Source: Candidatus Latescibacterota bacterium (lineage in GTDB: Bacteria; Latescibacterota; UBA2968; UBA8231). Taken from it: DNA of 64,000 nt. The stretch is from assembly GCA_965215195.1 (NCBI GenBank), contig CBDCDC010000002.1, positions 1,248,001 to 1,312,000 on the forward strand, given 5' to 3'. Numbering within the stretch: position 1 is the stretch's first letter; every line of letters begins with the position of its first letter. The notes under the pieces were generated by a model. It saw only the letters and a program-made list of their open reading frames with translations. It made no database searches and was not told where the DNA came from. The translations under genes were made by a program, and so were the position numbers. Shown here one piece after another: positions 1-64,000 of the stretch.

Positions 1-3
1 GAT

Positions 4-19
4 TGGCACGGAATTTGCA
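4..19 (+). promoter_or_regulatory. sigma-54 (-24/-12) promoter, upstream of RND/ACP/MauE genes
   Basis: TGGCAC-GGAAT-TTGCA, exact match to TGGCAC-N5-TTGC consensus; five further homologous copies in the window. Confidence 0.85.
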
Positions 20-99
20 AAGTGTGAAAGTAGGCCCCAGCCGCTAAGGAGCGGAATTGACGGGCAGCTTTTTCGCCCACTCACAAGAGGAGATCAACC

Positions 100-165
100 A
101 TGACCCTGCACCCCTTAGCCGAGATCAGATACCGTCGGCCCGAGGAATGGTCCCCGTGGGCATAG
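100..165 (+). CDS. putative 21-aa leader uORF MTLHPLAEIRYRRPEEWSPWA
   Basis: AAGAGGAG RBS then ATG; homologous start MTLHPL at 19577. Confidence 0.3.
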   Translation: MTLHPLAEIRYRRPEEWSPWA

Positions 166-235
166 CCTCGTTCGACGCCGCGAAGAAATGCACCATCCAC
201 GGCCTGTGTGAAAACCCCCGGCGGACCGCGTTTAG

Positions 236-287
236 CGAGGGCGAGACGCCCGCGGAGGGAGCAGTTGTCGAGGGCGAGACGCCCGCG
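236..287. repeat. two REP-like direct repeats CGAGGGCGAGACGCCCGCG
   Basis: copies at 236-254 and 269-287; related palindromic motif near 41584 and inside the MITEs. Confidence 0.6.
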
Positions 288-376
288 ATCCTAAAGGGAC
301 GATACCCGGAATTTTCAGACCGCTTCTTAGTCGGCTACATCAAGCACCTCAATTCTTAGGACAAGGCAAGCCTGAT

Positions 377-1876
377 ATGCGTGCGATACGCTGGATCCTC
401 GACCATCCCGTTGCGGTATTCACCACGGTAGCTACCCTCGGCATACTAGCGGCTGCGAGTTTCGCGGTCATCTCGGTCGAGCTGTCGCCGCCGAGTAATC
501 TGCCCGAGTTGCGCGTCACTGTGCAATGGCCCGGGGCCTCGGCCTTCACCGTAGAATCCGAGGTAACGCAGCCGCTGGAGTCGTTGGTTCAGCAGTTGGA
601 CCACGTCACCAGCATGCGCTCGCAGACCCGGGAAGGCTCCACCGAACTCGTGGTGCAATTCGACGCCAAGGCGAATATCGGCTTGCTCGAAGTAGAACTG
701 AACGAACGAGTTTACCAGCTCTACCAGACCATGTCCGAAGGCGTCTTATGGCCTGTGATCCAGCGCTCGGTGCCCGAGGAATTGGCCGACTTAGCTGGCT
801 TCCTCAGCTACCGCTTGTACGGCGACCGGCGACCGGGCGAGTTGCGCGAGTACGCGGAAACCCGCATCCAAAAGGCCCTGCTCGCAGTGGCTGGCATCAA
901 AGACGTGCAGTTGGAGGGAGGTAAGCCGCTCGAACTGGTGATCGAGATAGACGGGAAAGCCGCGACCAGTGCGGGCCTTTCCAGCGAAGATATAGAGGCG
1001 TTGCAGCAGCAGTTGAGCGGCGGCAAATCGAGCTTGGGAACGCTGTGGGACGCCGGCACCGCGAAAAAGGTGCGCTTTGACGCGAGCTATGACGATATAG
1101 AAGCACTCAAGCGGATGCTCGTCGGCTCGGCCGCGGTGCGCTTGGGACATATTGCGCGGGTCTATTGGGGCGCCCCCGACGACTTTAGCCGCATCCGCAT
1201 CAACGGGAAAAACTCCGTATTGATCACCATAGAGAAGTACCCGGGGATAGACCTGCTCGAAACGTCCGCCGCGGTCAAGGCTGCCATGGCGCGTGCCATG
1301 CGGGACGCGCCGCTGGGCATCGGTTTGGTAAAAGAGCTGGACAAGGGCGAGGACTTGGAGAAGGAATTGGCCAAGATCGGCAAACGCTCCTTTTTCGCGG
1401 TGCTGTTCATTGCCGCCATCGTCGTCTCGACCTACAAGAGGGTGTCGGCGACCTTGCTTATCTGGGGCACCATCCTGCTGGTGCTGGCCTACACCGTCGG
1501 TCTGCTCCACCTCGCGGGTATGACCCTGAACGTGTTGACCTTGGCCGGCTTGACTGTCGGCTACGGCCTGAGTGTGGATAACTCGGTCGTGGTGTACGAC
1601 AGCGTCCAACGCCACCTAACAACGGGCGAGAGCGGCTCGGCCCAGCAGCGCATCCTCGCCGGGGTCGCCGCGGTGCTGAAACCCCTGCTGGCCTCCAACC
1701 TGACGACCATCGGAGCCTTGCTGCCGGTCTTTTTCCTGTCGCAAACCCTGCAACTCTACTTCAAGCCCGTGGCCTTGGCGCTCGGTGCCACGGTGCTCTT
1801 TTCCTTCCTCGTCTCCTGCCTGCTGCTGCCGCCCCTAATGCTGGTGCTAAACAGGCGGGGAGAAAGTGCGGCTTAG
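377..1876 (+). CDS. RND (AcrB/AcrD/AcrF family) efflux permease, N-terminal half
   Basis: N-terminal TM, WPGASAFTVESEVTQPLE porter motif, GLSVDNSVVV, SNLTTIG. Confidence 0.85.
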   Translation: MRAIRWILDHPVAVFTTVATLGILAAASFAVISVELSPPSNLPELRVTVQWPGASAFTVESEVTQPLESLVQQLDHVTSMRSQTREGSTELVVQFDAKANIGLLEVELNERVYQLYQTMSEGVLWPVIQRSVPEELADLAGFLSYRLYGDRRPGELREYAETRIQKALLAVAGIKDVQLEGGKPLELVIEIDGKAATSAGLSSEDIEALQQQLSGGKSSLGTLWDAGTAKKVRFDASYDDIEALKRMLVGSAAVRLGHIARVYWGAPDDFSRIRINGKNSVLITIEKYPGIDLLETSAAVKAAMARAMRDAPLGIGLVKELDKGEDLEKELAKIGKRSFFAVLFIAAIVVSTYKRVSATLLIWGTILLVLAYTVGLLHLAGMTLNVLTLAGLTVGYGLSVDNSVVVYDSVQRHLTTGESGSAQQRILAGVAAVLKPLLASNLTTIGALLPVFFLSQTLQLYFKPVALALGATVLFSFLVSCLLLPPLMLVLNRRGESAA

Positions 1877-3535
1877 ATGTCCCGAACATACATTGCCTTG
1901 CTCGGCTTCTGCTGCAAGCACCGCCGGATTATGCTGGCGGTCTTGGTGTTGCTGTGGGGCCTGCCCGTCTGGCTGCTGCCCGACTCCATCGGCGAGGACG
2001 GCGCAGTGGCCCGCGCGTACGAGGACTGGTGGATGGACCCACAGTTCGACGAGGAAACCAAACCCCTGCTGCTCAAGGTGCTGGGCGGTGCCTCGTATCT
2101 GTTTTTTCAAAAGGTCTATAAGGGCGAAGTCTTTGGCCGAGAAGCCGAGCAGAGCCTACGGATTTCTTTTACCATGCCGAGCAACGTGCCGATCCAAAAG
2201 ATGGAGGAAATATGTTTCGGATTTGAAGCGGCCTTGGCCCCGTACATGGAGCAAATAGAGAAAGTGGCGGTCAACTACTCGCCCAAATCGGCGCTGATGG
2301 AGATCGTCTTGGCCGAGGGTGCCGACCCTCTCGTATTTCCCAAAAAGGTGTACGCGGCCCTAGCCGGACACGCGGCTAATGTCGGCGGGGTGGGGGTTTC
2401 AGTAAGCGGGTTTGGCTTCCAGCATCACCAGTCTCTCTTGAGCGACTTTGCCCAGTTTTCGCTCGCGGCCAAGGGCAGCGACTATCTCAAGCTGCGGGAG
2501 GTAGCCGAACAATTCGCCGACAAACTCGCCCACAACAAGCGCATCCGCGATGTGGATATAGACGCAGTGGCCCGTTACAGCGTTGATGAGCCTTATGAGA
2601 TGATAGGCCGCTTGGACGCCAGCGCGATCAGCGCGTACGGGCTGGACCACAGCCGCGTGGCCGAGGCGTTGAGGCAGCAGACGACCGCAGCGTCGCGGAG
2701 GAGCCTGTGGGTCGCTGGCGAGTTGCAGGACGTGGCCATCAAGTTTCGCGGGGCCGACGTTGCCGCTAGCGACGCGGTGAAGGGGGCGGGTCTCGGCGAC
2801 CACGTGCGGCTCGGCCACCTAATCCAACTCGAAAAAAGCAGGATCCAGCCTGAAATAGCGCGGGAAGACCAAACGTACGTGCGCCGGATAAACCTCAACT
2901 ACTTGGGGTCGCGTGAGCACGGGGAAAAACTCATCGACCTGTTCATCAAGCGCACCAAATTCCCCTATGGTTTCAGCATCGCCCGCCAAGCGTCCTATTG
3001 GTACTTGGAAGAGGACAACAGAAAGGAACTCATGGCCGTTCTGGGCGTGGCCGTGTTGGTCGTATGGATGATCGCCGCCTGCCTCTTTGAGTCTTGGACC
3101 AAGCCCTTTTTGGTGCTGTTAGCGGTTCCCATGGCGCTGATTGGCCTGTTCGATGCGTTCTATTTTTTAGGGGCCAGCTTTGACACTGGCGGCTATATCG
3201 CGGTGCTCTTTTTGGCTGGCATAGCGGTCAACAACGCCTTTCTCATGCTGTACCAGATGGATGAGAAGGCCAAAGCAGGGGCTGGCGACCTTGCGGCCGA
3301 GGTATTCGCGGCCGCGGCCCAGCGCCTCAAGCCGATTGCCATTACCACCCTGACTACGTTGGCCGGGCTCCTGCCCATCGTCTTGTTCGAGGATACCGAG
3401 AGTATATGGTATCCGCTGGCCGTGGGTGTGACCGGCGGCTTGGTCGCTTCGTCGGTTTTGTTGCCGATTTACTTACCTATGCTATACCTGAGCCTGCACC
3501 GGGCGACGGAACGACCCAAGTCATCAGCCGCTTGA
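1877..3535 (+). CDS. RND efflux permease, C-terminal half (in frame after TAG)
   Basis: LFESWTKPFLVLLAVP, GIAVNNA, RLKPIAITTLTT motifs; same frame as upstream half. Confidence 0.85.
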   Translation: MSRTYIALLGFCCKHRRIMLAVLVLLWGLPVWLLPDSIGEDGAVARAYEDWWMDPQFDEETKPLLLKVLGGASYLFFQKVYKGEVFGREAEQSLRISFTMPSNVPIQKMEEICFGFEAALAPYMEQIEKVAVNYSPKSALMEIVLAEGADPLVFPKKVYAALAGHAANVGGVGVSVSGFGFQHHQSLLSDFAQFSLAAKGSDYLKLREVAEQFADKLAHNKRIRDVDIDAVARYSVDEPYEMIGRLDASAISAYGLDHSRVAEALRQQTTAASRRSLWVAGELQDVAIKFRGADVAASDAVKGAGLGDHVRLGHLIQLEKSRIQPEIAREDQTYVRRINLNYLGSREHGEKLIDLFIKRTKFPYGFSIARQASYWYLEEDNRKELMAVLGVAVLVVWMIAACLFESWTKPFLVLLAVPMALIGLFDAFYFLGASFDTGGYIAVLFLAGIAVNNAFLMLYQMDEKAKAGAGDLAAEVFAAAAQRLKPIAITTLTTLAGLLPIVLFEDTESIWYPLAVGVTGGLVASSVLLPIYLPMLYLSLHRATERPKSSAA

Positions 3536-4396
3536 CCGTTTGATTGGGAATGCCCAACCGAGGCACACCGTATGACACATCGCGAATGCTAAGTAGGCCG
3601 AAGTAGTACAGCAGCGACAGGAAGTTCTCGGGCCGGTTTAGCCGGTCCAAGGGAAAGCTGAGTTGGATGTTGCTTTCGGCGGTCTGCTCGCCGGTGAGGT
3701 GGCGCAGCAGGTCGTTGAGTTGGCGGTTGACCGGCAGCAGGTGCCGCAACTTGCCGTAGTCAATGCGTACGTTGGGGTTGAGCAACTCGTCCGGCATGGG
3801 TCGGTTCGGTATGGAAGCCTTTAGATAGTAGAGAACCATGTCGGTGTTGTAGAGAACGCTCTCGGCGTCCTCGGCGAACCGATAGCCGTTGTACCACTCC
3901 TGCATCACTTCTAGCGCGGCTTCTACTTCCTGATTGAACACGCCGTAGTCGCGGTACATCTCCAGCAGGCCCCGCACCTCAGCCTCGGTGAAGCCGAGCA
4001 TGTTGTTGAACTCTGGTTCCAAGCTGATGTTGCGGCCGATGTTGAAGCCGCTGGTGACGTCGTCCATGGTGATCGGCAACACCCCGGTGATGAACAGCCG
4101 CTCGATCCCGCCACCGCTTTGCCCGGCTCCCGCCTTGAGCGTGGCGAAAAAGTTGCGATAGAAGTCGCCGCCGTGGTCGAAGGACTGGTAGGCTTCGGCC
4201 CCGCGATGCGCCAGCACGGTGTTGGCAAAATGGTCGTACTCGTCGAGGGGCTAGCGCCGTTTCAGGTATTTGAGTTCAAGCACGTAGCCGTACCGGATAT
4301 TGGGATACTGGGCAAGGAATGGCTCTAGATACAGATCGGCATACCCCTTGTTCAGTTCGTACTCCGAGTGGAGCAGAAACTGCCCACCATGCTCAC
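3524..4396 (-). pseudogene. scrambled fragments of AAA-ATPase/PD-(D/E)XK nuclease gene
   Basis: 3524-4243 matches the middle of the intact paralogs (14327, 25122); ~4255-4395 matches their C-terminal ELNKGYADLYLEP segment, in out-of-order position. Confidence 0.85.
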
Positions 4397-4669
4397 ATGG
4401 ATCCCGAGATGAAGCTCGAAACACAAGTTAAGCAGGTTATCGTCCAAGCCCTTGAACTGGAGATCGAACCGGAAGAGATCCCGGACGACGAGTTGCTGTT
4501 GGGGGCTGGCATGGGTGCTGATTCGATAGTCATGCTGCAGCTCGTCATGGCCTTGGAAACGCACTTTGCCATTGATGTAGAAGACGAGGAACTGCGGGCG
4601 GAACGGTTTGTGTCGGCGCGATCCATCACCGAATTCGTGCGCGGCAAAATACCGGCGGTAGGGGTTTGA
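4397..4669 (+). CDS. acyl carrier protein (phosphopantetheine-binding)
   Basis: 90 aa acidic protein; GADSIVMLQLVMALETHFAIDV with conserved DS serine. Confidence 0.85.
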   Translation: MDPEMKLETQVKQVIVQALELEIEPEEIPDDELLLGAGMGADSIVMLQLVMALETHFAIDVEDEELRAERFVSARSITEFVRGKIPAVGV

Positions 4670-4695
4670 CTACCGGAGAAAGGGAGTTAGCTCTG

Positions 4696-5142
4696 ATGAA
4701 GCGAGTTGTCGGAAAGGCATTGCTGGTAGTGGCGGTCGGCGTCTCCAGCGGCGCGTTGCATAGCTTGGCAAGAGAAGATGGCCAGAGGCTCGAAAATGGT
4801 GTGCATGTGATTGATCTGGGAGCGGCCAAACGGCTCTTTGATCTAAAGGCGGCTGTTTTCGTGGACGCTCGGTCTTCTTGGCCCTACCAGTTGGGGCATG
4901 TGCCCGGGGCGCTCCATGTCCCGCCGTCGGAGATCTCCGCTGCTTTCGGCGCGGAACTAGCCGACCTGTCCAAAGATACCGTGCTGGTCGTGTACTGTTC
5001 GGGTACGACGTGTAACTTGGGCAGCAAACTGGCGCAAAAGCTCGCCGAGGACATGGATTTCACCCGGATCTACGTCTTCGCTGGCGGTTTTCCCCAATGG
5101 GAGGAAGCGGGTTATCCGGTGGAATCAGAAGGCCCTTTCTAA
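4696..5142 (+). CDS. rhodanese-like domain protein with N-terminal signal/TM
   Basis: FVDARS...GHVPGALHVP, VVYCSGTTC, FAGGFPQWEEAGYPVE; alternative TTG start at 4666. Confidence 0.85.
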   Translation: MKRVVGKALLVVAVGVSSGALHSLAREDGQRLENGVHVIDLGAAKRLFDLKAAVFVDARSSWPYQLGHVPGALHVPPSEISAAFGAELADLSKDTVLVVYCSGTTCNLGSKLAQKLAEDMDFTRIYVFAGGFPQWEEAGYPVESEGPF

Positions 5143-5567
5143 TGGACAGACTCGCACTCAGGCCCTATCAGGCCCTAGCGATTCGCTTGGTGATGGGCGG
5201 TGTCTTTGTTTGGGCAGGGACCGCCAAGCTCGTGCAGATACCGTCTTTCGTCGAGACGGTCGCCGCCTTTGACATTCTTCCGGTAGATTGGGCTGCGCCG
5301 TTCGCGCTGTCGGTTATCTGGATTGAACTGATCGCCGGCGGCCTCCTGCTGTTGGACATTTGGCCACGCAGCAATGCGTTGGTCGTGTTGGGGCTATTGG
5401 TGGTTTTCAGTGCGGCGCTGGGCATCAATATGTACCGCGGCAACGATGTGACGTGCGGTTGTTTTGGTGGAGACGGGGGTTCCTCGCTGGTTTGGACTTT
5501 GTTGCGCGATTTGTTGTTGGCTGGGGGAGCTGCGGTGCTGCTGGTGCGGAAGGAGCAGAGAAATTAA
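5142..5567 (+). CDS. MauE/DoxX family redox membrane protein
   Basis: 4 hydrophobic segments, CGCFG motif, TAATG coupling to rhodanese gene. Confidence 0.85.
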   Translation: MDRLALRPYQALAIRLVMGGVFVWAGTAKLVQIPSFVETVAAFDILPVDWAAPFALSVIWIELIAGGLLLLDIWPRSNALVVLGLLVVFSAALGINMYRGNDVTCGCFGGDGGSSLVWTLLRDLLLAGGAAVLLVRKEQRN

Positions 5568-5568
5568 A

Positions 5569-6624
5569 ATGAAAAGAAAAATACTTGCGGTTGAACTCAA
5601 TCCACCAATAAAGGGCTTTACCGTATTCTCTTTGTCGATATTGGCAACAAATGAGGTGTACTTACCTTGGTTTTACAGCCAACATATACAACTTTATTTT
5701 TCTATAGCACAGATTCAAAAAGGAATTCCCAAAATCGATTTTTATCGACCTCCCAATAGTAGGCTTTTGCCGTCGCCATTACTGGAGACGCGCTGGTTGG
5801 ATCGCGATTTAATTTCCATTGTAAATGAGGATATTGTGCAGTTCGTCGTTAAATATATAGATAGGGACTACTATGTCCAGCTATATTTGAATGAGTTTTA
5901 TATGCCTGATCGGTCGAATTATAATACCCAAAAAAACATACATGAAACATTGATACATGGCTACGATTTGTACGATGAAACGTTTGATATTATTGGATAT
6001 AATAAAATGGGCCAATATGTTTCCTCTAAATTGAAGTTTGCCGATTTTAAGAAGGCATACACAAAAATCGACTATTCGGATTTTAAGGAGGCATATATGC
6101 AAATTAAATACTCGCCTAATCACATGGCCAAAATAGGTCTATTAAAATATGAAAATAATAGACACTATGAGTTTGATCTAAATCTTGTCTCAGAGCAACT
6201 CCGAGATTATATAGAATCGAATAATACTTCCGAAAAATTTCGCATGTTAGATGCGCCAGAAGATGGTATATATGGCATAGAAACGTATTGCTATCTTATT
6301 CATTGTTTATTGGAGCAAAGGAATAACTTTGACATTCGGTTGCTCCACATACTATGGGAACATAAAAAATGTATGTTGAATAGGCTGATATACATGGAGA
6401 ACAAAGGTTATCTTGACCCATCTGAGAATTTGTCAGTTGCTTATAATAAAATAGAAAGAGAAGTTGCGAACTTGCGCTTGGTAATGCTCAGGTTTACCTT
6501 CGGTTCTAAAAAAGAAAATGAGATAGACATGTCTATAAAATATGTAAAAACGAAATTAGAGAAATTAGCTGGTGAAGAAAAGAGGATATTAGCAAGAGTC
6601 CTCTTGCAGTGTGAATCTCTATAG
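5569..6624 (+). CDS. BtrH-N/C39-fold-like protein (putative acyltransferase), AT-rich
   Basis: NEFYMP...HETLIHGYD...FDIIGY and LWEHKKCM motifs; much lower GC than neighbours. Confidence 0.55.
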   Translation: MKRKILAVELNPPIKGFTVFSLSILATNEVYLPWFYSQHIQLYFSIAQIQKGIPKIDFYRPPNSRLLPSPLLETRWLDRDLISIVNEDIVQFVVKYIDRDYYVQLYLNEFYMPDRSNYNTQKNIHETLIHGYDLYDETFDIIGYNKMGQYVSSKLKFADFKKAYTKIDYSDFKEAYMQIKYSPNHMAKIGLLKYENNRHYEFDLNLVSEQLRDYIESNNTSEKFRMLDAPEDGIYGIETYCYLIHCLLEQRNNFDIRLLHILWEHKKCMLNRLIYMENKGYLDPSENLSVAYNKIEREVANLRLVMLRFTFGSKKENEIDMSIKYVKTKLEKLAGEEKRILARVLLQCESL

Positions 6625-6882
6625 GCATCATAGAAGAAATCTCAACGCTCGATCAACAGCGATCAGCGTACTTCTCCACCAGTCGCCGCCTTACCCCTCC
6701 CGCTTAGACGCGCCCTTCCTGACGATCTCCGCCATCGGAAGCGAAAGGCCGCGAAAGCCGCGCCACAGGCCGCCGGCGTCCGCTGGGGCCGTTCTAATGC
6801 TCTGTCCTAGTCCGATGCCGTACCCGGTGGGTTGAACCGGATGCGCCCGTCATTAAAAAAAGGCCGGTCAATTATAGCGCAC

Positions 6883-7075
6883 TACGTCCCTTTTGACGCA
6901 CTTGCTCCAAGCTATTGTAAAAACGTGAGATAGAGGGCAAATAGGGAGTTAGGTGCGTCGAAAGGGTGCAATAGAAGCGCGATTCGGCATTTTGTATAAA
7001 ATACCCTAATTTCTTGTAACTCTTTGTCTATCAGTCAGTTACGTCTTTTTAAGTCGGTTTGGCACGGAATGTGCT
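6883..7075 (+). promoter_or_regulatory. sigma-54 promoter 1 with enhancer boxes and IHF-like site
   Basis: TACGTCCCTTTTGACGCA 6883-6900, TGCGTCGAAAGGGTGCA 6954-6970, TATCAGTCAGTTA 7029-7041, TGGCACGGAATGTGCT 7060-7075. Confidence 0.85.
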
Positions 7076-7280
7076 ATTATAGTAGGTGAGCACGAAAGTA
7101 AGCCGTTGTTGGCTTCAGACGCTAAGGCGCAGGGGCCGACGGGCAGGCTTTCCATCCACCCCATAAGAGGAGGGAAAGATGAACCGCTTTTATCAACATC
7201 CGCTCTCGCCCGCTTGGAGAACGGCTCGCTCTCGTGCCGCGTTGGTAGAGCCATCGTCAATGTCGAGAAGGCATGTAGCC

Positions 7281-7454
7281 ATGACCCTGCACAAATCCGT
7301 GATATACGGCCCGGCCATCGAAGCCGCGCAGGCATTTGCCGCTGTCGGCTGCTTTTCCTTCTCGCGCCATGACACGCCTTTGCCAGCACCATTTAGGGCT
7401 ACCCGTCAGGAGGCCCTTTCGCGACGCTCTTGGCGTCACCATTTGGTTCAATAG
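7281..7454 (+). pseudogene. degenerate upstream precursor paralog MTLHKSVIYGPAIEAAQ...
   Basis: N-terminus aligns with the precursor leader; frame broken in cassettes 2 and 4. Confidence 0.45.
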
Positions 7455-7487
7455 AACCTGTCACTTACTACTCAAGGAATTATAGCT

Positions 7488-7628
7488 ATGACCGCTCTGC
7501 ACAAACCCGAACGCGCCACCTACGGCCAAGCCGTCGAGGCCCAAGCGGAATATCGCTTCACCATCTGCTCCAGCGATCCCAAGGCAGCTCTCTGCTGGGA
7601 TGATGGAGACCTCCTGTGCTGCCCGTAA
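7488..7628 (+). CDS. Cys-rich precursor peptide 1 (46 aa) MTALHKPERATYGQAVEAQ-AEYRFTICSSDPKAALCWDDGDLLCCP
   Basis: hand translation; AAGGA RBS; leader shared by four copies. Confidence 0.9.
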   Translation: MTALHKPERATYGQAVEAQAEYRFTICSSDPKAALCWDDGDLLCCP

Positions 7629-7708
7629 GAAGGCCTTGGCGTCCTCACTTGGTTCGATAGAACCTCTCACTTGGGAGGTAGCTGAAAAATCGACCAAGCT
7701 ATGGACGG

Positions 7709-7750
7709 GCGGAGTGGACCAGAGGTCCTATTGACCCCGGTCCACTCCGC
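7709..7750 (+). other. conserved intergenic RNA hairpin (copy 1)
   Basis: GCGGAGTGGACC...GGTCCACTCCGC 12-bp stem; homologs at 11121, 17026, 19041, 27810. Confidence 0.75.
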
Positions 7751-7855
7751 TTGGCTTCAGGCTCAATGATCGTGGGCCTGTAGTCTACTCCTGAGTGGGC
7801 GGCCGAGTCGGTCGCCTGCCCGCTAAATCCCAACCACATACCCAAGGAGGATGTT

Positions 7856-9030
7856 ATGAACAAGCTAAAGCATTTTATCGTGGTAGCCGGCCCTATGGTG
7901 CTGTTGGCTGGGTGCGGTGAGGACCAACTCGAAAACCGGGTGGAGATTACCCCCCGGCGGCTGACTTGGCATTCGACGAGGCAGTCATCAAGGACCGGGA
8001 CATCTACTTCCAAATGCCCGAAGACGTCGCTTTGGGGACGATCAGCTATACATTGGTAGATGCCAAGGGGGACCTCATCGTTGTGGACTCTGTTCAGTGG
8101 ACGATTTTCCAGATCAATGCGGAGGGCCAATACTTGCGGCAGATCGGCATGCGGGGAGGAGCCGAAGGCGAGTACTTTTATGTCCTCAAGATGCTACTGG
8201 CCCCCAATGACGATCTCTATATACACTGCATCGGAGAAAGCGCGAAGTATCTAGTCTTTGCCGGGGACTCATATAAGTTCAAGCGGGAGGTGCCCGACCC
8301 TAACTCCGCGCTCATTGATCATGTTGTGATTACCGAGGGAGGCAATATGTACGCCTCGCAAGTGGACGTCATTGATGGAGGCTCTGCCGGGGTGCAAGAG
8401 GATGGAGCACACGCTCTATTCCGCTTTGACGACCACTTCAATAAGGTCGCTAGCCTGTATCCGGTCGAAGACAAGCGAACAGGACGGACGTTGAACCGCT
8501 ACCACAACACAATTCTCACTCCTAGGACGGGGGGTGGCTTCTACTTCATGTATCCCACCGCCTACGATATCCATCAGTACAGCGAGCAGGGTGAGTTGGA
8601 ACAGACCCTATTTAGTACCTATTGGTCTAAGCACCGAAACGGGATCAATCCCTTGCCCGCCAGCTTGGATCCGCTCGCTTGGACTCCCAAGCACGCGGAG
8701 TGGCTTGCCGAGTACATCTTCCCTGTCCAACTTTTTGAATGTGATCCCGACTTGCTGGTACTCATGCAAGTAAGGAAGGAGGTCGACGGCGAAGTGAAAC
8801 GCTATATGAACCTCCTGTACAAGGACGGCCATTCGGTAGCCGACGGCATTAGAGTCCCCGCAAATCATAGGCTCCTGACGGTTGACGGCCGTGAGTTGTA
8901 TTTCGTGGTAGAGGGCGCGTTCGACGAGGAGACCGGCGAGGTGGGCGATCCGCATGTGGCCGTCTATCGGTTCAATGATCGCGCAGGGGCCGGCAAGTTA
9001 GCGTTCAGCCGCTCGCGGGGCGGCCAGTAG
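7856..9030 (+). pseudogene. beta-propeller (6-bladed/NHL-like) lipoprotein 1, one base short in C-run 7950-7955
   Basis: LAGC lipobox ORF 7856-8059 and body ORF 7966-9030 join if one C is added; GxRGGAEGEY motif shared with paralogs. Confidence 0.8.
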
Positions 9031-9046
9031 AGGAAGGGACATCACC

Positions 9047-9682
9047 ATGAATTCGCTAGCCAAAGCACTCCTGCTATTGTCCCTCGGACTCGGCTCGGTC
9101 GCCTTGGCTCTGCACCAAGACAACACCGACAGACGCGACGAGTTGGAGGCCCTTAATGAGCACCTAAAAGATTTAAAGACAGTCCAGTGGAAATACGAGG
9201 TCAACGCCGTCCTGAAGAGTAAACTACACCGCAAACTGATTGAATCGATGGAATTCGGCCGATTCACCAAATTCGACGAGTCGGCCGTTAGGGCCGACAA
9301 GCCGTTTGTCGTCGTCGTATCGACGAGCCGGACATGTGGAGCGTGCCTGTTTGCCCAACTCGACCAGTGGAAGGAGGCTATGACTCAAAGGAATGTCTCT
9401 TACGGCAAGTTGCTGCTGATCGTAGGCGACGCCAACGAGCGCATTAAGCAACAGATTGCCATAAAGCACAAGGTGGGCATCGTGCCCTTCGCCTTCACTT
9501 TCATGGCCGAGCGGGATCTTGAAGAGTTGATTTTCCAGTCGGACGACCGGTCAGCGGTGCCCGTCTCGTTTGTCGTGGACGAAGCCTTCCGTGTCCTCAA
9601 CTGGCACTATAGCGACAAAGGGGACGAAAAAGCTACGGCGCAGTGCATCCAAGACTGGCTGGACCGCTATTTCACCTCTTAA
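9047..9682 (+). CDS. membrane-anchored thioredoxin-fold protein 1 (CGAC)
   Basis: N-terminal hydrophobic helix, VVVVSTSRTCGAC, VPVSFVVD cis-Pro loop. Confidence 0.75.
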   Translation: MNSLAKALLLLSLGLGSVALALHQDNTDRRDELEALNEHLKDLKTVQWKYEVNAVLKSKLHRKLIESMEFGRFTKFDESAVRADKPFVVVVSTSRTCGACLFAQLDQWKEAMTQRNVSYGKLLLIVGDANERIKQQIAIKHKVGIVPFAFTFMAERDLEELIFQSDDRSAVPVSFVVDEAFRVLNWHYSDKGDEKATAQCIQDWLDRYFTS

Positions 9683-9840
9683 ACCGCGAAGGCGACCGGG
9701 CATCTCAGTGGTCTTTCAATTAAATTTTTTGATTTAATCGCCTCGTTGGTCGTAAGGTGAGATTATCTCAGTCCAGTTACCAGTGCTGGCCTTGTGCCCT
9801 TTATTTATCTCTCCCAACCACCAAGTAAGGAGGGATAAAG

Positions 9841-10400
9841 ATGAAAGAGCCAAGACCAGCGTTGGAGAATTTGTGTTGTCTCAATGCCCAATGCAAGGCT
9901 TACGGCCAACGCGGCCAAGCCAACCTGACGGTGCATAAGACCTATGGAGCCGACCGGATTCGTTATCTACGCTGTCAGCGCTGCGGGGATGAATTCAGCG
10001 AGCGAAAAGGCACGGCGTTGTTTAATTGCAAAATCCGGGAAGCGCAAGCCGTCTCGGTGATTGAGCGTCTAGATCGGGCCTGTGGCTTGAATGCCACGGC
10101 GGCCTTGGTCGGGGTATCCAAAGATGCGGTTCGCCACCTGCTTCGCGTGAGCGGACCGGTCAGCTGTCAACTGCATGACTGTCTGGTGCGTGCCTTGCAT
10201 CCGATGGCGCTCCAATTTGATGAGAAATGGGCCTATGTGGCGAAAAAACAACGACACTTGACCCCCATGGACGATCCGAGTGAACGGGGTGATTCTTAGG
10301 ATGCCAACAGTTTGGATCCGCAGAGCAAATTGCTGGTGTCGCTGGTGCCCGGTCGCCGTACGAGCACGACCCTTCATCAAGTGGTGGCGGATGCGGCGGA
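9841..10400 (+). mobile_element. IS1-family transposase pseudogene
   Basis: zinc-ribbon Cys pattern, FSERKGT, QFDEKWAYV; in-frame TAG at 10297-10299; truncated where cassette 2 homology starts (~10401). Confidence 0.75.
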
Positions 10401-10426
10401 ACTCCGATTTCTTGTAACTCTTTGTT

Positions 10427-10473
10427 TATCAGTAAGTTATGATTTTGTAGATCAGTTTGGCACGGAATGTGCT
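10427..10473 (+). promoter_or_regulatory. sigma-54 promoter 2 (IHF-like site kept, enhancer boxes missing)
   Basis: TATCAGTAAGTTA 10427-10439, TGGCACGGAATGTGCT 10458-10473. Confidence 0.8.
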
Positions 10474-10889
10474 ATTGCTATAGTGAGCACGAAAGTCAGC
10501 CGTTGTTGGCCCCACCCGCTACGGCGCAGAGGCCGACGGGCAGGCTTTCCATCCACCCAATAAGAGGAGGTGAAAATGAACCGCGTTATCAACATCCGCT
10601 CTCGCCTGCTTGGAGAACAGCTCGCTTTCGTGCCGCGCTGGTAGAGCCACCGTCCAGGTCGAGAAGACCTGTAGCCATGACCCTGCACTCACTCGTGTGC
10701 ATCAAGCCACGACCCGGCCCTCGAAGCCGCGCAGGCATTTGCCGCTGTCGGCTGCTGTTCCTTCTCGCGCCATGACACCGCCTTTACCGGCACCACTTAG
10801 GGCTATCCGTCAGGAGGCCCTGTCGCGACGCCTTTGGCGTCACCCTTTGGTTCGATTGAACCAGTCACTTACTACCAAGGAGCCTACGC

Positions 10890-11030
10890 ATGATCGCTCT
10901 GCACAAACCCGAACGCGCCACCTACGGCCAAGCCGTCGAGGCCCAGCACAACGAATACAACGTGGTCAGGTGCGACCATACGGGCGTCGTCTGCTTGGGG
11001 AACTCAGGCAGCTATCGCTGCTGCATTTAA
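10890..11030 (+). CDS. Cys-rich precursor peptide 2 (46 aa) MIALHKPERATYGQAVEAQ-HNEYNVVRCDHTGVVCLGNSGSYRCCI
   Basis: hand translation; AAGGAG RBS. Confidence 0.9.
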   Translation: MIALHKPERATYGQAVEAQHNEYNVVRCDHTGVVCLGNSGSYRCCI

Positions 11031-11276
11031 GGACGCCCTTCTGCGGCAGCCTCGGCTGACATCGGTTCGACAGCACCCTACTTGAGGGGTTACTGAAAAA
11101 TCAGTCAGCCATTGATCGGCGAGTGGACCATGGGTTCCATTGACCCCGGTCCACTCCGCCGGTCTTCGGGTGCTGAACGGTTGAAGATAGTTCCAGTAGC
11201 TACTCCTTGATGCACGGCCACATCCAGTCCGTGAATCTGCCAAGATGCAACCCCAACTCTCCACAAGGAGGATGTT

Positions 11277-12386
11277 ATGAAAAATTTGCTGCTGTTCATC
11301 GTGGTTTTCGGCCCTGTGGTGCTGTTGGCCGGGTGCGGCGATGATCCACCTAAACGCCGAGTGGAGATCACCCCTCCGGTGGCCGAACTCACGTTCGACG
11401 AGGCGTTAGTCAAGGATAGGGAAATCCACTTCCAAATGCCCGAGGGTATCGTTTTGGGCACGATCGGGGACCTCGTGGTCGATTCCAAGGGCAACCTCAT
11501 CATCTTAGATTTTGCCCAAGGGACGGTTTTCCTAGCCGATGCCGAAGGCAACTATCTGCGGCAGATCGGAGCGCGGGGAGGGGCTGAGGGCGAGTACCTT
11601 TCTATTATCGAGGTACTGCTAGCCCCAAATGACGATCTCTATACTTGGAGTATGGGAGAAGGCCTCAAGTACATGGTCTTTTCCGGCGGCTCTTATGAGT
11701 TTAAGAGAGAGGTTCCAGATCCTAATTCCCAGTACATCGATCATCTCGTGGTCTCCGCCGGCGGCCACATTTATGCCTCGCAAGTGGATTTGCGAATGGA
11801 CGGTATCCACGCCCTGTTCCGCTTTGACGACCACTTCAAGGTGATCGGCAACCTGTATCCGGTCGAAGACCAAAGGACCGCGACGGCCCTGCACCGCTTC
11901 CACAACACCATCCTCACCCCCAAGACCGGCGGTGGCTTCTACTTCATGTATCCGACCACCTACGAGATTCACCAGTACAGCGAGCAGGGCGAGTTGGAAC
12001 AGACCCTGTTTAGCACCTACCAGTCCAAGCACCGGGACGGCATCAAGCCCTTTCCCGCCGACTTAGACCCGTATGGTTGGAACCCCAAAATCGAGGCGTG
12101 GTTCGCGGAGCACATTGTCCGTCACCGACTTTTCGAATGCGGTTCCGACTTGCTGGTACTTGTGCAATACAGGCGGGAGGTTGGCAACAAGTACGAGTAC
12201 TATCTAAACTTCTTGTACAAGGACGGCCATTCGGTGGCCGATGGGATTCGTGTGCCCGCCAAGCACATACCGCTGACGGTCAACGGCTCTGAGTTGTACT
12301 TTGTGGTTGAGAGTGAGTTCAATGAAGCGACGGGCGAGGCGGACGATCCGCACATAGCCGTCTATCGGCTCAAGTCGGCTAGGTAG
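11277..12386 (+). CDS. beta-propeller lipoprotein 2
   Basis: AAGGAGG RBS, LAGC lipobox, paralog of 7856/17100/27934. Confidence 0.85.
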   Translation: MKNLLLFIVVFGPVVLLAGCGDDPPKRRVEITPPVAELTFDEALVKDREIHFQMPEGIVLGTIGDLVVDSKGNLIILDFAQGTVFLADAEGNYLRQIGARGGAEGEYLSIIEVLLAPNDDLYTWSMGEGLKYMVFSGGSYEFKREVPDPNSQYIDHLVVSAGGHIYASQVDLRMDGIHALFRFDDHFKVIGNLYPVEDQRTATALHRFHNTILTPKTGGGFYFMYPTTYEIHQYSEQGELEQTLFSTYQSKHRDGIKPFPADLDPYGWNPKIEAWFAEHIVRHRLFECGSDLLVLVQYRREVGNKYEYYLNFLYKDGHSVADGIRVPAKHIPLTVNGSELYFVVESEFNEATGEADDPHIAVYRLKSAR

Positions 12387-12511
12387 CGTTTAGCCGTTCA
12401 CAGAGCGGCTAGTAGAAAAAGTTCGTAGGACGAAGCCTTCCATTAGGTTGGGAGACGAAATCACATGCTATATCTCAAGCTGCCGAAAGGCAGTTCACTA
12501 AGGAGGATACG

Positions 12512-13498
12512 ATGAACAAACGGATGCTTTTTATCGCAATGGCTGGCATAGGGCTGCTTGGGGTTGACCCGGCCAACGCCGAGGCCGCAGCGGAACGAGG
12601 GGCCGACGAGCGCTTCACCGGCAAGGAGCAGGTCGTTGCGCTGCCGGGCGGTACCCAGATGACGTTTGTGTGGATTGAGCCGGGGACGTTTCAGATGGGA
12701 GCGCAGCTTCCAGAAGACGAGTCGCTGAAAGAGTTAGAAAGAACCGTGCGTTACGTTGGTTCCCTGCCGGTGCATGAGGTGGAGATTAGTGCGGGGTTCT
12801 GGTTGAGTAAGTATGTGGTTACGCAGGAGCAGTGGGAAGCAATAATGGGAACCACGCCTTGGCGCGACGAAGACAACATCGACCGAGAGTTGGTGCAGTC
12901 GAATCCGGCGCATCCGGCCGTGTATATTTCTTGGCACGACGCCCAAGCGTTGATACACCAGCTCAATAGCGCCGCCGGGGAGGACGTGTATCGGTTGCCG
13001 ACCGAGGCCGAGTGGGAGTATGCCTGCCGGGCAGGCACTTCGACCCTGTGGTCGTTTGGCAACGAAGAGGGCGCGTTCTCTACCTTGTGGACGTATCACG
13101 CGGATAAGGGTTCGCTCGCCCACTATGCGTGGTATCGGAACAATACGTTGGGTAGGAATGAGGAGTATGCTCATGCGGTGGGACAGCATCGTCCGAATGC
13201 GTGGGGCTTACATGATATGCACGGCAATGTGTGGGAGTGGGTACAGGACTGGTATGACATCGACTATTACAAGCATTCGCCGCGGGTGGATCCTTTAGGC
13301 CCTCCATCCGGCTCTTTAGGCTCTGGTCCTAACTCTTTACGCTCTAAGATGAGGGACGACGCTACCGACTCTTTACGCGTCATGCGGGGGGGGGACTTTA
13401 TCACCCCTGTCATATACACACAATCGGCGTACCGCATATTCAAAGAGCCTTACGAAGGTTACGCTACTATTAGTGTACGCCTTTTGAAGATGCGTTGA
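12512..13498 (+). CDS. FGE-sulfatase (SUMF1) domain protein, secreted
   Basis: signal peptide, RLPTEAEWEYACRAG, PNAWGLHDMHGNVWEW, RVMRGG. Confidence 0.9.
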   Translation: MNKRMLFIAMAGIGLLGVDPANAEAAAERGADERFTGKEQVVALPGGTQMTFVWIEPGTFQMGAQLPEDESLKELERTVRYVGSLPVHEVEISAGFWLSKYVVTQEQWEAIMGTTPWRDEDNIDRELVQSNPAHPAVYISWHDAQALIHQLNSAAGEDVYRLPTEAEWEYACRAGTSTLWSFGNEEGAFSTLWTYHADKGSLAHYAWYRNNTLGRNEEYAHAVGQHRPNAWGLHDMHGNVWEWVQDWYDIDYYKHSPRVDPLGPPSGSLGSGPNSLRSKMRDDATDSLRVMRGGDFITPVIYTQSAYRIFKEPYEGYATISVRLLKMR

Positions 13499-13517
13499 CC
13501 TTTGTGCTTGTTACAAA

Positions 13518-13645
13518 TTTCATCTCGGTCGTCGGCACTATGCGACCGAATCCACGTGCGACGAGGCGTTCGTTGAGGATTGGGACATCCACTTTCAAAT
13601 GCCCAAAGACGTCGGTCGGCAAGAGAGCGTTTAGCCGATTGTAGG
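13518..13645 (+). pseudogene. internally deleted beta-propeller gene remnant
   Basis: DEAFVEDWDIHFQMPKDV (paralog N-terminus) joined directly to the GKRAFSR-type 3' end. Confidence 0.6.
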
Positions 13646-13670
13646 GCTCGCAGAGAAGGAGATCATTGCC

Positions 13671-14306
13671 ATGAATTCGCTAGCAAAAGCGCTTCTGGTG
13701 CTGTCTTTCGGCCTCGGCTCGGTCGCCTTAGCCCTGCACCAAGACAACGTCGACAGACGCGACGAGTTGGAGACCCTCAACGAGCGGCTGGAACACTTGG
13801 AGACCGTCCAATGGAACTACGAGGTCAATGCCGCCCTCAAGGAGAAGCTACACCGCAAGCTGATCGAATCGGTGGACTTGGGCCGATTCGCCAAGTTCGA
13901 CGAGTCAGCCGCCGGGGATGGCCAGCCGTTTGTCGTCGTCGTATCGACGAGCCGGACATGTGGAGCATGCCTGTTTACCCAACTCGCTCAGTGGAGGCAG
14001 GCGATGGCGCACAGGGGCATCTCCCACGGCAAGCTACTGCTGGTCGTAGGCGACGCCAACGAGCACATCAAGCACCAAATCGCCATAAAGAGCAAAGTGG
14101 ACATCGTGCCGTTTGCCTTCACCTTCGTGGCCGAGCGAGAGCTCCAAGCACTGCTGTTTCAGTCCGAGGCCCGGTCGTCGGTGCCGGTCTCGTTTGTCGT
14201 GGACGACGCCTTTCATGTCCTCAACTGGCACTATAGCGACAAAGGAGACGAAGAAGCGACAGAGCAATGTATCCAAGATTGGCTGGAACAGTACTTCACT
14301 TCGTAA
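13671..14306 (+). CDS. thioredoxin-fold protein 2 (CGAC)
   Basis: close paralog of 9047 and 18317. Confidence 0.8.
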   Translation: MNSLAKALLVLSFGLGSVALALHQDNVDRRDELETLNERLEHLETVQWNYEVNAALKEKLHRKLIESVDLGRFAKFDESAAGDGQPFVVVVSTSRTCGACLFTQLAQWRQAMAHRGISHGKLLLVVGDANEHIKHQIAIKSKVDIVPFAFTFVAERELQALLFQSEARSSVPVSFVVDDAFHVLNWHYSDKGDEEATEQCIQDWLEQYFTS

Positions 14307-14326
14307 ACGGCGATTCCGCGACGCCA

Positions 14327-16093
14327 TTAGTTTCCCGCTGCGTCGTCTTCTACGGCTTGGTAGGCGACCAGCTCCCAGCCGTGAAACACAACGGCCAAGC
14401 CAATATGCCGCACCGACGGGGAGCGGTGCGGCAAGGACGAATCCGCCAAGTAGCCGCGCACCTGAAGCACGGCCTCCTGCACCTTGTCCGCCACAACGGA
14501 TTCGTCGAGGGTTTCGCTTCGTTTCAGGTACTTCAATTCCAACACATAGCCGAACCGCACGTCAGGGTACTGGGCGACAAACGGCTCCAAGTACAAATCC
14601 GCGTACCCCTTGTTCAGTTCATACTCCGAGTGCAGTAGAAAGTGGTTCACCATACTCAAGTGGGCGGCGACAAAGCCGTGGATCACCTTCTCGCCATCCA
14701 TGTAGTCGCGGATGCCGGTTTGCTCGGCGAGGGCATCGCGCAAAAAATCGAGAGGCGGCTGCCAAGCGCCACCGTAGGCCATCTGGCGCATCAGGCGGGA
14801 GAAGGTGTACACATCGACGGAGAACACCCCCACATCGTCGTAGGCATCGCGCAGGTAGCCGTACATCAGCCGCTTGACCGTTTGATTGGGAATGCCCAGC
14901 CGAGGCACCCCGTGCGCCACGGCGCGAATGCTGAGCAGGCCGAAGTAATACAGCAGGGACAGGAAGTTTTCGCGTTGGTCTAACTGTTCTAAGGGAAAGC
15001 TGACTTGGATAGTGCTTTCGGCGGTCTGCTCGCCGATGATGTGGCGCAGCAGGTCGAAGTTGCCGTTGAATTGCCGGTTGACCGTCAGCAGGTGGCGCAG
15101 CTTGCCGTAGTCGATGCGCACGTTGGTGTCGATCAACTCCCGCGGTCCCCGTTTGTTTGGCACGGATTTGTGTAAAAAGTAGAGGACCATGTCCGTGTTG
15201 TAGAGGTCACCCTCGATCTCCTCGGCGAAGCGATAGCCGTTGTACCACTCGCGCATCACCTCCAGCGCGGCTTCGACATCCTGATTGAACACGCCGTAAT
15301 CACGGTATAGCTCCAGCACCTCTCGCACCTCGGCCTCGGTGAAGCCGAGCATGTCGTTGAACTCTGGTTCCAAGCTGATGTTGCTGCCGATGTTAAAGCC
15401 GCTGGTGACGTCGTCCATGGTGATCGGCGACACCCCGGTGATGAACAACCGCTCCAAGCCGCCGCCGCTCTGCTCCGCGCCGACCTTGAGCGTGGCGAAG
15501 AAATTGCGATAAAAGCCGCCGCCGTGGGTGAAGGACTGGTACGCGGCCTCGCCGTGATAAGCCAGCACGGTGTTGGCGAAGTTGTCGTACTCGTCGATGA
15601 GCACGCATAGCCGAATGCCGTGGTCGCCAGCGTACAGGAACAGCTCGTTGAGCTGCCCAGTGACCGAGTCCGACGCACGGATGTATCGCCTCGCGGCCTC
15701 GGGAAACAAATCCGCATTGCGCTCCAGCGCATACCGGACCACCAGTTGACAATACTCTTCAAAGTGATGTTCGAGGGTTTCCAGCGCGTTTTTGAACGCC
15801 GAAAAGTTGAAACGCAGGACGACGTAGCGATGGCGGTTTTCGGTCGGCTGCTGCCCCAAGTCCGTACCGCCGAAGACGGTCTCGAATTCGTCGGCGCGGT
15901 TGCGGTCGTAGTAGTTCTCTAGCAAGGACACCCAGCAGGTCTTGCCAAAGCGTCGGGGACGAATGAGAAAGACGTAGCGTTCGTCTTCTAAGGCGTGGAC
16001 GAAGCGGGTCTTATCGACGTAGAGGCGGTTTTCCAAGCGGATGGCCCGAAAATCAGCCCAACCGTAGGGAATGCGGGGGTAGGATGCGGCCAT
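14327..16093 (-). CDS. AAA-ATPase-like + PD-(D/E)XK nuclease domain protein
   Basis: YVDKT, RPRRFGKT Walker A, LIDEYD Walker B, GYADL...LELK; start set at MAASYP by paralog. Confidence 0.9.
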   Translation of the reverse strand: MAASYPRIPYGWADFRAIRLENRLYVDKTRFVHALEDERYVFLIRPRRFGKTCWVSLLENYYDRNRADEFETVFGGTDLGQQPTENRHRYVVLRFNFSAFKNALETLEHHFEEYCQLVVRYALERNADLFPEAARRYIRASDSVTGQLNELFLYAGDHGIRLCVLIDEYDNFANTVLAYHGEAAYQSFTHGGGFYRNFFATLKVGAEQSGGGLERLFITGVSPITMDDVTSGFNIGSNISLEPEFNDMLGFTEAEVREVLELYRDYGVFNQDVEAALEVMREWYNGYRFAEEIEGDLYNTDMVLYFLHKSVPNKRGPRELIDTNVRIDYGKLRHLLTVNRQFNGNFDLLRHIIGEQTAESTIQVSFPLEQLDQRENFLSLLYYFGLLSIRAVAHGVPRLGIPNQTVKRLMYGYLRDAYDDVGVFSVDVYTFSRLMRQMAYGGAWQPPLDFLRDALAEQTGIRDYMDGEKVIHGFVAAHLSMVNHFLLHSEYELNKGYADLYLEPFVAQYPDVRFGYVLELKYLKRSETLDESVVADKVQEAVLQVRGYLADSSLPHRSPSVRHIGLAVVFHGWELVAYQAVEDDAAGN

Positions 16094-16195
16094 GGCGACT
16101 CCTAAGACGAATGAACGAGACTGAGCGTAACGATTGAGCAAAACAAGCGCAACGTACGCACGATTGGCCACATCGGCGATTCCCTTTTAACGCAC

Positions 16196-16388
16196 TACGT
16201 CCCTTTTGACGCACTTGCTCTAAACTATTGTAAAAATTTGAATTAGGCATCAAATAGCTCATCAGGTGCGTCGAAAGGGTGCAAAGAAAGCGCGATTCGG
16301 CGTCTTGTATGAAATACTCCAATTTCTTGTAACTCTTTGTATAACAATCAATTACGGATTTTCGGATCAGTTTGGCACGGAATGTGCT
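16196..16388 (+). promoter_or_regulatory. sigma-54 promoter 3 with enhancer boxes
   Basis: boxes 16196-16213 and 16267-16283; IHF-like 16342-16354; TGGCACGGAATGTGCT 16373-16388. Confidence 0.85.
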
Positions 16389-16591
16389 TATATAGTAGGT
16401 GAGCACGAAAGTAAGCCGTTGTTGGTCTCAGACGCTACGGCGCAGAGGCCGACGGGCAGGCTTTCCATTCACCCCATAAGAGGAGGGAATAATGAACCGC
16501 TTTATCAACATCCGCTCTCGCCTGCTTGGAGAAGGTCGGCTTTCGTGCCGCGCTGGTAGAGCCACCGTCAAGGTCGAGAAGACCTGTAGCC

Positions 16592-16765
16592 ATGACCCTG
16601 CACAAACCCGTGATCTACGGCTTGGCCATTGAAGCCGCGCAGGCATTTGCCGTTGTCGGCTGCTTTCCTTCTCGCGCTATGACGACACCTTTATCGTCAC
16701 TGCGTAGGACTATCCGTCAGGAAGTCCTTTCGAGACGCTCTTGGCGTCACCATTTGGTTCAATAG
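16592..16765 (+). pseudogene. degenerate upstream precursor paralog MTLHKPVIYGLAIEAAQ...
   Basis: homologous to 7281-7454, same length. Confidence 0.45.
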
Positions 16766-16797
16766 AACCAGTCACTTATTACTCAAGGAGTATATCC

Positions 16798-16938
16798 ATG
16801 ACCGCTCTGCACAAACCCGAACGCGCCACCTACGACCAAGCCGTTGAGGCCCAGCGGGAATTCAACAAGATCGAGATCATTGAGGATCCTCCTGGGCTTC
16901 ATTGCACTGGAATCGGCTCCCTCATCTGCTGCTGCTAA
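16798..16938 (+). CDS. Cys-rich precursor peptide 3 (46 aa) MTALHKPERATYDQAVEAQ-REFNKIEIIEDPPGLHCTGIGSLICCC
   Basis: AAGGAG RBS; C-terminal part of track ORF 16741-16938. Confidence 0.9.
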   Translation: MTALHKPERATYDQAVEAQREFNKIEIIEDPPGLHCTGIGSLICCC

Positions 16939-17099
16939 GGGGGCTCTGCTCTTCCCACTTGGTTCGATAGATCCGGACTCCTCACTTGAGGGGGTCTGAA
17001 CAATCGACCCAGCCGTAGATGAGACGAGTGGACCGAGGCCCATGGGCTTCGGTCCACTCCGTCGGACTTCAACGCCAACTCTCATCAGGAGGAATAGTT

Positions 17100-18281
17100 A
17101 TGAACAAGCGGACCCCTTTCATCGGGCTCGTCGGTGCCATGGTGCTGTTGGCCGGTTGCAGCGACGACCCACCCGCTGGCCCGCGTCGAGTGGAGATCGC
17201 CCCCCCAGCCGCCGACCTAACCTTCGACGAAGCCTTTGTCAAGGACCGGGACATCCACTTACACCTGCCGGAGGATGTCGCTTTAGGCGGGATTGGCTAC
17301 ACCTTGGTGGATGCCAAGGGCGATCTGATTGTTGGGGACCATATCCAAAAGACGGTTTTTCTCACCGATGCTGAAGGCCGTTACCTGCGGCAAATTGGAG
17401 CGCGGGGGGGAGGCGAAGGCGAGTACTTTTATATCGGGAGGCCGCGGTTAGCCCCCAACGGCGATCTCTATTTTCACAGCTTTGGAGCAAGCGATAAGTA
17501 CCTTTTCTTTGCGAGCGACTCCTATGCCTTTAAGCAGGAGGTGCCGGACCCGAACCCGCAACTGATTGACCAGATGGTGCTCACCGAAGGCGGCCATTGG
17601 TACGGCTCGCAGGTAGATGTCATAGATATAGGTGCTGTTGAGGTGCGAGAGGATGGCCAGTACGCGCTGTTCCGCTTCGACGACCACTTCAATAAAGTCG
17701 TTGACCTGTATCCGGTCGAAGACAAACGAACCGGGCGGGCGTTGAATCGCTACCACAACACCGTGCTCACACCCAAGCGGGGGGGCGGCTTCTACTTCAT
17801 CTATCCGACCACCTACGAAATCCACCAATACAGCGAGCAGGGCACGTTAGAACAGACTTGGTTCAGCGAGTACAAGTCCAAGCATCGGGATGGGATCAAG
17901 CCTTTCCCCGCCGACTTGAATCCGGTCAATTGGACCCCTCGGCACGGCGAGTGGTTTGCTGAGCACATTGTCCGTTCCCGCCTCTATGAATTCGGTCCCG
18001 ACCTGCTGGTGCTTACCCAATACCGGTCGGTGTTCAAGGGCAAGGTCCGCGGCAAGCCGGAATACTATTTGAACCTCTTTTACAAGGACGGCTATTCGGC
18101 CGCCGACGGCATTAGATTACCCGCAGATCATAGGATGCTGACGGTCGCCGGCACGGAGTGGTATTTCGCCATCGAGGGTGCGTTTGACGAGGCGACCGGC
18201 GAGACGAGCGATCCGCACATAGCCGTCTATCGGCTCAATGACCGCGAAGGGGCCGGCAAGAGAGCGTTCAGCCGCTCGTAG
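17100..18281 (+). CDS. beta-propeller lipoprotein 3
   Basis: AGGAGG RBS, LAGC lipobox, paralog. Confidence 0.85.
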   Translation: MNKRTPFIGLVGAMVLLAGCSDDPPAGPRRVEIAPPAADLTFDEAFVKDRDIHLHLPEDVALGGIGYTLVDAKGDLIVGDHIQKTVFLTDAEGRYLRQIGARGGGEGEYFYIGRPRLAPNGDLYFHSFGASDKYLFFASDSYAFKQEVPDPNPQLIDQMVLTEGGHWYGSQVDVIDIGAVEVREDGQYALFRFDDHFNKVVDLYPVEDKRTGRALNRYHNTVLTPKRGGGFYFIYPTTYEIHQYSEQGTLEQTWFSEYKSKHRDGIKPFPADLNPVNWTPRHGEWFAEHIVRSRLYEFGPDLLVLTQYRSVFKGKVRGKPEYYLNLFYKDGYSAADGIRLPADHRMLTVAGTEWYFAIEGAFDEATGETSDPHIAVYRLNDREGAGKRAFSRS

Positions 18282-18316
18282 GGCAGCCCGTAAAGAAGGA
18301 GAAAGAGACCATTGTC

Positions 18317-18958
18317 ATGAATGCCACTAAGCTAGCAAAAGTGCTTCTGCTGTTGTCCCTCGGCCTCGGCTCGGTCGCCTTGGCCCTCCACCAAGACAAC
18401 ACCGACAGACGCGACGAGTTGGGCGCACTTAATCAAAGGCTGAAACACTTGGAAACCGTCCAATGGAACTACGAGATCAACGCCGCCCTCAAGGAGAAAC
18501 TACACCGCAAGCTGATCCAATCGGTGGACTTAGGCCGATTCGCCAAGTTCGATGAGTCGGCTGCCGGGGACGGTAAACCCTTTGTCGTCGTCGTATCGAC
18601 GAGTCGGACGTGTGGAGCATGCCTGTTTACCCAACTTGACCAGTGGAAACAGGCTATGACTCAAAGGGGCGTCTCCCACGGCAAGCTGCTGCTGGTCCTA
18701 GGCGACGCCAACGAGCCCCTCAAGCACCAAATCGCCCTCAAGCACAAGGTCGGCATCGTGCCCTTCGCCTTCACCTTCGTGGCTGAGCAGCAACTCGATG
18801 CGCTGCTGTTCCAGTCCGATGCCCGGTCGTCGGTGCCGGTCTCGTTTGTCGTGGACGACGCCTTTCATGTCCTCAACTGGCACTATAGCGACAAAGGAGA
18901 CGAAGAAGCGACAGAGCAATGTATCCAAGATTGGCTGGACCGGTACTTCACCTCGTAA
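18317..18958 (+). CDS. thioredoxin-fold protein 3 (CGAC)
   Basis: paralog of 9047/13671. Confidence 0.8.
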   Translation: MNATKLAKVLLLLSLGLGSVALALHQDNTDRRDELGALNQRLKHLETVQWNYEINAALKEKLHRKLIQSVDLGRFAKFDESAAGDGKPFVVVVSTSRTCGACLFTQLDQWKQAMTQRGVSHGKLLLVLGDANEPLKHQIALKHKVGIVPFAFTFVAEQQLDALLFQSDARSSVPVSFVVDDAFHVLNWHYSDKGDEEATEQCIQDWLDRYFTS

Positions 18959-19271
18959 ACGGCGATTCCGCGACGCCATTAGTGTCAACCCTTAGTTCGA
19001 TAGAACCCCTCACTATCAATTGACCTAGCCATTGACCGGCGAGTGGACCGTGGATTTCGTTGAACACGGTCCGCTTTGCTAGTCATCAATTCCTTCCTCC
19101 CATCATCACCCGCCCCACTCAACATGACAGGGGCAGGTGCGTTCCTTCCTTGTCATGCTGAGCGAAGTACTATGCGTACCGTCAGTTGTGAATGACGTAG
19201 GATCGCAATAGCTGCTATGTCGATGCCTCGGCGATGAAATCGCAGTCGGCCAGCGGTCTGTAGCGGCGATC

Positions 19272-19498
19272 CCCTTTTAACGCACTACGTCCCTTTTGAC
19301 GCACTACGTCCCTTTTGACGCACTTTCTCTAACCTGTTGTAAATAAAGCCAGATAGAAGCAATATAGAACATTAGGTGCGTCGAAAGGGTGCAGTTGAAG
19401 CGCGATTCGGCGTTTGGTTTGCGATGCCCCAATTTTTTGTAACTCTCTGTATAACAATTAGTTATGGTCTTGTAGATCAGCTTGGCACGGAATCTGCT
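19272..19498 (+). promoter_or_regulatory. sigma-54 promoter of the maturation/export operon, with tandemly expanded enhancer box
   Basis: 19-bp unit CCCTTTT(G/A)ACGCACTACGT repeated nearly three times at 19272-19324; box 19377-19393; TGGCACGGAATCTGCT 19483-19498. Confidence 0.85.
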
Positions 19499-19576
19499 AA
19501 GTGTAAAAGTAGGCCCTAGCCGCTAAGGAGCGGAATTGACGGGCAGATTTTCCACACTCATAAGAGGAGGTCAACC

Positions 19577-19672
19577 ATGACCCTGCACCCCTTAGTCCAG
19601 ATCAGGTATATCTTCGGCCGGAGGAATGGCTCCTACAGGCGTAGCCTCTCTCAACGCCGAGAAGAGACGTAG
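19577..19672 (+). CDS. putative 31-aa leader uORF MTLHPLVQIRYIFGRRNGSYRRSLSQRREET
   Basis: AAGAGGAGG RBS; homologous to 100-165 but shifted frame after IRY. Confidence 0.3.
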   Translation: MTLHPLVQIRYIFGRRNGSYRRSLSQRREET

Positions 19673-19707
19673 CCGTACCCCTGCACAAAACCAAAGAGAG
19701 GTGAACG

Positions 19708-20424
19708 ATGAAAAACATGGCGCGGAACATCTCCCTGCTCGTCAATGCGTTCCTCCTGCTACTCATTGCCACTGGCACCCTGTGGGCACTGAAAGAGCTG
19801 CACCGGCAAGACCCGACCGAGGCCGAGCGGCTGGTGAAGGAGAAGACCTACTTCAAGGACTACCTCAACAGCAGCGTCCAAGCTTCGACCAAGCTGGGCC
19901 TGAAATTCCCCGTCATTGAGATGACAGATATCAAAGGCCGGCCTTTGAGCACGGATTTCTCCAAGACCCAAAAGGGAGGAATCGTCGTCGTGCTCAGCCA
20001 ACTGGCGTGCCAGCCCTGCCTCAAGCCGCAGATGCAGATCCTGCAGCACATCTACGAGCGTCTCGCCGATCCGGAGGCGATGCCCATTTACTGCATCGCC
20101 AGAATGAGCGAGCGGAAGTTTTCGGACTATGTGCGGACGTTCCAGATCACTTTTCCGGTTGCGTCGGACACGACCGGGTACTTCAACGAGACGCCTTTTG
20201 GCGAACCGACCCCGGCCGTATTTGTAATTGACGAGAACAACACGGTCGTCAACGTCCATATCCCCGTGCAGGAGAAGCCGCACCTTTCGGTCATTTTCTA
20301 CAACGAGTTGAAGCCTTGGTTCGACTTGGCCAAGCCGCTCGCTTTCAAGTTCAAAGGCGTGAAGTACTACGACGTCATCACCAACAAGGCCGATTTGAGC
20401 TCGGTCAAGCACTTGCTCTACTGA
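19708..20424 (+). CDS. membrane-anchored redoxin/AhpC-TSA-like protein (CQPC)
   Basis: N-terminal TM, LACQPC, TPAVFVID. Confidence 0.8.
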   Translation: MKNMARNISLLVNAFLLLLIATGTLWALKELHRQDPTEAERLVKEKTYFKDYLNSSVQASTKLGLKFPVIEMTDIKGRPLSTDFSKTQKGGIVVVLSQLACQPCLKPQMQILQHIYERLADPEAMPIYCIARMSERKFSDYVRTFQITFPVASDTTGYFNETPFGEPTPAVFVIDENNTVVNVHIPVQEKPHLSVIFYNELKPWFDLAKPLAFKFKGVKYYDVITNKADLSSVKHLLY

Positions 20425-20455
20425 CCGGCCACCTATCGCAAGGGAGGACAACGAG

Positions 20456-22186
20456 ATGATAGTCAAGGAATTTGCCATGCGCTTCGCCCGGTACATCAAA
20501 CCGTACTGGTGGCAAAGTTCAATCGTATTCGCCTTCATGGTCTTGGCAACGGCCAGTTCGCTCGCCTTCCCCTATATCCTGATGGTCCTCATCGACGAGG
20601 CCCTGCCCGACGAGGACTACTATTTATTGGGCATCCTGCTGGCCACGCTATTCGGTATCATCGTCTTGAACATAATCAGCGTTTTTATTGCCGAGTATCT
20701 GTATCGCTGGGTCGGCAACCTCGTCGTGTTTGAGATGCGGAGCGAGTTGTTCAGCCACCTGCTGCGCCTGCCGCTAAGTTTCTTCAAACGCAACAAGACC
20801 GGGGATATCGCTCACCGGCTCAACAACGATGTGCAGATCGTCCAGAAAACGCTCACTTCCGGCGTACTGAAGCTCATCAACAGCGTGCTGACTTTGGTCA
20901 GTTTGGGGGCGGTGCTGATATGGCTAGACGCTCCCCTTTTCTTTGGCCTGAGCCTGCTCGTGCCCTGCTTCATCGTGAACCTCAAGTACTTCCAGCCCAA
21001 AGTAGGCAAGGTGGCCGAGGCAACCCAACACAAGACTTCGGATATACTGGGGTTTTTTATCGAGCGTTTCGACAACATCAAACTCGTCCAGTCGTACAAC
21101 ACATACCGACACGAGAGCGACAAGTTGGGCCGACGACAGAGTGAGTTGTTCGATCTGGAAATGCGTAGCACTGCGTTGAATCTTTCCGCTGGTTCCATCG
21201 CGTCCTTTATCATGTCCTTGGCTCCTGTTGTCATCCTCGGTTGGGGAGGGCATCAAGTCATGCAGGGCGCACTCGGCTTGGGGGCGCTAATCGCCTTTTT
21301 CCAATACTTCATGCGCATTTTCGGACCCTTGGAGAGCCTGAATCAACTGTACATAGATTGCGTCCGGGCGTCGGTTTCTCTGCGGCGAATTGTGGAATTC
21401 ATGGACGTACCGGCGGAGGTTGACGCAGAGCCGGAGCGGGCCAAACCCTTCTCGTTCAAGAATAAGATAGTGTTCAAAGGCGTGGATTTTGCCTACAACG
21501 GGCACCCTGTACTCAGCCGTTTTGATTTGGAGATTGAAAAGGGCAAGACCTACGCGCTCGTCGGGGCGAGCGGTTGCGGCAAAAGCACGGTTGTCGATCT
21601 GTTGTGCCGTTTTTACCAGCCGCAAAAAGGCGAGATCGCCATAGACGACGCGCCTTGCCGGGCCTTTGGTCTGGGCAAGTACCGGGACCGCATCGGCTTG
21701 GTGTCGCAAGAAGCGCAACTCTTCCGCGATTCGGTGCTCGAAAACATACGCTATGGCCGGTTGGAAAGTTCCAAAGAAGAGATCGAACGCGCGGCCGAGG
21801 AACTCGATATCAACGGTGCAGCCATCCACGCGTCCGAGGACTCCTTGGCGACGGTATGCGACTCCAAAGCCAACCTGTCGGGTGGACAGAAACAGCGGAT
21901 AGCCCTAGCGAGGGCCGTGCTGAAAAACCCCGAGATCATCGTACTGGACGAGGCGACTTCAGCTCTCGACTCGGAGAGCGAGGAGAAGCTGTTGCGCCGG
22001 CTCAAGGGCCAAGCCGACGACAAGACGGTCATCATCGTCAGCCACCGGCTCAGTGCCGTTAGGGAGGTCGATGAGATCGTCTGCATGGACGAGGGGAAAA
22101 TTGTCGAGAAAGGCACTCATGCCGAATTGATGGAGAAAAAAGGCCACTATTGGGAACTGTTCAAAACCCAGATTGCGAACAATTAA
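20456..22186 (+). CDS. ABC exporter, fused permease/ATP-binding (no C39 domain)
   Basis: TM domain, GASGCGKS, LSGGQKQR, LDEATSALD. Confidence 0.95.
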   Translation: MIVKEFAMRFARYIKPYWWQSSIVFAFMVLATASSLAFPYILMVLIDEALPDEDYYLLGILLATLFGIIVLNIISVFIAEYLYRWVGNLVVFEMRSELFSHLLRLPLSFFKRNKTGDIAHRLNNDVQIVQKTLTSGVLKLINSVLTLVSLGAVLIWLDAPLFFGLSLLVPCFIVNLKYFQPKVGKVAEATQHKTSDILGFFIERFDNIKLVQSYNTYRHESDKLGRRQSELFDLEMRSTALNLSAGSIASFIMSLAPVVILGWGGHQVMQGALGLGALIAFFQYFMRIFGPLESLNQLYIDCVRASVSLRRIVEFMDVPAEVDAEPERAKPFSFKNKIVFKGVDFAYNGHPVLSRFDLEIEKGKTYALVGASGCGKSTVVDLLCRFYQPQKGEIAIDDAPCRAFGLGKYRDRIGLVSQEAQLFRDSVLENIRYGRLESSKEEIERAAEELDINGAAIHASEDSLATVCDSKANLSGGQKQRIALARAVLKNPEIIVLDEATSALDSESEEKLLRRLKGQADDKTVIIVSHRLSAVREVDEIVCMDEGKIVEKGTHAELMEKKGHYWELFKTQIANN

Positions 22187-22202
22187 AAAAAGGGAGACCA
22201 GG

Positions 22203-24140
22203 ATGAATACCAATGAGAAGTTGCAGACGCTCGACTTTACCCGTTTGACCGGACGCGGGGTCAAGGTCGCGGTAGTTGACAGCGGTATTGAACCCAATCA
22301 TCCCAAGATCGGCCCTATTGCCGGCGGAGTTGGTTTATATGCGCTTGCCGAGGGCGGTATCCAACGCGAGGACGATTTCTCTGACCGGGCCGGTCACGGT
22401 ACGGCCTGCGCGGGCATTATCCGCAAACTGGCCCCGGAAGCCGAACTCTACGGGGTACGCGTTTTTGACGAGTCTCTGACCACGGATGGGCAGTCGCTGG
22501 TCGCAGCCGTTGCTTGGGCCATAGAAGAGGGCATGGACGTAGTCAATCTCAGTTTAGGGACGATTGACCCCGCGTACAAGAGGCCCTTGGCGGAGATATG
22601 CCGCAAGGCCGTGGAAGCCAATCTGATTCTGGTGGGTTCCCAGCACAACGAGGGCATGGAAAGCTATCCAGCGGAATTAGCCGACGTAATCGGCGTCACT
22701 TGGGGAAAAATCTACGACCGCTACGGGTACTACTACCGGCGCGGGCAGGCCATTGAGTGCGTGGCGCGGGGCGATCAGCAGCGTCTGTGCTGGCTGGACG
22801 GAGGAGAGACGATCACCGGCGGAACCAGTTTTGCCGCGCCCCACATAGCGGGGATTGTCGCCTTAATCCGCCAACGCTTTCCCGGAGCGGGGTTGACCCA
22901 AGTACGGGAGATTTTGGCGGCAAATGCCTTAGAGTCGGAGGGGCCTGTCGCGTCGGATATCGCTGTCGAACGGCCGGGTTTTCCCAGCTACGAGTGGATC
23001 GACCGGGCGGCCCTGTATCCGTACAACAAGGAAATGCACGCGCTGGTGCGCCACGCGAAGCATTTGCATTTCACCATCGCTGGCATCGCCGATCCGGTCG
23101 GCAAAGGTCTGGTCGGCAAGGACGCCGGCGAGGCTATTGGCGTTGAGCCGTTAGGTGTGCGCATTGTCCCCAAACTCGAGGACGCGCTACGGGGAGCCGA
23201 TACCCTCGTGTTGGGGTACGTCGATCAGCTATCTCAGTTGAGCAAAAAGGACTTGCTGCGCGAGGCCATACAGACGGCGTTGGAGCGGGGGCTCAATGTG
23301 TTCAGCTTCCTAGCGGTTGATCCAGAGACCTACGCCGACTTGTACGATTTGGCGCAGAGCAAGGGGTTGCGTTTGGAGTTCCCGGATTTCGATTTCGCCG
23401 ATGTCCAAAGGTGCCTTGCAGCCCAAGGCTCCGAGCGCACCGTGGATGTGCCGGTGGTCGGGGTTTTCGGCACGAGCTCCCAACAGGGCAAGTTCACCTT
23501 GCAACTCGCATTGCGGCAAAAGCTGATTGAGCAAGGATACACAGTTGGTCAACTGGGCACCGAGCACCATTCGGCCCTGTTCGGGATGGATTTTTCCTTC
23601 CCCATGGGCTACGCCGCGCCCAGAGACCTGCCGTTGCAATACTACGGTCCGTACTTAGACCACAAGATGCGCGAGATTAACGCGGCGAAAAAACCGGATA
23701 TCATCTTAGTCGGCTGTCAGTCGGGCACCATACCCTATGATGTCGCCAACCACAACTCCCATACCGAGCCGTCGATCCACTTCCTGTTGGGGACCAAACC
23801 AGACGCCTGCATTTTAGTGGTCAACAGCACGGATTCGGATGCGTATATCCAAGACACCATGGATGGCATACGCATATTGGGCAAAGCCCCGGTCGTATTG
23901 CTGGCGATGAGCGACAAGGAGAAACACGCCCGGTCGGTCTATGGCAAAACTTGGGTTTCCTCTCGTCAGATGAGCGAGGGTGAGATAAAGGGCCACTTGG
24001 AGCGCTTAGAGGCTTCGTTTGGCTTGCCAGTGGTGGCGATTGTTGCCGAGGAGGGGCAGCAGCGAATGGTCGATATTGTCGTCAACCATTTTGCCGCAGA
24101 GAGTCGGCCAGCGTCCGAAGAGATTAAAAAGGCCGGGTAG
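22203..24140 (+). CDS. S8 (subtilisin) peptidase fused to DUF1611/TIGR04066-like domain
   Basis: VAVVDSG / GHGTACAG / GTSFAAP triad; C-terminal YPYNKE, GKDAG, GTSSQQGKFTLQLALR...GYTVGQLG; no signal peptide. Confidence 0.85.
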   Translation: MNTNEKLQTLDFTRLTGRGVKVAVVDSGIEPNHPKIGPIAGGVGLYALAEGGIQREDDFSDRAGHGTACAGIIRKLAPEAELYGVRVFDESLTTDGQSLVAAVAWAIEEGMDVVNLSLGTIDPAYKRPLAEICRKAVEANLILVGSQHNEGMESYPAELADVIGVTWGKIYDRYGYYYRRGQAIECVARGDQQRLCWLDGGETITGGTSFAAPHIAGIVALIRQRFPGAGLTQVREILAANALESEGPVASDIAVERPGFPSYEWIDRAALYPYNKEMHALVRHAKHLHFTIAGIADPVGKGLVGKDAGEAIGVEPLGVRIVPKLEDALRGADTLVLGYVDQLSQLSKKDLLREAIQTALERGLNVFSFLAVDPETYADLYDLAQSKGLRLEFPDFDFADVQRCLAAQGSERTVDVPVVGVFGTSSQQGKFTLQLALRQKLIEQGYTVGQLGTEHHSALFGMDFSFPMGYAAPRDLPLQYYGPYLDHKMREINAAKKPDIILVGCQSGTIPYDVANHNSHTEPSIHFLLGTKPDACILVVNSTDSDAYIQDTMDGIRILGKAPVVLLAMSDKEKHARSVYGKTWVSSRQMSEGEIKGHLERLEASFGLPVVAIVAEEGQQRMVDIVVNHFAAESRPASEEIKKAG

Positions 24141-24169
24141 TGATGCTTCGGCTAGCTTTCGCTAGCACA

Positions 24170-24420
24170 TGTCGACTGGATTGAACTGATCGCTGGCGGT
24201 CTTCTGCTGTTAGACATTTGGCCGCGCAGCAATGCGTTGGTCGTGTTCGGGCTATTGGTGGTTTTCAGCACGGCACTGGGCATCAATATGTACCGCGGCA
24301 ACGATGTGACGTGCGGTTGTTTTGGGGGCGACGGAGGAGCTTCGCTGACTTGGACTTTGTTGCGCGACCTACTTTTGGCGGGGGAGCTATGGTGCTGCTG
24401 GTGCGGAAGGAGCAGAAAAA
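24170..24420 (+). pseudogene. MauE/DoxX 3' remnant
   Basis: closely matches ~5319-5565 (CGCFG) with frameshift. Confidence 0.8.
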
Positions 24421-24482
24421 TACTACACGACGGAGCCACCATTCAAGATGGAATCCAACGGATGTGCCGGAGGTTATAGACC

Positions 24483-24561
24483 ATGGATAGAAGAAGGCTG
24501 GAACACCGCATTAAGGAGAGGGTCGTCAAGGCACTAGAACTCGACATTGCACCTAGCGATA
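24483..24561 (+). pseudogene. acyl carrier protein 5' remnant truncated by IS
   Basis: GGAGG RBS, MDRRRLEHRIKERVVKALELDIAPSDI aligns to the 4397 ACP. Confidence 0.65.
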
Positions 24562-24770
24562 TAGCAATCCTAAATCATTTAAGAGCTAATGTATATTGCA
24601 TCAATTTTGGAAAATGGAAGTATTTTTTTCGTCGAATGCCCTTTACGAACAGGTCTTTGATCGGTTCAAAACAGGTCGTCGACAGCGCATGGGTACGAAC
24701 AAAGGTCTTGCCTTGTAACCAGATGTCCTCGACCGGATTTTCTTGCGGGGTATACGGGGCCAATCGCGTA
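24562..24770 (-). mobile_element. IS630-family transposase 3' remnant
   Basis: APYTPQENPVEDIW (PxYSPELNPIE-like); element end abuts a TA dinucleotide. Confidence 0.7.
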
Positions 24771-24777
24771 CCGTCTA

Positions 24778-24903
24778 GGCCGCGTCATACGGGGCGGCGA
24801 CTTTATGGCTCCTGTCATATACCTGCGGTCAGCGAGCCGCAGGGCTAGTGAACCCGACGAACGTGATTATAGCACTGGTGTGCGCCTTTTGAAGATGCGT
24901 TGA
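24778..24903 (+). pseudogene. FGE-sulfatase gene 3' remnant
   Basis: RVIRGGDFMAPVIY...VRLLKMR* homologous to the end of 12512-13498. Confidence 0.75.
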
Positions 24904-24969
24904 GCTTTGTGCTCGTTACAAGGATGAGGAGGAGGCATTCGGCCGCTAGTAGGGAAGGAGATCATTGCC

Positions 24970-25098
24970 ATGAATGCCGCTAAGGTGCCCGTTTCGTTTG
25001 TCGTGGACGACGCCTACTGGCACTATAGCGACAAAGGAGACGAAGAGGCGACGGAGCAGTGTATCCAAGACTGGCTGAACCGGTACTTCACTTCGTAA
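24970..25098 (+). pseudogene. thioredoxin-fold gene with large in-frame deletions (42 aa)
   Basis: MNAAK joined to VPVSFVVDDAYWHYSDKGDEEATEQCIQDWLNRYFTS. Confidence 0.8.
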
Positions 25099-25121
25099 AC
25101 GGCGATTCCGCAACCCGCAGA

Positions 25122-26882
25122 TTAGTGTCCCGCCGCATCGTCCACCGCTTGATACGCAACCATCTCCCAGCCGTGAAACACCACCGCCAAGCCAATATGC
25201 CGCACCGACGGGTGGCGGCGGCGCAGGGACGGGTCTGCCAAATAGCCGCGCACCTGAAGCACGGCCTCCTGCACCTTGTCCGCCACAACGGATTCGTCGA
25301 GCGACTCGCTTCGTTTCACATACTTCAGTTCCAACACATAGCCGAAACCCACGTCAGGGTATTGGGCGAGGAACGGCTCCAAATACAAATCCGCGTACCC
25401 CTTGTTCAGTTCGTACTCCGAGTGCAGTAGAAACTGATCCACCAGGCTCAAGTGGGCGGCGACAAAACCGTGAATCACCTTCTCGCCATCCATGTAGTCG
25501 CGGATGCCGGTTTGCTCGGCGAGGGCATCGCGCAAAAAATCCAAGGCCGGCCGCCAAGCGCCGTCGTAGGCCATCTGGCGCATCAGACGGGAGAAGGTGT
25601 ACCCATCGACGGAGAACACGTCCACATCGTCGTAGGCATCGCGCAGGTAGCCGTACATTAGCCGCTTGACCGTTTGATTGGGAATGCCCAGCCGGGGCAC
25701 TCCGTGCGCCACGGCGCGAATGCTGAGCAGGCCGAAGTAATACAGCAGGGACAGGAAGTTTTCGCGTTGGTCTAACTGTTCTAGCGGAAAACTGATTTGA
25801 ATGTCACTCTCGGCGGTCTGCTCGCCGATGATGTGGCGCAGCAGGTCGAAGTTGCCGTTGAGTTGGCGGTTGACCGTCAGCAGGTGGCGCAACTTGCCGT
25901 AGTCGATGCGCACGTTGGTGTCGAGCAATTCCCGCGGTCCCCGTTTGTTCGGCATGGATTTGTGTAAAAAGTAGAGGACCATGTCGGTGTTGTAGAGGTC
26001 GCCCTCGGCCTCATCGGCGAAGCGATAGCCGTTGTACCACTCGCGCATCACCGCCAGCACGGCTTCGACATCCTGATTGAACACGCCGCAGTCGCGGTAT
26101 AGCTCCAGCACCTCCCGCACCTCGGCCTCGGTGAAGCCGAGCATGTTGTTGAACTCTGGTTCCAAGCTGATGTTGCTGCCGATATTGAAGCCGCTGGTGA
26201 CGTCGTCCATGGTAATCGGCGACACGCCGGTGATGAACAACCGCTCCAAGCCGCCGCTTCGCCCGGCTCCGGCCTTCAGCACGGCAAAAAAATTGCGATA
26301 GAAACCACCACCGTGGGTGAAGGACTGGTAGGCTTCGGCCCCGCGATGCGCCAGCACGGTGTTGGCAAAATTGTCGTACTCGTCGATGAGCACATACAGC
26401 GGAATGCCATGGTCACCCGCGTACAGAAACAGCGCGGCGAGCTTGGCGTCAATGGAGGGCGGCGAGAGAATGCGTTGTCTCGCCTCTTGGGGAAACAGAT
26501 CTCGATTGCGCCTGAGTGCGTGGTCGAGTTCCAAGTGACAGTACATCTCAAAGCGTTCCCGCAGGGTTTCTAAGGTGTCATCGAACGCCGAAAAGTCAAA
26601 GCGCAGGACGACGTAGCGATGGCGGTTTTCCGTCGGCTGCCGCCCCAAATACGTGCCGCCGAAGATAGCCTCAAATTCATCGGCGCGGGTGCGGTCGTAG
26701 TAGTTTTCCAGCAGGGACACCCAGCAGGACTTGCCAAAGCGACGCGGACGAATCAGAAAGACGTAGCGTTCCTCTTCTAAGGCGTGGACAAAGCGGGTCT
26801 TATCGACGTAGAGGCGGTTTTCCAAGCGGATGGCGCGGAAATCAGCCCAACCGTAGGGAATGCGCGGGTAGGATGCGGCCAT
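25122..26882 (-). CDS. AAA-ATPase-like + PD-(D/E)XK nuclease domain protein (paralog)
   Basis: same motifs as 14327-16093. Confidence 0.9.
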   Translation of the reverse strand: MAASYPRIPYGWADFRAIRLENRLYVDKTRFVHALEEERYVFLIRPRRFGKSCWVSLLENYYDRTRADEFEAIFGGTYLGRQPTENRHRYVVLRFDFSAFDDTLETLRERFEMYCHLELDHALRRNRDLFPQEARQRILSPPSIDAKLAALFLYAGDHGIPLYVLIDEYDNFANTVLAHRGAEAYQSFTHGGGFYRNFFAVLKAGAGRSGGLERLFITGVSPITMDDVTSGFNIGSNISLEPEFNNMLGFTEAEVREVLELYRDCGVFNQDVEAVLAVMREWYNGYRFADEAEGDLYNTDMVLYFLHKSMPNKRGPRELLDTNVRIDYGKLRHLLTVNRQLNGNFDLLRHIIGEQTAESDIQISFPLEQLDQRENFLSLLYYFGLLSIRAVAHGVPRLGIPNQTVKRLMYGYLRDAYDDVDVFSVDGYTFSRLMRQMAYDGAWRPALDFLRDALAEQTGIRDYMDGEKVIHGFVAAHLSLVDQFLLHSEYELNKGYADLYLEPFLAQYPDVGFGYVLELKYVKRSESLDESVVADKVQEAVLQVRGYLADPSLRRRHPSVRHIGLAVVFHGWEMVAYQAVDDAAGH

Positions 26883-26984
26883 GGCGGCTCCTCAAACGAG
26901 GGGATGGTCCTGAGCGTAACGATTGAGCGCAACCAGCGCAACGTGTGCATGGCTGCCGCAGCGGCGAGCGCACTTTTAACGCAC

Positions 26985-27177
26985 TACGTCCCTTTTGACG
27001 CACTTGATCTAACCTATTGTAAAGACGTGAGATAGGCGCAAAGTGGAGCATTAGGTGCGTCGAAAGGGTGCAATCACAGCGCGATTCATCATCTTGTATG
27101 AAATACTCCGATTTCTTGTAACTATTTGTCTATCAGTCAGTTATGTCTTTTTAAGTCGGTTTGGCACGGAATGTGCT
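26985..27177 (+). promoter_or_regulatory. sigma-54 promoter 4 with enhancer boxes
   Basis: boxes 26985-27002 and 27056-27072; TATCAGTCAGTTA 27131-27143; TGGCACGGAATGTGCT 27162-27177. Confidence 0.85.
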
Positions 27178-27590
27178 TATATAGTAGGTGAGCACGAAAG
27201 TAAGCCGTTGTTGGTCTCAGACGCTACGGCGCAGAGACCGACGGGCAGGCTTTCCATCCACCCCATAAGAGGAGGGAACAATGAACCGCTTTTATCAACA
27301 TCCGCTCTCGCCTGCTTGGACAACGGCTCGCTCTCGTGCTGCGCTGGTAGAGCCATCGTCAAAGTCGAGAAGGTATGTAGCCATGAGCCTGCACAAGTCC
27401 GTGATCTACGGCCCGGCCATGCGAAGCCGCGCAGGCATTTGCCGCTGTCGGCTGCTGTTCCTTCTCGCGCCATGACAACGCCTTTACCGGCATCACTTAG
27501 GGCTACCCATCAGGAGGCCCTGTCGCGACGCCCTTGGCGTCACCACTTGGTTCGATAGAACCACCTACTTATTACTCAAGGAGCATAGCT

Positions 27591-27722
27591 ATGATCGCTC
27601 TGCACAAGCCCGAACGCGCCACCTACGGCCAAGCCGTCGAGGCCCAGTATGAATACCAGAACATGGTATGCGACGCATATGATGCTAGGTGCTGGGATCC
27701 GGGGCACAGAAGGTGCTGCTAG
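27591..27722 (+). CDS. Cys-rich precursor peptide 4 (43 aa) MIALHKPERATYGQAVEAQ-YEYQNMVCDAYDARCWDPGHRRCC
   Basis: AAGGAG RBS; C-terminal part of track ORF 27534-27722. Confidence 0.9.
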   Translation: MIALHKPERATYGQAVEAQYEYQNMVCDAYDARCWDPGHRRCC

Positions 27723-27933
27723 GGAGAACAAACTTCGCGACGGCCCGGCTGTCACCACTTGGTTCGATAGAACCTCTCATCCTTGACTAAGCGGGCCGTT
27801 GACTCTGGCGAGTAGGCCGTGGGTCTCAGCGAACACGGTCTACTCCGCCGGCCTTCGGACTCTGAAAGATCGTAGTTCCTTTAGTCCATTCATTGGTATG
27901 GGTCAGACACCAACCATTCACAGGGAGGATGCT

Positions 27934-29049
27934 ATGAACAAGCGGATACATTTTATCGCGGGCGTCGGCACTATGGCGCTATGCGCCGGGTGCAGCGACG
28001 TGCCAGAAGGCCGGATAGAGATTACCCCGCCAGCGGCCGATCTTGCCTTCGACGAGACGTTCGTCAAGGACCGGGACATTCATCTCAACATGCCCGAAGG
28101 CGTCGTTTTGGGCAGAATCGGCCACATGGTAGTCGATTCCAAAGGCAATCTCATCGTTAGGGACCCTATTCAGGATATAGTTTTCCAGACCGATGCTGAG
28201 GGCCATTACTTGCGGCAGATCGGGGCACGAGGGGGAGCAGAGGGCGAGTACTTCATGGTCCTCAAGATACTGCTGGCCCCAAACGACGATCTCTATATCC
28301 ACAGTGCAGGGGAAGGCATGAAGTATCTAGTCTTTTCCGGCGACTCATATACGTTCAAGCGGGAGGCTCCAGACCCTAACCCTGCGTACGTTGACCATGT
28401 CATATTCACCGCAGGAGGCAACATATACGCCTCGGAAGTGGACAGCGAATACGCCCTGTCCCGCCTCGACGACCACTTCAATAAGGTGGACCGCATGTAC
28501 CCTGTCCAAGACACGCGGACAGGACAGGCGCTGAACCGCTTCCACAACACCGTCCTTACTCCCAAGAGGGGAGGTGGCTTCTACTTTATGTATCCGACCT
28601 CCTACGAGATTTACCAATACAGCGAGCAGGGCGAGTTGGAACAGACCTTGTTTAGCGACTACCGCTCCAAGCATCGGGACGGGATCAAACCCTTTCCCCC
28701 CAACTTGAACCCGTACGATTGGAATCCCAAAATTGAAGCGTGGTTCGCCGAGCACATCGTCCGCAGCCAGCTTTTTGAATGCGATCCCGACTTGCTGATC
28801 CTCAAGCAATACAGGCGGGAGGTGGGCGGCGAGTGGAAATACTATCTAAACATCCTAGACAAGGACGGCCATTCGATCGCCGATGGGATCAGCGTACCCG
28901 CCAAGCACACACCGCTGACGGTTGACGGCCGTGAGTTGTATTTCGAGGTAGAGGGCGCGTTCGACGAGGAGACCGGCAAGGTAGGCGATCCGTATGTAGC
29001 TGTCTATCGGCTCGCCAATGATCGCAAAGTAGCCTTTAGCCGCTTGTAG
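27934..29049 (+). CDS. beta-propeller lipoprotein 4
   Basis: GGAGG RBS, CAGC lipobox-like motif, paralog. Confidence 0.85.
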   Translation: MNKRIHFIAGVGTMALCAGCSDVPEGRIEITPPAADLAFDETFVKDRDIHLNMPEGVVLGRIGHMVVDSKGNLIVRDPIQDIVFQTDAEGHYLRQIGARGGAEGEYFMVLKILLAPNDDLYIHSAGEGMKYLVFSGDSYTFKREAPDPNPAYVDHVIFTAGGNIYASEVDSEYALSRLDDHFNKVDRMYPVQDTRTGQALNRFHNTVLTPKRGGGFYFMYPTSYEIYQYSEQGELEQTLFSDYRSKHRDGIKPFPPNLNPYDWNPKIEAWFAEHIVRSQLFECDPDLLILKQYRREVGGEWKYYLNILDKDGHSIADGISVPAKHTPLTVDGRELYFEVEGAFDEETGKVGDPYVAVYRLANDRKVAFSRL

Positions 29050-29227
29050 AGCGGCCAGAAGTTCTTAGGAGCGGCAGTCCGGTTGTGCATACTCGTTGCC
29101 CCTTGTCGCCGGCCATTGCCCCGATCCACTCCGTGCTTTTATCCCAAAGCACCGCGCCTTATAATTGCGGGAACGCGAGTGCGTCGATGTATGGCATGGT
29201 ACCCATTTACAGAAATGAGGCGCGATA

Positions 29228-30817
29228 GTGCGGCAAGTACATGCCCCAATCACAGGCATAACCGCGATCTGGGCGTTTTTTCTTGTTATTGGTTGCAGTG
29301 CGCCCCACCGCGACGGCCCTTCCTACGGCGGCCAAGTGCGGATCGGGACACCGGGGGGCATGGAGCCGCTCAATCCGCTCATTTCCTCCCGCACCGTGAG
29401 CACGGAGGTATTGGACCTGCTCTTTGAACGCCTGTTCGCGGAATCGCCTGACGGTCAACTTGCCCCGGCGTTGGCCATAGCTTGGCCATTCAGCCCCCGC
29501 CTGAAGTTTTGGGACATCTTACTGCGGTCGGATGCCCAGTTCCACGATGGTCGGCCCGTAACGGCTGAGGACGTGGTCTTTACGCTGCAATTGATGAGAA
29601 AGCAGCAAAACGGGGAGAATTTGCTCTTTGAGCGGGTTGAAGCACTCAGCGACGACATTGTGCGGCTGCACTATGCCGCCCCACTCCAGTGGTCGGCTCT
29701 AGTACACTTGCGGTTGCACATTTTGCCCAAGCATCTCGTCGAACCGCAGTTAGCGGCTGGCTATGGGCTGGACGAGTTGCCGTTCAATCGGCATCCCATT
29801 GGGGCGGGGCCGTTCCGCTTTGCCGATTGGGTGGGCGAGGCTCACTTGAGAATGGTGGCCTTTGAGGAGTATCACGGTGGGCGTCCATACATAGATACAG
29901 TGGAAGTGCGCGGCGATTACCCGGACTCGCGGTACGCGTGGGCCGCGTTTATGCGCGGCGAAAGCGATGTGGTTACGTCCGCGTCATCCGACGATTTGAA
30001 AAGTATCGCCGACAACGCGGCCTTCAACGTGCTCAAAGGGGTAGGGTCGTCCTATATGGCGCTGAACTTAAACTGTCGGCCCGAGTCGGTGCTGACCGAC
30101 CGGCGCGTGCGGGAGGCACTTCATCATGCGATTGATCGCCGAGCGATATGGCGTCTTCTCAGTGGGGAAGCAAAGGAAGATTCGATCTTTATTGCCGGGC
30201 CTTTTCCGCCCGGCTCGATCTATAGCGATCCGCAGGTGGCTGCGCCGATCAAAGACCAGCGGCGCACCCGGGCCATACTGCAAGCGGCCGGCTGGGTCGA
30301 TACAGACGGGGATGGGCTGCGCGAGCGGGACGGCGAGGCGTTGGAATTGACCTTGGTCATGGTCAAAGAAATGCCGCATCGGCACGACATAGCGGCCCAG
30401 TTGCGCAAGGATCTGGAAGAAGTGGGGATTCACCTGCTTATGCAGACCGAGCCTTTACAGACGCTTGCTTCAGTGGGGTCGCGGTTCGATATGGTATTGA
30501 GGGAAGGGTACAGTGACCTCGATCCCGATATAACCGTATCTGAATGGCATTCGCGGAATGCCCGCAATGGGTCGGGCTATGTCAATGCCGAAGTGGATCA
30601 ATTGATCGAAGCCGGTCGATCGGCCTACGACGAGCACGCGCACATCGCCATCTACCGGCGCATCCATCGCCATCTGCTAGCCGATCATCCCACAATTTTC
30701 ATCTGTCGAGAGCCGGTGATGTACGCAGTGCGGCAGCCGTTGCGGGGGGTGGAGTCGAGCCTGCGCTTAGGCGTCTTCCGCAGTTTGCCCGATTGGCATT
30801 GGGATCGGGGGCCGTAG
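29228..30817 (+). CDS. family 5 (OppA/DppA-like) substrate-binding lipoprotein, orphan
   Basis: VIGC lipobox, LNPL, FHDGRPVTAEDVVFT, PIGAGPF, VREALHHAIDR. Confidence 0.9.
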   Translation: MRQVHAPITGITAIWAFFLVIGCSAPHRDGPSYGGQVRIGTPGGMEPLNPLISSRTVSTEVLDLLFERLFAESPDGQLAPALAIAWPFSPRLKFWDILLRSDAQFHDGRPVTAEDVVFTLQLMRKQQNGENLLFERVEALSDDIVRLHYAAPLQWSALVHLRLHILPKHLVEPQLAAGYGLDELPFNRHPIGAGPFRFADWVGEAHLRMVAFEEYHGGRPYIDTVEVRGDYPDSRYAWAAFMRGESDVVTSASSDDLKSIADNAAFNVLKGVGSSYMALNLNCRPESVLTDRRVREALHHAIDRRAIWRLLSGEAKEDSIFIAGPFPPGSIYSDPQVAAPIKDQRRTRAILQAAGWVDTDGDGLRERDGEALELTLVMVKEMPHRHDIAAQLRKDLEEVGIHLLMQTEPLQTLASVGSRFDMVLREGYSDLDPDITVSEWHSRNARNGSGYVNAEVDQLIEAGRSAYDEHAHIAIYRRIHRHLLADHPTIFICREPVMYAVRQPLRGVESSLRLGVFRSLPDWHWDRGP

Positions 30818-30820
30818 GGC

Positions 30821-32935
30821 ATGATACGCCTCCGCAACATGCAGCGCCTCTGGGTGCGGCTGCTGGGCAATCACCTAATCGTCGGGCTGGTGCCCGTGCT
30901 GTTGGCGGCTGGTGTGCTCGTGTACACGGCGCGCAGTGCGCTAGAGCAGGCCGTGCTCGACAGCCACCAGCAGGTGGCCCGGCGGGCGGCCAAGGAGATT
31001 CACCATTTCCTCGCACAGCCCATCGCCAGCCTCAAGGTGCTGGCCCAAAGCATGAACGTGGTCCGCGACCCGTGGCGGCGGCAGAGCCTGTTGAGTCAGG
31101 TGGGGTTGGAACTGAGTGCGGTGGCCGAACTTTGCTTTGTGGATACGAGCGGCGCGATCCAAGCCACCAACATGCTCGATGTCCACGCTCCGCTCCAGCG
31201 CGGTGGACGGCTGCCGCCCGATTATCTGCCTCACGCCCGGGTACTGTGGGCGCAGGTGAAGCGGGAGGAATTCTACGCTTCCGAAGTGGTCCAGCACGAG
31301 GGGCAACCGAGCCTGTTTATCGGCTTGGCCGTGAAAGAGGCCGATAAAGTAGTCGGTGCTTTGATCGCCCGTTTTGCGCTGTACGAAATTTGGCAGCAGG
31401 TGGACCAGATTCGGCTGGGAGATACCGGGCGCGGGGTGCTTTTGGACGCGAGGGGCCGCTATATTGCCTTTCCCGCCCGCCAAGACATCTATCTCGACGC
31501 CCCACATCCCGAATTTGTACCGCACATAAGCGGGAATGGCACTCGGCAATGGCGCGACATCGAGGGACGCGAGTGGGTGGCGGGCTTTGCGTACATTGCG
31601 GACTGGGGCTGGACCGTGGTGGTGCAGCAGGAGGCGCAAGAGGCGTTTGGGCTGGTGGCCATGATGCAGTACCGCGCCAACTGGATCATCGTCGCCTCGG
31701 TGGCCGGTGCCATTTTGCTGGGCTTGGTGCTGTTGCGGTCCATCACTCGGCCCATCAATCGGCTGATGCACACCGTGCGGGCCGTGCAGGCCGGCGAGGC
31801 GTTTGCCCTAAAGTTGCCGGCTATAAAGGACGAATTGTGGGAGTTGGGGCAGGCGTTTACCGAAATGAACCAAGCCCTCGAAGCCCGCAAGGCGGAACTG
31901 GAGGCCGAACTCAACTTCAGTGACCGGCTGATCGAGGACAATCCCCTCGCCATCGCGGTGGTGGACCAACAGCAGCGAACCGTGCGGGTGAACAAGGCTT
32001 GGCACCAGCTCTTTGGCGAAGGCGGGGCCGGCCCTTGGGAACACACGCCCGCGGGCCAGCAGCTTTGGGACTGGATCAAAAGCAACCCCAAGACGCGGGA
32101 GGCCGACAACTTGGAGATCGAGTCCCCGCAGGGCGGCACCCGGTTTTGGAACCTGAAGGTCTTAGACTTGGAGGGGGCCTTGCCCGGGCATCTGTTGTTA
32201 GTGGTGGACGACCAGACTCAGCGCAAACTTTTGGAACTTCACTACGTTCAGGCCGAGAAGCTGGCCGCCCTCGGCGAGATGGCCGCGGGCGTGGCGCACG
32301 AGATCAAGAATCCGCTGGCGATCATCCGGCACGCCTACGAGCTGCTGGCGCAGATTGTCCCGCAGGAAGTGGAGGGGCGCGACCAAGCGCTCAGGCCCCT
32401 CGGCGCGGCTATCGGCCGGATCGATGAACGAGTGGTCAATCTGCTCGACTTTGCCCGACCCGCCCAGCAGGTGCAGGAGTTGGTTGACCCAACGGGCATC
32501 CTCCGGCAACTGGTCGATCTCGAACAGAAACACGCCGAGCACCTTGGCATCGCCATTGAGGTCCGTCTGCACGCGGTGCCGCCGGTGTGGGTGAATCGGG
32601 ACATGCTCAAGGATGTTTTTCTCAATTTGATTAGCAACGCGTTTGCGGCCATGCCCGATGGCGGCAAGTTGCTGATTTCGGCCGCGCAGCGGGACGATTG
32701 GGTGGTGGTCGGGGTCGGCGATACCGGGGCGGGCATTTCCCCAAAGCACCTCCGGCAGATATTTGAGCCGTTTTACTCGACCAAGCCGCCGGGGCAGGGC
32801 ACGGGGCTGGGATTGGCCATCGTCCACCGGCAAATACAGGAGATCGGCGGCCGGATTGAGGTCGAAAGCGCGCCGGACCAAGGCACGCGCTTTTCGCTAT
32901 ATCTACCTACGGCAAACCCAGAGAGGAACGATTGA
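30821..32935 (+). CDS. sensor histidine kinase (Cache-like, HAMP, PAS-like, HisKA/HATPase)
   Basis: two TMs, AHEIKNPL, NLISNA, DTGAG, GTGLGL. Confidence 0.92.
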   Translation: MIRLRNMQRLWVRLLGNHLIVGLVPVLLAAGVLVYTARSALEQAVLDSHQQVARRAAKEIHHFLAQPIASLKVLAQSMNVVRDPWRRQSLLSQVGLELSAVAELCFVDTSGAIQATNMLDVHAPLQRGGRLPPDYLPHARVLWAQVKREEFYASEVVQHEGQPSLFIGLAVKEADKVVGALIARFALYEIWQQVDQIRLGDTGRGVLLDARGRYIAFPARQDIYLDAPHPEFVPHISGNGTRQWRDIEGREWVAGFAYIADWGWTVVVQQEAQEAFGLVAMMQYRANWIIVASVAGAILLGLVLLRSITRPINRLMHTVRAVQAGEAFALKLPAIKDELWELGQAFTEMNQALEARKAELEAELNFSDRLIEDNPLAIAVVDQQQRTVRVNKAWHQLFGEGGAGPWEHTPAGQQLWDWIKSNPKTREADNLEIESPQGGTRFWNLKVLDLEGALPGHLLLVVDDQTQRKLLELHYVQAEKLAALGEMAAGVAHEIKNPLAIIRHAYELLAQIVPQEVEGRDQALRPLGAAIGRIDERVVNLLDFARPAQQVQELVDPTGILRQLVDLEQKHAEHLGIAIEVRLHAVPPVWVNRDMLKDVFLNLISNAFAAMPDGGKLLISAAQRDDWVVVGVGDTGAGISPKHLRQIFEPFYSTKPPGQGTGLGLAIVHRQIQEIGGRIEVESAPDQGTRFSLYLPTANPERND

Positions 32936-32936
32936 C

Positions 32937-34322
32937 ATGGGCAAACGCAAGGGCAGGATACTCATGGTAGACGACGAGCAGGACTTGTTGGATTTGTCGG
33001 CCATTCTGTTGCGCCGCGAGGGCTTGGCGGTTTCTACCTGCGCCGGTGGCAAAGCGGCCCTAAGCCTGCTGAATAACGAGGAGTTCGATCTCATCCTCCT
33101 CGATTTGAGGATGCCGGGCTTGGACGGCCTCGGCTTCTTGGAGCTCTTCAAAAAGCAGCAACGCCGCGAAGAAGTCGTCATTCTGACGGCCTACGCCGAT
33201 GTGGAAAGTGCGGTGAAAGCCGTCAAGTTGGGGGCCTATGGCTACCTGTCCAAACCCTTTGACATCGGGGAAGTGCTGGCGCATCTCGACCGCATCTTGG
33301 AGTTGCAGGCTCTGCGCTCTGAAAACGAGGCCCTGCGGCGGGAGCAGCGGGGCGAGTTCGGCAACTTGGTGGGCCAAAGCGAGGGCATGAGACAGCTCTA
33401 CCAGCTCATCGAGGATGTGGCGCCCACGCCGGTCACCGTACTGATTCGGGGCGAGAGCGGGACCGGCAAGGAACTGGTGGCCAACGCCATTCACAACACC
33501 AGCGACCGCGCCGGCAAGCCTTTTGTGCGCTGCAATTGCGCGGCCTTGTCGCCGGGCGTGCTGGAGAGCGAACTCTTCGGCCACGTCAAGGGGGCCTTTA
33601 CCGGAGCGGTGCGCGACCGCGCCGGCCGGTTTGCCGAGGCCGACGGCGGCTCCTTGTTCCTCGACGAGATCGGCGATCTCGAAACCAATATGCAGATTCG
33701 GCTCTTGCGCGTGATACAGGAAGGGGAGTTTGAGCCGGTGGGATCGACCCAGACCCAGCAAGTGGATGTGCGCTTGATCACCGCTACGCACCAAGATCTC
33801 GAAGCCCGCATTGAGGAGGGCACTTTCCGCGAAGATCTCTACTACCGCATCAACGCCCTGACCATTGAAATACCGCCGCTGCGGGAGCGCATGAGCGACC
33901 TGCCGCTCTTGTGCGCCTTCTTCGTCAACCGCTACAACCGGGTGCTCCACAAGCGCGTTGAGGGGTTTACCAGCGAGGCCCTGCAATGCTTGGAGGAATA
34001 CAACTGGCCCGGCAATGTGCGCGAACTGGAAAACGCGATCATGCGGGCGATGACCGTGGCCAAAGGCGACGACGTAGAGATCAAACACCTGCCCGCCTCC
34101 CTTGCTAGTGGGATGGCACCGGCCTATCGCGGCGAGGAGGCGTACTACGATATTCCGCAGCCGCTCTTCCACGAGGCGCGCGAGCAGTTCGAGCGCCTCT
34201 TTCTCCGCCGGGCTCTAGAGCGGGCCAACGGCAACGTAAGCCGGACCGCGGCCGCCATTCAATTGAGCCGGAGGAATCTACAGCGGAAGATCAAGCAATA
34301 CGAACTAGACGTTCGCGGATGA
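32937..34322 (+). CDS. NtrC-family sigma-54-dependent response regulator
   Basis: receiver domain, GESGTGKE, GAFTGA, WPGNVREL, Fis-type HTH. Confidence 0.95.
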   Translation: MGKRKGRILMVDDEQDLLDLSAILLRREGLAVSTCAGGKAALSLLNNEEFDLILLDLRMPGLDGLGFLELFKKQQRREEVVILTAYADVESAVKAVKLGAYGYLSKPFDIGEVLAHLDRILELQALRSENEALRREQRGEFGNLVGQSEGMRQLYQLIEDVAPTPVTVLIRGESGTGKELVANAIHNTSDRAGKPFVRCNCAALSPGVLESELFGHVKGAFTGAVRDRAGRFAEADGGSLFLDEIGDLETNMQIRLLRVIQEGEFEPVGSTQTQQVDVRLITATHQDLEARIEEGTFREDLYYRINALTIEIPPLRERMSDLPLLCAFFVNRYNRVLHKRVEGFTSEALQCLEEYNWPGNVRELENAIMRAMTVAKGDDVEIKHLPASLASGMAPAYRGEEAYYDIPQPLFHEAREQFERLFLRRALERANGNVSRTAAAIQLSRRNLQRKIKQYELDVRG

Positions 34323-34342
34323 GGGCGCGTGAACTCTGTCGC

Positions 34343-34837
34343 TCATTCGTCCTCTAAAGGGCCGAGCAATTCGTCTAGCTTGGCCTTGAGCTTCTTTTCG
34401 TCTCCGGGCCGATACCCTTGGTGTTTGTACCACACTGTCCTGTCGGCCGCAATAATTAGGGTCGCCGGGACGCCCACTAGGTGGAACTGCTTGAGCACCT
34501 CATTGGTCTTGTCGAGCAAGACCGGCAACTTGAGCTTGTGGCGCTGCATAAAGGGCCGCACCTTGGGCAGGTTCCTCGGGCCATCGATGTTGATCGTCAG
34601 CACCTGAACGCCGCGCTTGGCGTACTCTGCGGATAGGGCTTGGAGCTTGGGCAGGCTCTTGATACAGGGCTTGCACCAAGTCGCCCAGAAGTCGAAGACC
34701 ACTGGCCCTTTTTTGAGCGCCTCTACCAGCGAAAAGGTCGATCCGTCGAGGTTTTCCAACGCGAGTTGCGGGGCCTTTTCGGCGCGAGCCGAGCCGCCAA
34801 GCAGCAAGCAGGTTGTCAAGGCAAAAATTGATTTCAT
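34343..34837 (-). CDS. TlpA-family thiol-disulfide oxidoreductase
   Basis: signal peptide, DFWATWCKPC, GVPAT. Confidence 0.9.
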   Translation of the reverse strand: MKSIFALTTCLLLGGSARAEKAPQLALENLDGSTFSLVEALKKGPVVFDFWATWCKPCIKSLPKLQALSAEYAKRGVQVLTINIDGPRNLPKVRPFMQRHKLKLPVLLDKTNEVLKQFHLVGVPATLIIAADRTVWYKHQGYRPGDEKKLKAKLDELLGPLEDE

Positions 34838-34872
34838 TTTGGGCCTCCGTTTTTCTCTATAAGGACCAAGCC

Positions 34873-36396
34873 ATGCGCTCCGTTCCCGCATTTGTATTGC
34901 TGCTAACCGCTCCCCTCCAAGCCGAGGTGCGCCTTTCAACCCTGACCGAAGCCCAAGTCGGCAACCTGCCCGGCGCACAGGCGGACGCTCTGCGGACGAT
35001 CTACCACCAGTTCAGCCTCGACTATGCGCTCGCCGATTTCCAGTTCGGGATCCGCGGCGAGACCTTTGGCACTAGCGCAGCCAATCGCAACTACGGCCAG
35101 CTTCTCCAGCGCTCTGCCTCCTACCGTCGGAGTGGCTTTGAAGCCACGGTCGGGCATTTCTACACCATCGTCGGCAGCGGCCTGCTCGTCCACGCCTTTG
35201 AGCTGCCCGGCGTCATCACCGAGGAGCGGGGCACTCGCCGCCGCTACCAGATCGTGCGCGACCTCGACGGCGTGCAGGTGCGCTACCGCGCCAAGTGGGC
35301 CGATATGCTGCTGCTGCGCGGCGCACCGGTCAACAGTACGCTGCCGCCCGGCTTGGACGGGGTTGACCGCCGCCCAGACGCACTCCACGCCGGCTCGCTC
35401 CAGCTCAAGCCGCACCCGCATTTCGACGTTGGGGTTAGCGCCATCCGCTACGCAGTCGGCAGGGGGCAAGAAACGAGTGCGGCCTTCAATGCTCGCTGGC
35501 GGCTCGCGCCTTTGCTGGATCGTCTCGGCCTCGCCGGAGTCTATGCCGATCTCCAGGGCGAGTACGCCCAGCGCGATGTGGAGCTCAAGCGCTTCTTTTC
35601 GCTGGACCGCAGTTTGGGCCGCGCCCTGTACCTAGCAACCACCTTGGCGTTCGGACCGTGGGGCTTGAGCTTGGAATACAAAGACTACCAAGACTTCGCC
35701 CTCGAACACATCAACAATCCTCCGCCCCTGATCCGCGAACACTCGGCCTATCTCCTCAACCGCATCACGCACGACGTGCTCGCCGACGACGAGCAGGGCT
35801 ACCAAGCCGAACTGAGTTACGCCTTACCCAGCGGCCAAACCCTCACCGCCAATGCGACCCGCGCCACGCGCCGCCGCGACTCGGGCACAGCCGACGACAA
35901 CGTCCTGCGCGAATTCTTTGTGCAGATGGATTCACCTTGGGGCCAACGCGCCGAGGTGCAGCTTTTTGCCGACTTTACCCACAACCAGATTCTCCTCGAC
36001 GACAAAAGCCGCCTCTTGGGCACGCGCTGGGCGTGGTCGCCAGATGAGTTTTACACCTTCGAGCTAGACGCCCAATTCCAAGACGTCGATCGGCGGTTCG
36101 GCAACCTAGCCTATCCCTACACCAACCACTACTATGCCCTAGCGGTCCATCGCGCGCCCGGCCTCTCCGCGGCCGTGCAGGTCCAGCGCACCTCCGACGA
36201 ATTGGAAACCGGGGCCGACCCCTCTGGCATCACTTGGTGGCGGGGCTTCAACATCGGTGCCGATATTGGCGAGGGCCACAGCCTCAGTGTTTTCGCCGGC
36301 CAGCGCCGCTCGGGCTTGGCCTGCACGGCCGGTATTTGCTACGAGGTGCTAGGGTTCAAGGGGGTTGAGGTCCGGCTGCTCAATCGCTTCTTCTGA
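34873..36396 (+). CDS. DUF6029-like outer-membrane beta-barrel protein
   Basis: signal peptide, GHFYTIVGSGL, EYKDY, C-terminal GLACTAGIC and terminal Phe. Confidence 0.6.
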   Translation: MRSVPAFVLLLTAPLQAEVRLSTLTEAQVGNLPGAQADALRTIYHQFSLDYALADFQFGIRGETFGTSAANRNYGQLLQRSASYRRSGFEATVGHFYTIVGSGLLVHAFELPGVITEERGTRRRYQIVRDLDGVQVRYRAKWADMLLLRGAPVNSTLPPGLDGVDRRPDALHAGSLQLKPHPHFDVGVSAIRYAVGRGQETSAAFNARWRLAPLLDRLGLAGVYADLQGEYAQRDVELKRFFSLDRSLGRALYLATTLAFGPWGLSLEYKDYQDFALEHINNPPPLIREHSAYLLNRITHDVLADDEQGYQAELSYALPSGQTLTANATRATRRRDSGTADDNVLREFFVQMDSPWGQRAEVQLFADFTHNQILLDDKSRLLGTRWAWSPDEFYTFELDAQFQDVDRRFGNLAYPYTNHYYALAVHRAPGLSAAVQVQRTSDELETGADPSGITWWRGFNIGADIGEGHSLSVFAGQRRSGLACTAGICYEVLGFKGVEVRLLNRFF

Positions 36397-36398
36397 TC

Positions 36399-37220
36399 TC
36401 ATCGCAGCAGCAGCAGCTTGCGGACCTGGGTGTACTCGTCGGCTCGCAACTGGTACAGGTACACTCCGCTAGGCACCGCCTGCCCCGTTTGATCGCGGCC
36501 GTCCCAGCGCACCGCGAACGTCCCGGCCGCGCTAGGCCCCTGTGCGAGCACGGCCACCGGCTGGCCGAGCAGATTGTAGATCGCCAGCTCAACTTGGCTC
36601 GGCTGCGGCAGGGCGAAGCGGATCACCGTATTGCTGTTGAACGGATTAGGTGCGTTCTGCGCTAGGGCGAAGGCTTGGGGAGCGGACGCCTGAGCGGACG
36701 CCACTGCCGTTTCCTCCTCTAAGGGGGGAAGATCGGCCAGCGCCAGCACCACCTCGTCGCGGAGTTCGTCCATGGGTATTAGGAAATTGGTCTTTAGGCG
36801 GAGGAAACCCTCGTGGTCGATGATGACAAAGGTCTGGTAGGTTTGCCCATACGCGGCTGCCATCTGGCTGGCGTTCAGCAGAAAGGGCATGGTCGCGCCT
36901 TGGCCCAAGCGCCAGCGGGTCCGCACTTGGGCTGCCGTGCCGTCCCACACATCGGCACCCAAGGCGACAAAGCACTCGTCGGCAAATTCCTGCCAGATTT
37001 CTTCAAAGCTCTCGGCACGCGAGAGACAGGCCGGTCAGCCATAGCCAAGGAAGAAGATCAGCACCACTTGGCCCTCGAAGTCGCTCAGGGCTGCTTGGCC
37101 GCCATCGAGCCGGTCTAAGCGGAAATCCGCGGCCGGATCGCCGGCGCGCGGCACTTGGGCCTCTAGGGCTGAAGCGCCTAACACCGCTAACGTTGTTAGA
37201 TGCAACAAAGGTTTGTTCAC
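36399..37220 (-). CDS. probable selenoprotein: redoxin (UxxC) + FlgD-Ig-like C-terminal domain
   Basis: in-frame TGA at 37035-37037 gives FFLGYG-U-PAC; frame continues into track ORF 36399-36962 (QNAPNPFN...WDGRD); hairpin 37009-37025 after the UGA. Confidence 0.8.
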
Positions 37221-37231
37221 AATCAACCTCC

Positions 37232-38092
37232 TTAGTGTTGCCGCGCGAATTTCTGAATGCGGTGGTCGGCCTGCACTTCACCCACGTACAGGTCGCCGCG
37301 GGAGTTCATCCAGATGCCGTGGGGGCAGCCGAGGAATTCCCCGGGCTGGTCGCTGCGCTCGCCCGATCCCCATTGCGCCAGCCATTCGCCGTCGAGGTTG
37401 AGGATGCTCACCCGCTGGTCGAGTTCCGCGACATAGACCGTATCTCCGTCGAGGAAGATCGTGTCGGGATGGTGAAAGCCGCCCCACTCCGCTAGGTAGT
37501 TGCCGTCGAGGTCGAAGAACTGGATGCGGTTGTTGGCGCGGTCGGCCACCATCAGCCGCCCGCGCTGGTCAACGCGCACACAGTGGGGCAGATCGAACTC
37601 CCCCGGGCCGGTGCCCGGACAGCCCCACGTCTTGATGAATTCGCCGTCGGGTGAGTACTTGTGGATGCAGGCGTTGCCGTAGCCGTCGGACACGTATATA
37701 TAGCCGTCGGCGTCGAGCGCCAAGTCCGTGGGCAGCCGGAAGGGCTGGCCTGGTGCGCCCTCTTGGTCCGGCGTTCCCAAGGTCATCAGCAACTCGCCGT
37801 CGCGGGTGAACTGGCGCACGCAGTGGGTTTCGCGCTCGACGCACCAGATTTGGTCGCGGTCGTCGATAAAGATGCCGTGGGCGTCCTTGAGCACCTCGTC
37901 GCCCCACGAGGCCACGAAGCGTCCCTCGCTATCGAAGACGATCATGGGATGCTCGCTGCGGCTGTACACATAGACCCGATCCTCGGAGTCGCAGGCCACG
38001 GCCGGAACCCAGCCAAAGCACCAGCCCTCGGGCAACTCAAACCAATCCTGCTGCACTGCATAGGTGAATACTCCGCTGCCAACTAAGGTCAT
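37232..38092 (-). CDS. NHL-repeat protein (peptidylamidoglycolate lyase-like)
   Basis: repeated YVSDGYGN, GPGEFDLPH, VADRANNRIQ. Confidence 0.85.
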   Translation of the reverse strand: MTLVGSGVFTYAVQQDWFELPEGWCFGWVPAVACDSEDRVYVYSRSEHPMIVFDSEGRFVASWGDEVLKDAHGIFIDDRDQIWCVERETHCVRQFTRDGELLMTLGTPDQEGAPGQPFRLPTDLALDADGYIYVSDGYGNACIHKYSPDGEFIKTWGCPGTGPGEFDLPHCVRVDQRGRLMVADRANNRIQFFDLDGNYLAEWGGFHHPDTIFLDGDTVYVAELDQRVSILNLDGEWLAQWGSGERSDQPGEFLGCPHGIWMNSRGDLYVGEVQADHRIQKFARQH

Positions 38093-38214
38093 GGGACCCT
38101 CCTCGTTACAATGGTTTGTGTGCTTCTGAGTTACGCGGCTTTTGGCCGCCCGTTTGAGGCCCGTGCGCTACGGTGAAACGCGGGAAGGACCCCGGGCGGG
38201 GCTGCTAACGATCG

Positions 38215-39135
38215 TTATTCCCGCAACCGCTCCATCTCGTCGGCGGGCAAAAGCCGTGCTCCGGCTGCGGCGTTGGCGCGGGCTTGGGCCGCGGACTTGG
38301 CGCCGGGGATGGCCACGGGCGCGGCTGGATGGGAAATGACGTATTGGAGGGCTTTCTCCACCATGGCTCCTCCGGGCGCGGCGACCTCGGCGAGGTGCTC
38401 AACTTGCGCCAGCTTGGCCTCGAAGTCAGTGCGCTGCGACTCGCCGGCGTTGAAGGACTGCCGCACTTCGTCGGTAAAAACCGACTCCTTGGTGTAGCGC
38501 CCGGACAAAAGCCCCTTGGCCAGCGGCCCCCGCACCAGCACGGCAATGCCCTGCTCTTGGCAATAGGGCAACAGCTCGGCTTCGGCTTGCAGGTTGACCA
38601 GCGAATAGTCTATCTCCACCACCGAACAATCGCCCCGGGCGTTGAAGCGCTGGAGCACCTCTAGGCTGTCGGTCGAAATGCCAAAGGCCCGCAGCCGCCC
38701 TTCCTCGACCAGCGCGGCAAAGGCATCCAAGTAGATCGACGGGTCGGCGATGTTGCCCTCGTGGCACAGCAGCACGTCGTGCCAGTCCGTGCGCAGCCGG
38801 TGCAGGGAGGCGTGGGCGCACAGGCGGATCATATCGACCGTGGTTTTGGGTACGCCCTGCCCGGTGCGCGCCCCCCAATTGCCGATTTTGCTGACCACAA
38901 AAACTTGGTGGCGGATGCCGGCCAAGGCGCGTCCCAACCGCTCCTCAGACAGCCCGTTGGGCGTGCCGTAGGACTCGGCCGCGTCGAAGAGATTGACGCC
39001 GCAGTCAAAGGCCGTGCGCACGGTGTCCCAAGCGGTGGGCTCGTCGATAGGCCCCCATTGGTTGCCGATGTTCCAAGTTCCCAAACCAATGGCCGAGACT
39101 TGCCAGTCCGTCCGGCCAAATGCTCTGTACAACAT
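38215..39135 (-). CDS. aldo/keto reductase
   Basis: IGLGTW, FDAAESYG, IPGAKS. Confidence 0.9.
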   Translation of the reverse strand: MLYRAFGRTDWQVSAIGLGTWNIGNQWGPIDEPTAWDTVRTAFDCGVNLFDAAESYGTPNGLSEERLGRALAGIRHQVFVVSKIGNWGARTGQGVPKTTVDMIRLCAHASLHRLRTDWHDVLLCHEGNIADPSIYLDAFAALVEEGRLRAFGISTDSLEVLQRFNARGDCSVVEIDYSLVNLQAEAELLPYCQEQGIAVLVRGPLAKGLLSGRYTKESVFTDEVRQSFNAGESQRTDFEAKLAQVEHLAEVAAPGGAMVEKALQYVISHPAAPVAIPGAKSAAQARANAAAGARLLPADEMERLRE

Positions 39136-39198
39136 GCGTTGTCTCCTTTCTGCGTTTCAAGGTAAGGGACCGCCTGTGCTGGTCAAGCGGTGCGCGTT

Positions 39199-39426
39199 GC
39201 CGAGCCTCCCTTTCAGGATTCGACTCAAACGTCGGTGGAACTGTTTTTCGATGTGTCCGCCGATTCGACCTTTGGAGCAGCCACGCCACCTTGGGTCAAA
39301 CGCCCACCGGCTACCGCGTTGAGTACCGCTTCGCAAGCGGTAGCCGGCTGTTGGGGGCGACGCCGACCCTGACGAATGCGTCTCTTGTACTTGATCGTGC
39401 CGACGCACCCTATCAAACGGCTCGGC
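39199..39426 (-). ncRNA. candidate structured non-coding RNA / 5' leader
   Basis: GCCGAGCC/GGCTCGGC closing stem plus several internal hairpins; no credible CDS. Confidence 0.4.
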
Positions 39427-39674
39427 CCCCTTTGCGCTGCGGATTTTCGTCAATGAGCCGTAGAGTCTCTAACAAAACCTTTTTATGGGGTTTAGGGTGA
39501 TCTATATTCGTTTTGGTATGGGTGGTATGGGGTTTGTTCATGGCCAAGCCCTTAGGTCGCCTCTATCGCTCGTCCGCTGGATAATCTCGGCCGTGATCAT
39601 GGGGCGGGTAGGAACCGCCTCGACCACGGTCAACTCACTAGCACCATTGGTTAAATACTTTAATGGAGGCTGCG

Positions 39675-39875
39675 ATGGAATACTTTGGCAAGGGGCTGTA
39701 CCTAATTTTCTTCGCACTAATTTTCTGGTTCGTCCACCGGGTTCAAGACCGCGGCCTCAGCCGCCTCATCGAGGACAACCACCGGGCACACGAGCGGGTC
39801 CACCGCACCCTAAAGGAGCACCCGGAGGGCGGCACTTGGCCCCAATACCAGCAGTGGATGGAGGACGCAGCATGA
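39675..39875 (+). CDS. small membrane protein (66 aa)
   Basis: GGAGG RBS, one TM, ATGA overlap with msrA. Confidence 0.6.
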   Translation: MEYFGKGLYLIFFALIFWFVHRVQDRGLSRLIEDNHRAHERVHRTLKEHPEGGTWPQYQQWMEDAA

Positions 39876-40423
39876 GTTTGGAAACTACCACCTTGGGCGC
39901 GGGCTGTTTCTGGTGCGTCGAAGCTGTGTACCAAGACCTGCGGGGAGTCGCCAGCGCGGTCTCCGGCTATATGGGCGGCGCGCTGGAGCATCCCACGTAC
40001 CAAGCCGTTTGCAGCGGCCAGACCGGGCACGCCGAGGTCGTACAAATACAGTTCGACCCCGAGGTCATCAGCTTTGCCGACCTGCTCTACATTTTCTGGC
40101 GCACGCACGACCCCACCACGCTCAACCGCCAAGGCGCGGACTGCGGCACCCAGTACCGCTCGGTGATTTTCTACCACAGCCCTGAGCAGCAAGCGACGGC
40201 TGTCGCCTCTAGGGCCGCTGCGGACGCGAGCGACCTCTGGGCCGATCCGATTGTGACCGCAATCGCGCCCGCCAGTGCCTTTTGGCCGGCCGAGTCGCAC
40301 CACCAAAACTACTACCGGCTCAATCCCAACCAGCCCTACTGCGCGGTGGTCATCGATCCCAAGATGCAGGCGTTCCGCCGCAAGTTTGCCGACCGCCTCC
40401 AGCCGCCTGTCTCAGCGTCGTGA
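39872..40423 (+). CDS. msrA: peptide-methionine (S)-S-oxide reductase
   Basis: GAGCFWC, TGHAEVV, HDPTTLNRQG, GTQYRS. Confidence 0.95.
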   Translation: MSLETTTLGAGCFWCVEAVYQDLRGVASAVSGYMGGALEHPTYQAVCSGQTGHAEVVQIQFDPEVISFADLLYIFWRTHDPTTLNRQGADCGTQYRSVIFYHSPEQQATAVASRAAADASDLWADPIVTAIAPASAFWPAESHHQNYYRLNPNQPYCAVVIDPKMQAFRRKFADRLQPPVSAS

Positions 40424-41571
40424 CGACCATCATCAGCCGGCTGCACGCCGCGGACTTTGAAGAGGCCCTCGACGTCCTCAACCTCGCCTTTGGCAAAGCG
40501 CCGCCGCGGGATTTTGCGGCCATTCTGCCGGCCCTGTACCGGCGCGGGGAAGAGGAGATGAGTTGGAACTTTGCCTTGCGCGAAAGGGGCCGCATTCGCG
40601 CCATCGTCGGGCTGTTCCCCCTTGCTGGCCGATGGGGCGGTGAGATCTTGCGCGTGGCTGGCATCGGCGGCGTTTCCTGCCATCCGCACGCCCGCGGCCG
40701 GGGCTACATGCAGCAGCTCATGGACCATTGCGTCCAAGCCGCGCCGGCAGAGGGTTTTCACCTGTCTTGGCTGGGGGGCCAGCGCCAGCGCTACGGCTAC
40801 TTTGGCTACGAGAAGTGCGGCGTTTACTACCGGCTCGCGCTGAGTCAAACCAATGTGCGCCACGCCTTGGGAGCAGCCGATTTCGGGATCGACTTTCGCC
40901 CGCTGGCGCGCGACGACCGCACGCATCTGCAAGGCGCGATTGGCCTGCACGATGCCCAGCCGTTTCGCGGGGTGCGCGCCCCGCACCGCTTCTACGACCT
41001 GCTCCTGAGTTGGGGCCATCGGCCCTATGTGGCCCGCTCGCGCGATGGCCGCATGATCGGCTACCTCGTGGCCCAAGCCGACCGGACGTGCGTCACCGAA
41101 CTGTTGGCCGTCAATGAAGGTGCCCCCGAACTGGACATAGCCGCTGCTTGGGTGCAGCGCCACGGAGATACTCGCTTTGAGTTGCCGCCTTGGAGCCGCC
41201 TCCTGCCCAAGCTGGCCCAGCTCTGCGAAGGCGCGAGCGCATCGAGTTCGGGCAACTGGCAAATTTTCGATTGGGCGACGACGCTCAACGCCTTGCTCAA
41301 GACGCGCACCGCGCTAGGGCCCCTGCTGGACGGCGCGGTCGTCGTGGAGATTGAAGGCTATGGTCGGGTCGCGCTGGAGGTGCGAGAAAACGCCGCCCAG
41401 TGCGTCCGCACCGAGGCCGCGCCCGCCCTGCAGATGGATACTCTCACGGCCATGCGCCTGCTCTGCGGCCCCCTGCCGCCCTCGCTGGTGTTGCCCCTGC
41501 CCGCTGCGGCCGCCCCCCTCGAACAGTGGTGCCCCCTGCCGCTTTTTTGGGGCCGCCAAGACGCGGTCTAA
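40420..41571 (+). CDS. GNAT (Eis-like) acetyltransferase
   Basis: GIGGVSCHPHARGRGYM, YGYFGYE, SCP2-like C-terminus; GTGA overlap. Confidence 0.8.
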   Translation: MTTIISRLHAADFEEALDVLNLAFGKAPPRDFAAILPALYRRGEEEMSWNFALRERGRIRAIVGLFPLAGRWGGEILRVAGIGGVSCHPHARGRGYMQQLMDHCVQAAPAEGFHLSWLGGQRQRYGYFGYEKCGVYYRLALSQTNVRHALGAADFGIDFRPLARDDRTHLQGAIGLHDAQPFRGVRAPHRFYDLLLSWGHRPYVARSRDGRMIGYLVAQADRTCVTELLAVNEGAPELDIAAAWVQRHGDTRFELPPWSRLLPKLAQLCEGASASSSGNWQIFDWATTLNALLKTRTALGPLLDGAVVVEIEGYGRVALEVRENAAQCVRTEAAPALQMDTLTAMRLLCGPLPPSLVLPLPAAAAPLEQWCPLPLFWGRQDAV

Positions 41572-41695
41572 AGAATCTGGGAACGAGGGCGTCTCGCCCG
41601 CGAAAATCGCTTGACGCCGCAGGAACTCGACAGCCCCGCAAAGCGGCCTGCGAGGGGTTTGTCGCGCCTAAAGGCGCGGTGAAGCAGACCGCTTC

Positions 41696-41847
41696 CTTAC
41701 TACACGCCACCAGCCCTCAGCCTGCCAAGGATCGAGGGCATCTTGCCCTCGCCGAGGGCGGGACGCCCTCGATCCCGCACCCAGCGGAAACCGCAGAAAA
41801 GGCGTACTCAAAGTAAGGGTCGCCTACTTTAGGGGTCGGGTACTAAG
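41696..41847. mobile_element. MITE copy 1 (152 bp)
   Basis: imperfect TIR CTTACTACAC.../...GGGTACTAAG; 9-bp TSD GACCGCTTC; homologous to 48012-48164. Confidence 0.85.
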
Positions 41848-41855
41848 GACCGCTT

Positions 41856-42791
41856 CTAAGGCGTCAATACCCGCTCGGTGAATAGCTCGAGAAAGCGCGC
41901 TTGGTCCACGGCCATGGCACACGCTACGGGCCGCCCCTGCCGCTTGTGGTCGCTCGCCCAGGTGCGCTGGTCAACTACCAACTGCCCGGCGGTCAGGTCC
42001 CCGGCAGTCTCCACGTCCACCCACAATCGCTCCGTGCGAAAGAGCTGCGGCCACAGGGCCGCCCCCAAGGCCACTGGATCGTGCAAGCGCATTCCAGCGA
42101 ATCCGTAGTGCGCGGCCTCAAAGGCCATGGCCGGTCCACACGCCGCCTGGCAAAACGCAGCGCGCGCCCCTTCGCAGGCTTGCAAGGCGGCCTGCTCCAG
42201 CCCGACCTGCCCGGTGACGTCCAGCCCCACCAACACCAGCTCGGCCGCGGACGTGAGGACTTGGCGCGCTGCGTGCGGATCCGCGTAGAAATTGAACTCA
42301 GCTGTTGGCGCGACATTGCCCGGTACGCGCGCGGCCCCGCCCATGATCACCACTTGACGCGCACGGCCCAGCACGCCCGGCACCCGCGCCTCGGCCTGCG
42401 CCAAGTTGGTCGACGGCCCGGTGGCAACGAGCGTCACCTCCCCGGGCCGCGCCTGCAAGGTGTTCAGCAGAAATTCCACTGCATCGCCTGCGGGCGAGGT
42501 GTGCGCCTCGGGTAGCTGGGCTGCGCCCAGCCCGGTTGCGCCGTGGACGTCGGCCGCGGCGACCGCGCTCCGCACCAAGGGCCGCTCTGCGCCGGCGTAC
42601 ACCGGAACGTCGGCCCGGCCCGCCCACTGCAACAGGCGCAGGGTGTTGTCAGTCGTCCGCGGCCGCGGCACATTGCCGGCCACCGTAGAGACGCCCACCA
42701 ACTCAACTTCGGGCGAGGACAGGGCCAAAAGCAGAGCGAGGGCGTCGTCAACGCCCGTATCGACGTCCATAATCAGGGGAGTTGTAGGCAA
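41856..42791 (-). CDS. nucleoside hydrolase (IUNH family)
   Basis: DVDTGVDDALA, AEFNFYADP, LHDP; start uncertain. Confidence 0.9.
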   Translation of the reverse strand: MPTTPLIMDVDTGVDDALALLLALSSPEVELVGVSTVAGNVPRPRTTDNTLRLLQWAGRADVPVYAGAERPLVRSAVAAADVHGATGLGAAQLPEAHTSPAGDAVEFLLNTLQARPGEVTLVATGPSTNLAQAEARVPGVLGRARQVVIMGGAARVPGNVAPTAEFNFYADPHAARQVLTSAAELVLVGLDVTGQVGLEQAALQACEGARAAFCQAACGPAMAFEAAHYGFAGMRLHDPVALGAALWPQLFRTERLWVDVETAGDLTAGQLVVDQRTWASDHKRQGRPVACAMAVDQARFLELFTERVLTP

Positions 42792-42988
42792 CGCTGCCCG
42801 TCCCGGCGAATGAGCAAAATGCCCTCCTCGCGTCTTAATTGCCAATGAAACTCGTCGGTCCCCGTCTACGCGGGGGACTGGCTTAACATACCAAACAGCA
42901 GGCCGCGGCCAAAGCGCACCCTGTTGCCGACGCGCCGTTTGCTTAGATTGGTTCCCAAGTACTCGTCCCCCCAATCGAGGGAGTAGCT

Positions 42989-43882
42989 ATGACTACCGCC
43001 TCCATCGACGTAGCCCCTCTGCCGCAAGCCGCCTTCGGCAAGACCGGCGAACGCGTCCCCTTGCTCGGCTTGGGCACGGCCCCCGGCGGCATGGGCCTAG
43101 CAGACGCGGACGCCATCGCGCTTTTTGAACGGGCCATTGACCTCGGCGTTACCTACATCGACACGGCCCCCGGCTACGAGCGCGCCCAGCATCAGCTCGC
43201 CCAGATCGTGCCCCATTGCCGGCGCGAGCTGTTCTTGGTCAGCAAGGCCCACACGGCCCACTACCAAGAGGCGCTCGATATTGTCGAAAAGAATTTGGAC
43301 GCCTTGGGCACCGATCACTTGGACCTGATGTACGTCCACTCGCTGGGCCACTTAGACGTAGAACAAGTGCTGGCCAAAGACGGTGCGCTCGCCGGCTTGC
43401 GCGAGGCGCAGCGGCGCGGTTGGACCCGCTATGTCGGCATCACCGCTCACCACGCGCCTTGGAAATCCGCCAAGGTCCTGCGCGAGGTCGAGATCGACGC
43501 CGGCATGTTCGCCCTCAGTTTCGCCGACTGCCACATTTACAACTTTGAGGAGCTAGTTCTGCCCTTGGCCCGCGCCCAGAACGCCGGCGTCGCTGCGATG
43601 AAGGTGTACGGCGGCGCCATCGACATGGAGTACGACAAGCCCCGGCCCTCCGAGCTGGCCAACAGCGGCTTTGGCGATCACGAGCGGGCACTGCGCTACG
43701 CCTTGGGATTGCCCGGAGTGAGCTTGGCGGTCATTGGAGTCTATGACGAGGAGGAGCTGGTGCAGAATGTCGAATGGGTGCGGCGCTACGCGCCATTGGA
43801 TGCTGGCGAGCAGCAGGCACTTCTAGCCGAGGGGCGGGATATAGCCCGTCAATGGGGGCCGCACTACGGGGCGGTGGAGTGA
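42989..43882 (+). CDS. aldo/keto reductase
   Basis: LGLGT, YIDTAPGY, LDLMYVH. Confidence 0.9.
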   Translation: MTTASIDVAPLPQAAFGKTGERVPLLGLGTAPGGMGLADADAIALFERAIDLGVTYIDTAPGYERAQHQLAQIVPHCRRELFLVSKAHTAHYQEALDIVEKNLDALGTDHLDLMYVHSLGHLDVEQVLAKDGALAGLREAQRRGWTRYVGITAHHAPWKSAKVLREVEIDAGMFALSFADCHIYNFEELVLPLARAQNAGVAAMKVYGGAIDMEYDKPRPSELANSGFGDHERALRYALGLPGVSLAVIGVYDEEELVQNVEWVRRYAPLDAGEQQALLAEGRDIARQWGPHYGAVE

Positions 43883-43886
43883 GCCT

Positions 43887-45020
43887 ATGAAAATCACCAA
43901 GGTCAAATCCTTTGTCGGATCGAGCGGCCATTTCTTTGTAAAGGTAGAAACCGATGCTGGCATCTACGGCCTCGGTGAGGGGGGCTTGAGACGGCGGGCC
44001 CTCGCCTTGGCCGAAGTCGTGCGCTCTTTTGAACCGTTTCTCATTGGTGCAGATCCGTTCCAAATTGAACATCTGTGGCAAGTGATGTTCCGCGGTGGTT
44101 TCTTCCCTGGCGGTGTCGTCCAATCCGCCGCAGTGAGTGCCGTCGATATCGCACTGTGGGACATCAAAGGGAAAGCACTACGTGTTCCCGTGTACGAACT
44201 TTTAGGCGGACGCACGCGAGACAAAGTCGCTTGCTATCCGCACAACGGCGGCGGCGCGATTGAAGCCCTCGTTGAGAGCTGTCGAAAAACTCATGCCGCC
44301 GGTTGGAAATTCGTCCGCTGGGGCTTGGCTGATGGTGCCGACAAAGGGACGTTTGAACCCAGACGCGCTATCCAGCATGGGGTTGAGCAAGTGGAGGCCG
44401 TGCGCAAGGCATTAGGCGATCAGGTCCACATATTAGTTGACGTGCATACCCGTCTCGACCCAGCGGATAGCCTCGATTTCTGCAACCGGGTTGCCCCCTA
44501 CAATCCATTTTTCATTGAAGATCCGCTGCGCAGTGAAAACCCAGCCAGTCTCAGGCGGCTCCGCCAACAGACCTCCGTCCCGCTTGCCGTCGGCGAACAA
44601 TTTGATAGCAAGTGGACCTTCAGAGAAGTCATTGAGGAGGATCTGATGGATTACTGCCGAATTGACGTGTGCATTGCCGGTGGATTGACAGAGGCGCGTA
44701 AAATTGCCGGGTGGTGCGAAACGCATTACATCCATCTGGCACCGCACAACCCGCTCGGTCCGGTTTCCACCGCAGCCTGTCTGCATCTGTGTTTAGCATC
44801 TTCACTCGTCGGTGTCCAGGAACTTCCGCGTGCGCCGATGTCTTCACTCACCGATGAGTTTCCGGTGCAGGTGCCGTTTGAGTCTGGTCATCTCCTACCT
44901 CCCCAAGCCCCCGGTCTCGGCATTGAATTCAACGAGGCCGCACTTTCCAACGTGTCGACACAGGACTACGGACCACCCACCGGCTATCAGCGCGATGATG
45001 GTTCCTATGCGAATTGGTAG
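43887..45020 (+). CDS. mandelate racemase/galactonate dehydratase-like enolase
   Basis: DIALWDIKGK, DVHTR, FIEDP, GEQ, PHNP. Confidence 0.9.
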   Translation: MKITKVKSFVGSSGHFFVKVETDAGIYGLGEGGLRRRALALAEVVRSFEPFLIGADPFQIEHLWQVMFRGGFFPGGVVQSAAVSAVDIALWDIKGKALRVPVYELLGGRTRDKVACYPHNGGGAIEALVESCRKTHAAGWKFVRWGLADGADKGTFEPRRAIQHGVEQVEAVRKALGDQVHILVDVHTRLDPADSLDFCNRVAPYNPFFIEDPLRSENPASLRRLRQQTSVPLAVGEQFDSKWTFREVIEEDLMDYCRIDVCIAGGLTEARKIAGWCETHYIHLAPHNPLGPVSTAACLHLCLASSLVGVQELPRAPMSSLTDEFPVQVPFESGHLLPPQAPGLGIEFNEAALSNVSTQDYGPPTGYQRDDGSYANW

Positions 45021-45078
45021 GGATTTACAGGTTACGCATCAATGGAGCCAGCCCTACGAGTCGGTGGAGTTTAAAGCT

Positions 45079-45405
45079 CTACGGCCCGACGAAATCCAAT
45101 CTGAGCCGAAACCCCAAGGCCGATATAATGGCCATCAGATTGTCTATCTTCGGCTTACTGCGACTTGAAAGCACGCGGTAGAGATGTTCGCGGTTGAGAC
45201 CAGAGCGCTCTGCCAATGCACCAACGCCCCCTTGTGCTTGGGCGACATCGCGCAGGGCCAATAGTAGCCCATCGGTCTCGCCGCTTGCTTCACACTCATC
45301 CAAGGCGACCTCCAAGTAGGCCCGAGCTTCTTCGGGGTCTTTGAGCACTTTTAGCAGCCCTTCGTCGTAACTGACCGTGTGCTGCAAAACCTGTTTTTCA
45401 TTCAT
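45079..45405 (-). CDS. putative addiction module antidote (HTH)
   Basis: LLALRDVAQAQGG..LAERSGLNREHLYRVLS. Confidence 0.85.
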   Translation of the reverse strand: MNEKQVLQHTVSYDEGLLKVLKDPEEARAYLEVALDECEASGETDGLLLALRDVAQAQGGVGALAERSGLNREHLYRVLSSRSKPKIDNLMAIISALGFRLRLDFVGP

Positions 45406-45630
45406 TGCTACGGCTCCTCAAGTCCTGCCAATATGCTTTGGCGCGTTCAATGTCGCGGCGTTGGGATCGTTTAGTACCGCCGCAGAGCAAAATTACAATC
45501 GTCCTTCCCAGTTTTCCGTAATACACGCGATATCCCGGGCCATAGTGGATTCTCAGTTCAAACACGCCTCCACCTAGCGAGTCGGCATCGCCCATATTGC
45601 CCTGTCGTACGCGATTAATTCGGTTATGGG
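45398..45630 (-). pseudogene. RelE/ParE-type addiction module toxin, 5'-truncated
   Basis: GGVFELRIHYGPGYRVYY, LLCGGTK; N-terminus missing. Confidence 0.75.
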
Positions 45631-45637
45631 GGCCGCA

Positions 45638-46540
45638 TTACGGGCCGGTGGTGCGAGCCGGCGCGCCCCTTTGCTGGTAGAGCAGGCCGGCGACGATGAG
45701 CACAAGTCCGGCTAGGGTCGCCCAGCGGATCGACTCTCCTAACGCGAAGTGAATCAGCACGAGGGAGCAGAACGGGGAAATGAAGATCAGGTTGCCGACC
45801 TTAGCGGTGTTTTCCGCGTAGCGCAGCGCCCATTGCCACAGGACATACGTGATCCCCATTTCGAAGAGGCCGATGTACGCCGCCCCCAACAAACCCGGCC
45901 AAGCAGGTGCCCGCCACTGTCCCATCAGCAGAACACAGCCGAGCACCAGCGGCAGCGACAGGGCGAAATTGAGAAAGAGCCGCACCACCGGGTCGCGCTG
46001 GTCGCGGGTGTTGTAGATCCAATAGAAGGCCCATACCACTGTGCTGCCCAGCGCCAAGGCCACCCCGAGCGGATCGGAAAAGCGCAAGGTCCAGACTTCG
46101 CCGCGAGTGGAGATGACCAGCACGCCGGCGTAACAGACCAAGCCCGCCGCCAGATCGCGCCGGCCGATTCGCTGCCCCAAGAGCGGGATGGAGAGCCAAG
46201 TCAGGGTGAGCGCCCAAGTATAATTGAGTGCCTGCGCTTCTTGGGCGGGCAGCAGTTGGTAGGCTTTGAAGAGAATCAGATAGTAGAGCAGGGGATTTAA
46301 CGCGCCCAGCACTAGCGAGCGGGTGCAAGCCACCGGCCGGCTCCTGAGCACCTGCCCCACCTTTCCCTGCGCCACGACCAGCACCCCCAGCGCCCCGGTC
46401 GAAGCGCAACTAGCCCACAACAGCAACTCGGCGTAGTCCATGTAGCGGAGGGTGATCTTGAAGGCCGACGCCACGGTGGACCACAGCAACACTGCGGCCA
46501 ATCCGCACAGATAAGCCCTCTTCTGGTCGGCAACTGCCAC
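45638..46540 (-). CDS. EamA/DMT transporter
   Basis: about 10 hydrophobic segments in two repeats. Confidence 0.85.
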   Translation of the reverse strand: MAVADQKRAYLCGLAAVLLWSTVASAFKITLRYMDYAELLLWASCASTGALGVLVVAQGKVGQVLRSRPVACTRSLVLGALNPLLYYLILFKAYQLLPAQEAQALNYTWALTLTWLSIPLLGQRIGRRDLAAGLVCYAGVLVISTRGEVWTLRFSDPLGVALALGSTVVWAFYWIYNTRDQRDPVVRLFLNFALSLPLVLGCVLLMGQWRAPAWPGLLGAAYIGLFEMGITYVLWQWALRYAENTAKVGNLIFISPFCSLVLIHFALGESIRWATLAGLVLIVAGLLYQQRGAPARTTGP

Positions 46541-46551
46541 CGCGCACTCCG

Positions 46552-47937
46552 CTAAAACTGCACAACCTGCTTGGGGCCAATATCCACGGCTTGGGCCAGC
46601 GCGTCGAAGTTCTGTTTCAGCAGCGCGAAGCGCACGTCTGCATAGGCTGGGTCGTCCCAGCGGTTGTCGAACTCGCCCGGATCGGCCTCCAAGTCAAACA
46701 GCTCGCCTTGGGCGCGGTCGTGGTAGCAGACCAGTTTGTAGCACTGGTCGCGGATCATGGTGCCGTAGGTGCCTTGCAGATGCTCCCGACCCGGCGCGTC
46801 TGGGTTTAGGGCGCGGTAGTATTCGCTGCGCACGTAGGCGCGGTGCGTCTCGCTTTGGCCGGTCAGCAGGGGCCACAGCGAGCGCCCCTGCATCCTAGCG
46901 GGCGCGGCGACCCCGGCCAGCTCCAGCAAGGTCGGGGCAATGTCCATTAGTTCGACCAGCGCAGCGCAGACGCGCCCCGCGCGCACGTGCCCCGGCCAGG
47001 AGCAGATCAATGGCACTCGCACCAAGCACTCGTAAAACCGGCACCCCTTGCCCACGAGCTGGTGATCGCCCAATAGCTCGCCGTGATCCGAAGTGAAAAT
47101 CACTAGGGTATTCTCGCGCTGGCCGCTTTCTTCTAGGGCTTCGATCATGCGCCCCACATTGTCGTCGATCAGCTCGATCATCGCGTAGTACGCGGCCATA
47201 ACCTCCTTGGCCTGATCTAGACCGATGGGCGCGGCCCCATCTACCGGCCCGAGTTTCGCGTGGGCCTCGAGGTCCTTTGCGCTCCACAGCGGATCGGGCA
47301 GCGCGGCCGGGTCGTAGCGGTCCAAGTACGCCTGCGGCGGATCAAAGGGTGCGTGCGGGTCGAACATGTTGACGCTCATCAGCCAAGGCGCGGTGCGCTC
47401 CTCGCGCATGAACTCAATGGCCTTGTCCGCACACCAAGTCGTCTGGTGCAGCGCGGGCGGTAGCTGGGCTGGGTCCTCGCGCAGCTCGGCTAAGGAGCGG
47501 CCTTGGGCGCACACCCAATCCGCGTAGGCGTGGCCTTCGGGCCACTGGTCGCGCGAGTCGTGGCTCCAGTGGAAGATGCGATAGCCATCGTCGCCGCGCG
47601 GCTCGATCCGGCCGTGCGCACCGGCTAGGTGCAGCTTGCCGGCCAGTCCGCAGTCGTAGGACGCGGCCTCGGTTAGCAGCTTGGGGACCAGCGGGGCCGC
47701 GTCGGCCCAGTAGGCATTGCCATTGGTACAGCCGTGGACGCTGCTCGGATACATGCCGGTGAGAAAACTGGCGCGGCTGGGGGTGCAGATCGGGCTTTGG
47801 CAGAAGGCGTGGGTAAATGCAGTCCCCTCGCCGACTAGGCGGTTGATGTGCGGGGTGCGAATGTGCTCGTTGCCCAGCGCGCCAATTGTATCGTAGCGCT
47901 GCTGGTCGGTGCAGATCCAGAGAACGTTCGGACGCAT
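46552..47937 (-). CDS. sulfatase
   Basis: PNVLWICTDQQR, CTPSRAS, GKLHL, SDHGE. Confidence 0.92.
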   Translation of the reverse strand: MRPNVLWICTDQQRYDTIGALGNEHIRTPHINRLVGEGTAFTHAFCQSPICTPSRASFLTGMYPSSVHGCTNGNAYWADAAPLVPKLLTEAASYDCGLAGKLHLAGAHGRIEPRGDDGYRIFHWSHDSRDQWPEGHAYADWVCAQGRSLAELREDPAQLPPALHQTTWCADKAIEFMREERTAPWLMSVNMFDPHAPFDPPQAYLDRYDPAALPDPLWSAKDLEAHAKLGPVDGAAPIGLDQAKEVMAAYYAMIELIDDNVGRMIEALEESGQRENTLVIFTSDHGELLGDHQLVGKGCRFYECLVRVPLICSWPGHVRAGRVCAALVELMDIAPTLLELAGVAAPARMQGRSLWPLLTGQSETHRAYVRSEYYRALNPDAPGREHLQGTYGTMIRDQCYKLVCYHDRAQGELFDLEADPGEFDNRWDDPAYADVRFALLKQNFDALAQAVDIGPKQVVQF

Positions 47938-48011
47938 GGTTCTATCTCCCGCGATTATGCTATTACTTTACTGACGTTACGCAGTTTTCCAGAAAATTCT
48001 CAATTTCACCC

Positions 48012-48164
48012 CTTACTACACGACACCAGCCCTCAGCCTGCCAAGGATCGAGGGCATCTTGCCCTCGGCGAGGGCGGGACGCCCTCGATCCCGGACCCAG
48101 CGGAAACCGCAGAAAAGGCGTACTCAAAAGTAAGCGTCGCCTACTTTAGGTGTCGTGTACTAAG
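48012..48164. mobile_element. MITE copy 2 (153 bp)
   Basis: TIR CTTACTACACGACACC / GGTGTCGTGTACTAAG (15/16); 9-bp TSD ATTTCACCC. Confidence 0.88.
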
Positions 48165-48213
48165 ATTTCACCCCAATATCTTGGGTCAACCACAAGATAG
48201 AGAGCGACTTACT

Positions 48214-49209
48214 ATGCCCAACGCTATCAACGCCCTCGTCCTCGCACTCGCGCTCGCCGGATCGACCTTGGCCAGCGACGCCGAGGTCCGCGGCATCACC
48301 ATCTCCACGCACGGCATTGGCCGCGACTGGGGCACCGACGCCATCGTGCCGACGCTAGAGGATATTCGCGCCGTCGGTGCCAACTGGGTGGCGATCCACC
48401 CCTACGCCAGCATCCGCGCCGACGGCACCCTCTGGTGGTCGGACATTGATCCGGCCGACCCGCCGGCCCACCTCGTCCGCCCCATCCGCGAGGCCCACCG
48501 CTTGGGCTTGCGCATCTGCATCAAGCCCCACATCGCCTATTGGCGCTCGCCCTTCTCCTGGCGAGGCGAAATCGCCTTTACACGCCCCGAGGATTGGCAG
48601 CGGTTTTGGCGGGACTATCGGGCGTGGATCGCGCTGTTGGCCACCGTCTGCCGAGAGGCCGATGGCTTTGTCGTCGGCACCGAGCTCGACCGCATGCTGG
48701 CCTTTGAAGACGAATGGCGCACACTCATCGCCGAGGTGCGCCAGCGCACCAACGCGCCCCTGACCTATGCGGCCAATTGGACCGACTATCGCCAAGTGCC
48801 CTTCTGGGACGCCCTCGACGTCATCGGCATCCAAGCCTATTTCCCCCTCACCGACGATCCGACCTATGACGAGGAAGACATCCGCGCTGGCTGGGCCAAG
48901 CGCATGGGGGAGCTGCGGGCCTTTGGCGAGCGACACAACCGCAACATTCTCTTCACCGAGCTGGGCTACAACCAGTCGCACCAAGCACCGCTCGCGCCGT
49001 GGGCGTACCCGGTGGATGGCGAGGACGCGCTTCCCGTCCAAGTGGCCTGTCTGCGCGCCGCGCTCGCCGCCATTGCCGCGGAGCCGCACGTCGTTGGAGC
49101 CTTGCTGTGGAAGTGGTTCCCGCACCCGCGCCCGGTCGGCCGCAACTTCCAGCTAGCAATCCCGCCGATCAAGCGCGTGCTTGCCGAGGCGTGGCTCAGC
49201 CGGCAATAA
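48214..49209 (+). CDS. GH113-like TIM-barrel glycoside hydrolase, secreted
   Basis: IKPH, VGTEL, TYAANW, LDVIGIQAYFPL, FTELGY. Confidence 0.75.
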   Translation: MPNAINALVLALALAGSTLASDAEVRGITISTHGIGRDWGTDAIVPTLEDIRAVGANWVAIHPYASIRADGTLWWSDIDPADPPAHLVRPIREAHRLGLRICIKPHIAYWRSPFSWRGEIAFTRPEDWQRFWRDYRAWIALLATVCREADGFVVGTELDRMLAFEDEWRTLIAEVRQRTNAPLTYAANWTDYRQVPFWDALDVIGIQAYFPLTDDPTYDEEDIRAGWAKRMGELRAFGERHNRNILFTELGYNQSHQAPLAPWAYPVDGEDALPVQVACLRAALAAIAAEPHVVGALLWKWFPHPRPVGRNFQLAIPPIKRVLAEAWLSRQ

Positions 49210-50191
49210 GCCCGGTCCCGCGCAGCAAGGTTTCCTGCACGAGGAGTTCGTGGTCGAGCGAGCGGTCTGGTGCTTGCTCTCCCTTGAGCACCCTTAGGAA
49301 AGACGCCAGTTCGAGTTCGTAAAGTCCCTGCCGCGAAATTCCTGTAAAAGGCACCCTCTGCTCGCCCGGCGCATAGCCATCGGCTGCTTGAGTCAGGCAG
49401 AGCCGGATGGCGTGGCCCGGCTCAAAAGGCTCTAGCAAAATTGCGCTGCCGCGCTCGCCATAGACCTCAAAGCGCCGCGCCATCGGCTGCGGCTCCATCG
49501 CCGCAATATCGACCCACGCCATGGCCCGCTCGTATTCAAAAACCCCGAGCGTGTTGTCCTGAAACGCAGGCACGACCCCGGTGTCGTTGCGCAGAAAGGT
49601 CGTCACCTTGTCCGGCCGCCCCAAAATCCACACCACTTGATCGAGCATGTGCCCGGCCAAATCGAAGAAGATGCCGCCCTGGTGCCCGGCGGCGATTACT
49701 GCGCGCCCGGCCGCGGCAATGTTGGTGGACATGTGGGCGCGCACCGAATAGACAGGGCCTAAAAACCCCGACCGCGCCCACGCTGCGATCTGGCTAAAGC
49801 CGGGGTGATAGCGCAGCATAAAGCCCATTTGCACTTGCAGATCGGCGGCCCGCGCCTCTGCGACGACCCGCTGCCACTGCGCCCAATCGTCTCCGGCTGG
49901 CTTGTCGTACCACACGTGCTTGCCGGCTTGGACGATGCGCTCGGTCTGGTCCAAGCTCTCGTCGTTGCGGCCCTCGGAGGCAATGGCGACAATGGAGCTA
50001 TCGCCGAGCAGCTCTTCTTCGCTGTCCAAGAAGCGGATCTGCCGATAGGGTTCGTCGCTGGCAACTTGCCGGCGGCGCGCGGCGTCGGGTTCGTACAGGC
50101 CGACGACTTCGACCTCGGGGTTGTCGAGCATTGCCTTGAGTTTGCCGGCGGCGTGGCCGTGCTTGGTGCCGTACTGGGCCATGCGGATCAT
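49196..50191 (-). CDS. Gfo/Idh/MocA oxidoreductase
   Basis: AGKHVWYDKP, GFMLRY, DLAGHMLD. Confidence 0.88.
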   Translation of the reverse strand: MIRMAQYGTKHGHAAGKLKAMLDNPEVEVVGLYEPDAARRRQVASDEPYRQIRFLDSEEELLGDSSIVAIASEGRNDESLDQTERIVQAGKHVWYDKPAGDDWAQWQRVVAEARAADLQVQMGFMLRYHPGFSQIAAWARSGFLGPVYSVRAHMSTNIAAAGRAVIAAGHQGGIFFDLAGHMLDQVVWILGRPDKVTTFLRNDTGVVPAFQDNTLGVFEYERAMAWVDIAAMEPQPMARRFEVYGERGSAILLEPFEPGHAIRLCLTQAADGYAPGEQRVPFTGISRQGLYELELASFLRVLKGEQAPDRSLDHELLVQETLLRGTGLIAG

Positions 50192-52001
50192 GGGATTTCC
50201 TCGCTGTAAAGGTGGAATCAAAACCCGAGCAAACTTTGAAGATCGTCGCAACTTTTTGTTTTTACAAGAGATTTTAACATCCGCACCGTCCATTTTCCGC
50301 CCAAAATCAAAACCCGATCAAACTTGGGCCGATCACGCCCAAAACGGCACGTAGCCCGATTGCGGATGCTCGGGATCGGCCGCTTTGATAAGTTGCCGGC
50401 CTCGCGCTCGCCGGATCACTTGCGACACTTGTGCGGCATTTCGCGTATCTATGCCTAAACGCGCTCGCAGGCTGCTGTTTTTCATCAATTCTCCATTCAC
50501 GAACCTCAACACGGTGTGCTGATAGCACGCCCGGACGCGCTCTTCGACCGTCATCTCAGCAAACCGACGCGGCGCGAAAAGAACCGCACACGTCGCCTCT
50601 ATCCCTTCTTCCTGTACGCGAAAGTCCGGTGGTGGCAACTGATAAACCTCTACCGCCGCCACGACCTTGTCGATACCCGTACCTTGCTCCTCGCACAACT
50701 TCATGCGTCGCATGAAAGCGGCAAGTGCTTCGTTCCGCGAGCGCGGAGGAGAGTCGATAAATCGATTGGGGCTGATCAGAGGCTTGCCTGGATTGGTGAT
50801 CTCCAGCCGATTGCTGAAGAGTTCAATTGACGGTCCGGCCCCGGTAATGGTCATGTCTTGGTGAATGAGCGCATTGGCAATCAACTCGCGGAGGGCTATC
50901 GGCGGGAACAGCGGCTGCTCAGTGCGAAAAACTGGGTCAATTTGCTCATTGCGCGGCAGCAGCCGGTCGATATAATCGACAATTCTCGCAAAGCCAAGGG
51001 CATAACCGCGTGTTTCGTCGTGCCGGTGAGTTACCGTATTCGCACGACCTTTTCCATTATAGGCCGTGAAGCGCACCGCCTTACGCGCAATCCGCGAATC
51101 GAACTCGTCAAGGCGCTTGGCAAATAGAATCGCGCCCAGATTGGTGATCTTCCAGCGGGCACCGACATCCGGGGCGATGATTTGGTCTTGGTTTAATCGC
51201 TCCAGAATACCTCGCGGATTGACCGGCCGCGGTTGGTCCATAAGCTCGAAGTAGCTCGCATAGTCAATGCGGGCCAGTACAGCATCGTCGGTGAGGAACT
51301 GTGCGGCGATGCCGCTTTCCCAGAAATAGGGCTGGAGTTTGCTCCAGAGTGCTTTTTGGCGGTCGGGATAATCGGACAAGCGCGGCGTTGCGGAGCCGAT
51401 TCGGCAATATGCAGTGCGGTCGAACTCCACCGGACTTGTAGTTGCGGCGGGAATCTCAAGCAAAACCAGCCGGCCCTGCGGATGCTCCACAATCTGAAAT
51501 TTGAATGCGACATCCGGGTTGAGCCGCTGCGTCAGCCAAAATGCGAGGGGCTGGCCTTGGTGTTTGGCTGCATCCGGGTCAAAGCGCGTGCCGGTTATGG
51601 CGTGATCGGAATTCCGTACCCCCCAAAGCAGATAGGCGAAATCTCGCTCTGCCAGCGCAGCGGCATTGGCGAGGGCCGAGAGGTATTTGCCAATCACAGC
51701 GGGCGCAAAGTTGTTCTCCTTAAACTCGACACAGGAGGTCTCGGCAGACGCCGCTAGCAAATCGTCGATTAGCGCGAGGATGCGGGTGCCGTTCATTTAC
51801 TCATCTCCCTGCGAGCCCGTCTAGCGGGTGGCGTGGCCGTGCTTGGTGCCGTACTGGGCCATGCGGATCATGGGGTCTCCTCGCTGTAAAGGGGAATCAA
51901 AACCCGAGCAAACGTTGAAGATCGTCGCAACTTTTTGTTTTTACAAGAGATTTTAACATCCGCGACGCCCGTTTGCCGCCCAAAATCAAAACCCGATCAA
52001 A
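50150..52001. repeat. ~172-bp direct repeats (50150-50322, 51830-52001) flanking the AlbA gene
   Basis: both copies include the Gfo/Idh/MocA upstream region and the first codons MIRMAQYGTKHGHA. Confidence 0.85.
50333..51796 (-). CDS. AlbA_2 (Schlafen-like) + HATPase_c_4 domain protein
   Basis: VEFKE...SALAN, LRELIANALIHQD, RNEALA, EEQGTGI. Confidence 0.85.
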   Translation of the reverse strand: MNGTRILALIDDLLAASAETSCVEFKENNFAPAVIGKYLSALANAAALAERDFAYLLWGVRNSDHAITGTRFDPDAAKHQGQPLAFWLTQRLNPDVAFKFQIVEHPQGRLVLLEIPAATTSPVEFDRTAYCRIGSATPRLSDYPDRQKALWSKLQPYFWESGIAAQFLTDDAVLARIDYASYFELMDQPRPVNPRGILERLNQDQIIAPDVGARWKITNLGAILFAKRLDEFDSRIARKAVRFTAYNGKGRANTVTHRHDETRGYALGFARIVDYIDRLLPRNEQIDPVFRTEQPLFPPIALRELIANALIHQDMTITGAGPSIELFSNRLEITNPGKPLISPNRFIDSPPRSRNEALAAFMRRMKLCEEQGTGIDKVVAAVEVYQLPPPDFRVQEEGIEATCAVLFAPRRFAEMTVEERVRACYQHTVLRFVNGELMKNSSLRARLGIDTRNAAQVSQVIRRARGRQLIKAADPEHPQSGYVPFWA

Positions 52002-52085
52002 AAATCGCGATAAAAGGTCTCGATCTGCTGCAATTACGACTAGCTGCCTACCTTTTCGCCGCATTCGGCTTTGCGACCTATAGGC

Positions 52086-52382
52086 CTAGGTCGGCGAGAT
52101 AGCTCTATCCACGCTCTGCGATACTTTGGCTTGCAAGGGAAATTTTTCCGGGTGCTCAATGGATTCTAGGCTCAGATCTACATCCAAATCCGGCCAATAG
52201 AAGTGGCCGGGCGTGGGCTGCTCAACTTGGAGGATGTTCCCAATCGGGACCTCTTTGAACCAAGGGAAGTCCTCATAAGACAGAAAAAATTCCCGCTCAC
52301 CCACGAGAAGCCATATCCCATGAGTCGATATATTGGTTACTTCAACGTCCAAAGCAGTTTTGCCAAGCTGTTCTGATCTCAT
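52086..52382 (-). CDS. DUF2442 protein (putative antitoxin)
   Basis: FLSYEDFPWF, YWPDLDVDL. Confidence 0.8.
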   Translation of the reverse strand: MRSEQLGKTALDVEVTNISTHGIWLLVGEREFFLSYEDFPWFKEVPIGNILQVEQPTPGHFYWPDLDVDLSLESIEHPEKFPLQAKVSQSVDRAISPT

Positions 52383-52547
52383 CGTAGTGCCTCTCAATAA
52401 TCTGCTCAATTTCCCTAAGTCGGGGCCGCGATAACCTGTAGTTGCGGGCCAACTCAATCTGCGCTTCCCCATCGCCGCAATAGATGTGAACGTGCATCCT
52501 TGGTTCTTCGCGAGAGAAAAAGTAAAAGCGAATACCGTTGGACTCAT
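52342..52547 (-). pseudogene. DUF4160 protein, frameshifted
   Basis: MSPTVF in one frame and RFYFFSREEPRMHVH in another. Confidence 0.7.
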
Positions 52548-52592
52548 AGTTCCGGTTCAAAGCCTGACAGCCACTATACAGCGGCTTCCACA

Positions 52593-53360
52593 TCAGCGCC
52601 CCATCCACCCGCCATCGACGATCGCGATGGACCCATGCACGTAGTCGGCCGCTCGCGACGACAGCCACACCACCGCGCCTTTTAAGTCGTCCGGCGTGCC
52701 CCACCGCCCCGCTGGAATCCTCACCAGTAGCTGCTCGTTGCGCACTGGATCGTCGCGCAGAGCTTGGTTGTTGTCCGTGGCGATATATCCGGGCGCAATG
52801 GCATTGACGTTGACCCCGCGACCGGCCCACTCGTTGGCCAGTGCCATCGTCAACTGCCCGATCCCGCCCTTGGCCGCAGCATAGCCCGGCACGGTGATCC
52901 CGCCTTGGAAGGTCAGCACCGAAGCGGTAAAGACGATCTTGCCCCGGCCGCGGGCTAGCATCTGCTTGCCGAATTCCCGCGCCAGCACGAATTGGGCGTT
53001 TAAGTTGACCTCGATGACCTGGTCCCAGTCTTCGTCTGCATGTTCCTCGGCCGGGGCGCGCCGAATGGTACCGGCGTTGTTGATGAGGATGTCGATCGGG
53101 CCGACCTCGGCGTGGACCTGCTCGACGAAGGCGCGGACGGCCGCTCGGTCGCCGAAATCGCAGGCATAGCCCTTGAAGCGCTTGCCGCGCTCGGCAATGT
53201 CTTTGCCAACTTCGGAATCTGCTTCGAGCGAGGCGCTGACGCCGACGATATCCGCTCCGGCCTCGGCCAATGCTTGCGCGAACCCGCGCCCGATGCCGCG
53301 GCGGCACCCGGTGACCAGTGCTGTTTGGCCATCGAGCTTAAAAAGATCTAGGATACTCAT
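52593..53360 (-). CDS. SDR oxidoreductase, KduD-like
   Basis: TGCRRGIG, NNAG, YAAAKGG, VDGGWMGR. Confidence 0.88.
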   Translation of the reverse strand: MSILDLFKLDGQTALVTGCRRGIGRGFAQALAEAGADIVGVSASLEADSEVGKDIAERGKRFKGYACDFGDRAAVRAFVEQVHAEVGPIDILINNAGTIRRAPAEEHADEDWDQVIEVNLNAQFVLAREFGKQMLARGRGKIVFTASVLTFQGGITVPGYAAAKGGIGQLTMALANEWAGRGVNVNAIAPGYIATDNNQALRDDPVRNEQLLVRIPAGRWGTPDDLKGAVVWLSSRAADYVHGSIAIVDGGWMGR

Positions 53361-53361
53361 G

Positions 53362-54384
53362 TTATTCCCCTTGCGTGTCGATTAAAATTTTGACTGCGTC
53401 GGTTCCCGCCGCCAGCCGGGCAAAGGCAGCGGGCAGCGCGTCTAAGGGAAGGCGCTCGGTAATCAGCTCGTTGAGCGGCAGTGCGCCGCTGGCGGCCAGC
53501 TCAATGGCGCGGTCGTAGTCCTCGGGTTCGTACACGCGCACACCGCACATTTTTAGCTCGCGCCAGAAGAACTGAAAGAGATCGACTTTAGGGGCCGAGG
53601 CGAAGATCGCCACCACCACGATCCGCCCCCGAACCTTGGCGAGCTGAGTCATCACCTCGGCCCCGGCCGGTGAGCCGGAGACCTCAAAAACTGCGTCGGC
53701 CCCGCCTCCGTCGGTCCAAGCCTCGACGTGGGCGACCAAGTCCTCCTCTAGCGGATGGACGGTTTCCAGCCCCAGCGCACGGGCCGCCTTGAGCCGATAG
53801 GCATTGACCTCAGCGACCCGCACCTCGGCCCCGGTGTGCTGCGCCACCAGCGCATTGAGCAAACCGATCGGGCCGCCGCCGATCACCACCACCTTCTCGC
53901 CCGGCTTCACCTCGCCCAAGCGCACGTCGTGGCAGGCGACCGCCAGCGGCTCAACTAAGGCACCCAGCGCCAGTGGCATGTCGTCTGGCAGGCGGTGCAA
54001 GGTATGGGCTGGCACCGTCCACGACCCCTGAAAGGCCCCCGGACTGTCGATGCCAATGAAGTTTAGGTTCTGGCAGATATGGCCGTTGCCGGCGTTGCAG
54101 GCCGCGCACGCGCCACAAGCCTCTAAGGGGCGCACTACGACCGGATCGCCCACGGCCCAGCCTTGGACGCCGGTCCCGACTTCCGCGATCCGCCCGGACA
54201 TCTCGTGTCCAATGACTTGGGGCATGTCGATCCGACGGTCCTGATGGCCGAGGTAAATGTGAATATCCGTGCCGCACACCCCGCAATAGGCCACCTCGAT
54301 CCGCACCTGATCCGCGCTGGGGGATTGTACTCGGCACTCGCCGATTGCGACCGTGCGGTTGCCCCAGTAATAGGCCGCCTTCAT
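53362..54384 (-). CDS. zinc-dependent alcohol dehydrogenase
   Basis: CGVCGTD, GHEMSG, CGACAAC, GGGPIG. Confidence 0.92.
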   Translation of the reverse strand: MKAAYYWGNRTVAIGECRVQSPSADQVRIEVAYCGVCGTDIHIYLGHQDRRIDMPQVIGHEMSGRIAEVGTGVQGWAVGDPVVVRPLEACGACAACNAGNGHICQNLNFIGIDSPGAFQGSWTVPAHTLHRLPDDMPLALGALVEPLAVACHDVRLGEVKPGEKVVVIGGGPIGLLNALVAQHTGAEVRVAEVNAYRLKAARALGLETVHPLEEDLVAHVEAWTDGGGADAVFEVSGSPAGAEVMTQLAKVRGRIVVVAIFASAPKVDLFQFFWRELKMCGVRVYEPEDYDRAIELAASGALPLNELITERLPLDALPAAFARLAAGTDAVKILIDTQGE

Positions 54385-56279
54385 CGCAGATGCCAGTCCG
54401 CGTCTGCGAGCGCCTCGTAGATCACGCCGCCCTCCACCTGCTCGGGCATGGGGATGCCCAGCAAGTAGCACAGGGTCGGCGCGACATCCACCGCCCGCAC
54501 CTGCCGCTTGAGCGCCAGCCCTTGCTTGACGCCGGCACCGGCCAGTACGAACGTGCAATGCTGCCCGCCGATGCCGAGGGTGGCCGAGGGTAGCTGCTTG
54601 CCGTGCGCTCCGTCGTATTCGGGCCGCAGCGCATAGACCACGTCGCCCACGAGCTCGCCCGACAGATTGACCATCTCGGCGTCTTCCCGCGTCAGGGCGA
54701 GGGCAAAAGGACAGTGCCCGGTCTGGGGATGGCGATAGGCGTGAAGGGCTTCGATGAGGTCGAGCCGCGTCTGCTCGTAGTCGCTTGGCTCGACGATCCC
54801 GGTAGGCTCGCGCCCCTTGAGATTGATGAAGATGTGGACCAGCCCCACATTGGCCGCAAGCGTCCGCTGCCAGTCGAGCTGTTTTTTTTCTGCGTCTGCG
54901 TAGGCCAAAAAGCCCGCCTGTTCCAGCACCTCGGCGATATCGACCGGCCGGTGCTGGTTGGGGGTGCCGCCGTGGTCGGAGACGACCGCAACGACCGCGT
55001 CGTCGTCGGCCAGCTCGACTAAGCGGCCGATCATGCGATCTATGGAGGCGTAGGTCTGGGCCACGCCCGCTTGGCAGCGCGTTAGGGTGTGCGGATCGGC
55101 CCCGCTGCATTCGTCGGCCTGCGACAAGAAGAAGTGGCTGGTGTAGTCCGAGGCGTGGGTTTCGATGAACAGCACGTCCCAGTCGTTGCTCGCCGTCAGG
55201 TAGTCAGCTACATCGGCCAACCGCTGGTGGTGGAAGTCCAACAGCTCGAAATAGGTCGCGTCGTCGACCACGCCCAAAGCGTCGCGCCCGGGATTTTGCA
55301 GGAAATTGCCGACGTGTTCGTCGATCTGCTGCGCCACTTCCTCCGGCTGGGTGTAGCCAGTGGCCGGCCAGACCTGGGGCACAAAAAGCTCGAAGACATC
55401 GCCTGCTGCGCTCAGGCTGACGAGCTTCATGCACACGTAGCCTTCAAGCGCTTGGCCGTCGATCGCAAAGCCGTCCTTCCACCACTCGGTCCACTGGCCT
55501 ACCGCGAGCTCGGCGACCCGATCACTCGCGTCGCGGCTGCGGCAGACGAGCAGCCGGTCGTAGCCCTTGGCGGCTGAGGCGTATATCAGACCGTAGAAAT
55601 GCTTAGGCGTCCCCGCTCGGCTCAAGTGCATGTCCGGTCGGCCGCGCTTGAGCGGCTCGATGACCAGCACCACTTCTTTGGGCGGCAGCGCGGATGCGGG
55701 CGCACCTTGCCACCCCGCCGCCGGGACGATCGCCACCGGATCGACGCTGCGCACCTTTTGTAGGGCACTCGGGTCCAGCGTCTCGGGATCGCGCGGCCCC
55801 CCGATTGGCCGCGGCGTCCAGCCGCCGGCGACAAAGAGATGGTAGCCGGTGATCTGATGCACATTGGACACGCCCGGGCCGGTGCCCTCAACTTGGATGC
55901 CGGTCTGCACGGTCGGTGGCCACGACATTTCCCATTTGACCAAGATCGGCTTTTTGCCGGCCCGCTCAACCGTGTTCCACAAGTACTCGGCCTGCGAGAG
56001 CTGAGTGTTGATCCCCCACACTGTCTCGTCGAGACGCCCACCTAACTTGCGGATGTTGAAGTCCATCACCTGATGGGTTCCCGGCCAAGCCCCGGTCGAA
56101 GTGGCCGTCCAGCCGGGTGGCGTCAGGGTTGGAAAGACGCCGATCATGGGCCGGTTGACGCCTTGCGCCATGAGCTGACCCAAGTGGGGCATATGCCCTT
56201 CTGCGACCATGTGCTGCACTAACTCCATGGCGGCACCGTCCATGCCGATGACGATGGCGCGTTTGGCTGGGCTGTTCAT
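54381..56279 (-). CDS. alkaline phosphatase superfamily phosphodiesterase/NPP
   Basis: IGMDGA, PTLTPPGWT, SDHG, VDVAPT. Confidence 0.85.
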   Translation of the reverse strand: MNSPAKRAIVIGMDGAAMELVQHMVAEGHMPHLGQLMAQGVNRPMIGVFPTLTPPGWTATSTGAWPGTHQVMDFNIRKLGGRLDETVWGINTQLSQAEYLWNTVERAGKKPILVKWEMSWPPTVQTGIQVEGTGPGVSNVHQITGYHLFVAGGWTPRPIGGPRDPETLDPSALQKVRSVDPVAIVPAAGWQGAPASALPPKEVVLVIEPLKRGRPDMHLSRAGTPKHFYGLIYASAAKGYDRLLVCRSRDASDRVAELAVGQWTEWWKDGFAIDGQALEGYVCMKLVSLSAAGDVFELFVPQVWPATGYTQPEEVAQQIDEHVGNFLQNPGRDALGVVDDATYFELLDFHHQRLADVADYLTASNDWDVLFIETHASDYTSHFFLSQADECSGADPHTLTRCQAGVAQTYASIDRMIGRLVELADDDAVVAVVSDHGGTPNQHRPVDIAEVLEQAGFLAYADAEKKQLDWQRTLAANVGLVHIFINLKGREPTGIVEPSDYEQTRLDLIEALHAYRHPQTGHCPFALALTREDAEMVNLSGELVGDVVYALRPEYDGAHGKQLPSATLGIGGQHCTFVLAGAGVKQGLALKRQVRAVDVAPTLCYLLGIPMPEQVEGGVIYEALADADWHLR

Positions 56280-56332
56280 TGACAAACTCCTCGTTGCGGA
56301 TGGTTGGATTGCGTCGTGCATTCTCGCTCCTA

Positions 56333-56925
56333 TTAGCTGCCGTCATTCGAGTCAAACAGCTCGTGTTTCTTTGACTTCTTCGGCGGCTTGTGCATTTCGT
56401 CTGGGACGGTCGGCAGTTCGGCGGCTTGGAAGCAGTCGCTGGCAACGACAGCTTTGAGTAGCCGCTTCTGTTCGGGATAGTCCTTCACCGTTGCTTCCAA
56501 AACCCAGAGCAATTCGAGTAATTTCGTGGTAAACTGACTGGTCCAGTGTGCGGGGCGGATAGCGTTGAGGGGCGACGACTTCTTGCCGGCCCCTTGCTTC
56601 ATGCGGTACTTGAGCCAAGACGGCACGACCTTGAGGCCCGAGACTTCGAACTCGTAGACCTCAAGTGTGACCGGCGCGAACTCGCCCTCGCCGACGCGGA
56701 GCGTCCCTGTCGCGTCACTGTAGTCGAACGTTTCGGGGTAGCCCTCGGCGTCGCCGGGAACTGCTTTAGTGCATTTGGCCGTACCGGGCGGAATGCGACC
56801 GCCTGTCTGTCCTTTGGGAACAAAACGCTCGCCATAGGTGTGCAGCCACAGCAGCCGCGCTCCTGTCTTGCGGACCTTCTCGAACAGGGCCGCATCCTTT
56901 GTGATAGGTACGCACAGTTTGCGCG
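56333..56925 (-). pseudogene. type ISP restriction-modification C-terminal remnant
   Basis: RLLWLHTYGERF...VYEFEVSGLKVVPSWLKYR; the rest of the gene is absent. Confidence 0.6.
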
Positions 56926-56939
56926 TGATGGCCTTTCTA

Positions 56940-58415
56940 TTACAAGCCGAGGCGCTCGTACTGCTCTGGCGGTGCTTCGCACGCTTCCATCTGCTCGCGC
57001 AACAGCCCCTGCATCCGCTGCGCTAGGACCGCGTCGGCGAGCGGGGCCTCCTGTCGCGGATCGCGCGCTAGGTCGAAGAGCAGGGTCCCGTACTCGTGCT
57101 GCTTGGTCCGGGTGTGTCCTTTTGTCCGCAGCAGCCGACAGCCCTTGCTGAAACCAAACGGCTCGGCTAGCTCCACGCCGGCAAATTCATCGACTGAGAA
57201 TAAGTCGCGCATGTGCGCGGGCATGAGCGTGTAGTTGTACAGGGGCTGGTTGTCCGGGCGGGTGGGGGCGCGCATGTACACGTAGCGGCCGTCGGTGACG
57301 TTCACCTGCCCGCCGTGGTTGCCGAAAATCGCGGCCTCGCGCACGGGTGAGTCGCTCGCGCAGACCTCGCGCAGGCTCTGGCCCAGCATGTCCGCGGCCG
57401 GCTCCATGCCGAAGAGATCGAGCAAGGTCGGTCCCAAGTCGAGCGACGGCTGCACCAAGCTCTGCCGCCGCTGGCCCGCTTGGCCGCAGCCGGGGTCCCA
57501 GACGAAGAACGGCGTGTTGGACAGCTCGCGGTACCAAGGCATCTGCACCTTGGCCCACAGGTCGTGCTCCCCGAGCAAGAAGCCGTGGTCGGTCCACACG
57601 ACGAGCATGGTGTCGTCCCACAGCGCCAGCCGGTCCATCTCGTCGAGGATGTCGCCGAGGCGGGCGTCGCACATGCTCAGCAGGGAGGCGTAGTGTCCCC
57701 GGCATTGATCGACGAGTGCTTGCTCTTCGGTCACCGGGCCGTAGGTCGGCCAGTCGAACAGCAGGGACGAGCGGTTCTTAAAAAGCTCCGGGTAGAGGTC
57801 TTGGTATGGGCGCTGGGTGAAAAACGGCTCGTGCGGATCAAAAGTCTCAATCTGCAAAAACCAGTTGTCTTCTGCGTGGTTGCGGCGGATGAACTCAACG
57901 CCGGCCTTAAAGGTCTGCGCCTGGGGCTGGTCCTCCTCGCGGCGCATGTATTGCCGGTTGACGCGGTCTTGGCGGTGCCACATGCTGCGGCCCGCATTGC
58001 TCGCGTGCGCTTGTACGGGTGGCGGGTCGGCCACCTGCCCGATCCACGGATCGCCCTCTTGGCCGCGGAAGAACTGCCAAGTGCTGTACTGGGTGTGGTA
58101 CGTGGCCCCGCCGGTCTCCCAGTAGTGGTAGTGGTCGCTGATGAGGTGCGACGAGACGCCGGCGTTGTGCAGCATGCGCGGCACAGAGTCGTCAAAAGGC
58201 TCCAGTGGCCCCCAAGAGCGGTGGAGAAAGTTGGGCCGCCCGGTGTGCAAATCGCGGCGGGCCGGCATACACGGCATGGAGCAGACGTAGCTGGTGTCGA
58301 ACGTGAGAGACCGCTCGGCGAGCCGCTGGAAGTTGGGCGCGTGCGTCCAGTCGCAGCCGTAGGGCGGCAACATGTGCCGGTTGAGTGAGTCGAACATGAC
58401 CATAATTGCTTTCAT
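56940..58415 (-). CDS. sulfatase
   Basis: MFDSLNRH, CMPARR, FDPHEPF, TDHG. Confidence 0.9.
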   Translation of the reverse strand: MKAIMVMFDSLNRHMLPPYGCDWTHAPNFQRLAERSLTFDTSYVCSMPCMPARRDLHTGRPNFLHRSWGPLEPFDDSVPRMLHNAGVSSHLISDHYHYWETGGATYHTQYSTWQFFRGQEGDPWIGQVADPPPVQAHASNAGRSMWHRQDRVNRQYMRREEDQPQAQTFKAGVEFIRRNHAEDNWFLQIETFDPHEPFFTQRPYQDLYPELFKNRSSLLFDWPTYGPVTEEQALVDQCRGHYASLLSMCDARLGDILDEMDRLALWDDTMLVVWTDHGFLLGEHDLWAKVQMPWYRELSNTPFFVWDPGCGQAGQRRQSLVQPSLDLGPTLLDLFGMEPAADMLGQSLREVCASDSPVREAAIFGNHGGQVNVTDGRYVYMRAPTRPDNQPLYNYTLMPAHMRDLFSVDEFAGVELAEPFGFSKGCRLLRTKGHTRTKQHEYGTLLFDLARDPRQEAPLADAVLAQRMQGLLREQMEACEAPPEQYERLGL

Positions 58416-59467
58416 GCGCTTACCTCGGGTAGGAGTTGTAGGAATTGGACGGCCTGTTGCCCGCGCTCGGATTCGGGATCGCGTCGCGCAATGCGCCGCA
58501 ATTGGTACAGGGCCCGCTCGTCGCCAGCCCGCGCTAAGGACAGGGCCTCGGCAAACCCTTGATCCCCCCAGCGGGACAACTGCGGCACCACTTGCAGGTC
58601 TAGGCCCTGCCAATAGTATTGCAAGGCTTTGCTTTGCCAGCCCGCGTAGCAGGCTTCCCAGTTAAAGCCGGTGACGCCGCTCAGGTGCGGCTCCAACATG
58701 TGCCGCGCAATGGGCTCGTGCCGCGCCTGATAGCGGTTGTCGAGCGAAATGCGCAGGCGGTCTTGCGTGTAGTTGGGCAGGGCTTGGTGGACGGTCAGGC
58801 TCGGAAAGATCAGGGCGTCTCCGGCTTCGTAATGGGCGCTGAGCCAGCGCCCGGTCAGCTCGGATTCATCTACGGCCAAGCCGCCGGCCCCCAACGAGAA
58901 GTGGTGCTCCCGCACCTTGCCGATCGCGTGCGACCCGGGCAGCACCGCCAACCCCCCCAACTCCAGCGGACAATCTCCCACGGGGGCCCAGAAGGTATAG
59001 GTATTGAAACTGCCTTGGAAGTGGACGAAGTCTTGGTGCATGGGCGTGGTGTGCTCGGTGTATTGGGGAAACCACAGCCGGGCGATCTTCTGGGGATGCG
59101 GCAGGACTGGGCCACCGACGACTTGCTCCATCACGGCTAAGACCTCCGGCCAATGTCCGGCTTGGTGAAAGGCCTCCAAGCGGTACACCCGGTGATACAC
59201 CTCGGCGTACTCGGGATCGCCTTCGGTACACTGCGCCCCGATTCGCGCAATGCCGTCCATGGGGTCTGTGCCGGCGACCAACCACCCGGCCTCCATCAAC
59301 ACCTCGGCTATCTCCCGCCGCAGGGATAGCAGCTTGTCTTTGGCCATGATCTGCCGCAAGAAGATGTACCCTTGTTCGTCCAGTCGCCGCCGCAGCTCGG
59401 CGCTGTCTCCGAGGGCATCGTTGGCCTCTTGCAGCAAGCCGACTTCACTCGCGTCTTTTTCTGTCAT
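58412..59467 (-). CDS. phytanoyl-CoA dioxygenase (PhyH) family
   Basis: TPMHQD, PGSH, GDALIF..LTVH. Confidence 0.88.
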   Translation of the reverse strand: MTEKDASEVGLLQEANDALGDSAELRRRLDEQGYIFLRQIMAKDKLLSLRREIAEVLMEAGWLVAGTDPMDGIARIGAQCTEGDPEYAEVYHRVYRLEAFHQAGHWPEVLAVMEQVVGGPVLPHPQKIARLWFPQYTEHTTPMHQDFVHFQGSFNTYTFWAPVGDCPLELGGLAVLPGSHAIGKVREHHFSLGAGGLAVDESELTGRWLSAHYEAGDALIFPSLTVHQALPNYTQDRLRISLDNRYQARHEPIARHMLEPHLSGVTGFNWEACYAGWQSKALQYYWQGLDLQVVPQLSRWGDQGFAEALSLARAGDERALYQLRRIARRDPESERGQQAVQFLQLLPEVSA

Positions 59468-59477
59468 CAGGCTCGTC

Positions 59478-60290
59478 CTAACGCGCGGCTGGCTCGACGT
59501 CGTTTTCCCGAAACCCAGCCACGATGATGTTGTTGTTGCGCTCCAGCACGTTGTCTTGGTCGATCCGCTGCGGATTGTCCGCAGCCCGTCCCACCGGCCG
59601 CAGGGCCGTGCTGTGATAGCCAAAGCGCACGGACTTGCGCCAAGCGTCCGTGCGGTTGCAATCCGACCAGTGGATCGTCTGGTAGCTGAAAAAGATCACG
59701 TCGCCGCGCTGGGCCGGCACGGCCACGCTGTCGAGGTGCTCGGGATGGTACTGCGCGGGCGGTAGATGCGGAGCCGTATCCGGCCCTAGCACGTGCTCCA
59801 ACGGCCCCTGCTTGTGGCTGCCCGGCACGACCATCAGCGCCCCGCTCTCCAGCGGCGTGTCGTCCAAGTGCAACAAGCAGTCCACGAAATCCGGGCCGTC
59901 GTGCGGGTAAAACGGATAGTCTTGGTGCATGGGAAAGGGCGTACCTTTCTCCGGCGGCTTGGCGTGCAGGACCGTGTGGTGCCACTGCACCGGGCCGTCG
60001 ATGAGCTGCCGCACGCAGGCGATCATCGGCTCGTGAAAGAGGACTCGGCCCCAAGCGGCCGAGTAAAAGTGCGGGTTGTGCATGAAGACCGCCCGCGTGT
60101 TGAGCCGGTCTTCGTCGTCGAGGTAGCGATCGCGCCAAGGGCCGACCCAGCCGATCGTCTCCTGCCCCCACTGCTCGATCACCCGCACCATCTCCGCGGC
60201 CAGCTCTGCGGTTTCCTCGGGCGCGAAAAGCTGGGGAACCTTGAGATAACCCTGTTCGCGGTAGTGCGCTACCTGCTCCTTGCTCAGCAT
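59478..60290 (-). CDS. phytanoyl-CoA dioxygenase (PhyH) family
   Basis: PMHQD, VPGSHK, GDVIFFSYQTIH. Confidence 0.9.
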   Translation of the reverse strand: MLSKEQVAHYREQGYLKVPQLFAPEETAELAAEMVRVIEQWGQETIGWVGPWRDRYLDDEDRLNTRAVFMHNPHFYSAAWGRVLFHEPMIACVRQLIDGPVQWHHTVLHAKPPEKGTPFPMHQDYPFYPHDGPDFVDCLLHLDDTPLESGALMVVPGSHKQGPLEHVLGPDTAPHLPPAQYHPEHLDSVAVPAQRGDVIFFSYQTIHWSDCNRTDAWRKSVRFGYHSTALRPVGRAADNPQRIDQDNVLERNNNIIVAGFRENDVEPAAR

Positions 60291-60410
60291 GTCTAGCTCC
60301 TTTGGGAAAGTTCAGTGGCAAGTGCCGCTAGGGACTAATCGTTCTTCCTTCACTGACGCGCCCCTGCTGGCCGACGCCAGCGCGGGGGCACCTGTTTCAC
60401 GAGGATCGCA

Positions 60411-61223
60411 CTATTCTGCGGTCGATTCATCCGCTCGCTCTTCTTCCGGTGCGACCAGTGCGCGGATGCGGGCGAGGATCGCCGCGACGGTCTCGCGCAC
60501 GGCCGCGAGCAACTCAAAGCGGTCGTCCATGACCACCTCTGCGCCAGCATAGCGGTAGCGCACCGCATACTCGGTCAGCCACGCCAGCCGCTCGCCAGCC
60601 GAGGTGGCACTTTCGGCCGGATGCTGGCGCACGATTGCGCTTAGCTTCGTCAGGTCGTGAGTATTGCGGTAATCGGCGTCAAGCGCGGAAATCCAGCCCT
60701 TCAGCGCATTTTCAAGCGCCTGCTGGGCGGTAAACCCAATCAGTTCTTGCGAAGACCGAGGGTTTTCTGTGAGAACTTCCAAATCGCTGAGGTAGCGCTC
60801 GGCATTGGCCATGCGCTGCCGTATGTCGGGCCAATTGCTCGGCTCTGGGTTGTCGTAGCTCACTTTGTCTCCATTGGCGTCCAAGCCATCGCGGACGGCT
60901 TGGCCAGCCACGTGGTTGCGCGCCCGTCGCCCGTCGCGGAAGGCCCTCTCGCTCATGCGAACCAAATCGACGCTGATCGAATCGCCGTATAGTTTCTCGA
61001 CTGTGCGGTGAGCGGCTGCGCTGGTGCGTTGGTACGCCTGCGCACTCACCGCACCAGAGCCGATGATGAGCAGGTCAATGTCCGAATCCGGGCTGAAGTC
61101 GCCCCGGGCGCGCGAGCCGAACAGGATGACCCGGTCCGGGTGGACAGCCTCGCCAACGGCGCGTGCAACCGCGCAGGCTTTGGGGTCGGGAGGCCGACGA
61201 GTGGGCGGCTTGGGCATGGTCAA
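60411..61223 (-). CDS. nucleotidyltransferase (MNT)-HEPN fusion, copy A
   Basis: LFGSRARGD..DSDIDL; AQQALENALK..THDL..RY. Confidence 0.88.
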   Translation of the reverse strand: MTMPKPPTRRPPDPKACAVARAVGEAVHPDRVILFGSRARGDFSPDSDIDLLIIGSGAVSAQAYQRTSAAAHRTVEKLYGDSISVDLVRMSERAFRDGRRARNHVAGQAVRDGLDANGDKVSYDNPEPSNWPDIRQRMANAERYLSDLEVLTENPRSSQELIGFTAQQALENALKGWISALDADYRNTHDLTKLSAIVRQHPAESATSAGERLAWLTEYAVRYRYAGAEVVMDDRFELLAAVRETVAAILARIRALVAPEEERADESTAE

Positions 61224-61322
61224 CTTTTAGTTTCACCTGTGCAAGGTGCGGATGATATTCCCCTGCGGGTCAACGCCACGCGCCAGTGCCAGCGCGGGGG
61301 CACCTGTTTCACGAGGATCGCG

Positions 61323-62132
61323 CTATTCTGCGGTCGATTCATCCGCTCGCTCTTCTTCCGGTGCGACCAGTGCGCGGATGCGGGCGAGGATCGCCGCGAC
61401 GGTCTCGCGCACGGCCGAGAGCAACTCAAAGCGGTCGTCCATGACCACCTCTGCGCCAGCATAGCGGTAGCGCACCGCATACTCGGTCAGCCACGCCAGC
61501 CGCTCGCCAGCCGAGGTGGCGCTTTCGGCCGGATGCTGGCGCACGATTGCGCTTAGCTTCGTCAGGTCGTGAGTATTGCGGTAGTCGGCGTCAAGCGCGG
61601 AAATCCAGCCCTTCAGCGCATTTTCAAGCGCCTGCTGCGCGTGAAAGCCAATGGCTTCCTGAGCAGCATTTGCCTCCACCAAAATTTTCAGAACGCCGAG
61701 TTCCCGCTCGGCATTGGCCATGCGCTGCCGTATGTCGGGCCAATTGCTCGGCTCTGGGTTGTCGTAGCTCACTTTGTCTCCATTGGCGTCCAAGCCATCG
61801 CGGACGGCCTGCCCAGCCACGTGGTTGCGCGCCCGGCACCCGTCGCGGAAAGCCCTCTCGCTCATGCGAACCAAATCGACGCTGATCGAGTCGCCGTATA
61901 GTTCCTCGACTGTGCGGTGAGCAGCTACGCTGGTGCGTTGGTACGCCTGCGCGCCCACCGCACCAGAGCCGATGATGAGCAGGTCAATGTCCGAATCCGG
62001 GCTGAAGTCGCCCCGGGCGCGCGAGCCGAACAGGATGACCCGGTCCGGGTGGACTGCCTCGCCAACGGCGCGTGCAACCGCGCAGGCTTTGGGGTCGGGA
62101 GGCCGACGAGTGGGCGGCTTGGGCATGATCAA
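61323..62132 (-). CDS. nucleotidyltransferase (MNT)-HEPN fusion, copy B
   Basis: tandem near-identical paralog. Confidence 0.88.
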   Translation of the reverse strand: MIMPKPPTRRPPDPKACAVARAVGEAVHPDRVILFGSRARGDFSPDSDIDLLIIGSGAVGAQAYQRTSVAAHRTVEELYGDSISVDLVRMSERAFRDGCRARNHVAGQAVRDGLDANGDKVSYDNPEPSNWPDIRQRMANAERELGVLKILVEANAAQEAIGFHAQQALENALKGWISALDADYRNTHDLTKLSAIVRQHPAESATSAGERLAWLTEYAVRYRYAGAEVVMDDRFELLSAVRETVAAILARIRALVAPEEERADESTAE

Positions 62133-62141
62133 CTCTTAGTT

Positions 62142-64000
62142 TCACCTGTGCAGGGTGCGGATGATATTCCCCTGCGGGTCGACCACATCAATCGGCTCCT
62201 GCCGTTGGCCGACGCCGCACGTCCACTGCGGCTCGGCACTTTCCAGATGCCCCGCAAGCGGTCGTCCCTCCCTAGGCATTGAGGACAGCGCCGCGGCGAT
62301 CTTGGCGGCCGCTCCGGGCAGTTTATAGGGTTCGGCCTGCGTGACGTCCACGACGTAGCCGAGGTCGGCCAAGGACTGAATCGTGATCGCGCTCAGCGCT
62401 ATACTCCCCCCACTCCTTGTCGTCATGAGTTCGTTAGGAAACACAGAGGATCTCCAGTGAGCGTCCGCAGCCCCAGTCTTTGCATCATTCCGAACCGGCA
62501 CCTTGGCTTGCGTGTAACTCGATCCTCCCGCGTCGTCAAACGCGGCAATCGCCAGCGGACCGTTGAAATGCGTGTCGGCCCCCTCATTACCCCCCCTAGA
62601 CGGATTCTGGAGGAAACCGAGACCCTCCCAGATCGTCCCGAACCCCAGCACATGCGCTATCTCGTGAAGTACTGCAATCGCAAACCTCTCTCGATAATAT
62701 CCGGAATCGACGTCCCATTTGCTATTGTACCATCCCAAGTTGAACGCCATGCATCCGACGACTGGCAGCAAGGAAATATCGCGCAATATGCGTACACCAC
62801 CCAACCCAACTACTGCTGGACTCGTGTCGTCATCGGGGACGCTAGAGAAGCTAGTTATATAGATCCGTAGGTCGTCTATTCGCTCCCCGGAAGGGATCGC
62901 ATACGAATAATCGTCGCTACACGCCCCCGACCAGCCTCCAGTAAAGGTATAATCCGGCAAGTCCTCCCTAATAATCGCCATCCAGCGATTGGCCGCATAT
63001 TGGATCAACCACTTCTGATGGGCAGTGAAGTGGTCGTCGAGGAAAACGAGTTCGATGTCGAACTCGTTCTCGCGGAAGCCGGACGAGCCAAAGAGTACCG
63101 CAACCCCACGCCTTTCAAGGGCAGGAAGGAAATCGCTGATAGCGGAGAAGTTCAGGGGGTTTCCACTAAGATCCAGACTTGTCAGGTTAGTCAAGCCCTC
63201 AAGCGCCGATACATCCATAATGGCGTTGTCCCTAAGATCCAGACTTGTCAGGCCGGTGGCAAACTCCAGCCCGGTCAAATCGCTGATAGCCACACTGGGC
63301 GCGGATAGGAAGGTCAAAGTCTCCATTTCAGTCGCGAAGATCGGCACACCATTCACCTTGCCCAGTGCCCGCCGCACCGCACGTTCCAGAATGATGTCGG
63401 CGAACGAGACGACTGCCGGGTCCGGTTGCGGGTTCGGCAGGACGACGGAGACCTTGACGTCCCCTTCTATCAAGGTGGGCACCTGTTCGGCGAGGTCCCC
63501 TTGGCGAATGGGATTGTCCACCAAGCCCAACCAGTCCAGCCGGGTCAGACCATCCAACGGCCGCACATCCGCCACCTGATTGTGCCCCAAGTCCAGCGAG
63601 GTCAGCTTCGTCAACCCCGACAACGCACTCACCGCTTCAATCTGGTTGCCCCACAGGTTCAGGTAGGTCAGCTTCGTCAACCCCGCCAACGGACTCACGT
63701 CCGCCACCGCGTTGCCCCACAGACTCAGCCATTGCAAGTTGGTCAAGCCCGCCAACGGACCCACATCCACCACCTGATTGTCCCCCAAGTTCAGGTGGGT
63801 CAACTGGGTCAACCCTGCCAACGGACTCAAATCCGCAATCTGGTTGCCCCACAGGTTCAGCGTGTCCAGTGCTGTCGCGTGTTCGAGGCCGGCCAAGCTC
63901 TCAATGCCTGAGACGTCTTGCCATTCTACGTCGAGCTTCGTCAGGGACGCCAGATCGTCGGCGGTCAGCGGGCCTTCGAGTTTGTTCAGCGTCCGCCGCA
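62142..64000 (-). CDS. internalin-like LRR + leishmanolysin (M8)-like metalloprotease, 5' end outside window
   Basis: 22-aa LRRs; HEIAHVLG..HW..ELMT zinc motif; frame open to window edge. Confidence 0.85.
   Translation of the reverse strand, partial: RRTLNKLEGPLTADDLASLTKLDVEWQDVSGIESLAGLEHATALDTLNLWGNQIADLSPLAGLTQLTHLNLGDNQVVDVGPLAGLTNLQWLSLWGNAVADVSPLAGLTKLTYLNLWGNQIEAVSALSGLTKLTSLDLGHNQVADVRPLDGLTRLDWLGLVDNPIRQGDLAEQVPTLIEGDVKVSVVLPNPQPDPAVVSFADIILERAVRRALGKVNGVPIFATEMETLTFLSAPSVAISDLTGLEFATGLTSLDLRDNAIMDVSALEGLTNLTSLDLSGNPLNFSAISDFLPALERRGVAVLFGSSGFRENEFDIELVFLDDHFTAHQKWLIQYAANRWMAIIREDLPDYTFTGGWSGACSDDYSYAIPSGERIDDLRIYITSFSSVPDDDTSPAVVGLGGVRILRDISLLPVVGCMAFNLGWYNSKWDVDSGYYRERFAIAVLHEIAHVLGFGTIWEGLGFLQNPSRGGNEGADTHFNGPLAIAAFDDAGGSSYTQAKVPVRNDAKTGAADAHWRSSVFPNELMTTRSGGSIALSAITIQSLADLGYVVDVTQAEPYKLPGAAAKIAAALSSMPREGRPLAGHLESAEPQWTCGVGQRQEPIDVVDPQGNIIRTLHR

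Follow-up and report, generated by a model that had tools for sequence, protein, structure and literature searches.

In a Paenibacillus cluster, a TIGR04066 protein, the acyl carrier protein (ACP)-related TIGR04069, the radical SAM protein TIGR04068, a subtilisin and a precursor peptide are encoded together, as stated in the accessible part of the report (PMC10731318). This one cluster matches the co-occurrence that an initial annotation of the DNA analysed here had claimed. In another system, the protease QhpE cuts the leader of QhpC in the cytoplasm ahead of export by an ABC transporter, again according to the part of the source available (PMC7876137).

The locus described here belongs to a Latescibacterota genome. 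Positions 1-34322 of the window, a stretch of 64,000 nt, were analysed, and all coordinates refer to this window (Table 1). Gene content, homologies and folds, common promoters, the pattern of leader and core conservation and synteny elsewhere were computed directly, and the recomputation confirmed the architecture observed before, i.e., promoters, four precursor cassettes and shared genes. On balance, we consider it probable that one σ54 regulon of ~42 kb with seven promoters makes and exports four paralogous small peptides, and that the whole is related to the uncharacterised TIGR04066/TIGR04069 systems for peptide maturation and does without a radical SAM enzyme. The products would be leader-cleaved, disulfide-bonded and probably ACP-dependently acylated. 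A literature search found no description of such a system, in agreement with the initial annotation.

Table 1. Features of the analysed region, ordered by window position.
Feature	Position	Strand	Evidence or remark
σ54 promoter P1 (TGGCACGGAATTTGC), ahead of split RND	4..18	+	exact word
RND (AcrB-family) transporter, two ORFs (377-1876, 1877-3535)	377..3535	+	Pfam ACR_tran 241, 150 bits
Truncated AAA-ATPase_like/PDDEXK_9 copy	3477..4217	-	tblastn spans residues 192-436 only
Acyl carrier protein	4319..4669	+	Pfam PP-binding 29.6 bits (cut-off 20.8)
Membrane-anchored rhodanese-domain protein	4666..5142	+	Pfam Rhodanese 58 bits
MauE/DoxX-family membrane protein	5097..5567	+	Pfam MauE 102 bits (cut-off 27)
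BtrH/CtaG/CcbD-fold, carrier-protein-dependent amide-synthase-like protein	5566..6624	+	fold
σ54 promoter P2, cassette 1	7060..7074	+	exact word
Conserved 5'UTR, ~410 nt, cassette 1	7075..7487	+	frame-breaking indels; leader-like pseudo-ORF inside
Precursor 1, 46 aa	7488..7628	+	4 Cys
Hairpin region 3' of precursor 1: GGTTC..GAACC hairpin and long GAGTGGACC..GGTCCACTC stem	7629..7775	+	z-score -4.8
DUF5128 six-bladed propeller lipoprotein, cassette 1, frameshifted near 7950	7856..9030	+	
Membrane-anchored TlpA/ResA-like thiol-disulfide oxidoreductase, CGAC motif, cassette 1	9047..9682	+	
IS1-family transposase fragment	9841..10299	+	NCBIfam transpos_IS1 33 bits, below cut-off 100
σ54 promoter P3, cassette 2	10458..10472	+	exact word
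Precursor 2, 46 aa	10890..11030	+	4 Cys
DUF5128 propeller lipoprotein, cassette 2, lipobox LAGC	11277..12386	+	Pfam 30.9 bits (cut-off 22.9)
Secreted FGE-sulfatase-fold protein	12512..13498	+	Pfam FGE-sulfatase 147 bits
TlpA/ResA-like oxidoreductase, cassette 2	13671..14306	+	77% identical to 9047-9682
AAA-ATPase_like + PDDEXK_9 protein, divergent from P4	14327..16171	-	Pfam 158, 61 bits
σ54 promoter P4, cassette 3	16373..16387	+	exact word
Precursor 3, 46 aa	16798..16938	+	4 Cys
DUF5128 propeller lipoprotein, cassette 3	17100..18281	+	Pfam DUF5128 34.9 bits
TlpA/ResA-like oxidoreductase, cassette 3	18317..18958	+	
σ54 promoter P5, ahead of redoxin	19483..19497	+	exact word
Membrane-anchored redoxin, CQPC motif	19708..20424	+	Pfam Redoxin 31 bits
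ABC exporter, fused transmembrane and ATPase domains	20456..22186	+	Pfam ABC_membrane 150 bits, ABC_tran 114 bits
Cytoplasmic S8 serine protease-DUF1611 fusion, 655 aa	22173..24140	+	Pfam S8, DUF1611_N, DUF1611
Gene remnants: MauE 3' end (24176-24421), FGE (24781-24921), oxidoreductase tail (24984-25114)	24176..25114	+	within-window blastn
AAA-ATPase_like + PDDEXK_9 protein, divergent from P6	25122..26882	-	86% identical to 14327-16171
σ54 promoter P6, cassette 4	27162..27176	+	exact word
Precursor 4, 43 aa	27591..27722	+	4 Cys
DUF5128 propeller lipoprotein, cassette 4	27934..29049	+	Pfam DUF5128 36 bits
Family-5 (peptide/nickel/opine type) solute-binding lipoprotein	29228..30817	+	Pfam SBP_bac_5 196 bits; NCBIfam matches
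Sensor histidine kinase: dCache_1, HAMP, PAS, HisKA, HATPase_c	30821..32935	+	domain matches
NtrC-type σ54 activator: REC, Sigma54_activat, HTH_8	32937..34322	+	Sigma54_activat 238 bits

The repeated σ54 promoter reported previously was borne out: the exact word TGGCACGGAATNTGC is present in six + strand copies in 1-34322 with 0 expected, and it was found in 0 of 100 shuffled sequences. The consensus with one mismatch is not enriched alone (9 observed, 6.15 expected; at least 9 in 14/100 shuffles). Genome-wide, the word has 10 copies: seven in the peptide locus, among them one 7.4 kb upstream of the window (C2:1240634), and three in one unrelated locus. Ahead of the promoter, a stretch of ~150 nt is conserved in 14 of the 15 copies compared, which come from four genomes. 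The genome encodes RpoN (426 bits, above the cut-off). Of the promoters ascribed to the shared genes, P1 precedes the split RND genes and P5 the redoxin gene, and the two 5'UTRs are 84% identical (20-186 for P1). None precedes the ACP gene, which follows the RND genes after an AAA-gene remnant. The solute-binding lipoprotein, for which no permease genes are nearby, forms the 3' end of the regulon together with the kinase and the NtrC-type activator.

All four cassettes contain promoter, precursor, hairpin and propeller lipoprotein, as had been claimed. The precursors (43-46 aa) combine a near-invariant leader with a divergent C-C-CC core: mean nucleotide identity between the cassettes amounts to 87% in the 5'UTR, 95% in the leader, 40% in the core and 71% in the propeller. 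The 5'UTR of cassette 1 has no match in Rfam, and a covariation analysis of the 5'UTR yielded no support. The 147 nt 3' of each precursor fold strongly (z-scores -3.0 to -5.2), and no hairpin of cassette 1 fits the intrinsic-terminator pattern. Sixteen cassette copies are found in 9 of the 31 genomes of the genus, the core of precursor 1 recurs identical in another genome and a protein collection contains 10 further peptides with the same leader. In other genomes, leader-bearing peptides have the same gene context, the outcome on which the initial annotation had made its reading depend. In at least four precursor families beside paralogous systems, the leader follows a common plan (M..L.K[PK]-~10 residues-[AE][YF]), and the cores after it have 4-6 Cys.

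The propellers exceed the Pfam cut-off for DUF5128. The frameshift in cassette 1 is located in a C6 run. Its sequence recurs gap-free in contigs from three runs: X1 and X2, which belong to a single study that is possibly the source, and X5, from a different study. Because of this frameshifted propeller and several remnants, parts of the locus may be decaying. Propeller and core similarity correlate weakly (Spearman 0.37 over 55 non-independent pairs, with clear counter-examples), so that strict pairing of peptide and partner is not demonstrated. The locus is rich in thiol-disulfide proteins, in line with the machinery proposed before. The thioredoxin-fold gene said to be usual per cassette occurs in three of four, plus the remnant at 24984-25114; in cassette 4, no oxidoreductase gene follows the propeller. 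These proteins of 211-213 aa have no Pfam match and share an invariant CGxC; a 211-aa protein has a ResA/DsbE-like fold. TlpA/ResA-type proteins are usually reductants. By analogy, proofreading or isomerisation would fit them better than oxidation.

In the S8-DUF1611 fusion, the D36/H75/S219 triad and the P-loop GTSSQQGKFT are invariant. For the S8 domain, the closest match is QhpE (142 bits, below the cut-off of 165), which provides the precedent for cytoplasmic leader cleavage before ABC export; the ABC exporter itself has no C39 peptidase domain, its Pfam match beginning at residue 23. The C-terminal half is homologous to TIGR04066 over the full length (E 4e-38, positions 2-360 of 361), and its score of 131 stays below the cut-off of 200. 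Kinship with TIGR04066 thus holds as homology. Membership in the TIGR0406x families was not supported: every model missed or remained under its cut-off (TIGR04069 17, cut-off 70), and the precursors match nothing. The overall interpretation gained partial support from homology, synteny and fold. For DUF1611, the role is guessed from the P-loop and from weak similarity to DgcN, an N-acetyltransferase (29 bits, cut-off 480). Complex prediction for the fusion and precursor 1 scored 0.45 (best of 3 controls 0.02), with runs agreeing in at least 55% of the contacts and partner pLDDT at least 38. Of 80 solved complexes, 58 reached the mark used, as did 2 of 110 mismatched pairs; 7 of the 80 and both passing mismatches did so with scores of 0.60 or less. 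As the prediction used our own alignments, these counts apply approximately. The model lends slight support to binding of precursor 1 by the fusion.

The ACP gene probably starts ~27-31 codons inside the annotated ORF, and aligned relatives retain the D/N-S phosphopantetheine serine. The term BtrH-like proved justified by fold and not by Pfam, where no match appeared even at E 10. With the AF2 model (pLDDT 78), Foldseek retrieved, at E 8e-8 to 2e-5, AziU2/U3 as well as CtaG and CcbD, two amide synthases that depend on a carrier protein, and hhalign against a true BtrH_N+DUF4872 family gave 72% probability (E 3.4e-5). Ser24, His126 and Asp134 are near-invariant. As Pfam finds no match and Ser apparently occupies the position of the relatives' catalytic Cys, the activity is uncertain.

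A comparison comprised 78 related loci from Latescibacterota, Gemmatimonadota, KSB1 and one myxobacterium; 28 of 41 related genomes encode the fusion at E <= 1e-60. The S8 protease is fused to DUF1611 in 78/78 loci. An ACP gene occurs together with the fusion in 68/78, starting ~700 nt or less after it in 47 of the 71 loci extending far enough, and the ABC exporter is encoded in 59/78. The window-type BtrH-like gene is present in 27/78, and 16 further loci have a Pfam-positive BtrH_N+DUF4872 gene. In contrast to the Paenibacillus cluster with its TIGR04068 protein (PMC10731318, as far as the accessible part shows), the Latescibacterota locus has no radical SAM gene, as noted before. None in the genome scores above the TIGR04068 cut-off, and only 4 of 1156 neighbouring genes in the 78 loci carry the motif.

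The following pathway is proposed. NtrC~P would bind a conserved site ~100 nt upstream of each promoter and switch on all operons. Each cassette would be transcribed with its long, conserved 5'UTR and, 3' of the precursor gene, a stable hairpin. The cytoplasmic S8 domain would remove the leader, with the probable cleavage site behind the conserved E-[YF] ~23 residues in. The DUF1611 P-loop domain, the ACP and the BtrH/CtaG/CcbD-fold enzyme may form a carrier-protein-dependent amide-forming module that attaches an acyl or aminoacyl group to a peptide amine. After transfer into the periplasm by the ABC exporter, MauE, rhodanese, redoxin and the cassette-specific TlpA-like oxidoreductases would set two disulfides in the core. 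MFP/RND pumps may take the product through the outer membrane; the locus showed no gene for an outer-membrane channel. The propeller lipoproteins might be peptide-specific partners for self-protection or handling. The peptides would most likely be antagonistic, with competitors as their targets.

Alternatively, the peptides could be secreted pheromones sensed by the solute-binding lipoprotein and the dCache kinase, with NtrC feedback on the seven promoters and peptide diversity reflecting pherotypes. Autoinduction is common among peptide systems and would fit, as would the single promoter type across all operons and the permease-less peptide-type binding protein adjoining kinase and activator in every orthologous locus examined. 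However, a single sensor set would face four very different cores, and the binding protein, 79-84% identical across genomes with differing peptides, is not diversifying with them. Four types per genome, occurrence in 9/31 genomes and decaying copies suit antagonism loci better. We regard this signalling reading as unlikely. Both roles are compatible: one product may double as inducer. We also give little credence to unmodified, bacteriocin-like peptides that undergo leader removal and oxidation only, with ACP, DUF1611 and BtrH-like protein serving, e.g., a separate small molecule or lipid. In the window, the ACP and BtrH-like genes belong to another operon than the fusion, and in two orthologous loci a 32%-identical type replaces the BtrH-like gene. 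Against this stand the ACP's frequent proximity to the fusion, the physical link of the putative peptide protease to DUF1611 in all loci, and recurrent neighbours among which neither ketosynthase/adenylation nor other biosynthetic genes were found.

The large subunits of quinohemoprotein amine and methylamine dehydrogenases are propellers. Since peptide, ABC exporter and propeller co-occur here, and the locus has MauE and the QhpE-like S8 domain, the peptide might resemble the small subunits of these enzymes, i.e., be a cross-linked subunit or tight partner of the adjacent periplasmic propeller, so that protein complexes and not secreted products would be built. Cleavage and export of QhpC, as far as described in the part of the source available, would be a parallel (PMC7876137). 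This is distinctly improbable: the cores are hypervariable without a conserved Trp for a quinone cofactor, and haem, radical SAM and QhpG-type genes are absent. Furthermore, in cassette 1 the propeller carries a frameshift but the peptide gene is intact and found identical in another genome, a propeller is missing for some precursors and a precursor for many propellers, and the regulon includes RND and MFP export genes. That the small ORFs are no genes and the repeats just duplicated intergenic DNA before lipoprotein genes has next to no probability. The 410-nt stretch before each ORF is equally repeated and clearly non-coding, but the ORF is open in 15 of 16 copies from 9 genomes (L104 is degenerate) and preceded by an AAGGAG ribosome-binding site 7-9 nt before the ATG. 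The leader is held at the protein level, the core varies but retains its Cys pattern, and unrelated precursor families of the same plan adjoin paralogous enzyme sets. Judged by leader versus core conservation and recurrence in genomes, the precursors can be taken as real genes.

The shared genes had been listed correctly in the earlier inventory, which overlooked the minus-strand AAA/PD-(D/E)XK genes, the FGE-like gene, the IS1 fragment, the remnants and the propeller frameshift. The truncated AAA copy shares 83-84% nucleotide identity with 14878-15597 and 25670-26386. PvdO is the best NCBIfam match of the FGE-like protein (92 bits, far under the cut-off of 500). For the IS1 fragment, a very high contig depth was observed in run X5.

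We put forward, tentatively, that an S8-DUF1611 fusion, an acyl carrier protein (ACP) and a BtrH-fold enzyme together define a new radical-SAM-independent RiPP class in Latescibacterota, Gemmatimonadota and KSB1. Leader removal would be coupled to carrier-protein-dependent acylation or aminoacylation and would yield lipo- or extended peptides of a conotoxin-like, disulfide-knotted kind, with diversification into discrete types. The proposed pathway is built on four elements: the precedent of QhpE, the amide-synthase fold matches, the fusion of protease and DUF1611 protein in all 78 loci and the constant pairing with an ACP.

The 655-aa fusion lacks a signal peptide. An S8 protease forms its N-terminal half, with QhpE (NF049966) as top family match (142.4 bits, below the cut-off of 165). 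The C-terminal half comprises DUF1611_N and DUF1611 and matches TIGR04066 from profile position 2 to 360 of 361 (131.2 bits, E 4.4e-38). Judged by this alignment it is a TIGR04066 homologue, although not a member by NCBI's rule (cut-off 200). Nine relatives (55-92% identical) share Asp36, His75, Ser219 and the P-loop GTSSQQGKFT without exception. The ACP scores 17.2 bits with TIGR04069 (cut-off 70) and 38-41 bits with generic ACP models, and it exceeds the cut-off of Pfam PP-binding. Its phosphopantetheine serine is kept in the aligned ACPs of related loci. The ABC exporter (576 aa) has its ABC_membrane domain from residue 23 onwards and no C39 match.

The third component (352 aa) had been called BtrH-like. 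At the level of Pfam, this name finds no support, as no family matches even at E 10, BtrH_N and DUF4872 included. The predicted fold, in contrast, is in favour of it: The AlphaFold model (pLDDT 78, pTM 0.76) resembles AziU2/U3, CtaG and CcbD (Foldseek E 8e-8 to 2e-5, TM 0.44-0.55), and one of the matched CcbD structures is, by its PDB title, a complex with a PCP domain. In addition, the family profile aligns over 219 columns with that of the true BtrH_N+DUF4872 family from paralogous loci (hhalign probability 72%, E 3.4e-5), whose proteins score above the cut-offs with 49 and 33 bits, respectively. The description of CtaG likewise follows its PDB title. A PDB search with the family profile remained without a meaningful match (best E 0.28). 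Near-invariant residues are His126 and Asp134. Ser24 apparently occupies the position of the nucleophilic Cys of the relatives, in an N-terminal region that lies outside the hhalign alignment. In the orthologous loci L014 and L015, the BtrH-like gene is only 32% identical to the one in the window and the flanking shared genes are 85-95% identical. This component was exchanged.

The fusion is encoded in 28 of 41 related genomes at E <= 1e-60, often in multiple copies per genome. A scan of one genome per species revealed 112 confirmed places, and 78 distinct loci were kept. They belong mostly to Latescibacterota, some to Gemmatimonadota, one to KSB1 and one to Minicystis rosea (34% identity). 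Profile searches with the window proteins detected the ACP in 68 of these 78 loci, the ABC exporter in 59 and the window-type BtrH-like protein in 27; 16 further loci contain a Pfam-positive BtrH_N+DUF4872 gene. Redoxin (19), RND (18), rhodanese (16) and MauE (9) were found less often. Of the loci, 71 extend far enough to judge the distance; in 47 of these, the ACP gene starts at most ~700 nt 3' of the fusion. The neighbourhoods also repeatedly encode Rce1-like CPBP proteases, HlyD, AraC-type response regulators, additional DUF5128 propellers, TPR proteins, GNAT acetyltransferases and a GT28 glycosyltransferase. The sigma-54 promoters, the module of solute-binding protein, kinase and NtrC-type activator, the 211-aa oxidoreductase and the precursor family of the window are confined to the orthologous subtype.

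The claim that the window is devoid of a radical SAM enzyme was upheld, and inspection of the sequence upstream of base 1 extends it: Neither the locus nor the preceding 20 kb encodes a TIGR04068 radical SAM/SPASM maturase, and the best match in the genome (91 bits, cut-off 500) is ~800 kb away. Among the 1156 genes of the 78 loci, only four contain the radical SAM motif CxxxCxxC. One of them, in the KSB1 locus, ends directly at the start of the fusion.

By its genes, the locus appears to be a relative of the predicted TIGR04066-type peptide maturation systems that does without radical SAM, carries its protease as a fusion to DUF1611 and is controlled by sigma-54. The kinship to these systems had been suggested initially. 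It holds for the homology of the fusion to TIGR04066 (E 4.4e-38) and not for the family cut-offs, since none of those for TIGR04065, TIGR04066, TIGR04068 and TIGR04069 was reached. The system of TIGR04066, TIGR04069, TIGR04068 (CcpM) and TIGR04065 in Clostridia and Paenibacillus, for example in the SacP23 cluster (PMC10731318), shares several components with our locus: a DUF1611-type TIGR04066 homologue and an ACP-type protein, together with Cys-rich precursors, an ABC transporter and a protease of the subtilisin type. In the literature searched, TIGR04066 and TIGR04069 occur only in genome-mining tables, with putative roles (PMC10731318). In contrast to that system, the protease is fused to the DUF1611 protein here, the precursors are unrelated to TIGR04065, all four TIGR models were missed or remained below cut-off, and a BtrH-fold enzyme, MauE, rhodanese, TlpA-type oxidoreductases, propeller lipoproteins, RND pumps and sigma-54 control are added. 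A second likeness concerns the way in which the gamma subunit of quinohemoprotein amine dehydrogenase is made (QhpC, QhpE, QhpF), as the S8 domain is closest to QhpE. QhpE is a cytoplasmic subtilisin-like protease; it acts on a small Cys-rich peptide, which loses its leader and is then exported by an ABC transporter (PMC7876137). However, the QhpE score lies below cut-off, QhpD, QhpG, QhpA and QhpB are missing from our locus, and the cores are hypervariable and without a conserved Trp.

BtrH and BtrI are responsible for carrier-protein-dependent amide synthesis in butirosin formation. With such BtrH-type amide synthases (BtrH/BtrI for butirosin, CcbD for lincosamides, CtaG for closthioamide, AziU2/U3 for azinomycin) our protein shares the predicted fold, an ACP encoded in the same operon and, in the aligned region, a conserved His-Asp pair. 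It differs by the missing BtrH_N match, the apparent Ser instead of Cys as nucleophile and the presumed acceptor, a ribosomal peptide instead of a sugar or diamine. The blp and pln class II bacteriocin loci of Gram-positives comprise several peptide and accessory genes, one exporter and one three-component regulator. Similarly, each peptide gene of our locus has an accessory gene and all share one exporter and one sensor-regulator. By contrast, there is no double-glycine leader and no C39 domain on the ABC exporter, control is by sigma-54/NtrC, the host is diderm, and RND pumps and extra enzymes are present. Conotoxin superfamilies combine a conserved pre/pro region with a hypervariable mature peptide and a fixed cysteine framework. 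The likeness to these cone-snail peptides is an evolutionary analogy only: They are encoded by animal genes and unrelated in sequence and machinery.

The four candidate precursors are encoded in cassettes with the same order: promoter, ~410-nt conserved leader region, AAGGAG followed by a 43-46 aa ORF, a strongly folding stretch and a DUF5128 lipoprotein gene with a LAGC-type lipobox. In cassettes 1-3, a gene for a membrane-anchored protein of 211-213 aa follows the propeller gene. Between cassettes, the mean nucleotide identity amounts to 87% in the UTR, 95% in the first 57 nt of the ORF, 40% in its remainder, 48% in the following spacer and 71% in the propeller gene. The leader is almost invariant (M-[TI]-ALHKPERATY-[GD]-QAVEAQ) and followed by x-E-[YF], a few residues and C...C...CC. 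No GG motif is present at the leader end. Precursor 1 matched no NCBIfam family at E 0.01, TIGR04065 (CLI_3235) included, and the four precursors had no meaningful Pfam match at E 10. Ten further peptides with the same leader were detected on other contigs in the protein collection. By DNA search, the UTR-leader block was found in 9 of 31 genus genomes with one to four copies each, in total 16, among them one cut by a contig end and one degenerate. Core 1 is identical in a second genome, where the leader differs at two residues, and cores 3 and 4 have close relatives in other genomes. Thus, the cores represent discrete types that recur across genomes, which looks like old maintained diversity and not like random decay. 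Three other precursor families adjoin paralogous systems. A MAFFT alignment of the leaders of all four families displays M..L.K[PK], about ten residues and [AE]-[YF] ahead of cores with 4-6 Cys. Based on this alignment, the leader end was provisionally placed at the conserved aromatic residue, which predicts mature peptides of ~21-24 residues. Among the 22 sequencing runs listed for the locus sequence, there are no RNA runs.

The 5'UTR is non-coding, because its copies differ by frame-breaking indels. Consequently, two ORFs of 91 and 100 aa located in UTRs were ruled out as genes. A pseudo-ORF that resembles the leader (M-[TSP]-LHK..Y..A.EA.Q) lies inside the UTR of cassette 1 and at the same place in seven other copies (alignment A5); it is open in some copies and frame-broken in others. 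An Rfam search of positions 1-36000 at E <= 1 returned a single chance-level match (P34 sRNA, 22 bits, cut-off 44); the conserved 5'UTR thus matches no known RNA family. RNAalifold on eight UTR copies yielded a covariation term of +1.55 and compensatory changes in 9 of 120 pairs, which does not support a conserved overall structure. The UTRs of P1 and P5, the promoters of the split RND genes and of the redoxin operon, are 84% identical and begin with an RBS and ATGACCCTGCAC. In all four cassettes, the short hairpin GGTTC-NATA-GAACC flanks the precursor gene on both sides, before the RBS and after the stop codon. The stretch 3' of the precursors has fold z-scores between -3.0 and -5.2. It includes the long stem GAGTGGACC..GGTCCACTC, in which one compensated change was found in cassette 4. 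As to its role, a scan for intrinsic terminators 3' of precursor 1 found none, and the long stem is without a U-tract; a processing, stabilising or attenuating hairpin is more likely than a terminator.

The sequence TGGCACGGAATNTGC, with the shape TGGCAC-N5-nTGC, occurs six times on the plus strand of the window, and none of 100 shuffles contained any match. When one mismatch is allowed, the loose sigma-54 consensus shows no enrichment of its own (9 seen, 6.15 expected; 14 of 100 shuffles reached 9). Hence, the case for promoters depends on the fact that the copies repeat one and the same element. Four genomes provided 15 copies for comparison; in 14 of them, ~150 nt 5' of the promoter are conserved. 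They comprise an element GGTGCGTCGAAAGGGTGCA ~100 nt upstream, a putative activator site, and between GGTGCGTCGAAAGGGTGCA and the promoter an AT-rich stretch, a putative bending site. The genome encodes rpoN (426 bits, above cut-off). An NtrC-type activator (Sigma54_activat, 238 bits) is the last gene of 1-34322; the genes before it encode a family-5 solute-binding lipoprotein and a dCache/HAMP/PAS histidine kinase. With -24 GG and -12 GC in correct spacing, rpoN and an adjacent enhancer-binding protein all in place, the sequence agrees with the sigma-54 regulon proposed in the initial annotation. Its extent has to be revised: Positions 1-34322 hold six promoters, but base 1 is not the start. 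In the genome (two contigs, 6.13 Mb), TGGCACGGAATNTGC is present 10 times, seven times in this locus and three times in an unrelated one. The seventh copy is located 7.4 kb before the window start and followed by pump genes. Therefore, the system begins ~7.4 kb before base 1 and spans ~42 kb. The three distant promoters of almost the same sequence were ruled out as parts of the system, since the genes downstream are unrelated to any query. Two of these genes open with identical 50 residues. The three promoters may constitute another regulon of a related activator.

Features of the locus and of related places (window positions unless prefixed; C2, contig CBDCDC010000002.1 of genome G000, GCA_965215195.1; L001, stretch upstream of the window; other L-numbers, loci in related genomes)
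Feature	Position	Strand	Remark
Promoter P1	4	+	
Promoters P2, P3, P4, P6	7060, 10458, 16373, 27162	+	cassettes 1-4
Promoter P5	19483	+	
Seventh promoter	C2:1240634		
Genes after seventh promoter	L001:12634-18883 = G000:C2:1240634-1246883		MFP (397 aa), full-length RND pump (1048 aa), AAA-ATPase_like/PDDEXK_9 (621 aa, minus strand)
Three similar promoters	G000:C2:2461253, 2464791, 2470129	minus	unrelated locus
UTR of P1	20-186		
UTR of P5	19499-19665		
100-aa ORF	57-359		rejected as gene
91-aa ORF	7179-7454		rejected as gene
Leader-like pseudo-ORF	7281-7454		
Short hairpins, cassette 1	7446-7461, 7649-7664		
Precursors 1-4	7488-7628, 10890-11030, 16798-16938, 27591-27722		
C6 run	7940-7960		cassette-1 propeller gene
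BtrH-like gene	5566-6624		
S8-DUF1611 fusion gene	22173-24140		
IS1-family transposase fragment	9841-10299		before P3
FGE-sulfatase-fold protein	12512-13498		secreted
AAA-ATPase_like + PDDEXK_9	14327-16171, 25122-26882, 3477-4217	minus	diverge from cassette promoters
AhpC/TSA-Redoxin protein	34343-34978	minus	
DUF6029 protein	34813-36396		
Further protein	36399-36962		
CxxxCxxC genes	L058:2072-2953; L037:1796-3403; L040:2275-3882; L020:7317-8762		L058, KSB1 locus

For a contact between the fusion and its presumed substrate, complex prediction with precursor 1 gave a score of 0.45 compared to 0.02 for the best of three controls. Of 80 solved complexes, 58 reached this mark, as did 2 of 110 mismatched pairs; at 0.60 or under, there were only 7 of the 80 solved complexes together with both passing mismatches. 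These counts hold only roughly, as own alignments were used. The runs agree in at least 55% of the contacts, and the pLDDT of the partner is at least 38. This prediction weakly supports binding of the two proteins.

Disulfide handling is suggested by several further genes. The thioredoxin-fold gene initially noted in the cassettes was confirmed in cassettes 1-3, with a Trx fold, a CxxC motif and a cis-Pro loop. The encoded oxidoreductase (211 aa) has no Pfam match and only 14 relatives among 1.84 billion representatives, with C97-G-x-C100 and P172 invariant. The top Foldseek matches of its model are ResA, DsbE and TlpA-like proteins (E about 1e-5), which points to this fold. MauE (102 bits), the rhodanese and a redoxin with CQPC complete the thiol set. 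Since TlpA- and ResA-type proteins are typically reductants and not oxidants, the cassette oxidoreductases may proofread disulfides or even disarm incoming peptide. A strict pairing of each propeller with its core finds little support: Propeller and core identity correlate weakly (Spearman 0.37 over 55 non-independent pairs), and counter-examples exist, with similar cores and dissimilar propellers in one pair and the reverse in another. The FGE-like gene of the window encodes a secreted protein. In two other genus genomes (L108-L110), propeller and FGE-like genes alternate in up to three pairs, and no precursors are found there.

Parts of the locus may be decaying. The RND gene behind P1 is split in two. 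The ACP operon no longer has a promoter of its own, and of the adjoining AAA gene one half is gone; the orthologue L014 retains both. Fragments of MauE, of an FGE-like gene and of an oxidoreductase gene lie 3' of the fusion gene. The IS1 fragment has a contig depth ~100-fold above its flanks in sequencing run X5 and is therefore a multi-copy element in this sample. In cassette 1, a frameshift separates the propeller gene from its lipoprotein signal peptide, as a C6 run is one base short compared to the orthologue L012. An assembly error is an unlikely explanation, because contigs from three runs contain the identical gap-free sequence: X1 and X2 belong to one study, which may be the source of the assembly, and X5 to another.

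What the peptides might be used for can be weighed on these grounds. Antagonism and signalling are both conceivable, and antagonism is favoured because of four types in one genome, because the cassette is found in only 9 of 31 genus genomes and because decaying copies and insertion-sequence debris accompany it. Furthermore, the solute-binding protein of the sensor is only moderately variable (79-84% identity compared to 91-92% for the fusion). One product could still double as inducer.

In the literature searched outside supplementary files, no description of the enzyme set or of the peptides was found. The same search returned nothing relevant on DUF1611 (alone or with RiPP), DgcN or NVEALA/DUF5128/BF3164/DUF4934; for DUF4872/BtrH/RiPP, it returned genome descriptions. 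At least 78 loci of uncultured phyla contain the predicted trio of S8-DUF1611 protein, ACP and BtrH-fold amide synthase. Its Firmicute cousin TIGR04066/TIGR04069 has for years been listed in databases as a putative 'peptide maturation system'. In our locus, the machinery is found in compact form, free of radical SAM and with four natural substrates that are predicted to be only ~21-24 residues long. Such small substrates would make the reaction of DUF1611 and carrier protein directly testable. In addition, the locus would give a first insight into competition or signalling by peptides in Latescibacterota and supply small disulfide-rich scaffolds.

Directly 3' of the activator gene follow an AhpC/TSA-Redoxin protein, a DUF6029 protein and a further protein with a C-terminus that we take to resemble a type IX secretion sorting domain. 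None of the three (34343-36962) gives a sign of belonging to the system. AAA-ATPase_like/PDDEXK_9 genes are located on the minus strand between the operons, also in orthologous loci. Nine tblastn matches to them were obtained in the genome; four copies in the locus are 79-100% identical and four elsewhere ~65%.

Follow-up and report, generated by a model that had tools for sequence, protein, structure and literature searches.

Four precursor-like genes with a common leader and divergent cores

Four short open reading frames (ORFs) in the genome of an uncultured Latescibacterota bacterium share a near-identical leader, after which their similarity collapses. Are these functional genes, and if so, what becomes of their products? 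We analyzed a window of 64,000 nt, the whole stretch from 1,248,001 to 1,312,000 of contig CBDCDC010000002.1 (GCA_965215195.1), and all positions below are in window numbering. An earlier sequence-only reading had reported four precursor ORFs with divergent, Cys-containing cores, and all four were recovered on the + strand with the positions and sequences it gave:

7488-7628, + strand: precursor 1, 46 aa (19-aa leader and 27-aa core), four Cys
10890-11030, + strand: precursor 2, 46 aa, four Cys
16798-16938, + strand: precursor 3, 46 aa, one Cys and a terminal CCC
27591-27722, + strand: precursor 4, 43 aa, four Cys, CC at the end

These are exactly the four copies that the genome contains. Across the 19 leader codons, DNA identity among them is 0.93-0.98, and from codon 20 on it drops to ∼41% (0.92 for leader and 0.41 for core in 60-column windows), in agreement with the switch after codon 19 described earlier. 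In 30-column windows of the cassette alignment, identity among the four window copies and among all 12 copies, respectively, was 0.96/0.90 for nt 2-31, 0.87/0.84 for nt 32-58, 0.45/0.49 for nt 58-85 and 0.36/0.43 for nt 86-115. The Shine-Dalgarno sequence AAGGA and the ATG are invariant in 12/12 copies. Cys spacing is also as claimed, with C-x6-8-C-x7-8-CC in copies 1, 2 and 4 and the exceptional arrangement (one Cys, x7, CCC) in copy 3; the likeness of this C-C-CC order to a conotoxin framework is an analogy only. Contigs of three runs cover 7514-8904 without any difference, and a core identical to that of precursor 1 is present in locus L016. Cores of the precursor 3 type occur in L013 and L026, and precursor 3 has a second allele in three runs, with 21-22 bases different.

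Even numbers of cysteines and selection on the leader

The window, related loci and searches yielded 23 distinct precursors, 19 with four core Cys, three with six and one (P0011) with a frameshift-like tail and a single Cys. A profile search added five intact members (four with four Cys, one with six) and three that are broken or truncated, with Cys counts for these eight taken from our own reading of the output. The number of Cys is even in 27/27 intact members (four in 23, six in 4), so that the pattern is no product of chance and extends beyond this genome; broken or truncated forms make up 4/31 members. In all but three of the 27, the core ends at most one residue past the CC (P0008 ends C-T-C). 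The conserved scaffold runs E-[YF], C, C, G, CC and totals four or six Cys, while the remainder varies. Little or no variation is seen at E21, C36, G40, C44 and C45 across the family, and conservation of Trp is absent.

Members of the family were found in a single Latescibacterota genus (8/168 genomes of the phylum), with 11 matches among 1.84 billion representative proteins. All eight precursor-bearing genomes fall within the 9/31 genomes of the genus that have a DUF5128 propeller of the kind described below. The NVEALA motif brought up in the sequence-only reading found no support, as PF14055 is not among the precursor matches at E≤10 and nothing in the genome reaches the PF14055 cut-off.

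For the leader, pooling 91 pairs from 14 sequences gave a pS of 0.318 and a pN of 0.066 (ratio 0.21). The leader is thus under purifying selection and is kept at the protein level. For the core, pN/pS ranged from 0.48 to 1.37 in nine alignable pairs, which shows relaxed or mixed selection. The suggested contrast between leader and core is therefore present in these ratios, and positive selection on the cores was not demonstrated.

Could the ORFs be non-functional, with the leader conserved merely as part of a recombining DNA repeat? The conserved block begins not at the ATG but ∼620 nt upstream of it, and it includes a decayed precursor-like ORF that is frameshifted yet kept at the DNA level, as this explanation would have it. 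The 2686-nt homology block (86.7%) between 14180-16854 and 24984-27647, which terminates at the last base of codon 19 in copies 3 and 4, also speaks for it. However, the leader carries many silent and few replacement changes across genomes, neither the ribosome-binding site nor the ATG varies, and the cores are open, similar in length and conserved for Cys, Gly and E-[YF] in 27/31 members. We regard a by-product of recombination as very improbable. The four ORFs are confirmed as real, conserved precursor-like genes.

A repeated cassette under sigma-54 promoters

Each precursor belongs to a repeated cassette with the order sigma-54 promoter with a common upstream activator site, conserved 5′ leader RNA of ∼400 nt, precursor, hairpin, DUF5128 propeller and CxxC protein, a thioredoxin-like, membrane-anchored protein found in 3/4 cassettes (not cassette 4). 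A search for the sigma-54 (-24/-12) pattern gave six matches against 0.35 expected. The upstream activator module aligns among the promoters and is common to all operons of the island. The corresponding features are:

3-18, + strand: sigma-54 type promoter before split AcrB-like RND genes (377-1876 and 1877-3535, with ACR_tran matches)
6869-7487, + strand: upstream block of cassette 1, with activator sites, sigma-54 promoter (7059-7074) and ∼410-nt 5′ leader RNA
10401-10889, + strand: upstream block of cassette 2, with sigma-54 promoter (10457-10472) and 5′ leader RNA
16181-16797, + strand: upstream block of cassette 3, with sigma-54 promoter (16372-16387) and 5′ leader RNA
26971-27590, + strand: upstream block of cassette 4, with sigma-54 promoter (27161-27176) and 5′ leader RNA
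7708-7752, + strand: conserved RNA hairpin of cassette 1, between precursor 1 and propeller 1
11117-11161, 17022-17064 and 27806-27850: equivalents of the hairpin in the other cassettes
12512-13498, + strand: secreted FGE-sulfatase-domain protein (Pfam 9.9e-43, signal peptide), in cassette 2 only among the four
14327-16171, − strand: AAA-ATPase_like and PDDEXK_9 gene, a multi-copy repeat with a second copy at 25122-26882

The 5′ leader RNA of cassette 1 contains the start of a small upstream ORF at 7179 and the decayed precursor-like ORF from 7281. The hairpin has 16 pairs, nine of them with compensatory changes (RNAalifold, 11 copies). The AAA-ATPase_like/PDDEXK_9 repeat has been duplicated jointly with the cassette upstream block, and its sequencing depth is raised. 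The FGE-sulfatase-domain gene again adjoins this type of propeller in L017, L020, L021 and L029.

Redox, processing and export genes

In and around the cassettes lies a set of redox, protease and export genes:

4666-5142, + strand: rhodanese (Pfam Rhodanese, 1.2e-15)
5097-5567, + strand: MauE/DoxX membrane protein (Pfam MauE, 3e-29)
5569-6624, + strand: BtrH-like protein, 351 aa
9047-9682, + strand: CxxC protein of cassette 1, 211 aa, thioredoxin-like, with N-terminal membrane anchor
13671-14306, + strand: CxxC protein of cassette 2, 211 aa
18317-18958, + strand: CxxC protein of cassette 3, 213 aa
19482-24140, + strand: shared operon, with sigma-54 promoter (19482-19497)
19708-20424, + strand: Redoxin with N-terminal membrane anchor, in the shared operon
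20456-22186, + strand: ABC exporter lacking a peptidase domain, in the shared operon
22173-24140, + strand: cytoplasmic S8 subtilase fused to a DUF1611/TIGR04066-like domain, in the shared operon

The BtrH-like protein has no Pfam match, and its nearest ESM Atlas clusters are BtrH_N/Peptidase_C39_2/DUF4872 (score 0.98). It is syntenic, together with the rhodanese and MauE genes (4666-6624), in L016, L018 and L019. The CxxC protein of cassette 1 matches the Redoxin of the island (BLASTP E 2e-5, CxxC aligned), with an hhalign probability of 70% over the cis-Pro region and an AF2 model of low confidence. No CxxC gene was found in the 20 kb read of L020.

Neither a radical SAM maturase nor a lanthionine enzyme was found in the island, and this, with a neighborhood containing many extracytoplasmic thiol-redox proteins (CxxC proteins, Redoxin, MauE and rhodanese), favors disulfides as the probable state of the core Cys. 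Metal binding, or persulfide, formylglycine or acyl chemistry through the rhodanese, FGE-like or BtrH-like protein, is an unlikely substitute. All three proteins are encoded within the island, a terminal CC is a common feature of metal-binding sites, and paralogous loci of sister genomes have an acyl carrier protein beside the same protease fusion, which hints at acyl transfer. On the other hand, the Cys number is even throughout, with a compensating change in type 3, which pairing predicts and metal binding does not require; only some of the cassettes have the FGE-like gene; and the island yielded no acyl carrier gene.

The subtilase has an intact D-H-S triad and no signal peptide. Among protein families it matches QhpE best (1.3e-41; 142 bits, below the curated cut-off of 165), and its second half matches TIGR04066 (4.4e-38; 131 bits, below the cut-off of 200), the sole such domain in the genome. 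QhpE is reported to cleave the 28-residue leader of QhpC ahead of export via the ABC pump QhpF (PMC7876137). A CLI_3235 cluster has been described in which a precursor with a 19-aa leader and Cys-rich core is encoded with TIGR04066, a subtilase and an ABC transporter, and in the SacP23 cluster TIGR04066 is the family that partners CLI_3235 peptides (PMC10731318). The TIGR04066-like domain thus lends indirect support to the CLI_3235 resemblance suggested in the sequence-only reading, but the precursors themselves gave no NCBIfam match at E≤1, and hence none to TIGR04065. Protease and pump are not always linked to the peptides, because G133, with two intact precursors and eight propellers, has no S8-DUF1611 gene at E≤1e-20, and the only one in G130 is a paralog with 30% identity.

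DUF5128 propellers

Each precursor is followed by a type-specific DUF5128 propeller:

7858-9030, + strand: propeller 1, DUF5128, frame broken by a C run near 7950 that is 1 nt shorter than in the L016 ortholog
11277-12386, + strand: propeller 2, DUF5128 six-bladed lipoprotein with an L-A-G-C lipobox (Pfam 2.1e-7)
17100-18281, + strand: propeller 3, lipoprotein start at 17100
27934-29049, + strand: propeller 4, lipoprotein start at 27934, followed by no CxxC gene

The shorter C run puts the lipoprotein signal of propeller 1 out of frame, and the sequence is the same in contigs of X1, X2 and X4. Part of the system is decaying, since propeller 1 is frameshifted and 4/31 precursor family members look broken. 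The AF2 model of propeller 2 (pLDDT 84.7) has 4RAA as its best PDB match (E 7e-13), the fold being a six-bladed propeller of NHL type, and the lipobox is nearly invariant across 43 propellers.

One possible though doubtful interpretation is that the peptides are antagonistic bacteriocins, each propeller being the cognate membrane immunity protein that binds or inactivates its peptide, and spare propellers being orphan immunity genes against the peptides of neighbors. The order of precursor, propeller, CxxC accessory protein and ABC pump parallels the pediocin operon, and an RND pump lies in the same regulon. Propellers without a precursor do occur (5/7 in L020, 2/3 in L021, 2/2 in L029), and the types are old and common to several species. 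The fold matches include virginiamycin B lyase (E about 1e-8), itself a propeller, which acts by inactivating a peptide antibiotic. Against this, propeller variability is even over the strands and both loop faces, and no hypervariable binding face was visible in the variability map. Loops at residues 98-108 and 225-229 are strongly conserved, as would suit an enzyme or a shared binding site equally well, and precursor 1 is intact despite its frameshifted propeller. Similarity of core and propeller is weakly correlated (Spearman 0.39, reached in 18/2000 permutations). Because this is about equal to the correlation between 5′ RNA and propeller (0.33, reached in 46/2000 permutations), core-propeller co-evolution is not established. 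Propeller clades are common to several genomes, whereas the 5′ RNA tracks the genome; the two L020 cassettes, for example, have identities of 0.91 in the 5′ RNA, 0.36 in the core and 0.64 in the propeller.

A rather improbable role for the peptide is that of a small cross-linked subunit of the periplasmic propeller protein, modeled on the gamma subunit QhpC of quinohemoprotein amine dehydrogenase and the disulfide-rich light chain of methylamine dehydrogenase. The parts parallel to the Qhp system are the small Cys peptide with its leader, the protease resembling QhpE, the ABC exporter and the partnering propeller (PMC7876137). MauE and the MauD-like CxxC protein parallel the mau system. Nonetheless, a catalytic subunit should be conserved, and here conservation is limited to E-[YF], the Cys and a single Gly, the Trp not being among them. 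The island is also without a QhpD-type radical SAM enzyme, a heme subunit and a QhpG-like gene. Furthermore, the propellers of those dehydrogenases have seven blades, as compared to six here.

Regulators beside the island

A likely regulator set lies next to the fourth cassette:

29228-30817, + strand: family-5 solute-binding protein
30821-32935, + strand: dCache-HAMP-PAS histidine kinase
32763-34322, + strand: NtrC-type sigma-54 activator response regulator

The genome has rpoN, and the set adjoins the island, in synteny, in L017, L018, L021 and L029. In pherotype systems such as agr and com, the leader is conserved and the mature peptide variable. The precursors follow this pattern, and they could be strain-type pheromones detected through the neighboring binding protein and kinase or through the propellers, in a sigma-54 autoinduction circuit with pherotypes. 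Wherever a locus extends to that side of the island, it has a family-5 (peptide/nickel type) binding protein, dCache kinase and NtrC-type regulator there, and a single type of promoter with its activator module serves all island operons. However, the binding protein and kinase are conserved like housekeeping neighbors (76-92% between genomes) while the peptides differ completely, and therefore these are not type-specific receptors. Four different peptides per genome would also be unusual for a pheromone. This makes signaling of this kind improbable.

Proposed pathway and comparison with known systems

With a probability of roughly 0.6, we interpret the ORFs as precursors of lineage-restricted, leader-guided, exported and disulfide-folded mini-peptides of bacteriocin or signal type. 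The sequence-only interpretation is thus partly supported. The NtrC-type regulator would turn on all sigma-54 promoters jointly, and the post-precursor hairpin would lift precursor RNA over that of the downstream genes. In the cytoplasm, the subtilase would cut off the leader of 18-19 residues, like QhpE on QhpC, and the core would be exported via the ABC pump. Oxidation by the CxxC protein, Redoxin, rhodanese and MauE may then produce two disulfides (three in six-Cys types), after which each propeller lipoprotein would act on the peptide type of its own cassette, whether as an immunity protein, a receptor or a finishing enzyme. Within each genome, recombination and selection homogenize the promoter, 5′ RNA and leader, whereas core and propeller form old, exchangeable types.

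This dedicated gene island, with its probable roles in processing, export and disulfide folding, is without earlier description. On our best reading, its peptides have machinery related to that of the CLI_3235 and QhpC systems and differ from them in chemistry and partners.

A rare family of precursors with a fixed leader and variable cores

The sequence-only reading had proposed four small precursors with a shared leader, and a six-frame search of the window returned exactly four such ORFs, all on the + strand.

7488-7628, + strand, precursor 1
10890-11030, + strand, precursor 2
16798-16938, + strand, precursor 3
27591-27722, + strand, precursor 4

BLASTN with the first cassette found these four copies alone in the 6.13-Mb genome (two contigs, 60% G+C), and a protein search of the genome gave the same count. 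The leaders had been described as nearly identical in DNA sequence, with similarity collapsing after codon 19, and both points hold. Identity among the four leaders is 0.93–0.98. In 30-column windows of a cassette alignment of 12 copies, with values computed over the four window copies, identity falls from 0.96 (nt 2–31) and 0.87 (nt 32–58) to 0.45 and then 0.36; in 60-column windows, the leader stands at 0.92 versus 0.41 for the core. The boundary of a 2686-nt duplicated block (14180-16854 versus 24984-27647, 86.7%) is the last base of codon 19.

A word-based protein search recovered 10 relatives with the same leader and different cores. Precursor matches occurred in 9 of the 168 phylum genomes searched. 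One of these, in a genome designated G050 (E 0.004), is regarded as a chance match, lying within a 152-aa open frame with neither the leader start nor the CC end. The remaining eight precursor-bearing genomes all belong to the window's genus, in which they make up 8 of 31 genomes, counting the window's own. Among 185,579 species genomes, 65 stretches matched the pattern and 6 loci were confirmed, all of them in Latescibacterota MAGs; a metagenome scan gave 1 confirmed locus among 144. A profile of 21 precursors, searched against 1.84 billion representative proteins, retrieved 11 proteins at E ≤ 0.001, all of the same tight family. These counts show that the precursor family is real, rare and restricted to one lineage.

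The cysteine spacings of the four cores agree with those first described. By script, the cores of 23 distinct precursors contain four Cys in 19 cases, six in 3 and one in a single member with a frameshift-like tail. Read by eye, the profile search matches contribute eight more: five intact members, of which four have 4 Cys and one has 6, and three broken or truncated ones. The cysteine count had been expected to stay even among homologs, rather than vary at random or give way to stops, and it is even in 27 of 27 intact cores, with 4 of the 31 members looking broken. C36 and C44 are kept in 21 of 21 alignment rows, and E21, G40 and C45 in at least 90% of them; the alignment contains no Trp conserved among cores. 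The resulting scaffold reads E-[YF], 3–5 residues, C, 6–8 residues, C, 3–4 residues, G, 3–4 residues, CC and 0–1 further residue. Three family members are exceptions at its end: P0161, with five residues, P0164, with two extra Cys, and P0008, which ends C-T-C.

A comparison of dN/dS between leader and core had been suggested as a check. For the leader, pS is 0.318 and pN is 0.066 (14 sequences, 91 pairs pooled), a ratio of 0.21, indicating that selection on the protein holds the leader, not DNA homogenization alone. For the cores, the nine pairs alignable without gaps at ≥40% identity gave ratios of 0.48–1.37. The contrast with the leader is therefore seen, while positive selection on the cores is not; these ratios mean relaxed or mixed selection, with too few sites to show positive selection. 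A diversity-generating retroelement was considered as a source of core variation and rejected, as the island contains no reverse transcriptase and core differences involve every base type as well as length.

Sequencing runs were compared through their assembled contigs only, with sequence interpreted where covered. Contigs of three runs carry a second allele at 16809-17229, with 21–22 differences per 421–432 nt. The 18 differences listed fall between 16839 and 16918, a stretch that begins in the final leader codons of precursor 3 and runs on into its core. In a fourth run, the window's own allele is present.

Promoters and 5' RNA of the cassettes

Conservation of the cassettes starts not at the ATG, but ∼620 nt upstream of it, with 81–91% identity among the four copies and 70–85% between genomes. 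The first 200 nt of this block form a module shared with further operons, standing ahead of the Redoxin operon in this island and ahead of the RND and rhodanese operons either here or in sister genomes. The module aligns across 12 copies from 6 sources and contains a perfect sigma-54 type –24/–12 element together with paired GACGCAC and GTGCGTC sites. Six matches to the sigma-54 pattern were found in the window versus 0.35 expected, and none of 100 shuffles reached six. Scans of 6800-11400 for sigma-70 promoters and intrinsic terminators gave numbers at or below chance. The genome encodes rpoN (426 bits, above its cut-off). Immediately past the downstream end of the island come genes for a family-5 binding protein, a dCache histidine kinase and then a response regulator of NtrC type. 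With promoter, upstream activator sites, enhancer-binding protein and rpoN all present, the island has the predicted makeup of a sigma-54 dependent regulon.

3, 7059, 10457, 16372, 19482 and 27161, sigma-54 type promoters (pattern match)
7165-7250, 10566-10644, 16480-16560 and 27269-27350, small upstream ORF
7281-7400, 10681-10800, 16590-16700 and 27390-27500, decayed precursor-like ORF
7440-7460 and 7650-7665, with equivalents in the other cassettes, GGTTC-RATA-GAACC motif

Between promoter and precursor runs a 5' RNA of ∼400 nt. An Rfam scan of 1-32000 at E ≤ 1 gave no match for this conserved RNA; one sub-threshold sRNA match was returned (22 bits versus 44). Within the RNA, a small upstream ORF begins with AGGAGG-N5-ATG, which is invariant in 12 of 12 copies. 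In its commonest frame the stop varies only between TAG and TAA; four copies leave this frame owing to a length difference of one base after codon 3. The ORF possibly encodes a regulatory leader peptide. A second, decayed ORF, ∼200 nt upstream of the real precursor, resembles it in leader pattern and includes a GCC/GCF stretch. All 12 copies, from 7 genomes, keep its ATG, and its frame breaks at a different place in each copy. It may be what is left of a tandem precursor, or else be a functional RNA or an upstream ORF. At the real precursor, AAGGA and ATG do not vary in any of the 12 copies.

In each cassette, the hairpin motif GGTTC-RATA-GAACC occurs ∼20 nt before the precursor RBS and again just past the stop. 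A further hairpin, of 13–16 bp, lies ∼80–100 nt past the precursor stop and shows compensatory changes in 9 of 16 pairs (11 copies).

Propeller lipoproteins

After this hairpin comes a DUF5128 propeller gene. The lipobox of its product hardly varies among 43 homologs. The four propellers score 25.7–35.6 bits versus the Pfam DUF5128 cut-off of 22.9. An AF2 model (pLDDT 84.7) gave 4RAA (BF0058, function unknown) as its best fold match (E 7e-13, TM 0.65–0.68) along with generic NHL domains. The Bacteroidota DUF5128 protein of 4RAA is thus like the window propellers in Pfam match and in fold, at a sequence identity of 12%. The Pfam scores and the model place the propellers in DUF5128, with a predicted six-bladed fold. 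Latescibacterota and Bacteroidota both belong to the FCB group, and in Bacteroides, we presume, DUF5128 genes adjoin those for NVEALA peptides. Kinship of the precursors to NVEALA, suspected earlier from the end of the leader, found no support: PF14055 is absent among the matches of six precursors at E ≤ 10, and the best NVEALA match in the genome (13.8 bits versus a 27-bit cut-off) lies away from the precursors.

The frame of propeller 1 is broken at a C run relative to its ortholog in L016, a locus of a related genome; the stretch 7514-8904 is identical in contigs of X1, X2 and X4, sequencing runs that may be the source samples. Variability among propellers, in bits, is 0.95 for strands, 0.87 for D-to-A loops, 0.99 for B-to-C, 0.81 for A-to-B and 0.75 for C-to-D, and no face-specific excess emerged among the structural classes compared. 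A complex prediction for mature propeller 2 (residues 26–369) with precursor 2 gave a score of 0.02 against a mark of 0.32, which argues neither for nor against binding.

Shared genes with predicted roles in processing, export and redox chemistry

In three cassettes, the propeller gene is followed by one for a protein of 211–213 aa with an N-terminal membrane anchor and a CxxC motif (C100 invariant and C97 at least 90% conserved in 24 sequences). The protein matches no Pfam or NCBIfam model at threshold. BLASTP aligns it with the island's Redoxin, CxxC on CxxC (E 2e-5); hhalign gives a 70% probability over 29 columns; and an AF2 model of low confidence (pLDDT 48) has the thioredoxin elements in the right order. 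A sequence search against solved structures yielded nothing useful (best E 0.78). Cassette 2 encodes in addition a secreted FGE-sulfatase-domain protein.

The sigma-54-driven shared operon encodes a membrane-anchored Redoxin, an ABC exporter and a 655-aa protein. The exporter, of 576 aa, has ABC_membrane and ABC_tran domains only, without a peptidase domain. In its N-terminal half, the 655-aa protein is a subtilase that retains the full triad and lacks a signal peptide. The curated family closest to this half is QhpE (NF049966; E 1.3e-41, 142 bits versus a cut-off of 165, model positions 1–212 of 219), and a sequence search against solved structures returned generic subtilisins only. Residues 278–641 (Pfam DUF1611) match TIGR04066 (E 4.4e-38, 131 bits versus a cut-off of 200) over model positions 2–360 of 361. 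This TIGR04066-like domain is the sole one in the genome, and 14 control genomes have none.

Farther upstream are shared genes for a rhodanese, a MauE/DoxX protein and a 351-aa protein. The last has no Pfam match, and its nearest ESM Atlas clusters carry BtrH_N, Peptidase_C39_2 and DUF4872 (score 0.98). The island begins with an AcrB-like RND pump gene that is split in two; as the split is also present in relatives, it is conserved and not an error.

377-3535, AcrB-like RND transporter, two ORFs of 499 and 552 aa

No radical SAM protein was found among the scanned island ORFs of ≥140 aa, and no acyl carrier protein among the island's ORFs. The genome has no CcpM; the best match reaches 91 bits versus a 500-bit cut-off and lies ∼820 kb from the island.

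Island variation and paralogous loci

In each of the six 20-kb loci taken from related genomes, and likewise in L029, the island is flanked by the RND genes on one side and the binding-protein/kinase genes on the other. Its content varies, from one to four precursors and from one to at least seven propellers. In one related locus (L021), the CxxC and protease genes persist only as remnants. Another, L020, has a tandem array at 10098-20136, headed by a single precursor and containing five propeller genes or more; four of these each have an FGE-sulfatase-domain gene behind them.

This propeller is found in 9 of the 31 genus genomes, including all 8 with precursors. Twenty of the 31 encode the protease fusion, in many cases at several loci elsewhere, and G133, a phylum genome with precursors and propellers, lacks it at E ≤ 1e-20. 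Peptide and propeller are therefore the tight pair, and protease and pump are a more widespread module.

Sister genomes contain a paralogous system around the same protease fusion (five loci, L027, L028 and L030-L032). It comprises a highly divergent DUF5128 propeller (28–36% identity), Redoxin, ABC protein, rhodanese, the fusion and an acyl carrier protein, together with a 241-aa protein of unknown type, a BtrH_N/DUF4872 protein and an MFP-RND pump. The PP-binding carrier gene lies downstream of the fusion on the same strand at all five loci and is adjacent to it in a further locus, L033; the protein matched general ACP models, and TIGR04069 was not among the matches. A crude search near the paralogous loci turned up a Cys-rich small ORF in L028 (68 aa, 4 Cys, good RBS), and none near the protease in L030-L032. 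The L028 ORF may be the precursor of the paralogous system. The genus has a larger class of maturation systems, so far undescribed, and the window island is one of its branches.

L028 2368-16418, – strand, paralogous system (also L027, L030-L032)
L028 14791-14997, – strand, Cys-rich small ORF

The island also carries mobile or decayed sequence.

14327-16171 and 25122-26882, – strand, AAA-ATPase_like and PDDEXK_9 genes, multi-copy, with fragments at 4000-4395
9841-10299, IS1-like transposase fragment after cassette 1 (NF033558, 4.6e-8)
24176-24421 and 24781-24921, short MauE-like and FGE-like gene fragments after the protease gene

Contig depth over the AAA-ATPase_like/PDDEXK_9 genes is roughly ten times that of their neighbors. 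They have been duplicated jointly with the promoter block of the cassette and so may drive rearrangements of the island. The transposase, MauE-like and FGE-like debris points to insertion and decay having happened repeatedly.

Core, propeller and 5' RNA types

Propeller clades are common to several genomes (74–94% identity within, 60–70% between) and go roughly with core types. The 5' RNA instead follows the genome, and the four window copies are 0.85–0.91 alike. Two copies in L020 share 0.91 of their 5' RNA, with cores at 0.36 and propellers at 0.64. Cassette 1 and its counterpart in L016 have identical cores, with propellers at 0.90 and 5' RNA at 0.87. This pattern of identities points to promoter, RNA and leader being homogenized within a genome, and to core-plus-propeller types that would be old and exchangeable. 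One caveat here is that the core–propeller correlation is weak (Spearman 0.39, reached by 18 of 2000 permutations), and that between 5' RNA and propeller is about as strong (0.33, 46 of 2000). Given this, and given that adjacent genes share history anyway, we do not claim co-evolution.

A proposed maturation route

What bears on mechanism is the set of parts, their predicted locations and their co-occurrence. In one published account, the 28-residue QhpC leader is cleaved off by QhpE while still in the cytoplasm, after which the ABC pump QhpF exports the product (PMC7876137). The SacP23 cluster of Paenibacillus polymyxa, a member of the CLI_3235 family, combines a 19-aa leader and Cys-rich core with TIGR04066, a subtilase and an ABC transporter (PMC10731318). 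By analogy with QhpE/QhpC/QhpF and SacP23, the leader would be removed in the cytoplasm by the QhpE-like subtilase, ABC export would follow, and the extracytoplasmic thiol-redox set would then form two (or three) disulfides in the core. Since there is no radical SAM step, a private thiol-redox set is present and the Cys count is strictly even, such disulfides are the most likely chemistry.

The leader-bearing, Cys-rich peptide family is real and new, and has its own maturation island. We give a probability of about 60% to the general reading, that these are leader-guided, exported, disulfide-folded mini-peptides of bacteriocin or signal type. A more elaborate proposal, which we regard as rather unlikely as a whole, is that core and propeller form cognate pairs of a polymorphic recognition system. 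Disulfide-knotted peptides would act on neighbors, as toxin or kin signal, and type-matched propellers would neutralize or read them; arrays of spare propellers and FGE-like genes would be orphan specificities, and the QhpE/TIGR04066 fusion would define a wider, undescribed maturation class represented by several paralogous loci in each genome.

Leader-guided peptides whose cores vary are a main source of new natural products, and this family comes from Latescibacterota, a phylum in which no producer has been cultured. Synthesis of such short cores is feasible, making disulfide framework and any activity directly testable, and the fixed leader is a simple probe for further members. If the propellers are type-matched partners, the locus would offer a compact model of diversification of a peptide and its partner.

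Comparison with known systems

We found no description of this peptide system in the literature searched (nothing under NVEALA or DUF5128, and unrelated work only under DUF1611), nor of a bacterial hypervariable-core family of this kind. High biosynthetic potential has been reported for Latescibacterota, in a paper that does not describe the system; its supplementary cluster tables might list such loci (PMC9426513).

The island shares with the CLI_3235/CcpM systems of Firmicutes (TIGR04065, TIGR04066, TIGR04068, TIGR04069) a 19-aa leader on a core rich in Cys, together with a protease of subtilisin type and an ABC transporter (PMC10731318). The TIGR04066 protein of those systems has a likely counterpart in the island domain that matches the model below its cut-off. 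CLI_3235 has the radical SAM maturase CcpM, whereas the island and its genome do not; it also has an acyl-carrier-related gene (TIGR04069), of which none was seen among this island's ORFs. The island form appears to have dropped the radical SAM step in favor of disulfides. The precursors do not match TIGR04065; none of the four has an NCBIfam match at E ≤ 1. Unlike in CLI_3235, the TIGR04066-like domain is fused to the protease, and the island, which belongs to a diderm phylum, adds propeller lipoproteins, CxxC proteins, rhodanese, MauE and sigma-54 control.

With the maturation of QhpC, which is the gamma subunit of quinohemoprotein amine dehydrogenase (Qhp; protease QhpE, ABC exporter QhpF and the QhpB propeller), the island shares a small, leader-bearing, non-Sec Cys peptide, a cytoplasmic QhpE-like subtilase, an ABC exporter and a periplasmic propeller partner, the last predicted here (PMC7876137). 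However, the island protease falls below the QhpE cut-off, the scanned island ORFs include no QhpD, QhpG or heme subunit, and its propeller is, unlike that of Qhp, a six-bladed NHL/DUF5128 lipoprotein. The Qhp gamma subunit has a conserved Trp (CTQ) and Cys-to-Asp/Glu thioethers made by QhpD, whereas the island cores are hypervariable and lack a conserved Trp. The system thereby links QhpC enzyme-subunit maturation with the Cys-rich CLI_3235 peptides of Firmicutes, which are usually treated apart.

Pediocin-like (class IIa) operons resemble the island in having a four-Cys peptide, a CxxC accessory protein (PedC) and an ABC exporter in the same gene order. Pediocin itself is a two-disulfide peptide, a likeness to the island, where disulfides are predicted. 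The shared order of peptide, second gene, CxxC accessory and ABC gene puts the propeller in the place of the immunity gene, and spare propellers without precursors would fit such a role. The propeller could instead be an enzyme or a receptor. The second gene encodes a 370-aa propeller lipoprotein in the island versus a small immunity protein in pediocin operons. Pediocin has a double-glycine leader, whereas the island leader ends A-V-E-A-Q without GG; the island pump lacks the pediocin-type C39 peptidase domain, with a separate subtilase instead, and the precursors bear no sequence relation to the pediocin family.

Prochlorosins, cyanobactins and cone-snail toxins combine an invariant leader, a sharp switch to variable cores and a fixed Cys framework with several paralogs per genome, and the island family does likewise. 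It differs from them in lacking lanthionine, heterocycle and macrocyclase enzymes, and in that each core type travels with its own propeller gene. As to its kind, then, the system varies on a known theme, that of leader-guided secreted peptides. Its parts form a new combination, one we have not found in print: a fusion of a QhpE-like protease with a TIGR04066-like domain, joined by an ABC pump, a set of its own for oxidative folding and a propeller lipoprotein that accompanies each core type.

What the first reader, a model, noticed from the sequence alone, without database searches (positions are those of the whole stretch)
22203..24140. Cytoplasmic S8 protease fused to a DUF1611/TIGR04066-like domain: possible cut-and-cap maturase
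Seen: complete Asp/His/Ser triad, no signal peptide or obvious propeptide, then ~380 aa with YPYNKE, GKDAG and GTSSQQGKFTLQLALR..GYTVGQLG motifs. The neighbouring ABC exporter has no C39 peptidase domain, so leader removal needs another protease. Known: DUF1611 includes the D-glutamate N-acetyltransferase DgcN. Inference: the protease cuts at or near AVEAQ and the second domain acylates the new N-terminus. The conserved Glu near the start of every core is a candidate acceptor.
Basis: partly seen in the sequence, partly recalled or inferred. Interest (0 to 1): 0.75.

Follow-up and report, generated by a model that had tools for sequence, protein, structure and literature searches.

The report
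Leader protease fused to DUF1611 enzyme
A cytoplasmic subtilisin-type protease fused to a DgcN-like (DUF1611) enzyme domain, which works with its own acyl carrier protein, is the conserved core of a widespread but unstudied gene cluster that matures and exports small cysteine-rich peptides in uncultured Latescibacterota.

Summary
Bases 22203-24140 (+) encode a 645-aa protein with no signal peptide or propeptide. It has a complete S8 triad (D26/H65/S209) and a C-terminal DUF1611_N plus DUF1611 P-loop domain. The modelled fold of that domain matches the DUF1611 crystal structures (Z 30) and N-acetyltransferase DgcN (Z 25).

The fusion is a large unnamed family: at least 638 clusters, found in 84 of 168 genomes of the phylum. 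The protease half is most like QhpE, a cytoplasmic leader peptidase that works ahead of a C39-less ABC exporter, and the same gene arrangement occurs here. A shared leader motif (LHKPxR ... AVEAQ/VLAY, then a conserved Glu) turns up in 22 of 79 sources. The same sigma-54-like promoter motif precedes all four precursors and the maturase operon.

The main new result is an acyl carrier protein gene directly downstream of 57 of 79 homologs, usually with a BtrH-like transacylase. In this window both lie at 4409-6624. "Cut and acylate" is therefore plausible, but the donor, the acceptor and which enzyme does the transfer are all unshown. Glu is an unlikely acyl acceptor. The protein scores below the curated cut-offs for QhpE, TIGR04066 and DgcN.

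The parts
22203..24140 (+). S8 protease-DUF1611 fusion gene (645 aa)
22251..22931 (+). Peptidase_S8 domain (residues 17-243); triad D26/H65/S209, oxyanion N149
   Evidence: Pfam; invariants; Foldseek to subtilisin BPN' E 9.2e-18; best NCBIfam match QhpE
22932..23003 (+). Inter-domain linker (about residues 244-267). Its length varies between homologs and pLDDT is below 50 at residues 248-259
23004..24095 (+). TIGR04066-like / DUF1611 region (residues 268-631): Rossmann-like DUF1611_N 303-390 and P-loop DUF1611 407-620 with an invariant GTSxQQGKFT motif
20456..22186 (+). ABC exporter (permease plus ATPase) without a C39 peptidase domain, ending 17 nt before the fusion gene
19708..20424 (+). Redoxin/ResA-like thiol-disulfide oxidoreductase, first gene of the redoxin-ABC-maturase operon
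19483..19497 (+). Sigma-54-like -24/-12 motif upstream of the operon. It lies inside a repeated element that also stands before the precursors
   Evidence: (family D10)
4409..4669 (+). Acyl carrier protein (86 aa, phosphopantetheine Ser in a DS motif)
   Evidence: sequence read; PF00550 E 3.7e-7, 30.7 bits, cut-off 20.8; the Ser is conserved in 70 of 71 aligned ACPs of these loci
4666..5142 (+). Rhodanese-domain protein
5097..5567 (+). MauE/DoxX membrane protein
5566..6624 (+). BtrH_N-like protein (the open frame starts at 5464); Ser/His/Asp subtype
   Evidence: No Pfam match of its own. It is 33-42% identical (77% to one) to the 22 other members of the Ser subtype in alignment A5. 27 of 38 members of the whole alignment match BtrH_N.
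7488..7628 (+). Precursor peptide 1 (46 aa, AVEAQ leader, Cys-rich core)
   Evidence: AAGGA/AAGGAG ribosome-binding site 6-8 nt upstream of the ATG (D20)
10890..11030 (+). Precursor peptide 2 (46 aa)
16798..16938 (+). Precursor peptide 3 (46 aa)
27591..27722 (+). Precursor peptide 4 (43 aa)
7966..9030 (+). DUF5128 six-bladed beta-propeller protein, copy 1
   Evidence: repeat families D1/D2
11277..12386 (+). DUF5128 propeller lipoprotein, copy 2
17019..18281 (+). DUF5128 propeller lipoprotein, copy 3
27799..29049 (+). DUF5128 propeller lipoprotein, copy 4
9047..9682 (+). Membrane-anchored CxxC protein of 211 aa, copy 1 (no family match)
13671..14306 (+). CxxC protein, copy 2
18317..18958 (+). 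CxxC protein, copy 3
12512..13498 (+). FGE-sulfatase (SUMF1-like) domain protein inside module 2

Best explanation
The gene encodes a cytoplasmic two-domain peptide maturase.

Step 1 (inferred from homology and context). The QhpE-like S8 domain recognises the shared leader (LHKPxR ... AVEAQ) of the small Cys-rich precursors. It cuts at or just after AVEAQ and so exposes a new N-terminus.

Step 2 (inferred from gene linkage and fold). The DgcN-like DUF1611 domain works with the system's dedicated acyl carrier protein, at 4409-4669 in this window. I think it most likely takes an acyl group from the phosphopantetheine thioester and puts it on an amine of the freshly cut peptide. The BtrH-like protein (5566-6624) would then serve as a helper that loads the carrier or makes a second transfer.

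Step 3 (inferred). The adjacent C39-less ABC exporter moves the product to the periplasm. There the redoxin, the MauE protein, the rhodanese, the CxxC proteins and the DUF5128 lipoproteins handle its cysteines.

Shown here: the domain make-up, the conserved catalytic residues, the fold, the family's spread, the gene linkage to ACP, BtrH-like protein and exporter, the shared leader family and the shared promoter motif. Not shown: the cleavage site, any acyl group, the acceptor, or which protein catalyses the transfer.

My odds: leader-peptidase role about 0.7; DUF1611 domain functionally tied to the ACP about 0.75; DUF1611 domain itself N-acylating the cut peptide about 0.35-0.4.
For: Domains and residues: (D26/H65/S209 and the P-loop invariant in 33 of 33).

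S8 half. The best family match is QhpE (1.2e-41, model positions 1-212 of 219). QhpE is a cytoplasmic subtilisin-like protease that removes the leader of a Cys-rich peptide before export through an ABC transporter (PMC7876137, passages read). The gene here follows a C39-less ABC exporter by 17 nt.

C-terminal half. VIA-align gives Z 30.2 (rmsd 3.0, 312 aligned) to 2g0t, Z 29.7 to 2obn and Z 25.1 (rmsd 3.9, 304 aligned) to 7xrj 'N-acetyltransferase DgcN'. The next best is Z 14.8. Foldseek E-values are 7.6e-16 and 1.6e-12. The model has pLDDT 86.8 and pTM 0.85.

Linkage. Of 79 homologous genes in 78 public loci, 57 have an ACP gene starting within -120 to +400 nt of the stop codon. 63 have an ACP in the locus, 50 a BtrH-like gene and 52 an ABC exporter. 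The ACP Ser is kept in 70 of 71. Among the BtrH-like proteins, 27 of 38 match Pfam BtrH_N, 15 DUF4872 and 14 Peptidase_C39_2. One subtype has an invariant Cys/His/Asp (15 of 15) and the window's subtype has Ser/His/Asp. NCBIfam itself lists TIGR04066 as a 'peptide maturation system protein' and TIGR04069 as a 'peptide maturation system acyl carrier-related protein'.

Substrate link. The leader pattern occurs 21 times on the + strand and 0 times on the - strand, in 16 of 79 sources. A leader profile finds it at E < 0.1 in 22 sources, 6 of which were not used to build it. The motif TGGCACGGAAT(G/C)TGC stands at the same place in the repeated element before all 4 precursors and before the redoxin-ABC-maturase operon, and a sigma-54 activator lies at 32763-34322.

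Co-folding of the whole protein with precursor 1 gave weak support: score 0.51 against a best control of 0.00. That mark was reached by 116 of 157 solved complexes and 2 of 215 mismatched pairs. At 0.60 or under, however, it was reached by only 18 of those 157 and by both passing mismatches. The runs agree in at least 66% of contacts, and the partner's pLDDT is at least 47.
Against: The protein scores below the curated cut-offs of every named family on which the functional reading rests: QhpE 142.4 bits against 165, TIGR04066 131.2 against 200, DgcN 29 against 480.

In the window and its closest relatives the ACP is not adjacent. It lies about 17.5 kb upstream here, and no ACP was detected in L004, L005 or L006.

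No acyl-ACP synthetase, ketosynthase or other obvious source of an acyl group was seen in the window, so the cargo is unknown.

The invariant Walker-A-like loop hints at a nucleotide or CoA ligand, which fits a loading or ligase role at least as well as transfer from an ACP.

BtrH-type enzymes are themselves ACP-to-amine transferases (recalled from the butirosin literature), so the fusion's second domain need not be the transferase.

The window's own BtrH-like protein matches no Pfam family. Leader-type precursors were found in only 22 of 79 sources. One KSB1 locus (L067) sits among sugar-modification genes. The co-fold verdict is only 'weak support' and no interface was given. That DgcN uses acetyl-CoA is recalled, because the primary paper is not held.
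Confidence: 0.45

Rival explanations
1. Same system, different division of labour. The DUF1611 domain is the loader: a nucleotide- or CoA-dependent enzyme that charges the ACP, from acyl-CoA or from a free acid plus ATP in the manner of dethiobiotin-synthetase-like P-loop ligases. The BtrH-like protein is then the enzyme that transfers the cargo to the peptide. This parallels the carrier protein and transferase of butirosin biosynthesis.
For: The Walker-A-like loop is invariant. After the DUF1611 structures, the next-best fold matches of the P-loop half are dethiobiotin synthetases, CTP synthase and MinD/ParA-type NTPases at Z 13-15. BtrH_N-family proteins occur in 50 of 79 loci, with a conserved Cys/His/Asp or Ser/His/Asp set. 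NCBIfam names a relative 'BtrH-related acyltransferase DarH'.
Against: At least 11 loci with full 10-kb flanks have the fusion and the ACP but no BtrH-like gene (L013, L015, L020, L030, L033, L035, L039, L053, L059, L072, L080). The only characterised DUF1611 enzyme is annotated as an N-acyltransferase, not a ligase. A loader has no evident reason to be fused to the protease.
Confidence: 0.22
2. The DUF1611 domain does ATP-dependent chemistry on the peptide itself. It would activate the conserved Glu that follows the leader, or another carboxylate, to form a lactam, an isopeptide or a thioester link to the ACP. In this reading there is no simple N-acyl cap.
For: A Glu or Asp lies 2-3 residues after the leader's end in very different precursor types. 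The domain has a P-loop fold like the carboxylate-activating dethiobiotin-synthetase class.
Against: No precedent is known to me within DUF1611. The acidic residue may simply be a P' recognition residue of the protease. Nothing in my results points to a particular amine partner.
Confidence: 0.12
3. The S8 domain is not the leader peptidase. The papain/C39-like BtrH_N protein removes the leader, and the S8 domain trims, self-processes or degrades. Alternatively the DUF1611 domain is a non-catalytic nucleotide-binding or leader-binding module that hands the peptide to the exporter, and the ACP is unrelated.
For: 14 of 38 BtrH-like proteins also match Peptidase_C39_2. The exporter lacks its own C39 domain. 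The inter-domain geometry in the model is uncertain (pTM 0.58).
Against: The window's BtrH-like subtype has Ser in place of the Cys. The precursors have no double-glycine site. A non-catalytic role does not explain the very high conservation of about 80 positions in the DUF1611 half, nor the tight, often overlapping ACP gene.
Confidence: 0.1
4. The acyl module does not act on ribosomal peptides at all. It acylates a sugar, a lipid or a cell-envelope amine, as BtrH does with an aminoglycoside, and the protease serves another purpose.
For: The KSB1 locus L067 places the fusion and the ACP among an epimerase, a DegT aminotransferase, GNATs and a NeuB/DAHP-type gene. Glycosyltransferases occur in several loci.
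Against: Exporter, HlyD and leader-type precursors recur in the loci. The precursors and the operon share a promoter motif. Co-folding with the precursor gave weak support (0.51 against a best control of 0.00, with the caveats stated).
Confidence: 0.05

Closest known systems
QhpE / QhpF of quinohemoprotein amine dehydrogenase maturation
   Same: A minimal, propeptide-less cytoplasmic subtilisin removes the leader of a small Cys-rich peptide before export by an ABC transporter without a peptidase domain (PMC7876137 passages). QhpE is the best NCBIfam match of the S8 half (1.2e-41).
   Different: The score is below the QhpE cut-off (142.4 against 165). No QhpC/QhpD-type substrate or radical SAM gene was seen among the window ORFs scanned. 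QhpE is not fused to DUF1611 and has no ACP partner.
TIGR04066 / TIGR04069 'peptide maturation system' pair (CLI_3235-type cassettes of Clostridia)
   Same: A DUF1611-related protein is paired with an ACP-related protein in a peptide maturation context, as the NCBIfam names show. The window protein aligns over 359 of the 361 model positions. An earlier scan note (e1-6622260) says those cassettes also hold a subtilase and an ABC transporter.
   Different: The score is below the cut-off (131-133 bits against 200). Here the domain is fused to the protease. The ACPs match generic ACP models far better than TIGR04069 (17.8 bits against a cut-off of 70). No radical SAM maturase occurs in this window. 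I could not inspect the clostridial cassette itself.
DgcN (DUF1611 N-acetyltransferase of D-glutamate catabolism; PDB 7xrj)
   Same: The same two-subdomain fold (Z 25.1, rmsd 3.9, 304 residues aligned; Foldseek E 1.6e-12). It is the only DUF1611 member with an assigned reaction, an acyl transfer to an amine.
   Different: About 21% identity and only 29 bits against a cut-off of 480. DgcN stands alone, acts on a free amino acid, and has neither a protease nor an ACP partner. Its use of acetyl-CoA is recalled, because the paper is not held.
BtrI / BtrH of butirosin biosynthesis, and DarH
   Same: A dedicated small ACP together with a papain-like BtrH_N transacylase that moves an ACP-bound acyl group to an acceptor.
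   Different: The acceptor there is an aminoglycoside or a resorcinol, not a peptide, and the loader is an ATP-grasp ligase (recalled). No S8 or DUF1611 enzyme is involved.
Acylated ribosomal peptides (lipolanthines/goadvionins, selidamides)
   Same: The logic of leader removal combined with acylation of a ribosomal peptide, in some cases from an ACP-bound donor. PMC8784127 was seen only in the search listing. The goadvionin details are recalled.
   Different: Those systems use GNAT acyltransferases and PKS/FAS genes. Here no GNAT, PKS or FAS lies in the cluster, and the candidate enzymes are DUF1611 and BtrH_N.

Membership tests
Peptidase S8 (subtilases) | Asp-His-Ser triad in that order plus the oxyanion Asn; Pfam PF00082 above the gathering score; subtilisin fold | tested here: met
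   98.3 bits against 21.8. D26/H65/S209 are invariant and N149 is conserved in at least 90% of 33 sequences. Foldseek to subtilisin BPN' gives E 9.2e-18 and TM(target) 0.74.
QhpE (NF049966, equivalog) | Score at or above the curated cut-off of 165 bits | tested here: not met
   142.4 bits, E 1.2e-41, model positions 1-212 of 219.
QhpE (NF049966, equivalog) | qhp operon context (QhpC peptide, radical SAM QhpD) | tested here: not met
   No radical SAM or QhpC-like gene occurs among the window ORFs scanned. The substrates here are the AVEAQ-leader peptides.
DUF1611 (PF17396 + PF07755) | Both Pfam domains above their gathering scores; the two-subdomain fold of 2g0t/2obn | tested here: met
   39.1 bits against 22.6 and 60.3 against 25. 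Z 30.2 and 29.7 over 312 residues. phmmer to 2g0t gives 2.7e-7.
TIGR04066 (nat_prod_clost) | Score at or above the curated cut-off of 200 bits | tested here: not met
   131.2 bits and 133.2 bits, although the alignment is full-length.
TIGR04066 (nat_prod_clost) | Partner ACP of family TIGR04069 | tested here: inconclusive
   An ACP partner is present (57 of 79 genes). However, of the 4 ACPs scanned only 1 touched TIGR04069, at 17.8 bits against 70, and all matched generic ACP models better.
TIGR04066 (nat_prod_clost) | Radical SAM maturase and CLI_3235-type precursor in the cassette | tested here: not met
   The window precursors match no NCBIfam or Pfam family. No radical SAM gene occurs in the window. 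Only the KSB1 locus L067 has an adjacent rSAM/SPASM gene.
DgcN (NF041892, equivalog) | Score at or above 480 bits; N-acetylation of free D-Glu | tested here: not met
   29 bits, E 4.8e-7, partial alignment. The fold is shared. The activity cannot be tested with these tools.
BtrH_N family (partner protein at 5566-6624) | Pfam PF14399 match; papain-like Cys/His/Asp | tested here: inconclusive
   The window protein matches no family. 27 of 38 aligned relatives match BtrH_N. The window's subtype has Ser where the other subtype has the invariant Cys.
NVEALA small proteins next to DUF5128 lipoproteins (Bacteroidota; recalled lead) | Pfam NVEALA match of the precursor | tested here: not met
   No Pfam family at E <= 0.1 apart from one chance-level hit.

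The most novel reading that the evidence does not exclude
DUF1611/TIGR04066 domains are a new class of carrier-protein-dependent peptide-modifying enzymes. Fused to a QhpE-like leader protease, they define a previously unrecognised family of ribosomal peptides ('cut, then acylate from a private ACP, then export'). The family has its own conserved leader (LHKPxR...VLAY/AVEAQ-x-E). It is present in about half of Latescibacterota genomes, often in several copies, and also occurs in Gemmatimonadota and KSB1.
Probability: 0.35. Interest if true: 0.8.

Novelty: new variant of a known kind. Interest (0 to 1): 0.62.

Why it matters
The fusion is not a curiosity of one genome. At least 638 clusters at 90% identity share the architecture, and 84 of 168 genomes of the phylum carry it, with up to 7 matches per genome. 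Even so, none of my five full-text searches found a paper on it.

If the reading is right, several things follow. The DUF1611/TIGR04066 family would gain a second assigned role. The NCBI-catalogued 'peptide maturation system' pair of TIGR04066 and its ACP-related partner would be explained. A family of ribosomal peptides from uncultured phyla would be defined. A cytoplasmic leader protease with a clear recognition motif would also become available, which is useful for peptide engineering.

The hypothesis can be tested directly with four genes and one 46-residue peptide.

Tried and rejected
1. Selenocysteine. In the phylum search several 30-40%-identity homologs showed '1 TGA inside'. I fetched 8 of them and aligned them. 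In all 8 a TGA stands at the normal C-terminal end of the protein, right after the conserved last helix, so it is the stop codon that the search had read through. One locus (L086) also shows a TGA near the start of the extracted frame, upstream of the likely start codon. There is no evidence for selenocysteine.

2. Rosetta-stone fusion. Some homologs lie in open frames of about 900-1100 aa. In L089 the extra length is an upstream extension of a GC-rich frame, not an added domain.

3. Split or stand-alone forms. The 'shorter' protein search returned mostly contig-end fragments. A few genomes show the two halves as adjacent frames (G103, G105, G121, G047, G082, G101). I did not distinguish frameshifts from true splits.

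4. De novo clustering of small ORFs across loci. It recovered the ACP family (52 loci) but no universal precursor family, because the cores are too variable. The leader motif search worked better.

5. PDB profile searches. With the whole protein the search was swamped by subtilisins. The C-terminal profile found only 2g0t. DgcN was found only by fold.

6. Rfam. There was no match at gathering score in 3000-30000, so the conserved element of roughly 400-600 nt upstream of the precursors belongs to no known RNA family.

7. NVEALA and other known precursor families gave no match.

8. TIGR04066 matched none of the 14 control genomes, so I could not inspect a true clostridial cassette.

9. The DgcN primary paper (PMC10030869) is not held.

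10. The sigma-54 motif count over the whole window is not above chance: 9 found, 6.15 expected, and 14 of 100 shuffles reached 9. Only the identical placement of 5 of the hits in the repeated element carries weight.

11. Earlier-findings look-ups by place and by sequence returned nothing.
Full report
WHAT IS THERE

The stretch 22203-24140 (+) is an uninterrupted 645-codon gene. Pfam finds Peptidase_S8 at residues 17-243, DUF1611_N at 303-390 and the DUF1611 P-loop domain at 407-620, all above their gathering scores.

NCBIfam ranks QhpE first for the N-terminal half: 1.2e-41, 142.4 bits against a cut-off of 165. It ranks TIGR04066 first for the C-terminal half: residues 268-631, 359 of 361 model positions, 131.2 bits against a cut-off of 200. 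DgcN scores only 29 bits against a cut-off of 480.

The catalytic Asp is residue 26, so there is neither a signal peptide nor a propeptide. In 33 aligned homologs D26, H65, S209 and the loop G423-T424-x-x-Q428-G429-K430-F431-T432 never vary, N149 is conserved in at least 90%, and the linker between the halves varies in length.

STRUCTURE

The full-length AlphaFold model has pLDDT 86.7 but pTM only 0.58, which means two well-folded domains in an uncertain mutual position. Its Foldseek matches are all subtilisins.

The C-terminal 383 residues, modelled alone (pLDDT 86.8, pTM 0.85), match the two structural-genomics DUF1611 proteins. VIA-align gives Z 30.2 (rmsd 3.0 over 312 residues) for 2g0t and Z 29.7 (rmsd 2.5 over 312 residues) for 2obn. 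The entry titled 'N-acetyltransferase DgcN' (7xrj) matches at Z 25.1 (rmsd 3.9 over 304 residues). The next chains, at Z 13-15, are dethiobiotin synthetases, MinD/ParA/ApbC-type NTPases and CTP synthase for the P-loop half, and amine dehydrogenase or DHDPR-type Rossmann folds for the first half.

HOW COMMON IT IS

A search of 5.8 billion protein clusters gave at least 638 relatives among the 8000 candidates scored. All 120 listed carry both PF00082 and PF07755. Where a source names them, the name is 'S8 family serine peptidase' or 'uncharacterized NAD-dependent epimerase/dehydratase family protein'.

In the one-genome-per-species collection 123 stretches encode a relative, and I kept 78 loci. 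By their titles 67 are Latescibacterota, 8 are Gemmatimonadota-type, 1 is KSB1 and 2 are unnamed.

Within the window's phylum 84 of 168 genomes have a match at E <= 1e-50, and 25 of 52 high-quality genomes do. A single genome can have up to 7 matches. The window's own genome has one copy.

WHAT TRAVELS WITH IT

I searched mechanical six-frame ORFs of all loci with the window's proteins and with representatives from other loci. I checked nine loci with Pfam.

Of 79 fusion genes (the own-genome loci L001 and L002 were left out), the neighbours are as follows:
- 57 have a small PP-binding gene on the same strand that starts between -120 and +400 nt from the stop codon. Most overlap it or lie within about 30 nt.
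- 63 have an ACP somewhere in the locus.
- 50 have a BtrH_N-like gene.
- 52 have an ABC exporter.

Of the 22 genes without a directly downstream ACP, 5 sit at a contig end. The ACPs match generic ACP models (for example 5.7e-18), and one weakly matches TIGR04069. Their phosphopantetheine Ser is present in 70 of 71.

The BtrH-like proteins fall into two subtypes. One has BtrH_N plus DUF4872 and an invariant Cys/His/Asp (15 of 15). The other, which includes the window's protein, has Ser at the corresponding place. Of 38 aligned members 27 match BtrH_N, 15 match DUF4872 and 14 match Peptidase_C39_2, but the window's own member matches nothing.

Other frequent neighbours are HlyD, Rce1-like CPBP proteases, TPR proteins, redoxins, rhodanese, MauE, DUF5128 propellers, glycosyltransferases and AraC-type response regulators.

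THE WINDOW'S OWN CLADE

The window belongs to the one clade (with L003-L007) in which the ACP is not adjacent. Reading the DNA upstream of the rhodanese gene showed an 86-codon ACP at 4409-4669 (PF00550 at 30.7 bits). It is followed by rhodanese, MauE and the BtrH-like gene, the same order as in L003.

The whole system therefore spans about 4.4-29 kb. It reads ACP, rhodanese, MauE, BtrH-like, then three modules of [precursor, DUF5128 lipoprotein, CxxC protein], then redoxin, ABC exporter and the fusion gene. A fourth module, which lacks an intact CxxC gene, follows the fusion gene, after the gene remnants described under 'Seen in passing'.

THE SUBSTRATES

Four ORFs of 43-46 aa share the leader M-x-A-L-H-K-P-E-R-A-T-Y-x-Q-A-V-E-A-Q and have Cys-rich cores ending in CC. 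Each has an AAGGA/AAGGAG site 6-8 nt before its ATG (family D20). They match no Pfam or NCBIfam family. However, 76 unnamed database proteins of similar size match their profile.

In 51 aligned members M1, L4, K6, R9, Y12, Q14, A18 and Q19 are invariant. After one or two variable residues, a Glu followed by Tyr or Phe is kept in at least 90%.

The same leader signature heads quite different precursors in other loci. These are 70-150 aa long, some without Cys, and many are the ORF just after the ABC gene. The pattern M-x(0-4)-[LIVM]-[HC]-K-(K)-P-x-[RH] occurs 21 times on the fusion gene's strand and never on the other strand, in 16 of 79 sources. A profile of the leaders finds 22 sources at E < 0.1, six of which did not contribute to the profile. 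In these other precursors the leader ends with (A/N)-V-(L/I)-A-Y, or I-E-A-C, followed by x-x-(D/E).

The fusion protein and the ACP are the components these otherwise varied clusters most consistently share. That makes them the natural readers of the shared leader. This step is inference, not a demonstration.

CO-REGULATION

The repeated region of roughly 400-600 nt upstream of the precursors contains TGGCACGGAATGTGC about 425-432 nt before each of the four precursor start codons. A fourth copy of repeat family D10 carries TGGCACGGAATCTGC 225 nt before the redoxin-ABC-fusion operon. A sensor kinase and a sigma-54 activator lie at 30821-34322. The motif count over the whole window is not above chance (9 found against 6.15 expected). 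Only the shared position of the hits counts as evidence.

CO-FOLDING

The whole protein (33-row alignment) with precursor 1 (12-row alignment) gave 'weak support': 0.51 against a best control of 0.00. That mark was reached by 116 of 157 solved complexes and by 2 of 215 mismatched pairs. At 0.60 or under, however, it was reached by only 18 of those 157 and by both passing mismatches. The runs agree in at least 66% of contacts, the partner's pLDDT is at least 47, and no interface was reported.

HOW IT MOST LIKELY WORKS

The S8 half resembles QhpE. According to the passages I read in PMC7876137, QhpE is a cytoplasmic subtilisin-like protease that cuts the 28-residue leader from the Cys-rich QhpC before export through the ABC transporter QhpF. 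The same sequence of events fits here: a cytoplasmic cut at or just after AVEAQ, then export by the C39-less ABC transporter. In the periplasm the redoxin, MauE, rhodanese, CxxC proteins and DUF5128 lipoproteins would carry out thiol chemistry. MauE-type proteins are linked with disulfide-rich methylamine dehydrogenase subunits (recalled).

The DUF1611 half is tied to the ACP by gene order in 57 of 79 cases, and by the NCBIfam pairing of TIGR04066 with the ACP-related family TIGR04069. Its only characterised fold relative transfers an acyl group to an amine. The fusion places the transferase next to the amine that the protease has just freed.

I give about 0.7 to the leader-peptidase role. I give about 0.75 to a functional link between DUF1611 and the ACP, and about 0.35-0.4 to N-acylation by the DUF1611 domain itself.

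The main rival, at about 0.2, swaps the roles: DUF1611 charges the ACP and the BtrH-like enzyme does the transfer. The invariant phosphate-binding loop and the butirosin precedent speak for this. At least 11 full-length loci that have the ACP but no BtrH-like gene speak against it.

The conserved Glu cannot sensibly accept an acyl group. It is either a P' recognition residue or, in a less likely reading (about 0.12), a carboxylate that the P-loop domain activates.

EVIDENCE AGAINST MY READING

- The protein falls below all three curated cut-offs for the named families.
- No source of an acyl group was seen in the window.
- In this clade the ACP is distant from the fusion gene.
- The window's BtrH-like protein matches no family.
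- Precursors were found in only 22 of 79 sources.
- One KSB1 locus lies in a sugar-modification context.
- The co-fold support is only weak.
- DgcN's cosubstrate is recalled, because the paper is not held.

COMPARISON WITH WHAT IS KNOWN, AND NOVELTY

The protein is a member of Peptidase_S8 and of DUF1611. By NCBI's thresholds it is not a QhpE, a TIGR04066 or a DgcN. Its first half works like QhpE/QhpF. By context it resembles the catalogued but uncharacterised TIGR04066/TIGR04069 cassette.

Five full-text searches found no study of the fusion or of the function of TIGR04066:
- TIGR04066/DUF1611/CLI_3235;
- DarH/BtrH/ACP/RiPP;
- DgcN;
- QhpE;
- DUF5128/NVEALA/COG3367/PF07755/BtrH_N/DUF4872.

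The library lacks most subscription journals, so this does not prove that nothing has been published.

I treat it as agreement, not as evidence.

I rate the finding a new variant of a known kind: leader protease plus acyl-transfer maturation of ribosomal peptides, but with enzymes not yet assigned to that job.

SEEN IN PASSING

The cluster is built from a module duplicated four times at 72-92% DNA identity. Three AAA-ATPase_like/PD-(D/E)XK genes on the opposite strand each lie right after a CxxC gene or a CxxC gene fragment. A MauE fragment (24237-24479) and a CxxC fragment (24970-25098) lie downstream of the fusion gene. Together these point to recent rearrangement.

Noticed in passing
window 6869-7487, 10458-10889, 16182-16797, 26971-27590; also 19342-19499: A conserved non-coding element of roughly 400-600 nt stands before each precursor (72-92% identity between copies). 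Part of it recurs before the redoxin-ABC-maturase operon. Each copy holds a sigma-54-like -24/-12 motif at the same place, which implies a long leader of about 425 nt on the precursor transcripts. There is no Rfam match.
   Followed up: partly
window 14327-16171 (-), 25122-26882 (-), 3477-4217 (-): Three copies, one of them truncated, of an AAA-ATPase_like plus PDDEXK_9 gene. Each is convergent with, and immediately after, a CxxC gene or gene fragment (repeat families D5, D12, D14, D16, D18). The same arrangement is seen in L006 and L007. They may be mobile or may drive the module duplications.
   Followed up: partly
window 24237-24479 and 24970-25098: Remnants of a MauE gene (80 codons, PF07291 1.4e-8) and of the 3' end of a CxxC gene (repeat family D17, 93% identity) lie just downstream of the fusion gene. 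They look like the debris of a rearrangement that separated the maturase from the ACP/MauE/BtrH-like genes now at 4409-6624.
   Followed up: partly
L014:6453-6839, L018:5881-6243, L027:4283-4735, L043:12953-13180, L045:184-618, L046:1942-2355, L048:12937-13155 and 16293-16547, and others: The same short leader signature (LHKPxR / LCKPxR ... VLAY or IEAC, then an acidic residue) heads much longer and very different cores of 70-150 aa, some Cys-free and Gly/Ala-rich. One leader family thus serves several product types.
   Followed up: partly
L012, L014, L018, L027, L036, L046 and others (upstream of the fusion gene): Many non-window-type clusters carry one to four Rce1-like CPBP intramembrane protease genes and TPR proteins between the exporter and the fusion gene. 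These may be immunity or processing factors.
   Followed up: no
L067:2-10188 (KSB1): Here the fusion gene and its ACP lie between a radical SAM/SPASM gene and two GNAT genes. They sit among an epimerase/dehydratase, a DegT aminotransferase and a DAHP/NeuB-type synthase. This context looks like amino-sugar modification rather than peptide maturation.
   Followed up: no
window 12512-13498: An FGE-sulfatase (SUMF1/EgtB-like) domain protein with a signal-like N-terminus is inserted in module 2 only. It could modify a Cys of that module's peptide.
   Followed up: no
window 377-1876 and 1877-3535: An AcrB-type RND transporter is read as two abutting ORFs (499 and 552 aa) covering model positions 6-486 and 671-1020. 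This could be a frameshift, an assembly error or a split gene. A perfect sigma-54 consensus lies at bases 4-18.
   Followed up: no
window 9841-10299: A 152-codon ORF with two CxxC pairs and no family match lies between modules 1 and 2. It may be a remnant of a zinc-ribbon transposase, but this is unverified.
   Followed up: no
window 60411-62132 (-) and 50333-51796 (-): Two tandem paralogous genes with nucleotidyltransferase and HEPN domains, and a Schlafen AlbA_2/HATPase_c_4 gene. These are defence- or toxin-antitoxin-like genes unrelated to the finding.
   Followed up: no
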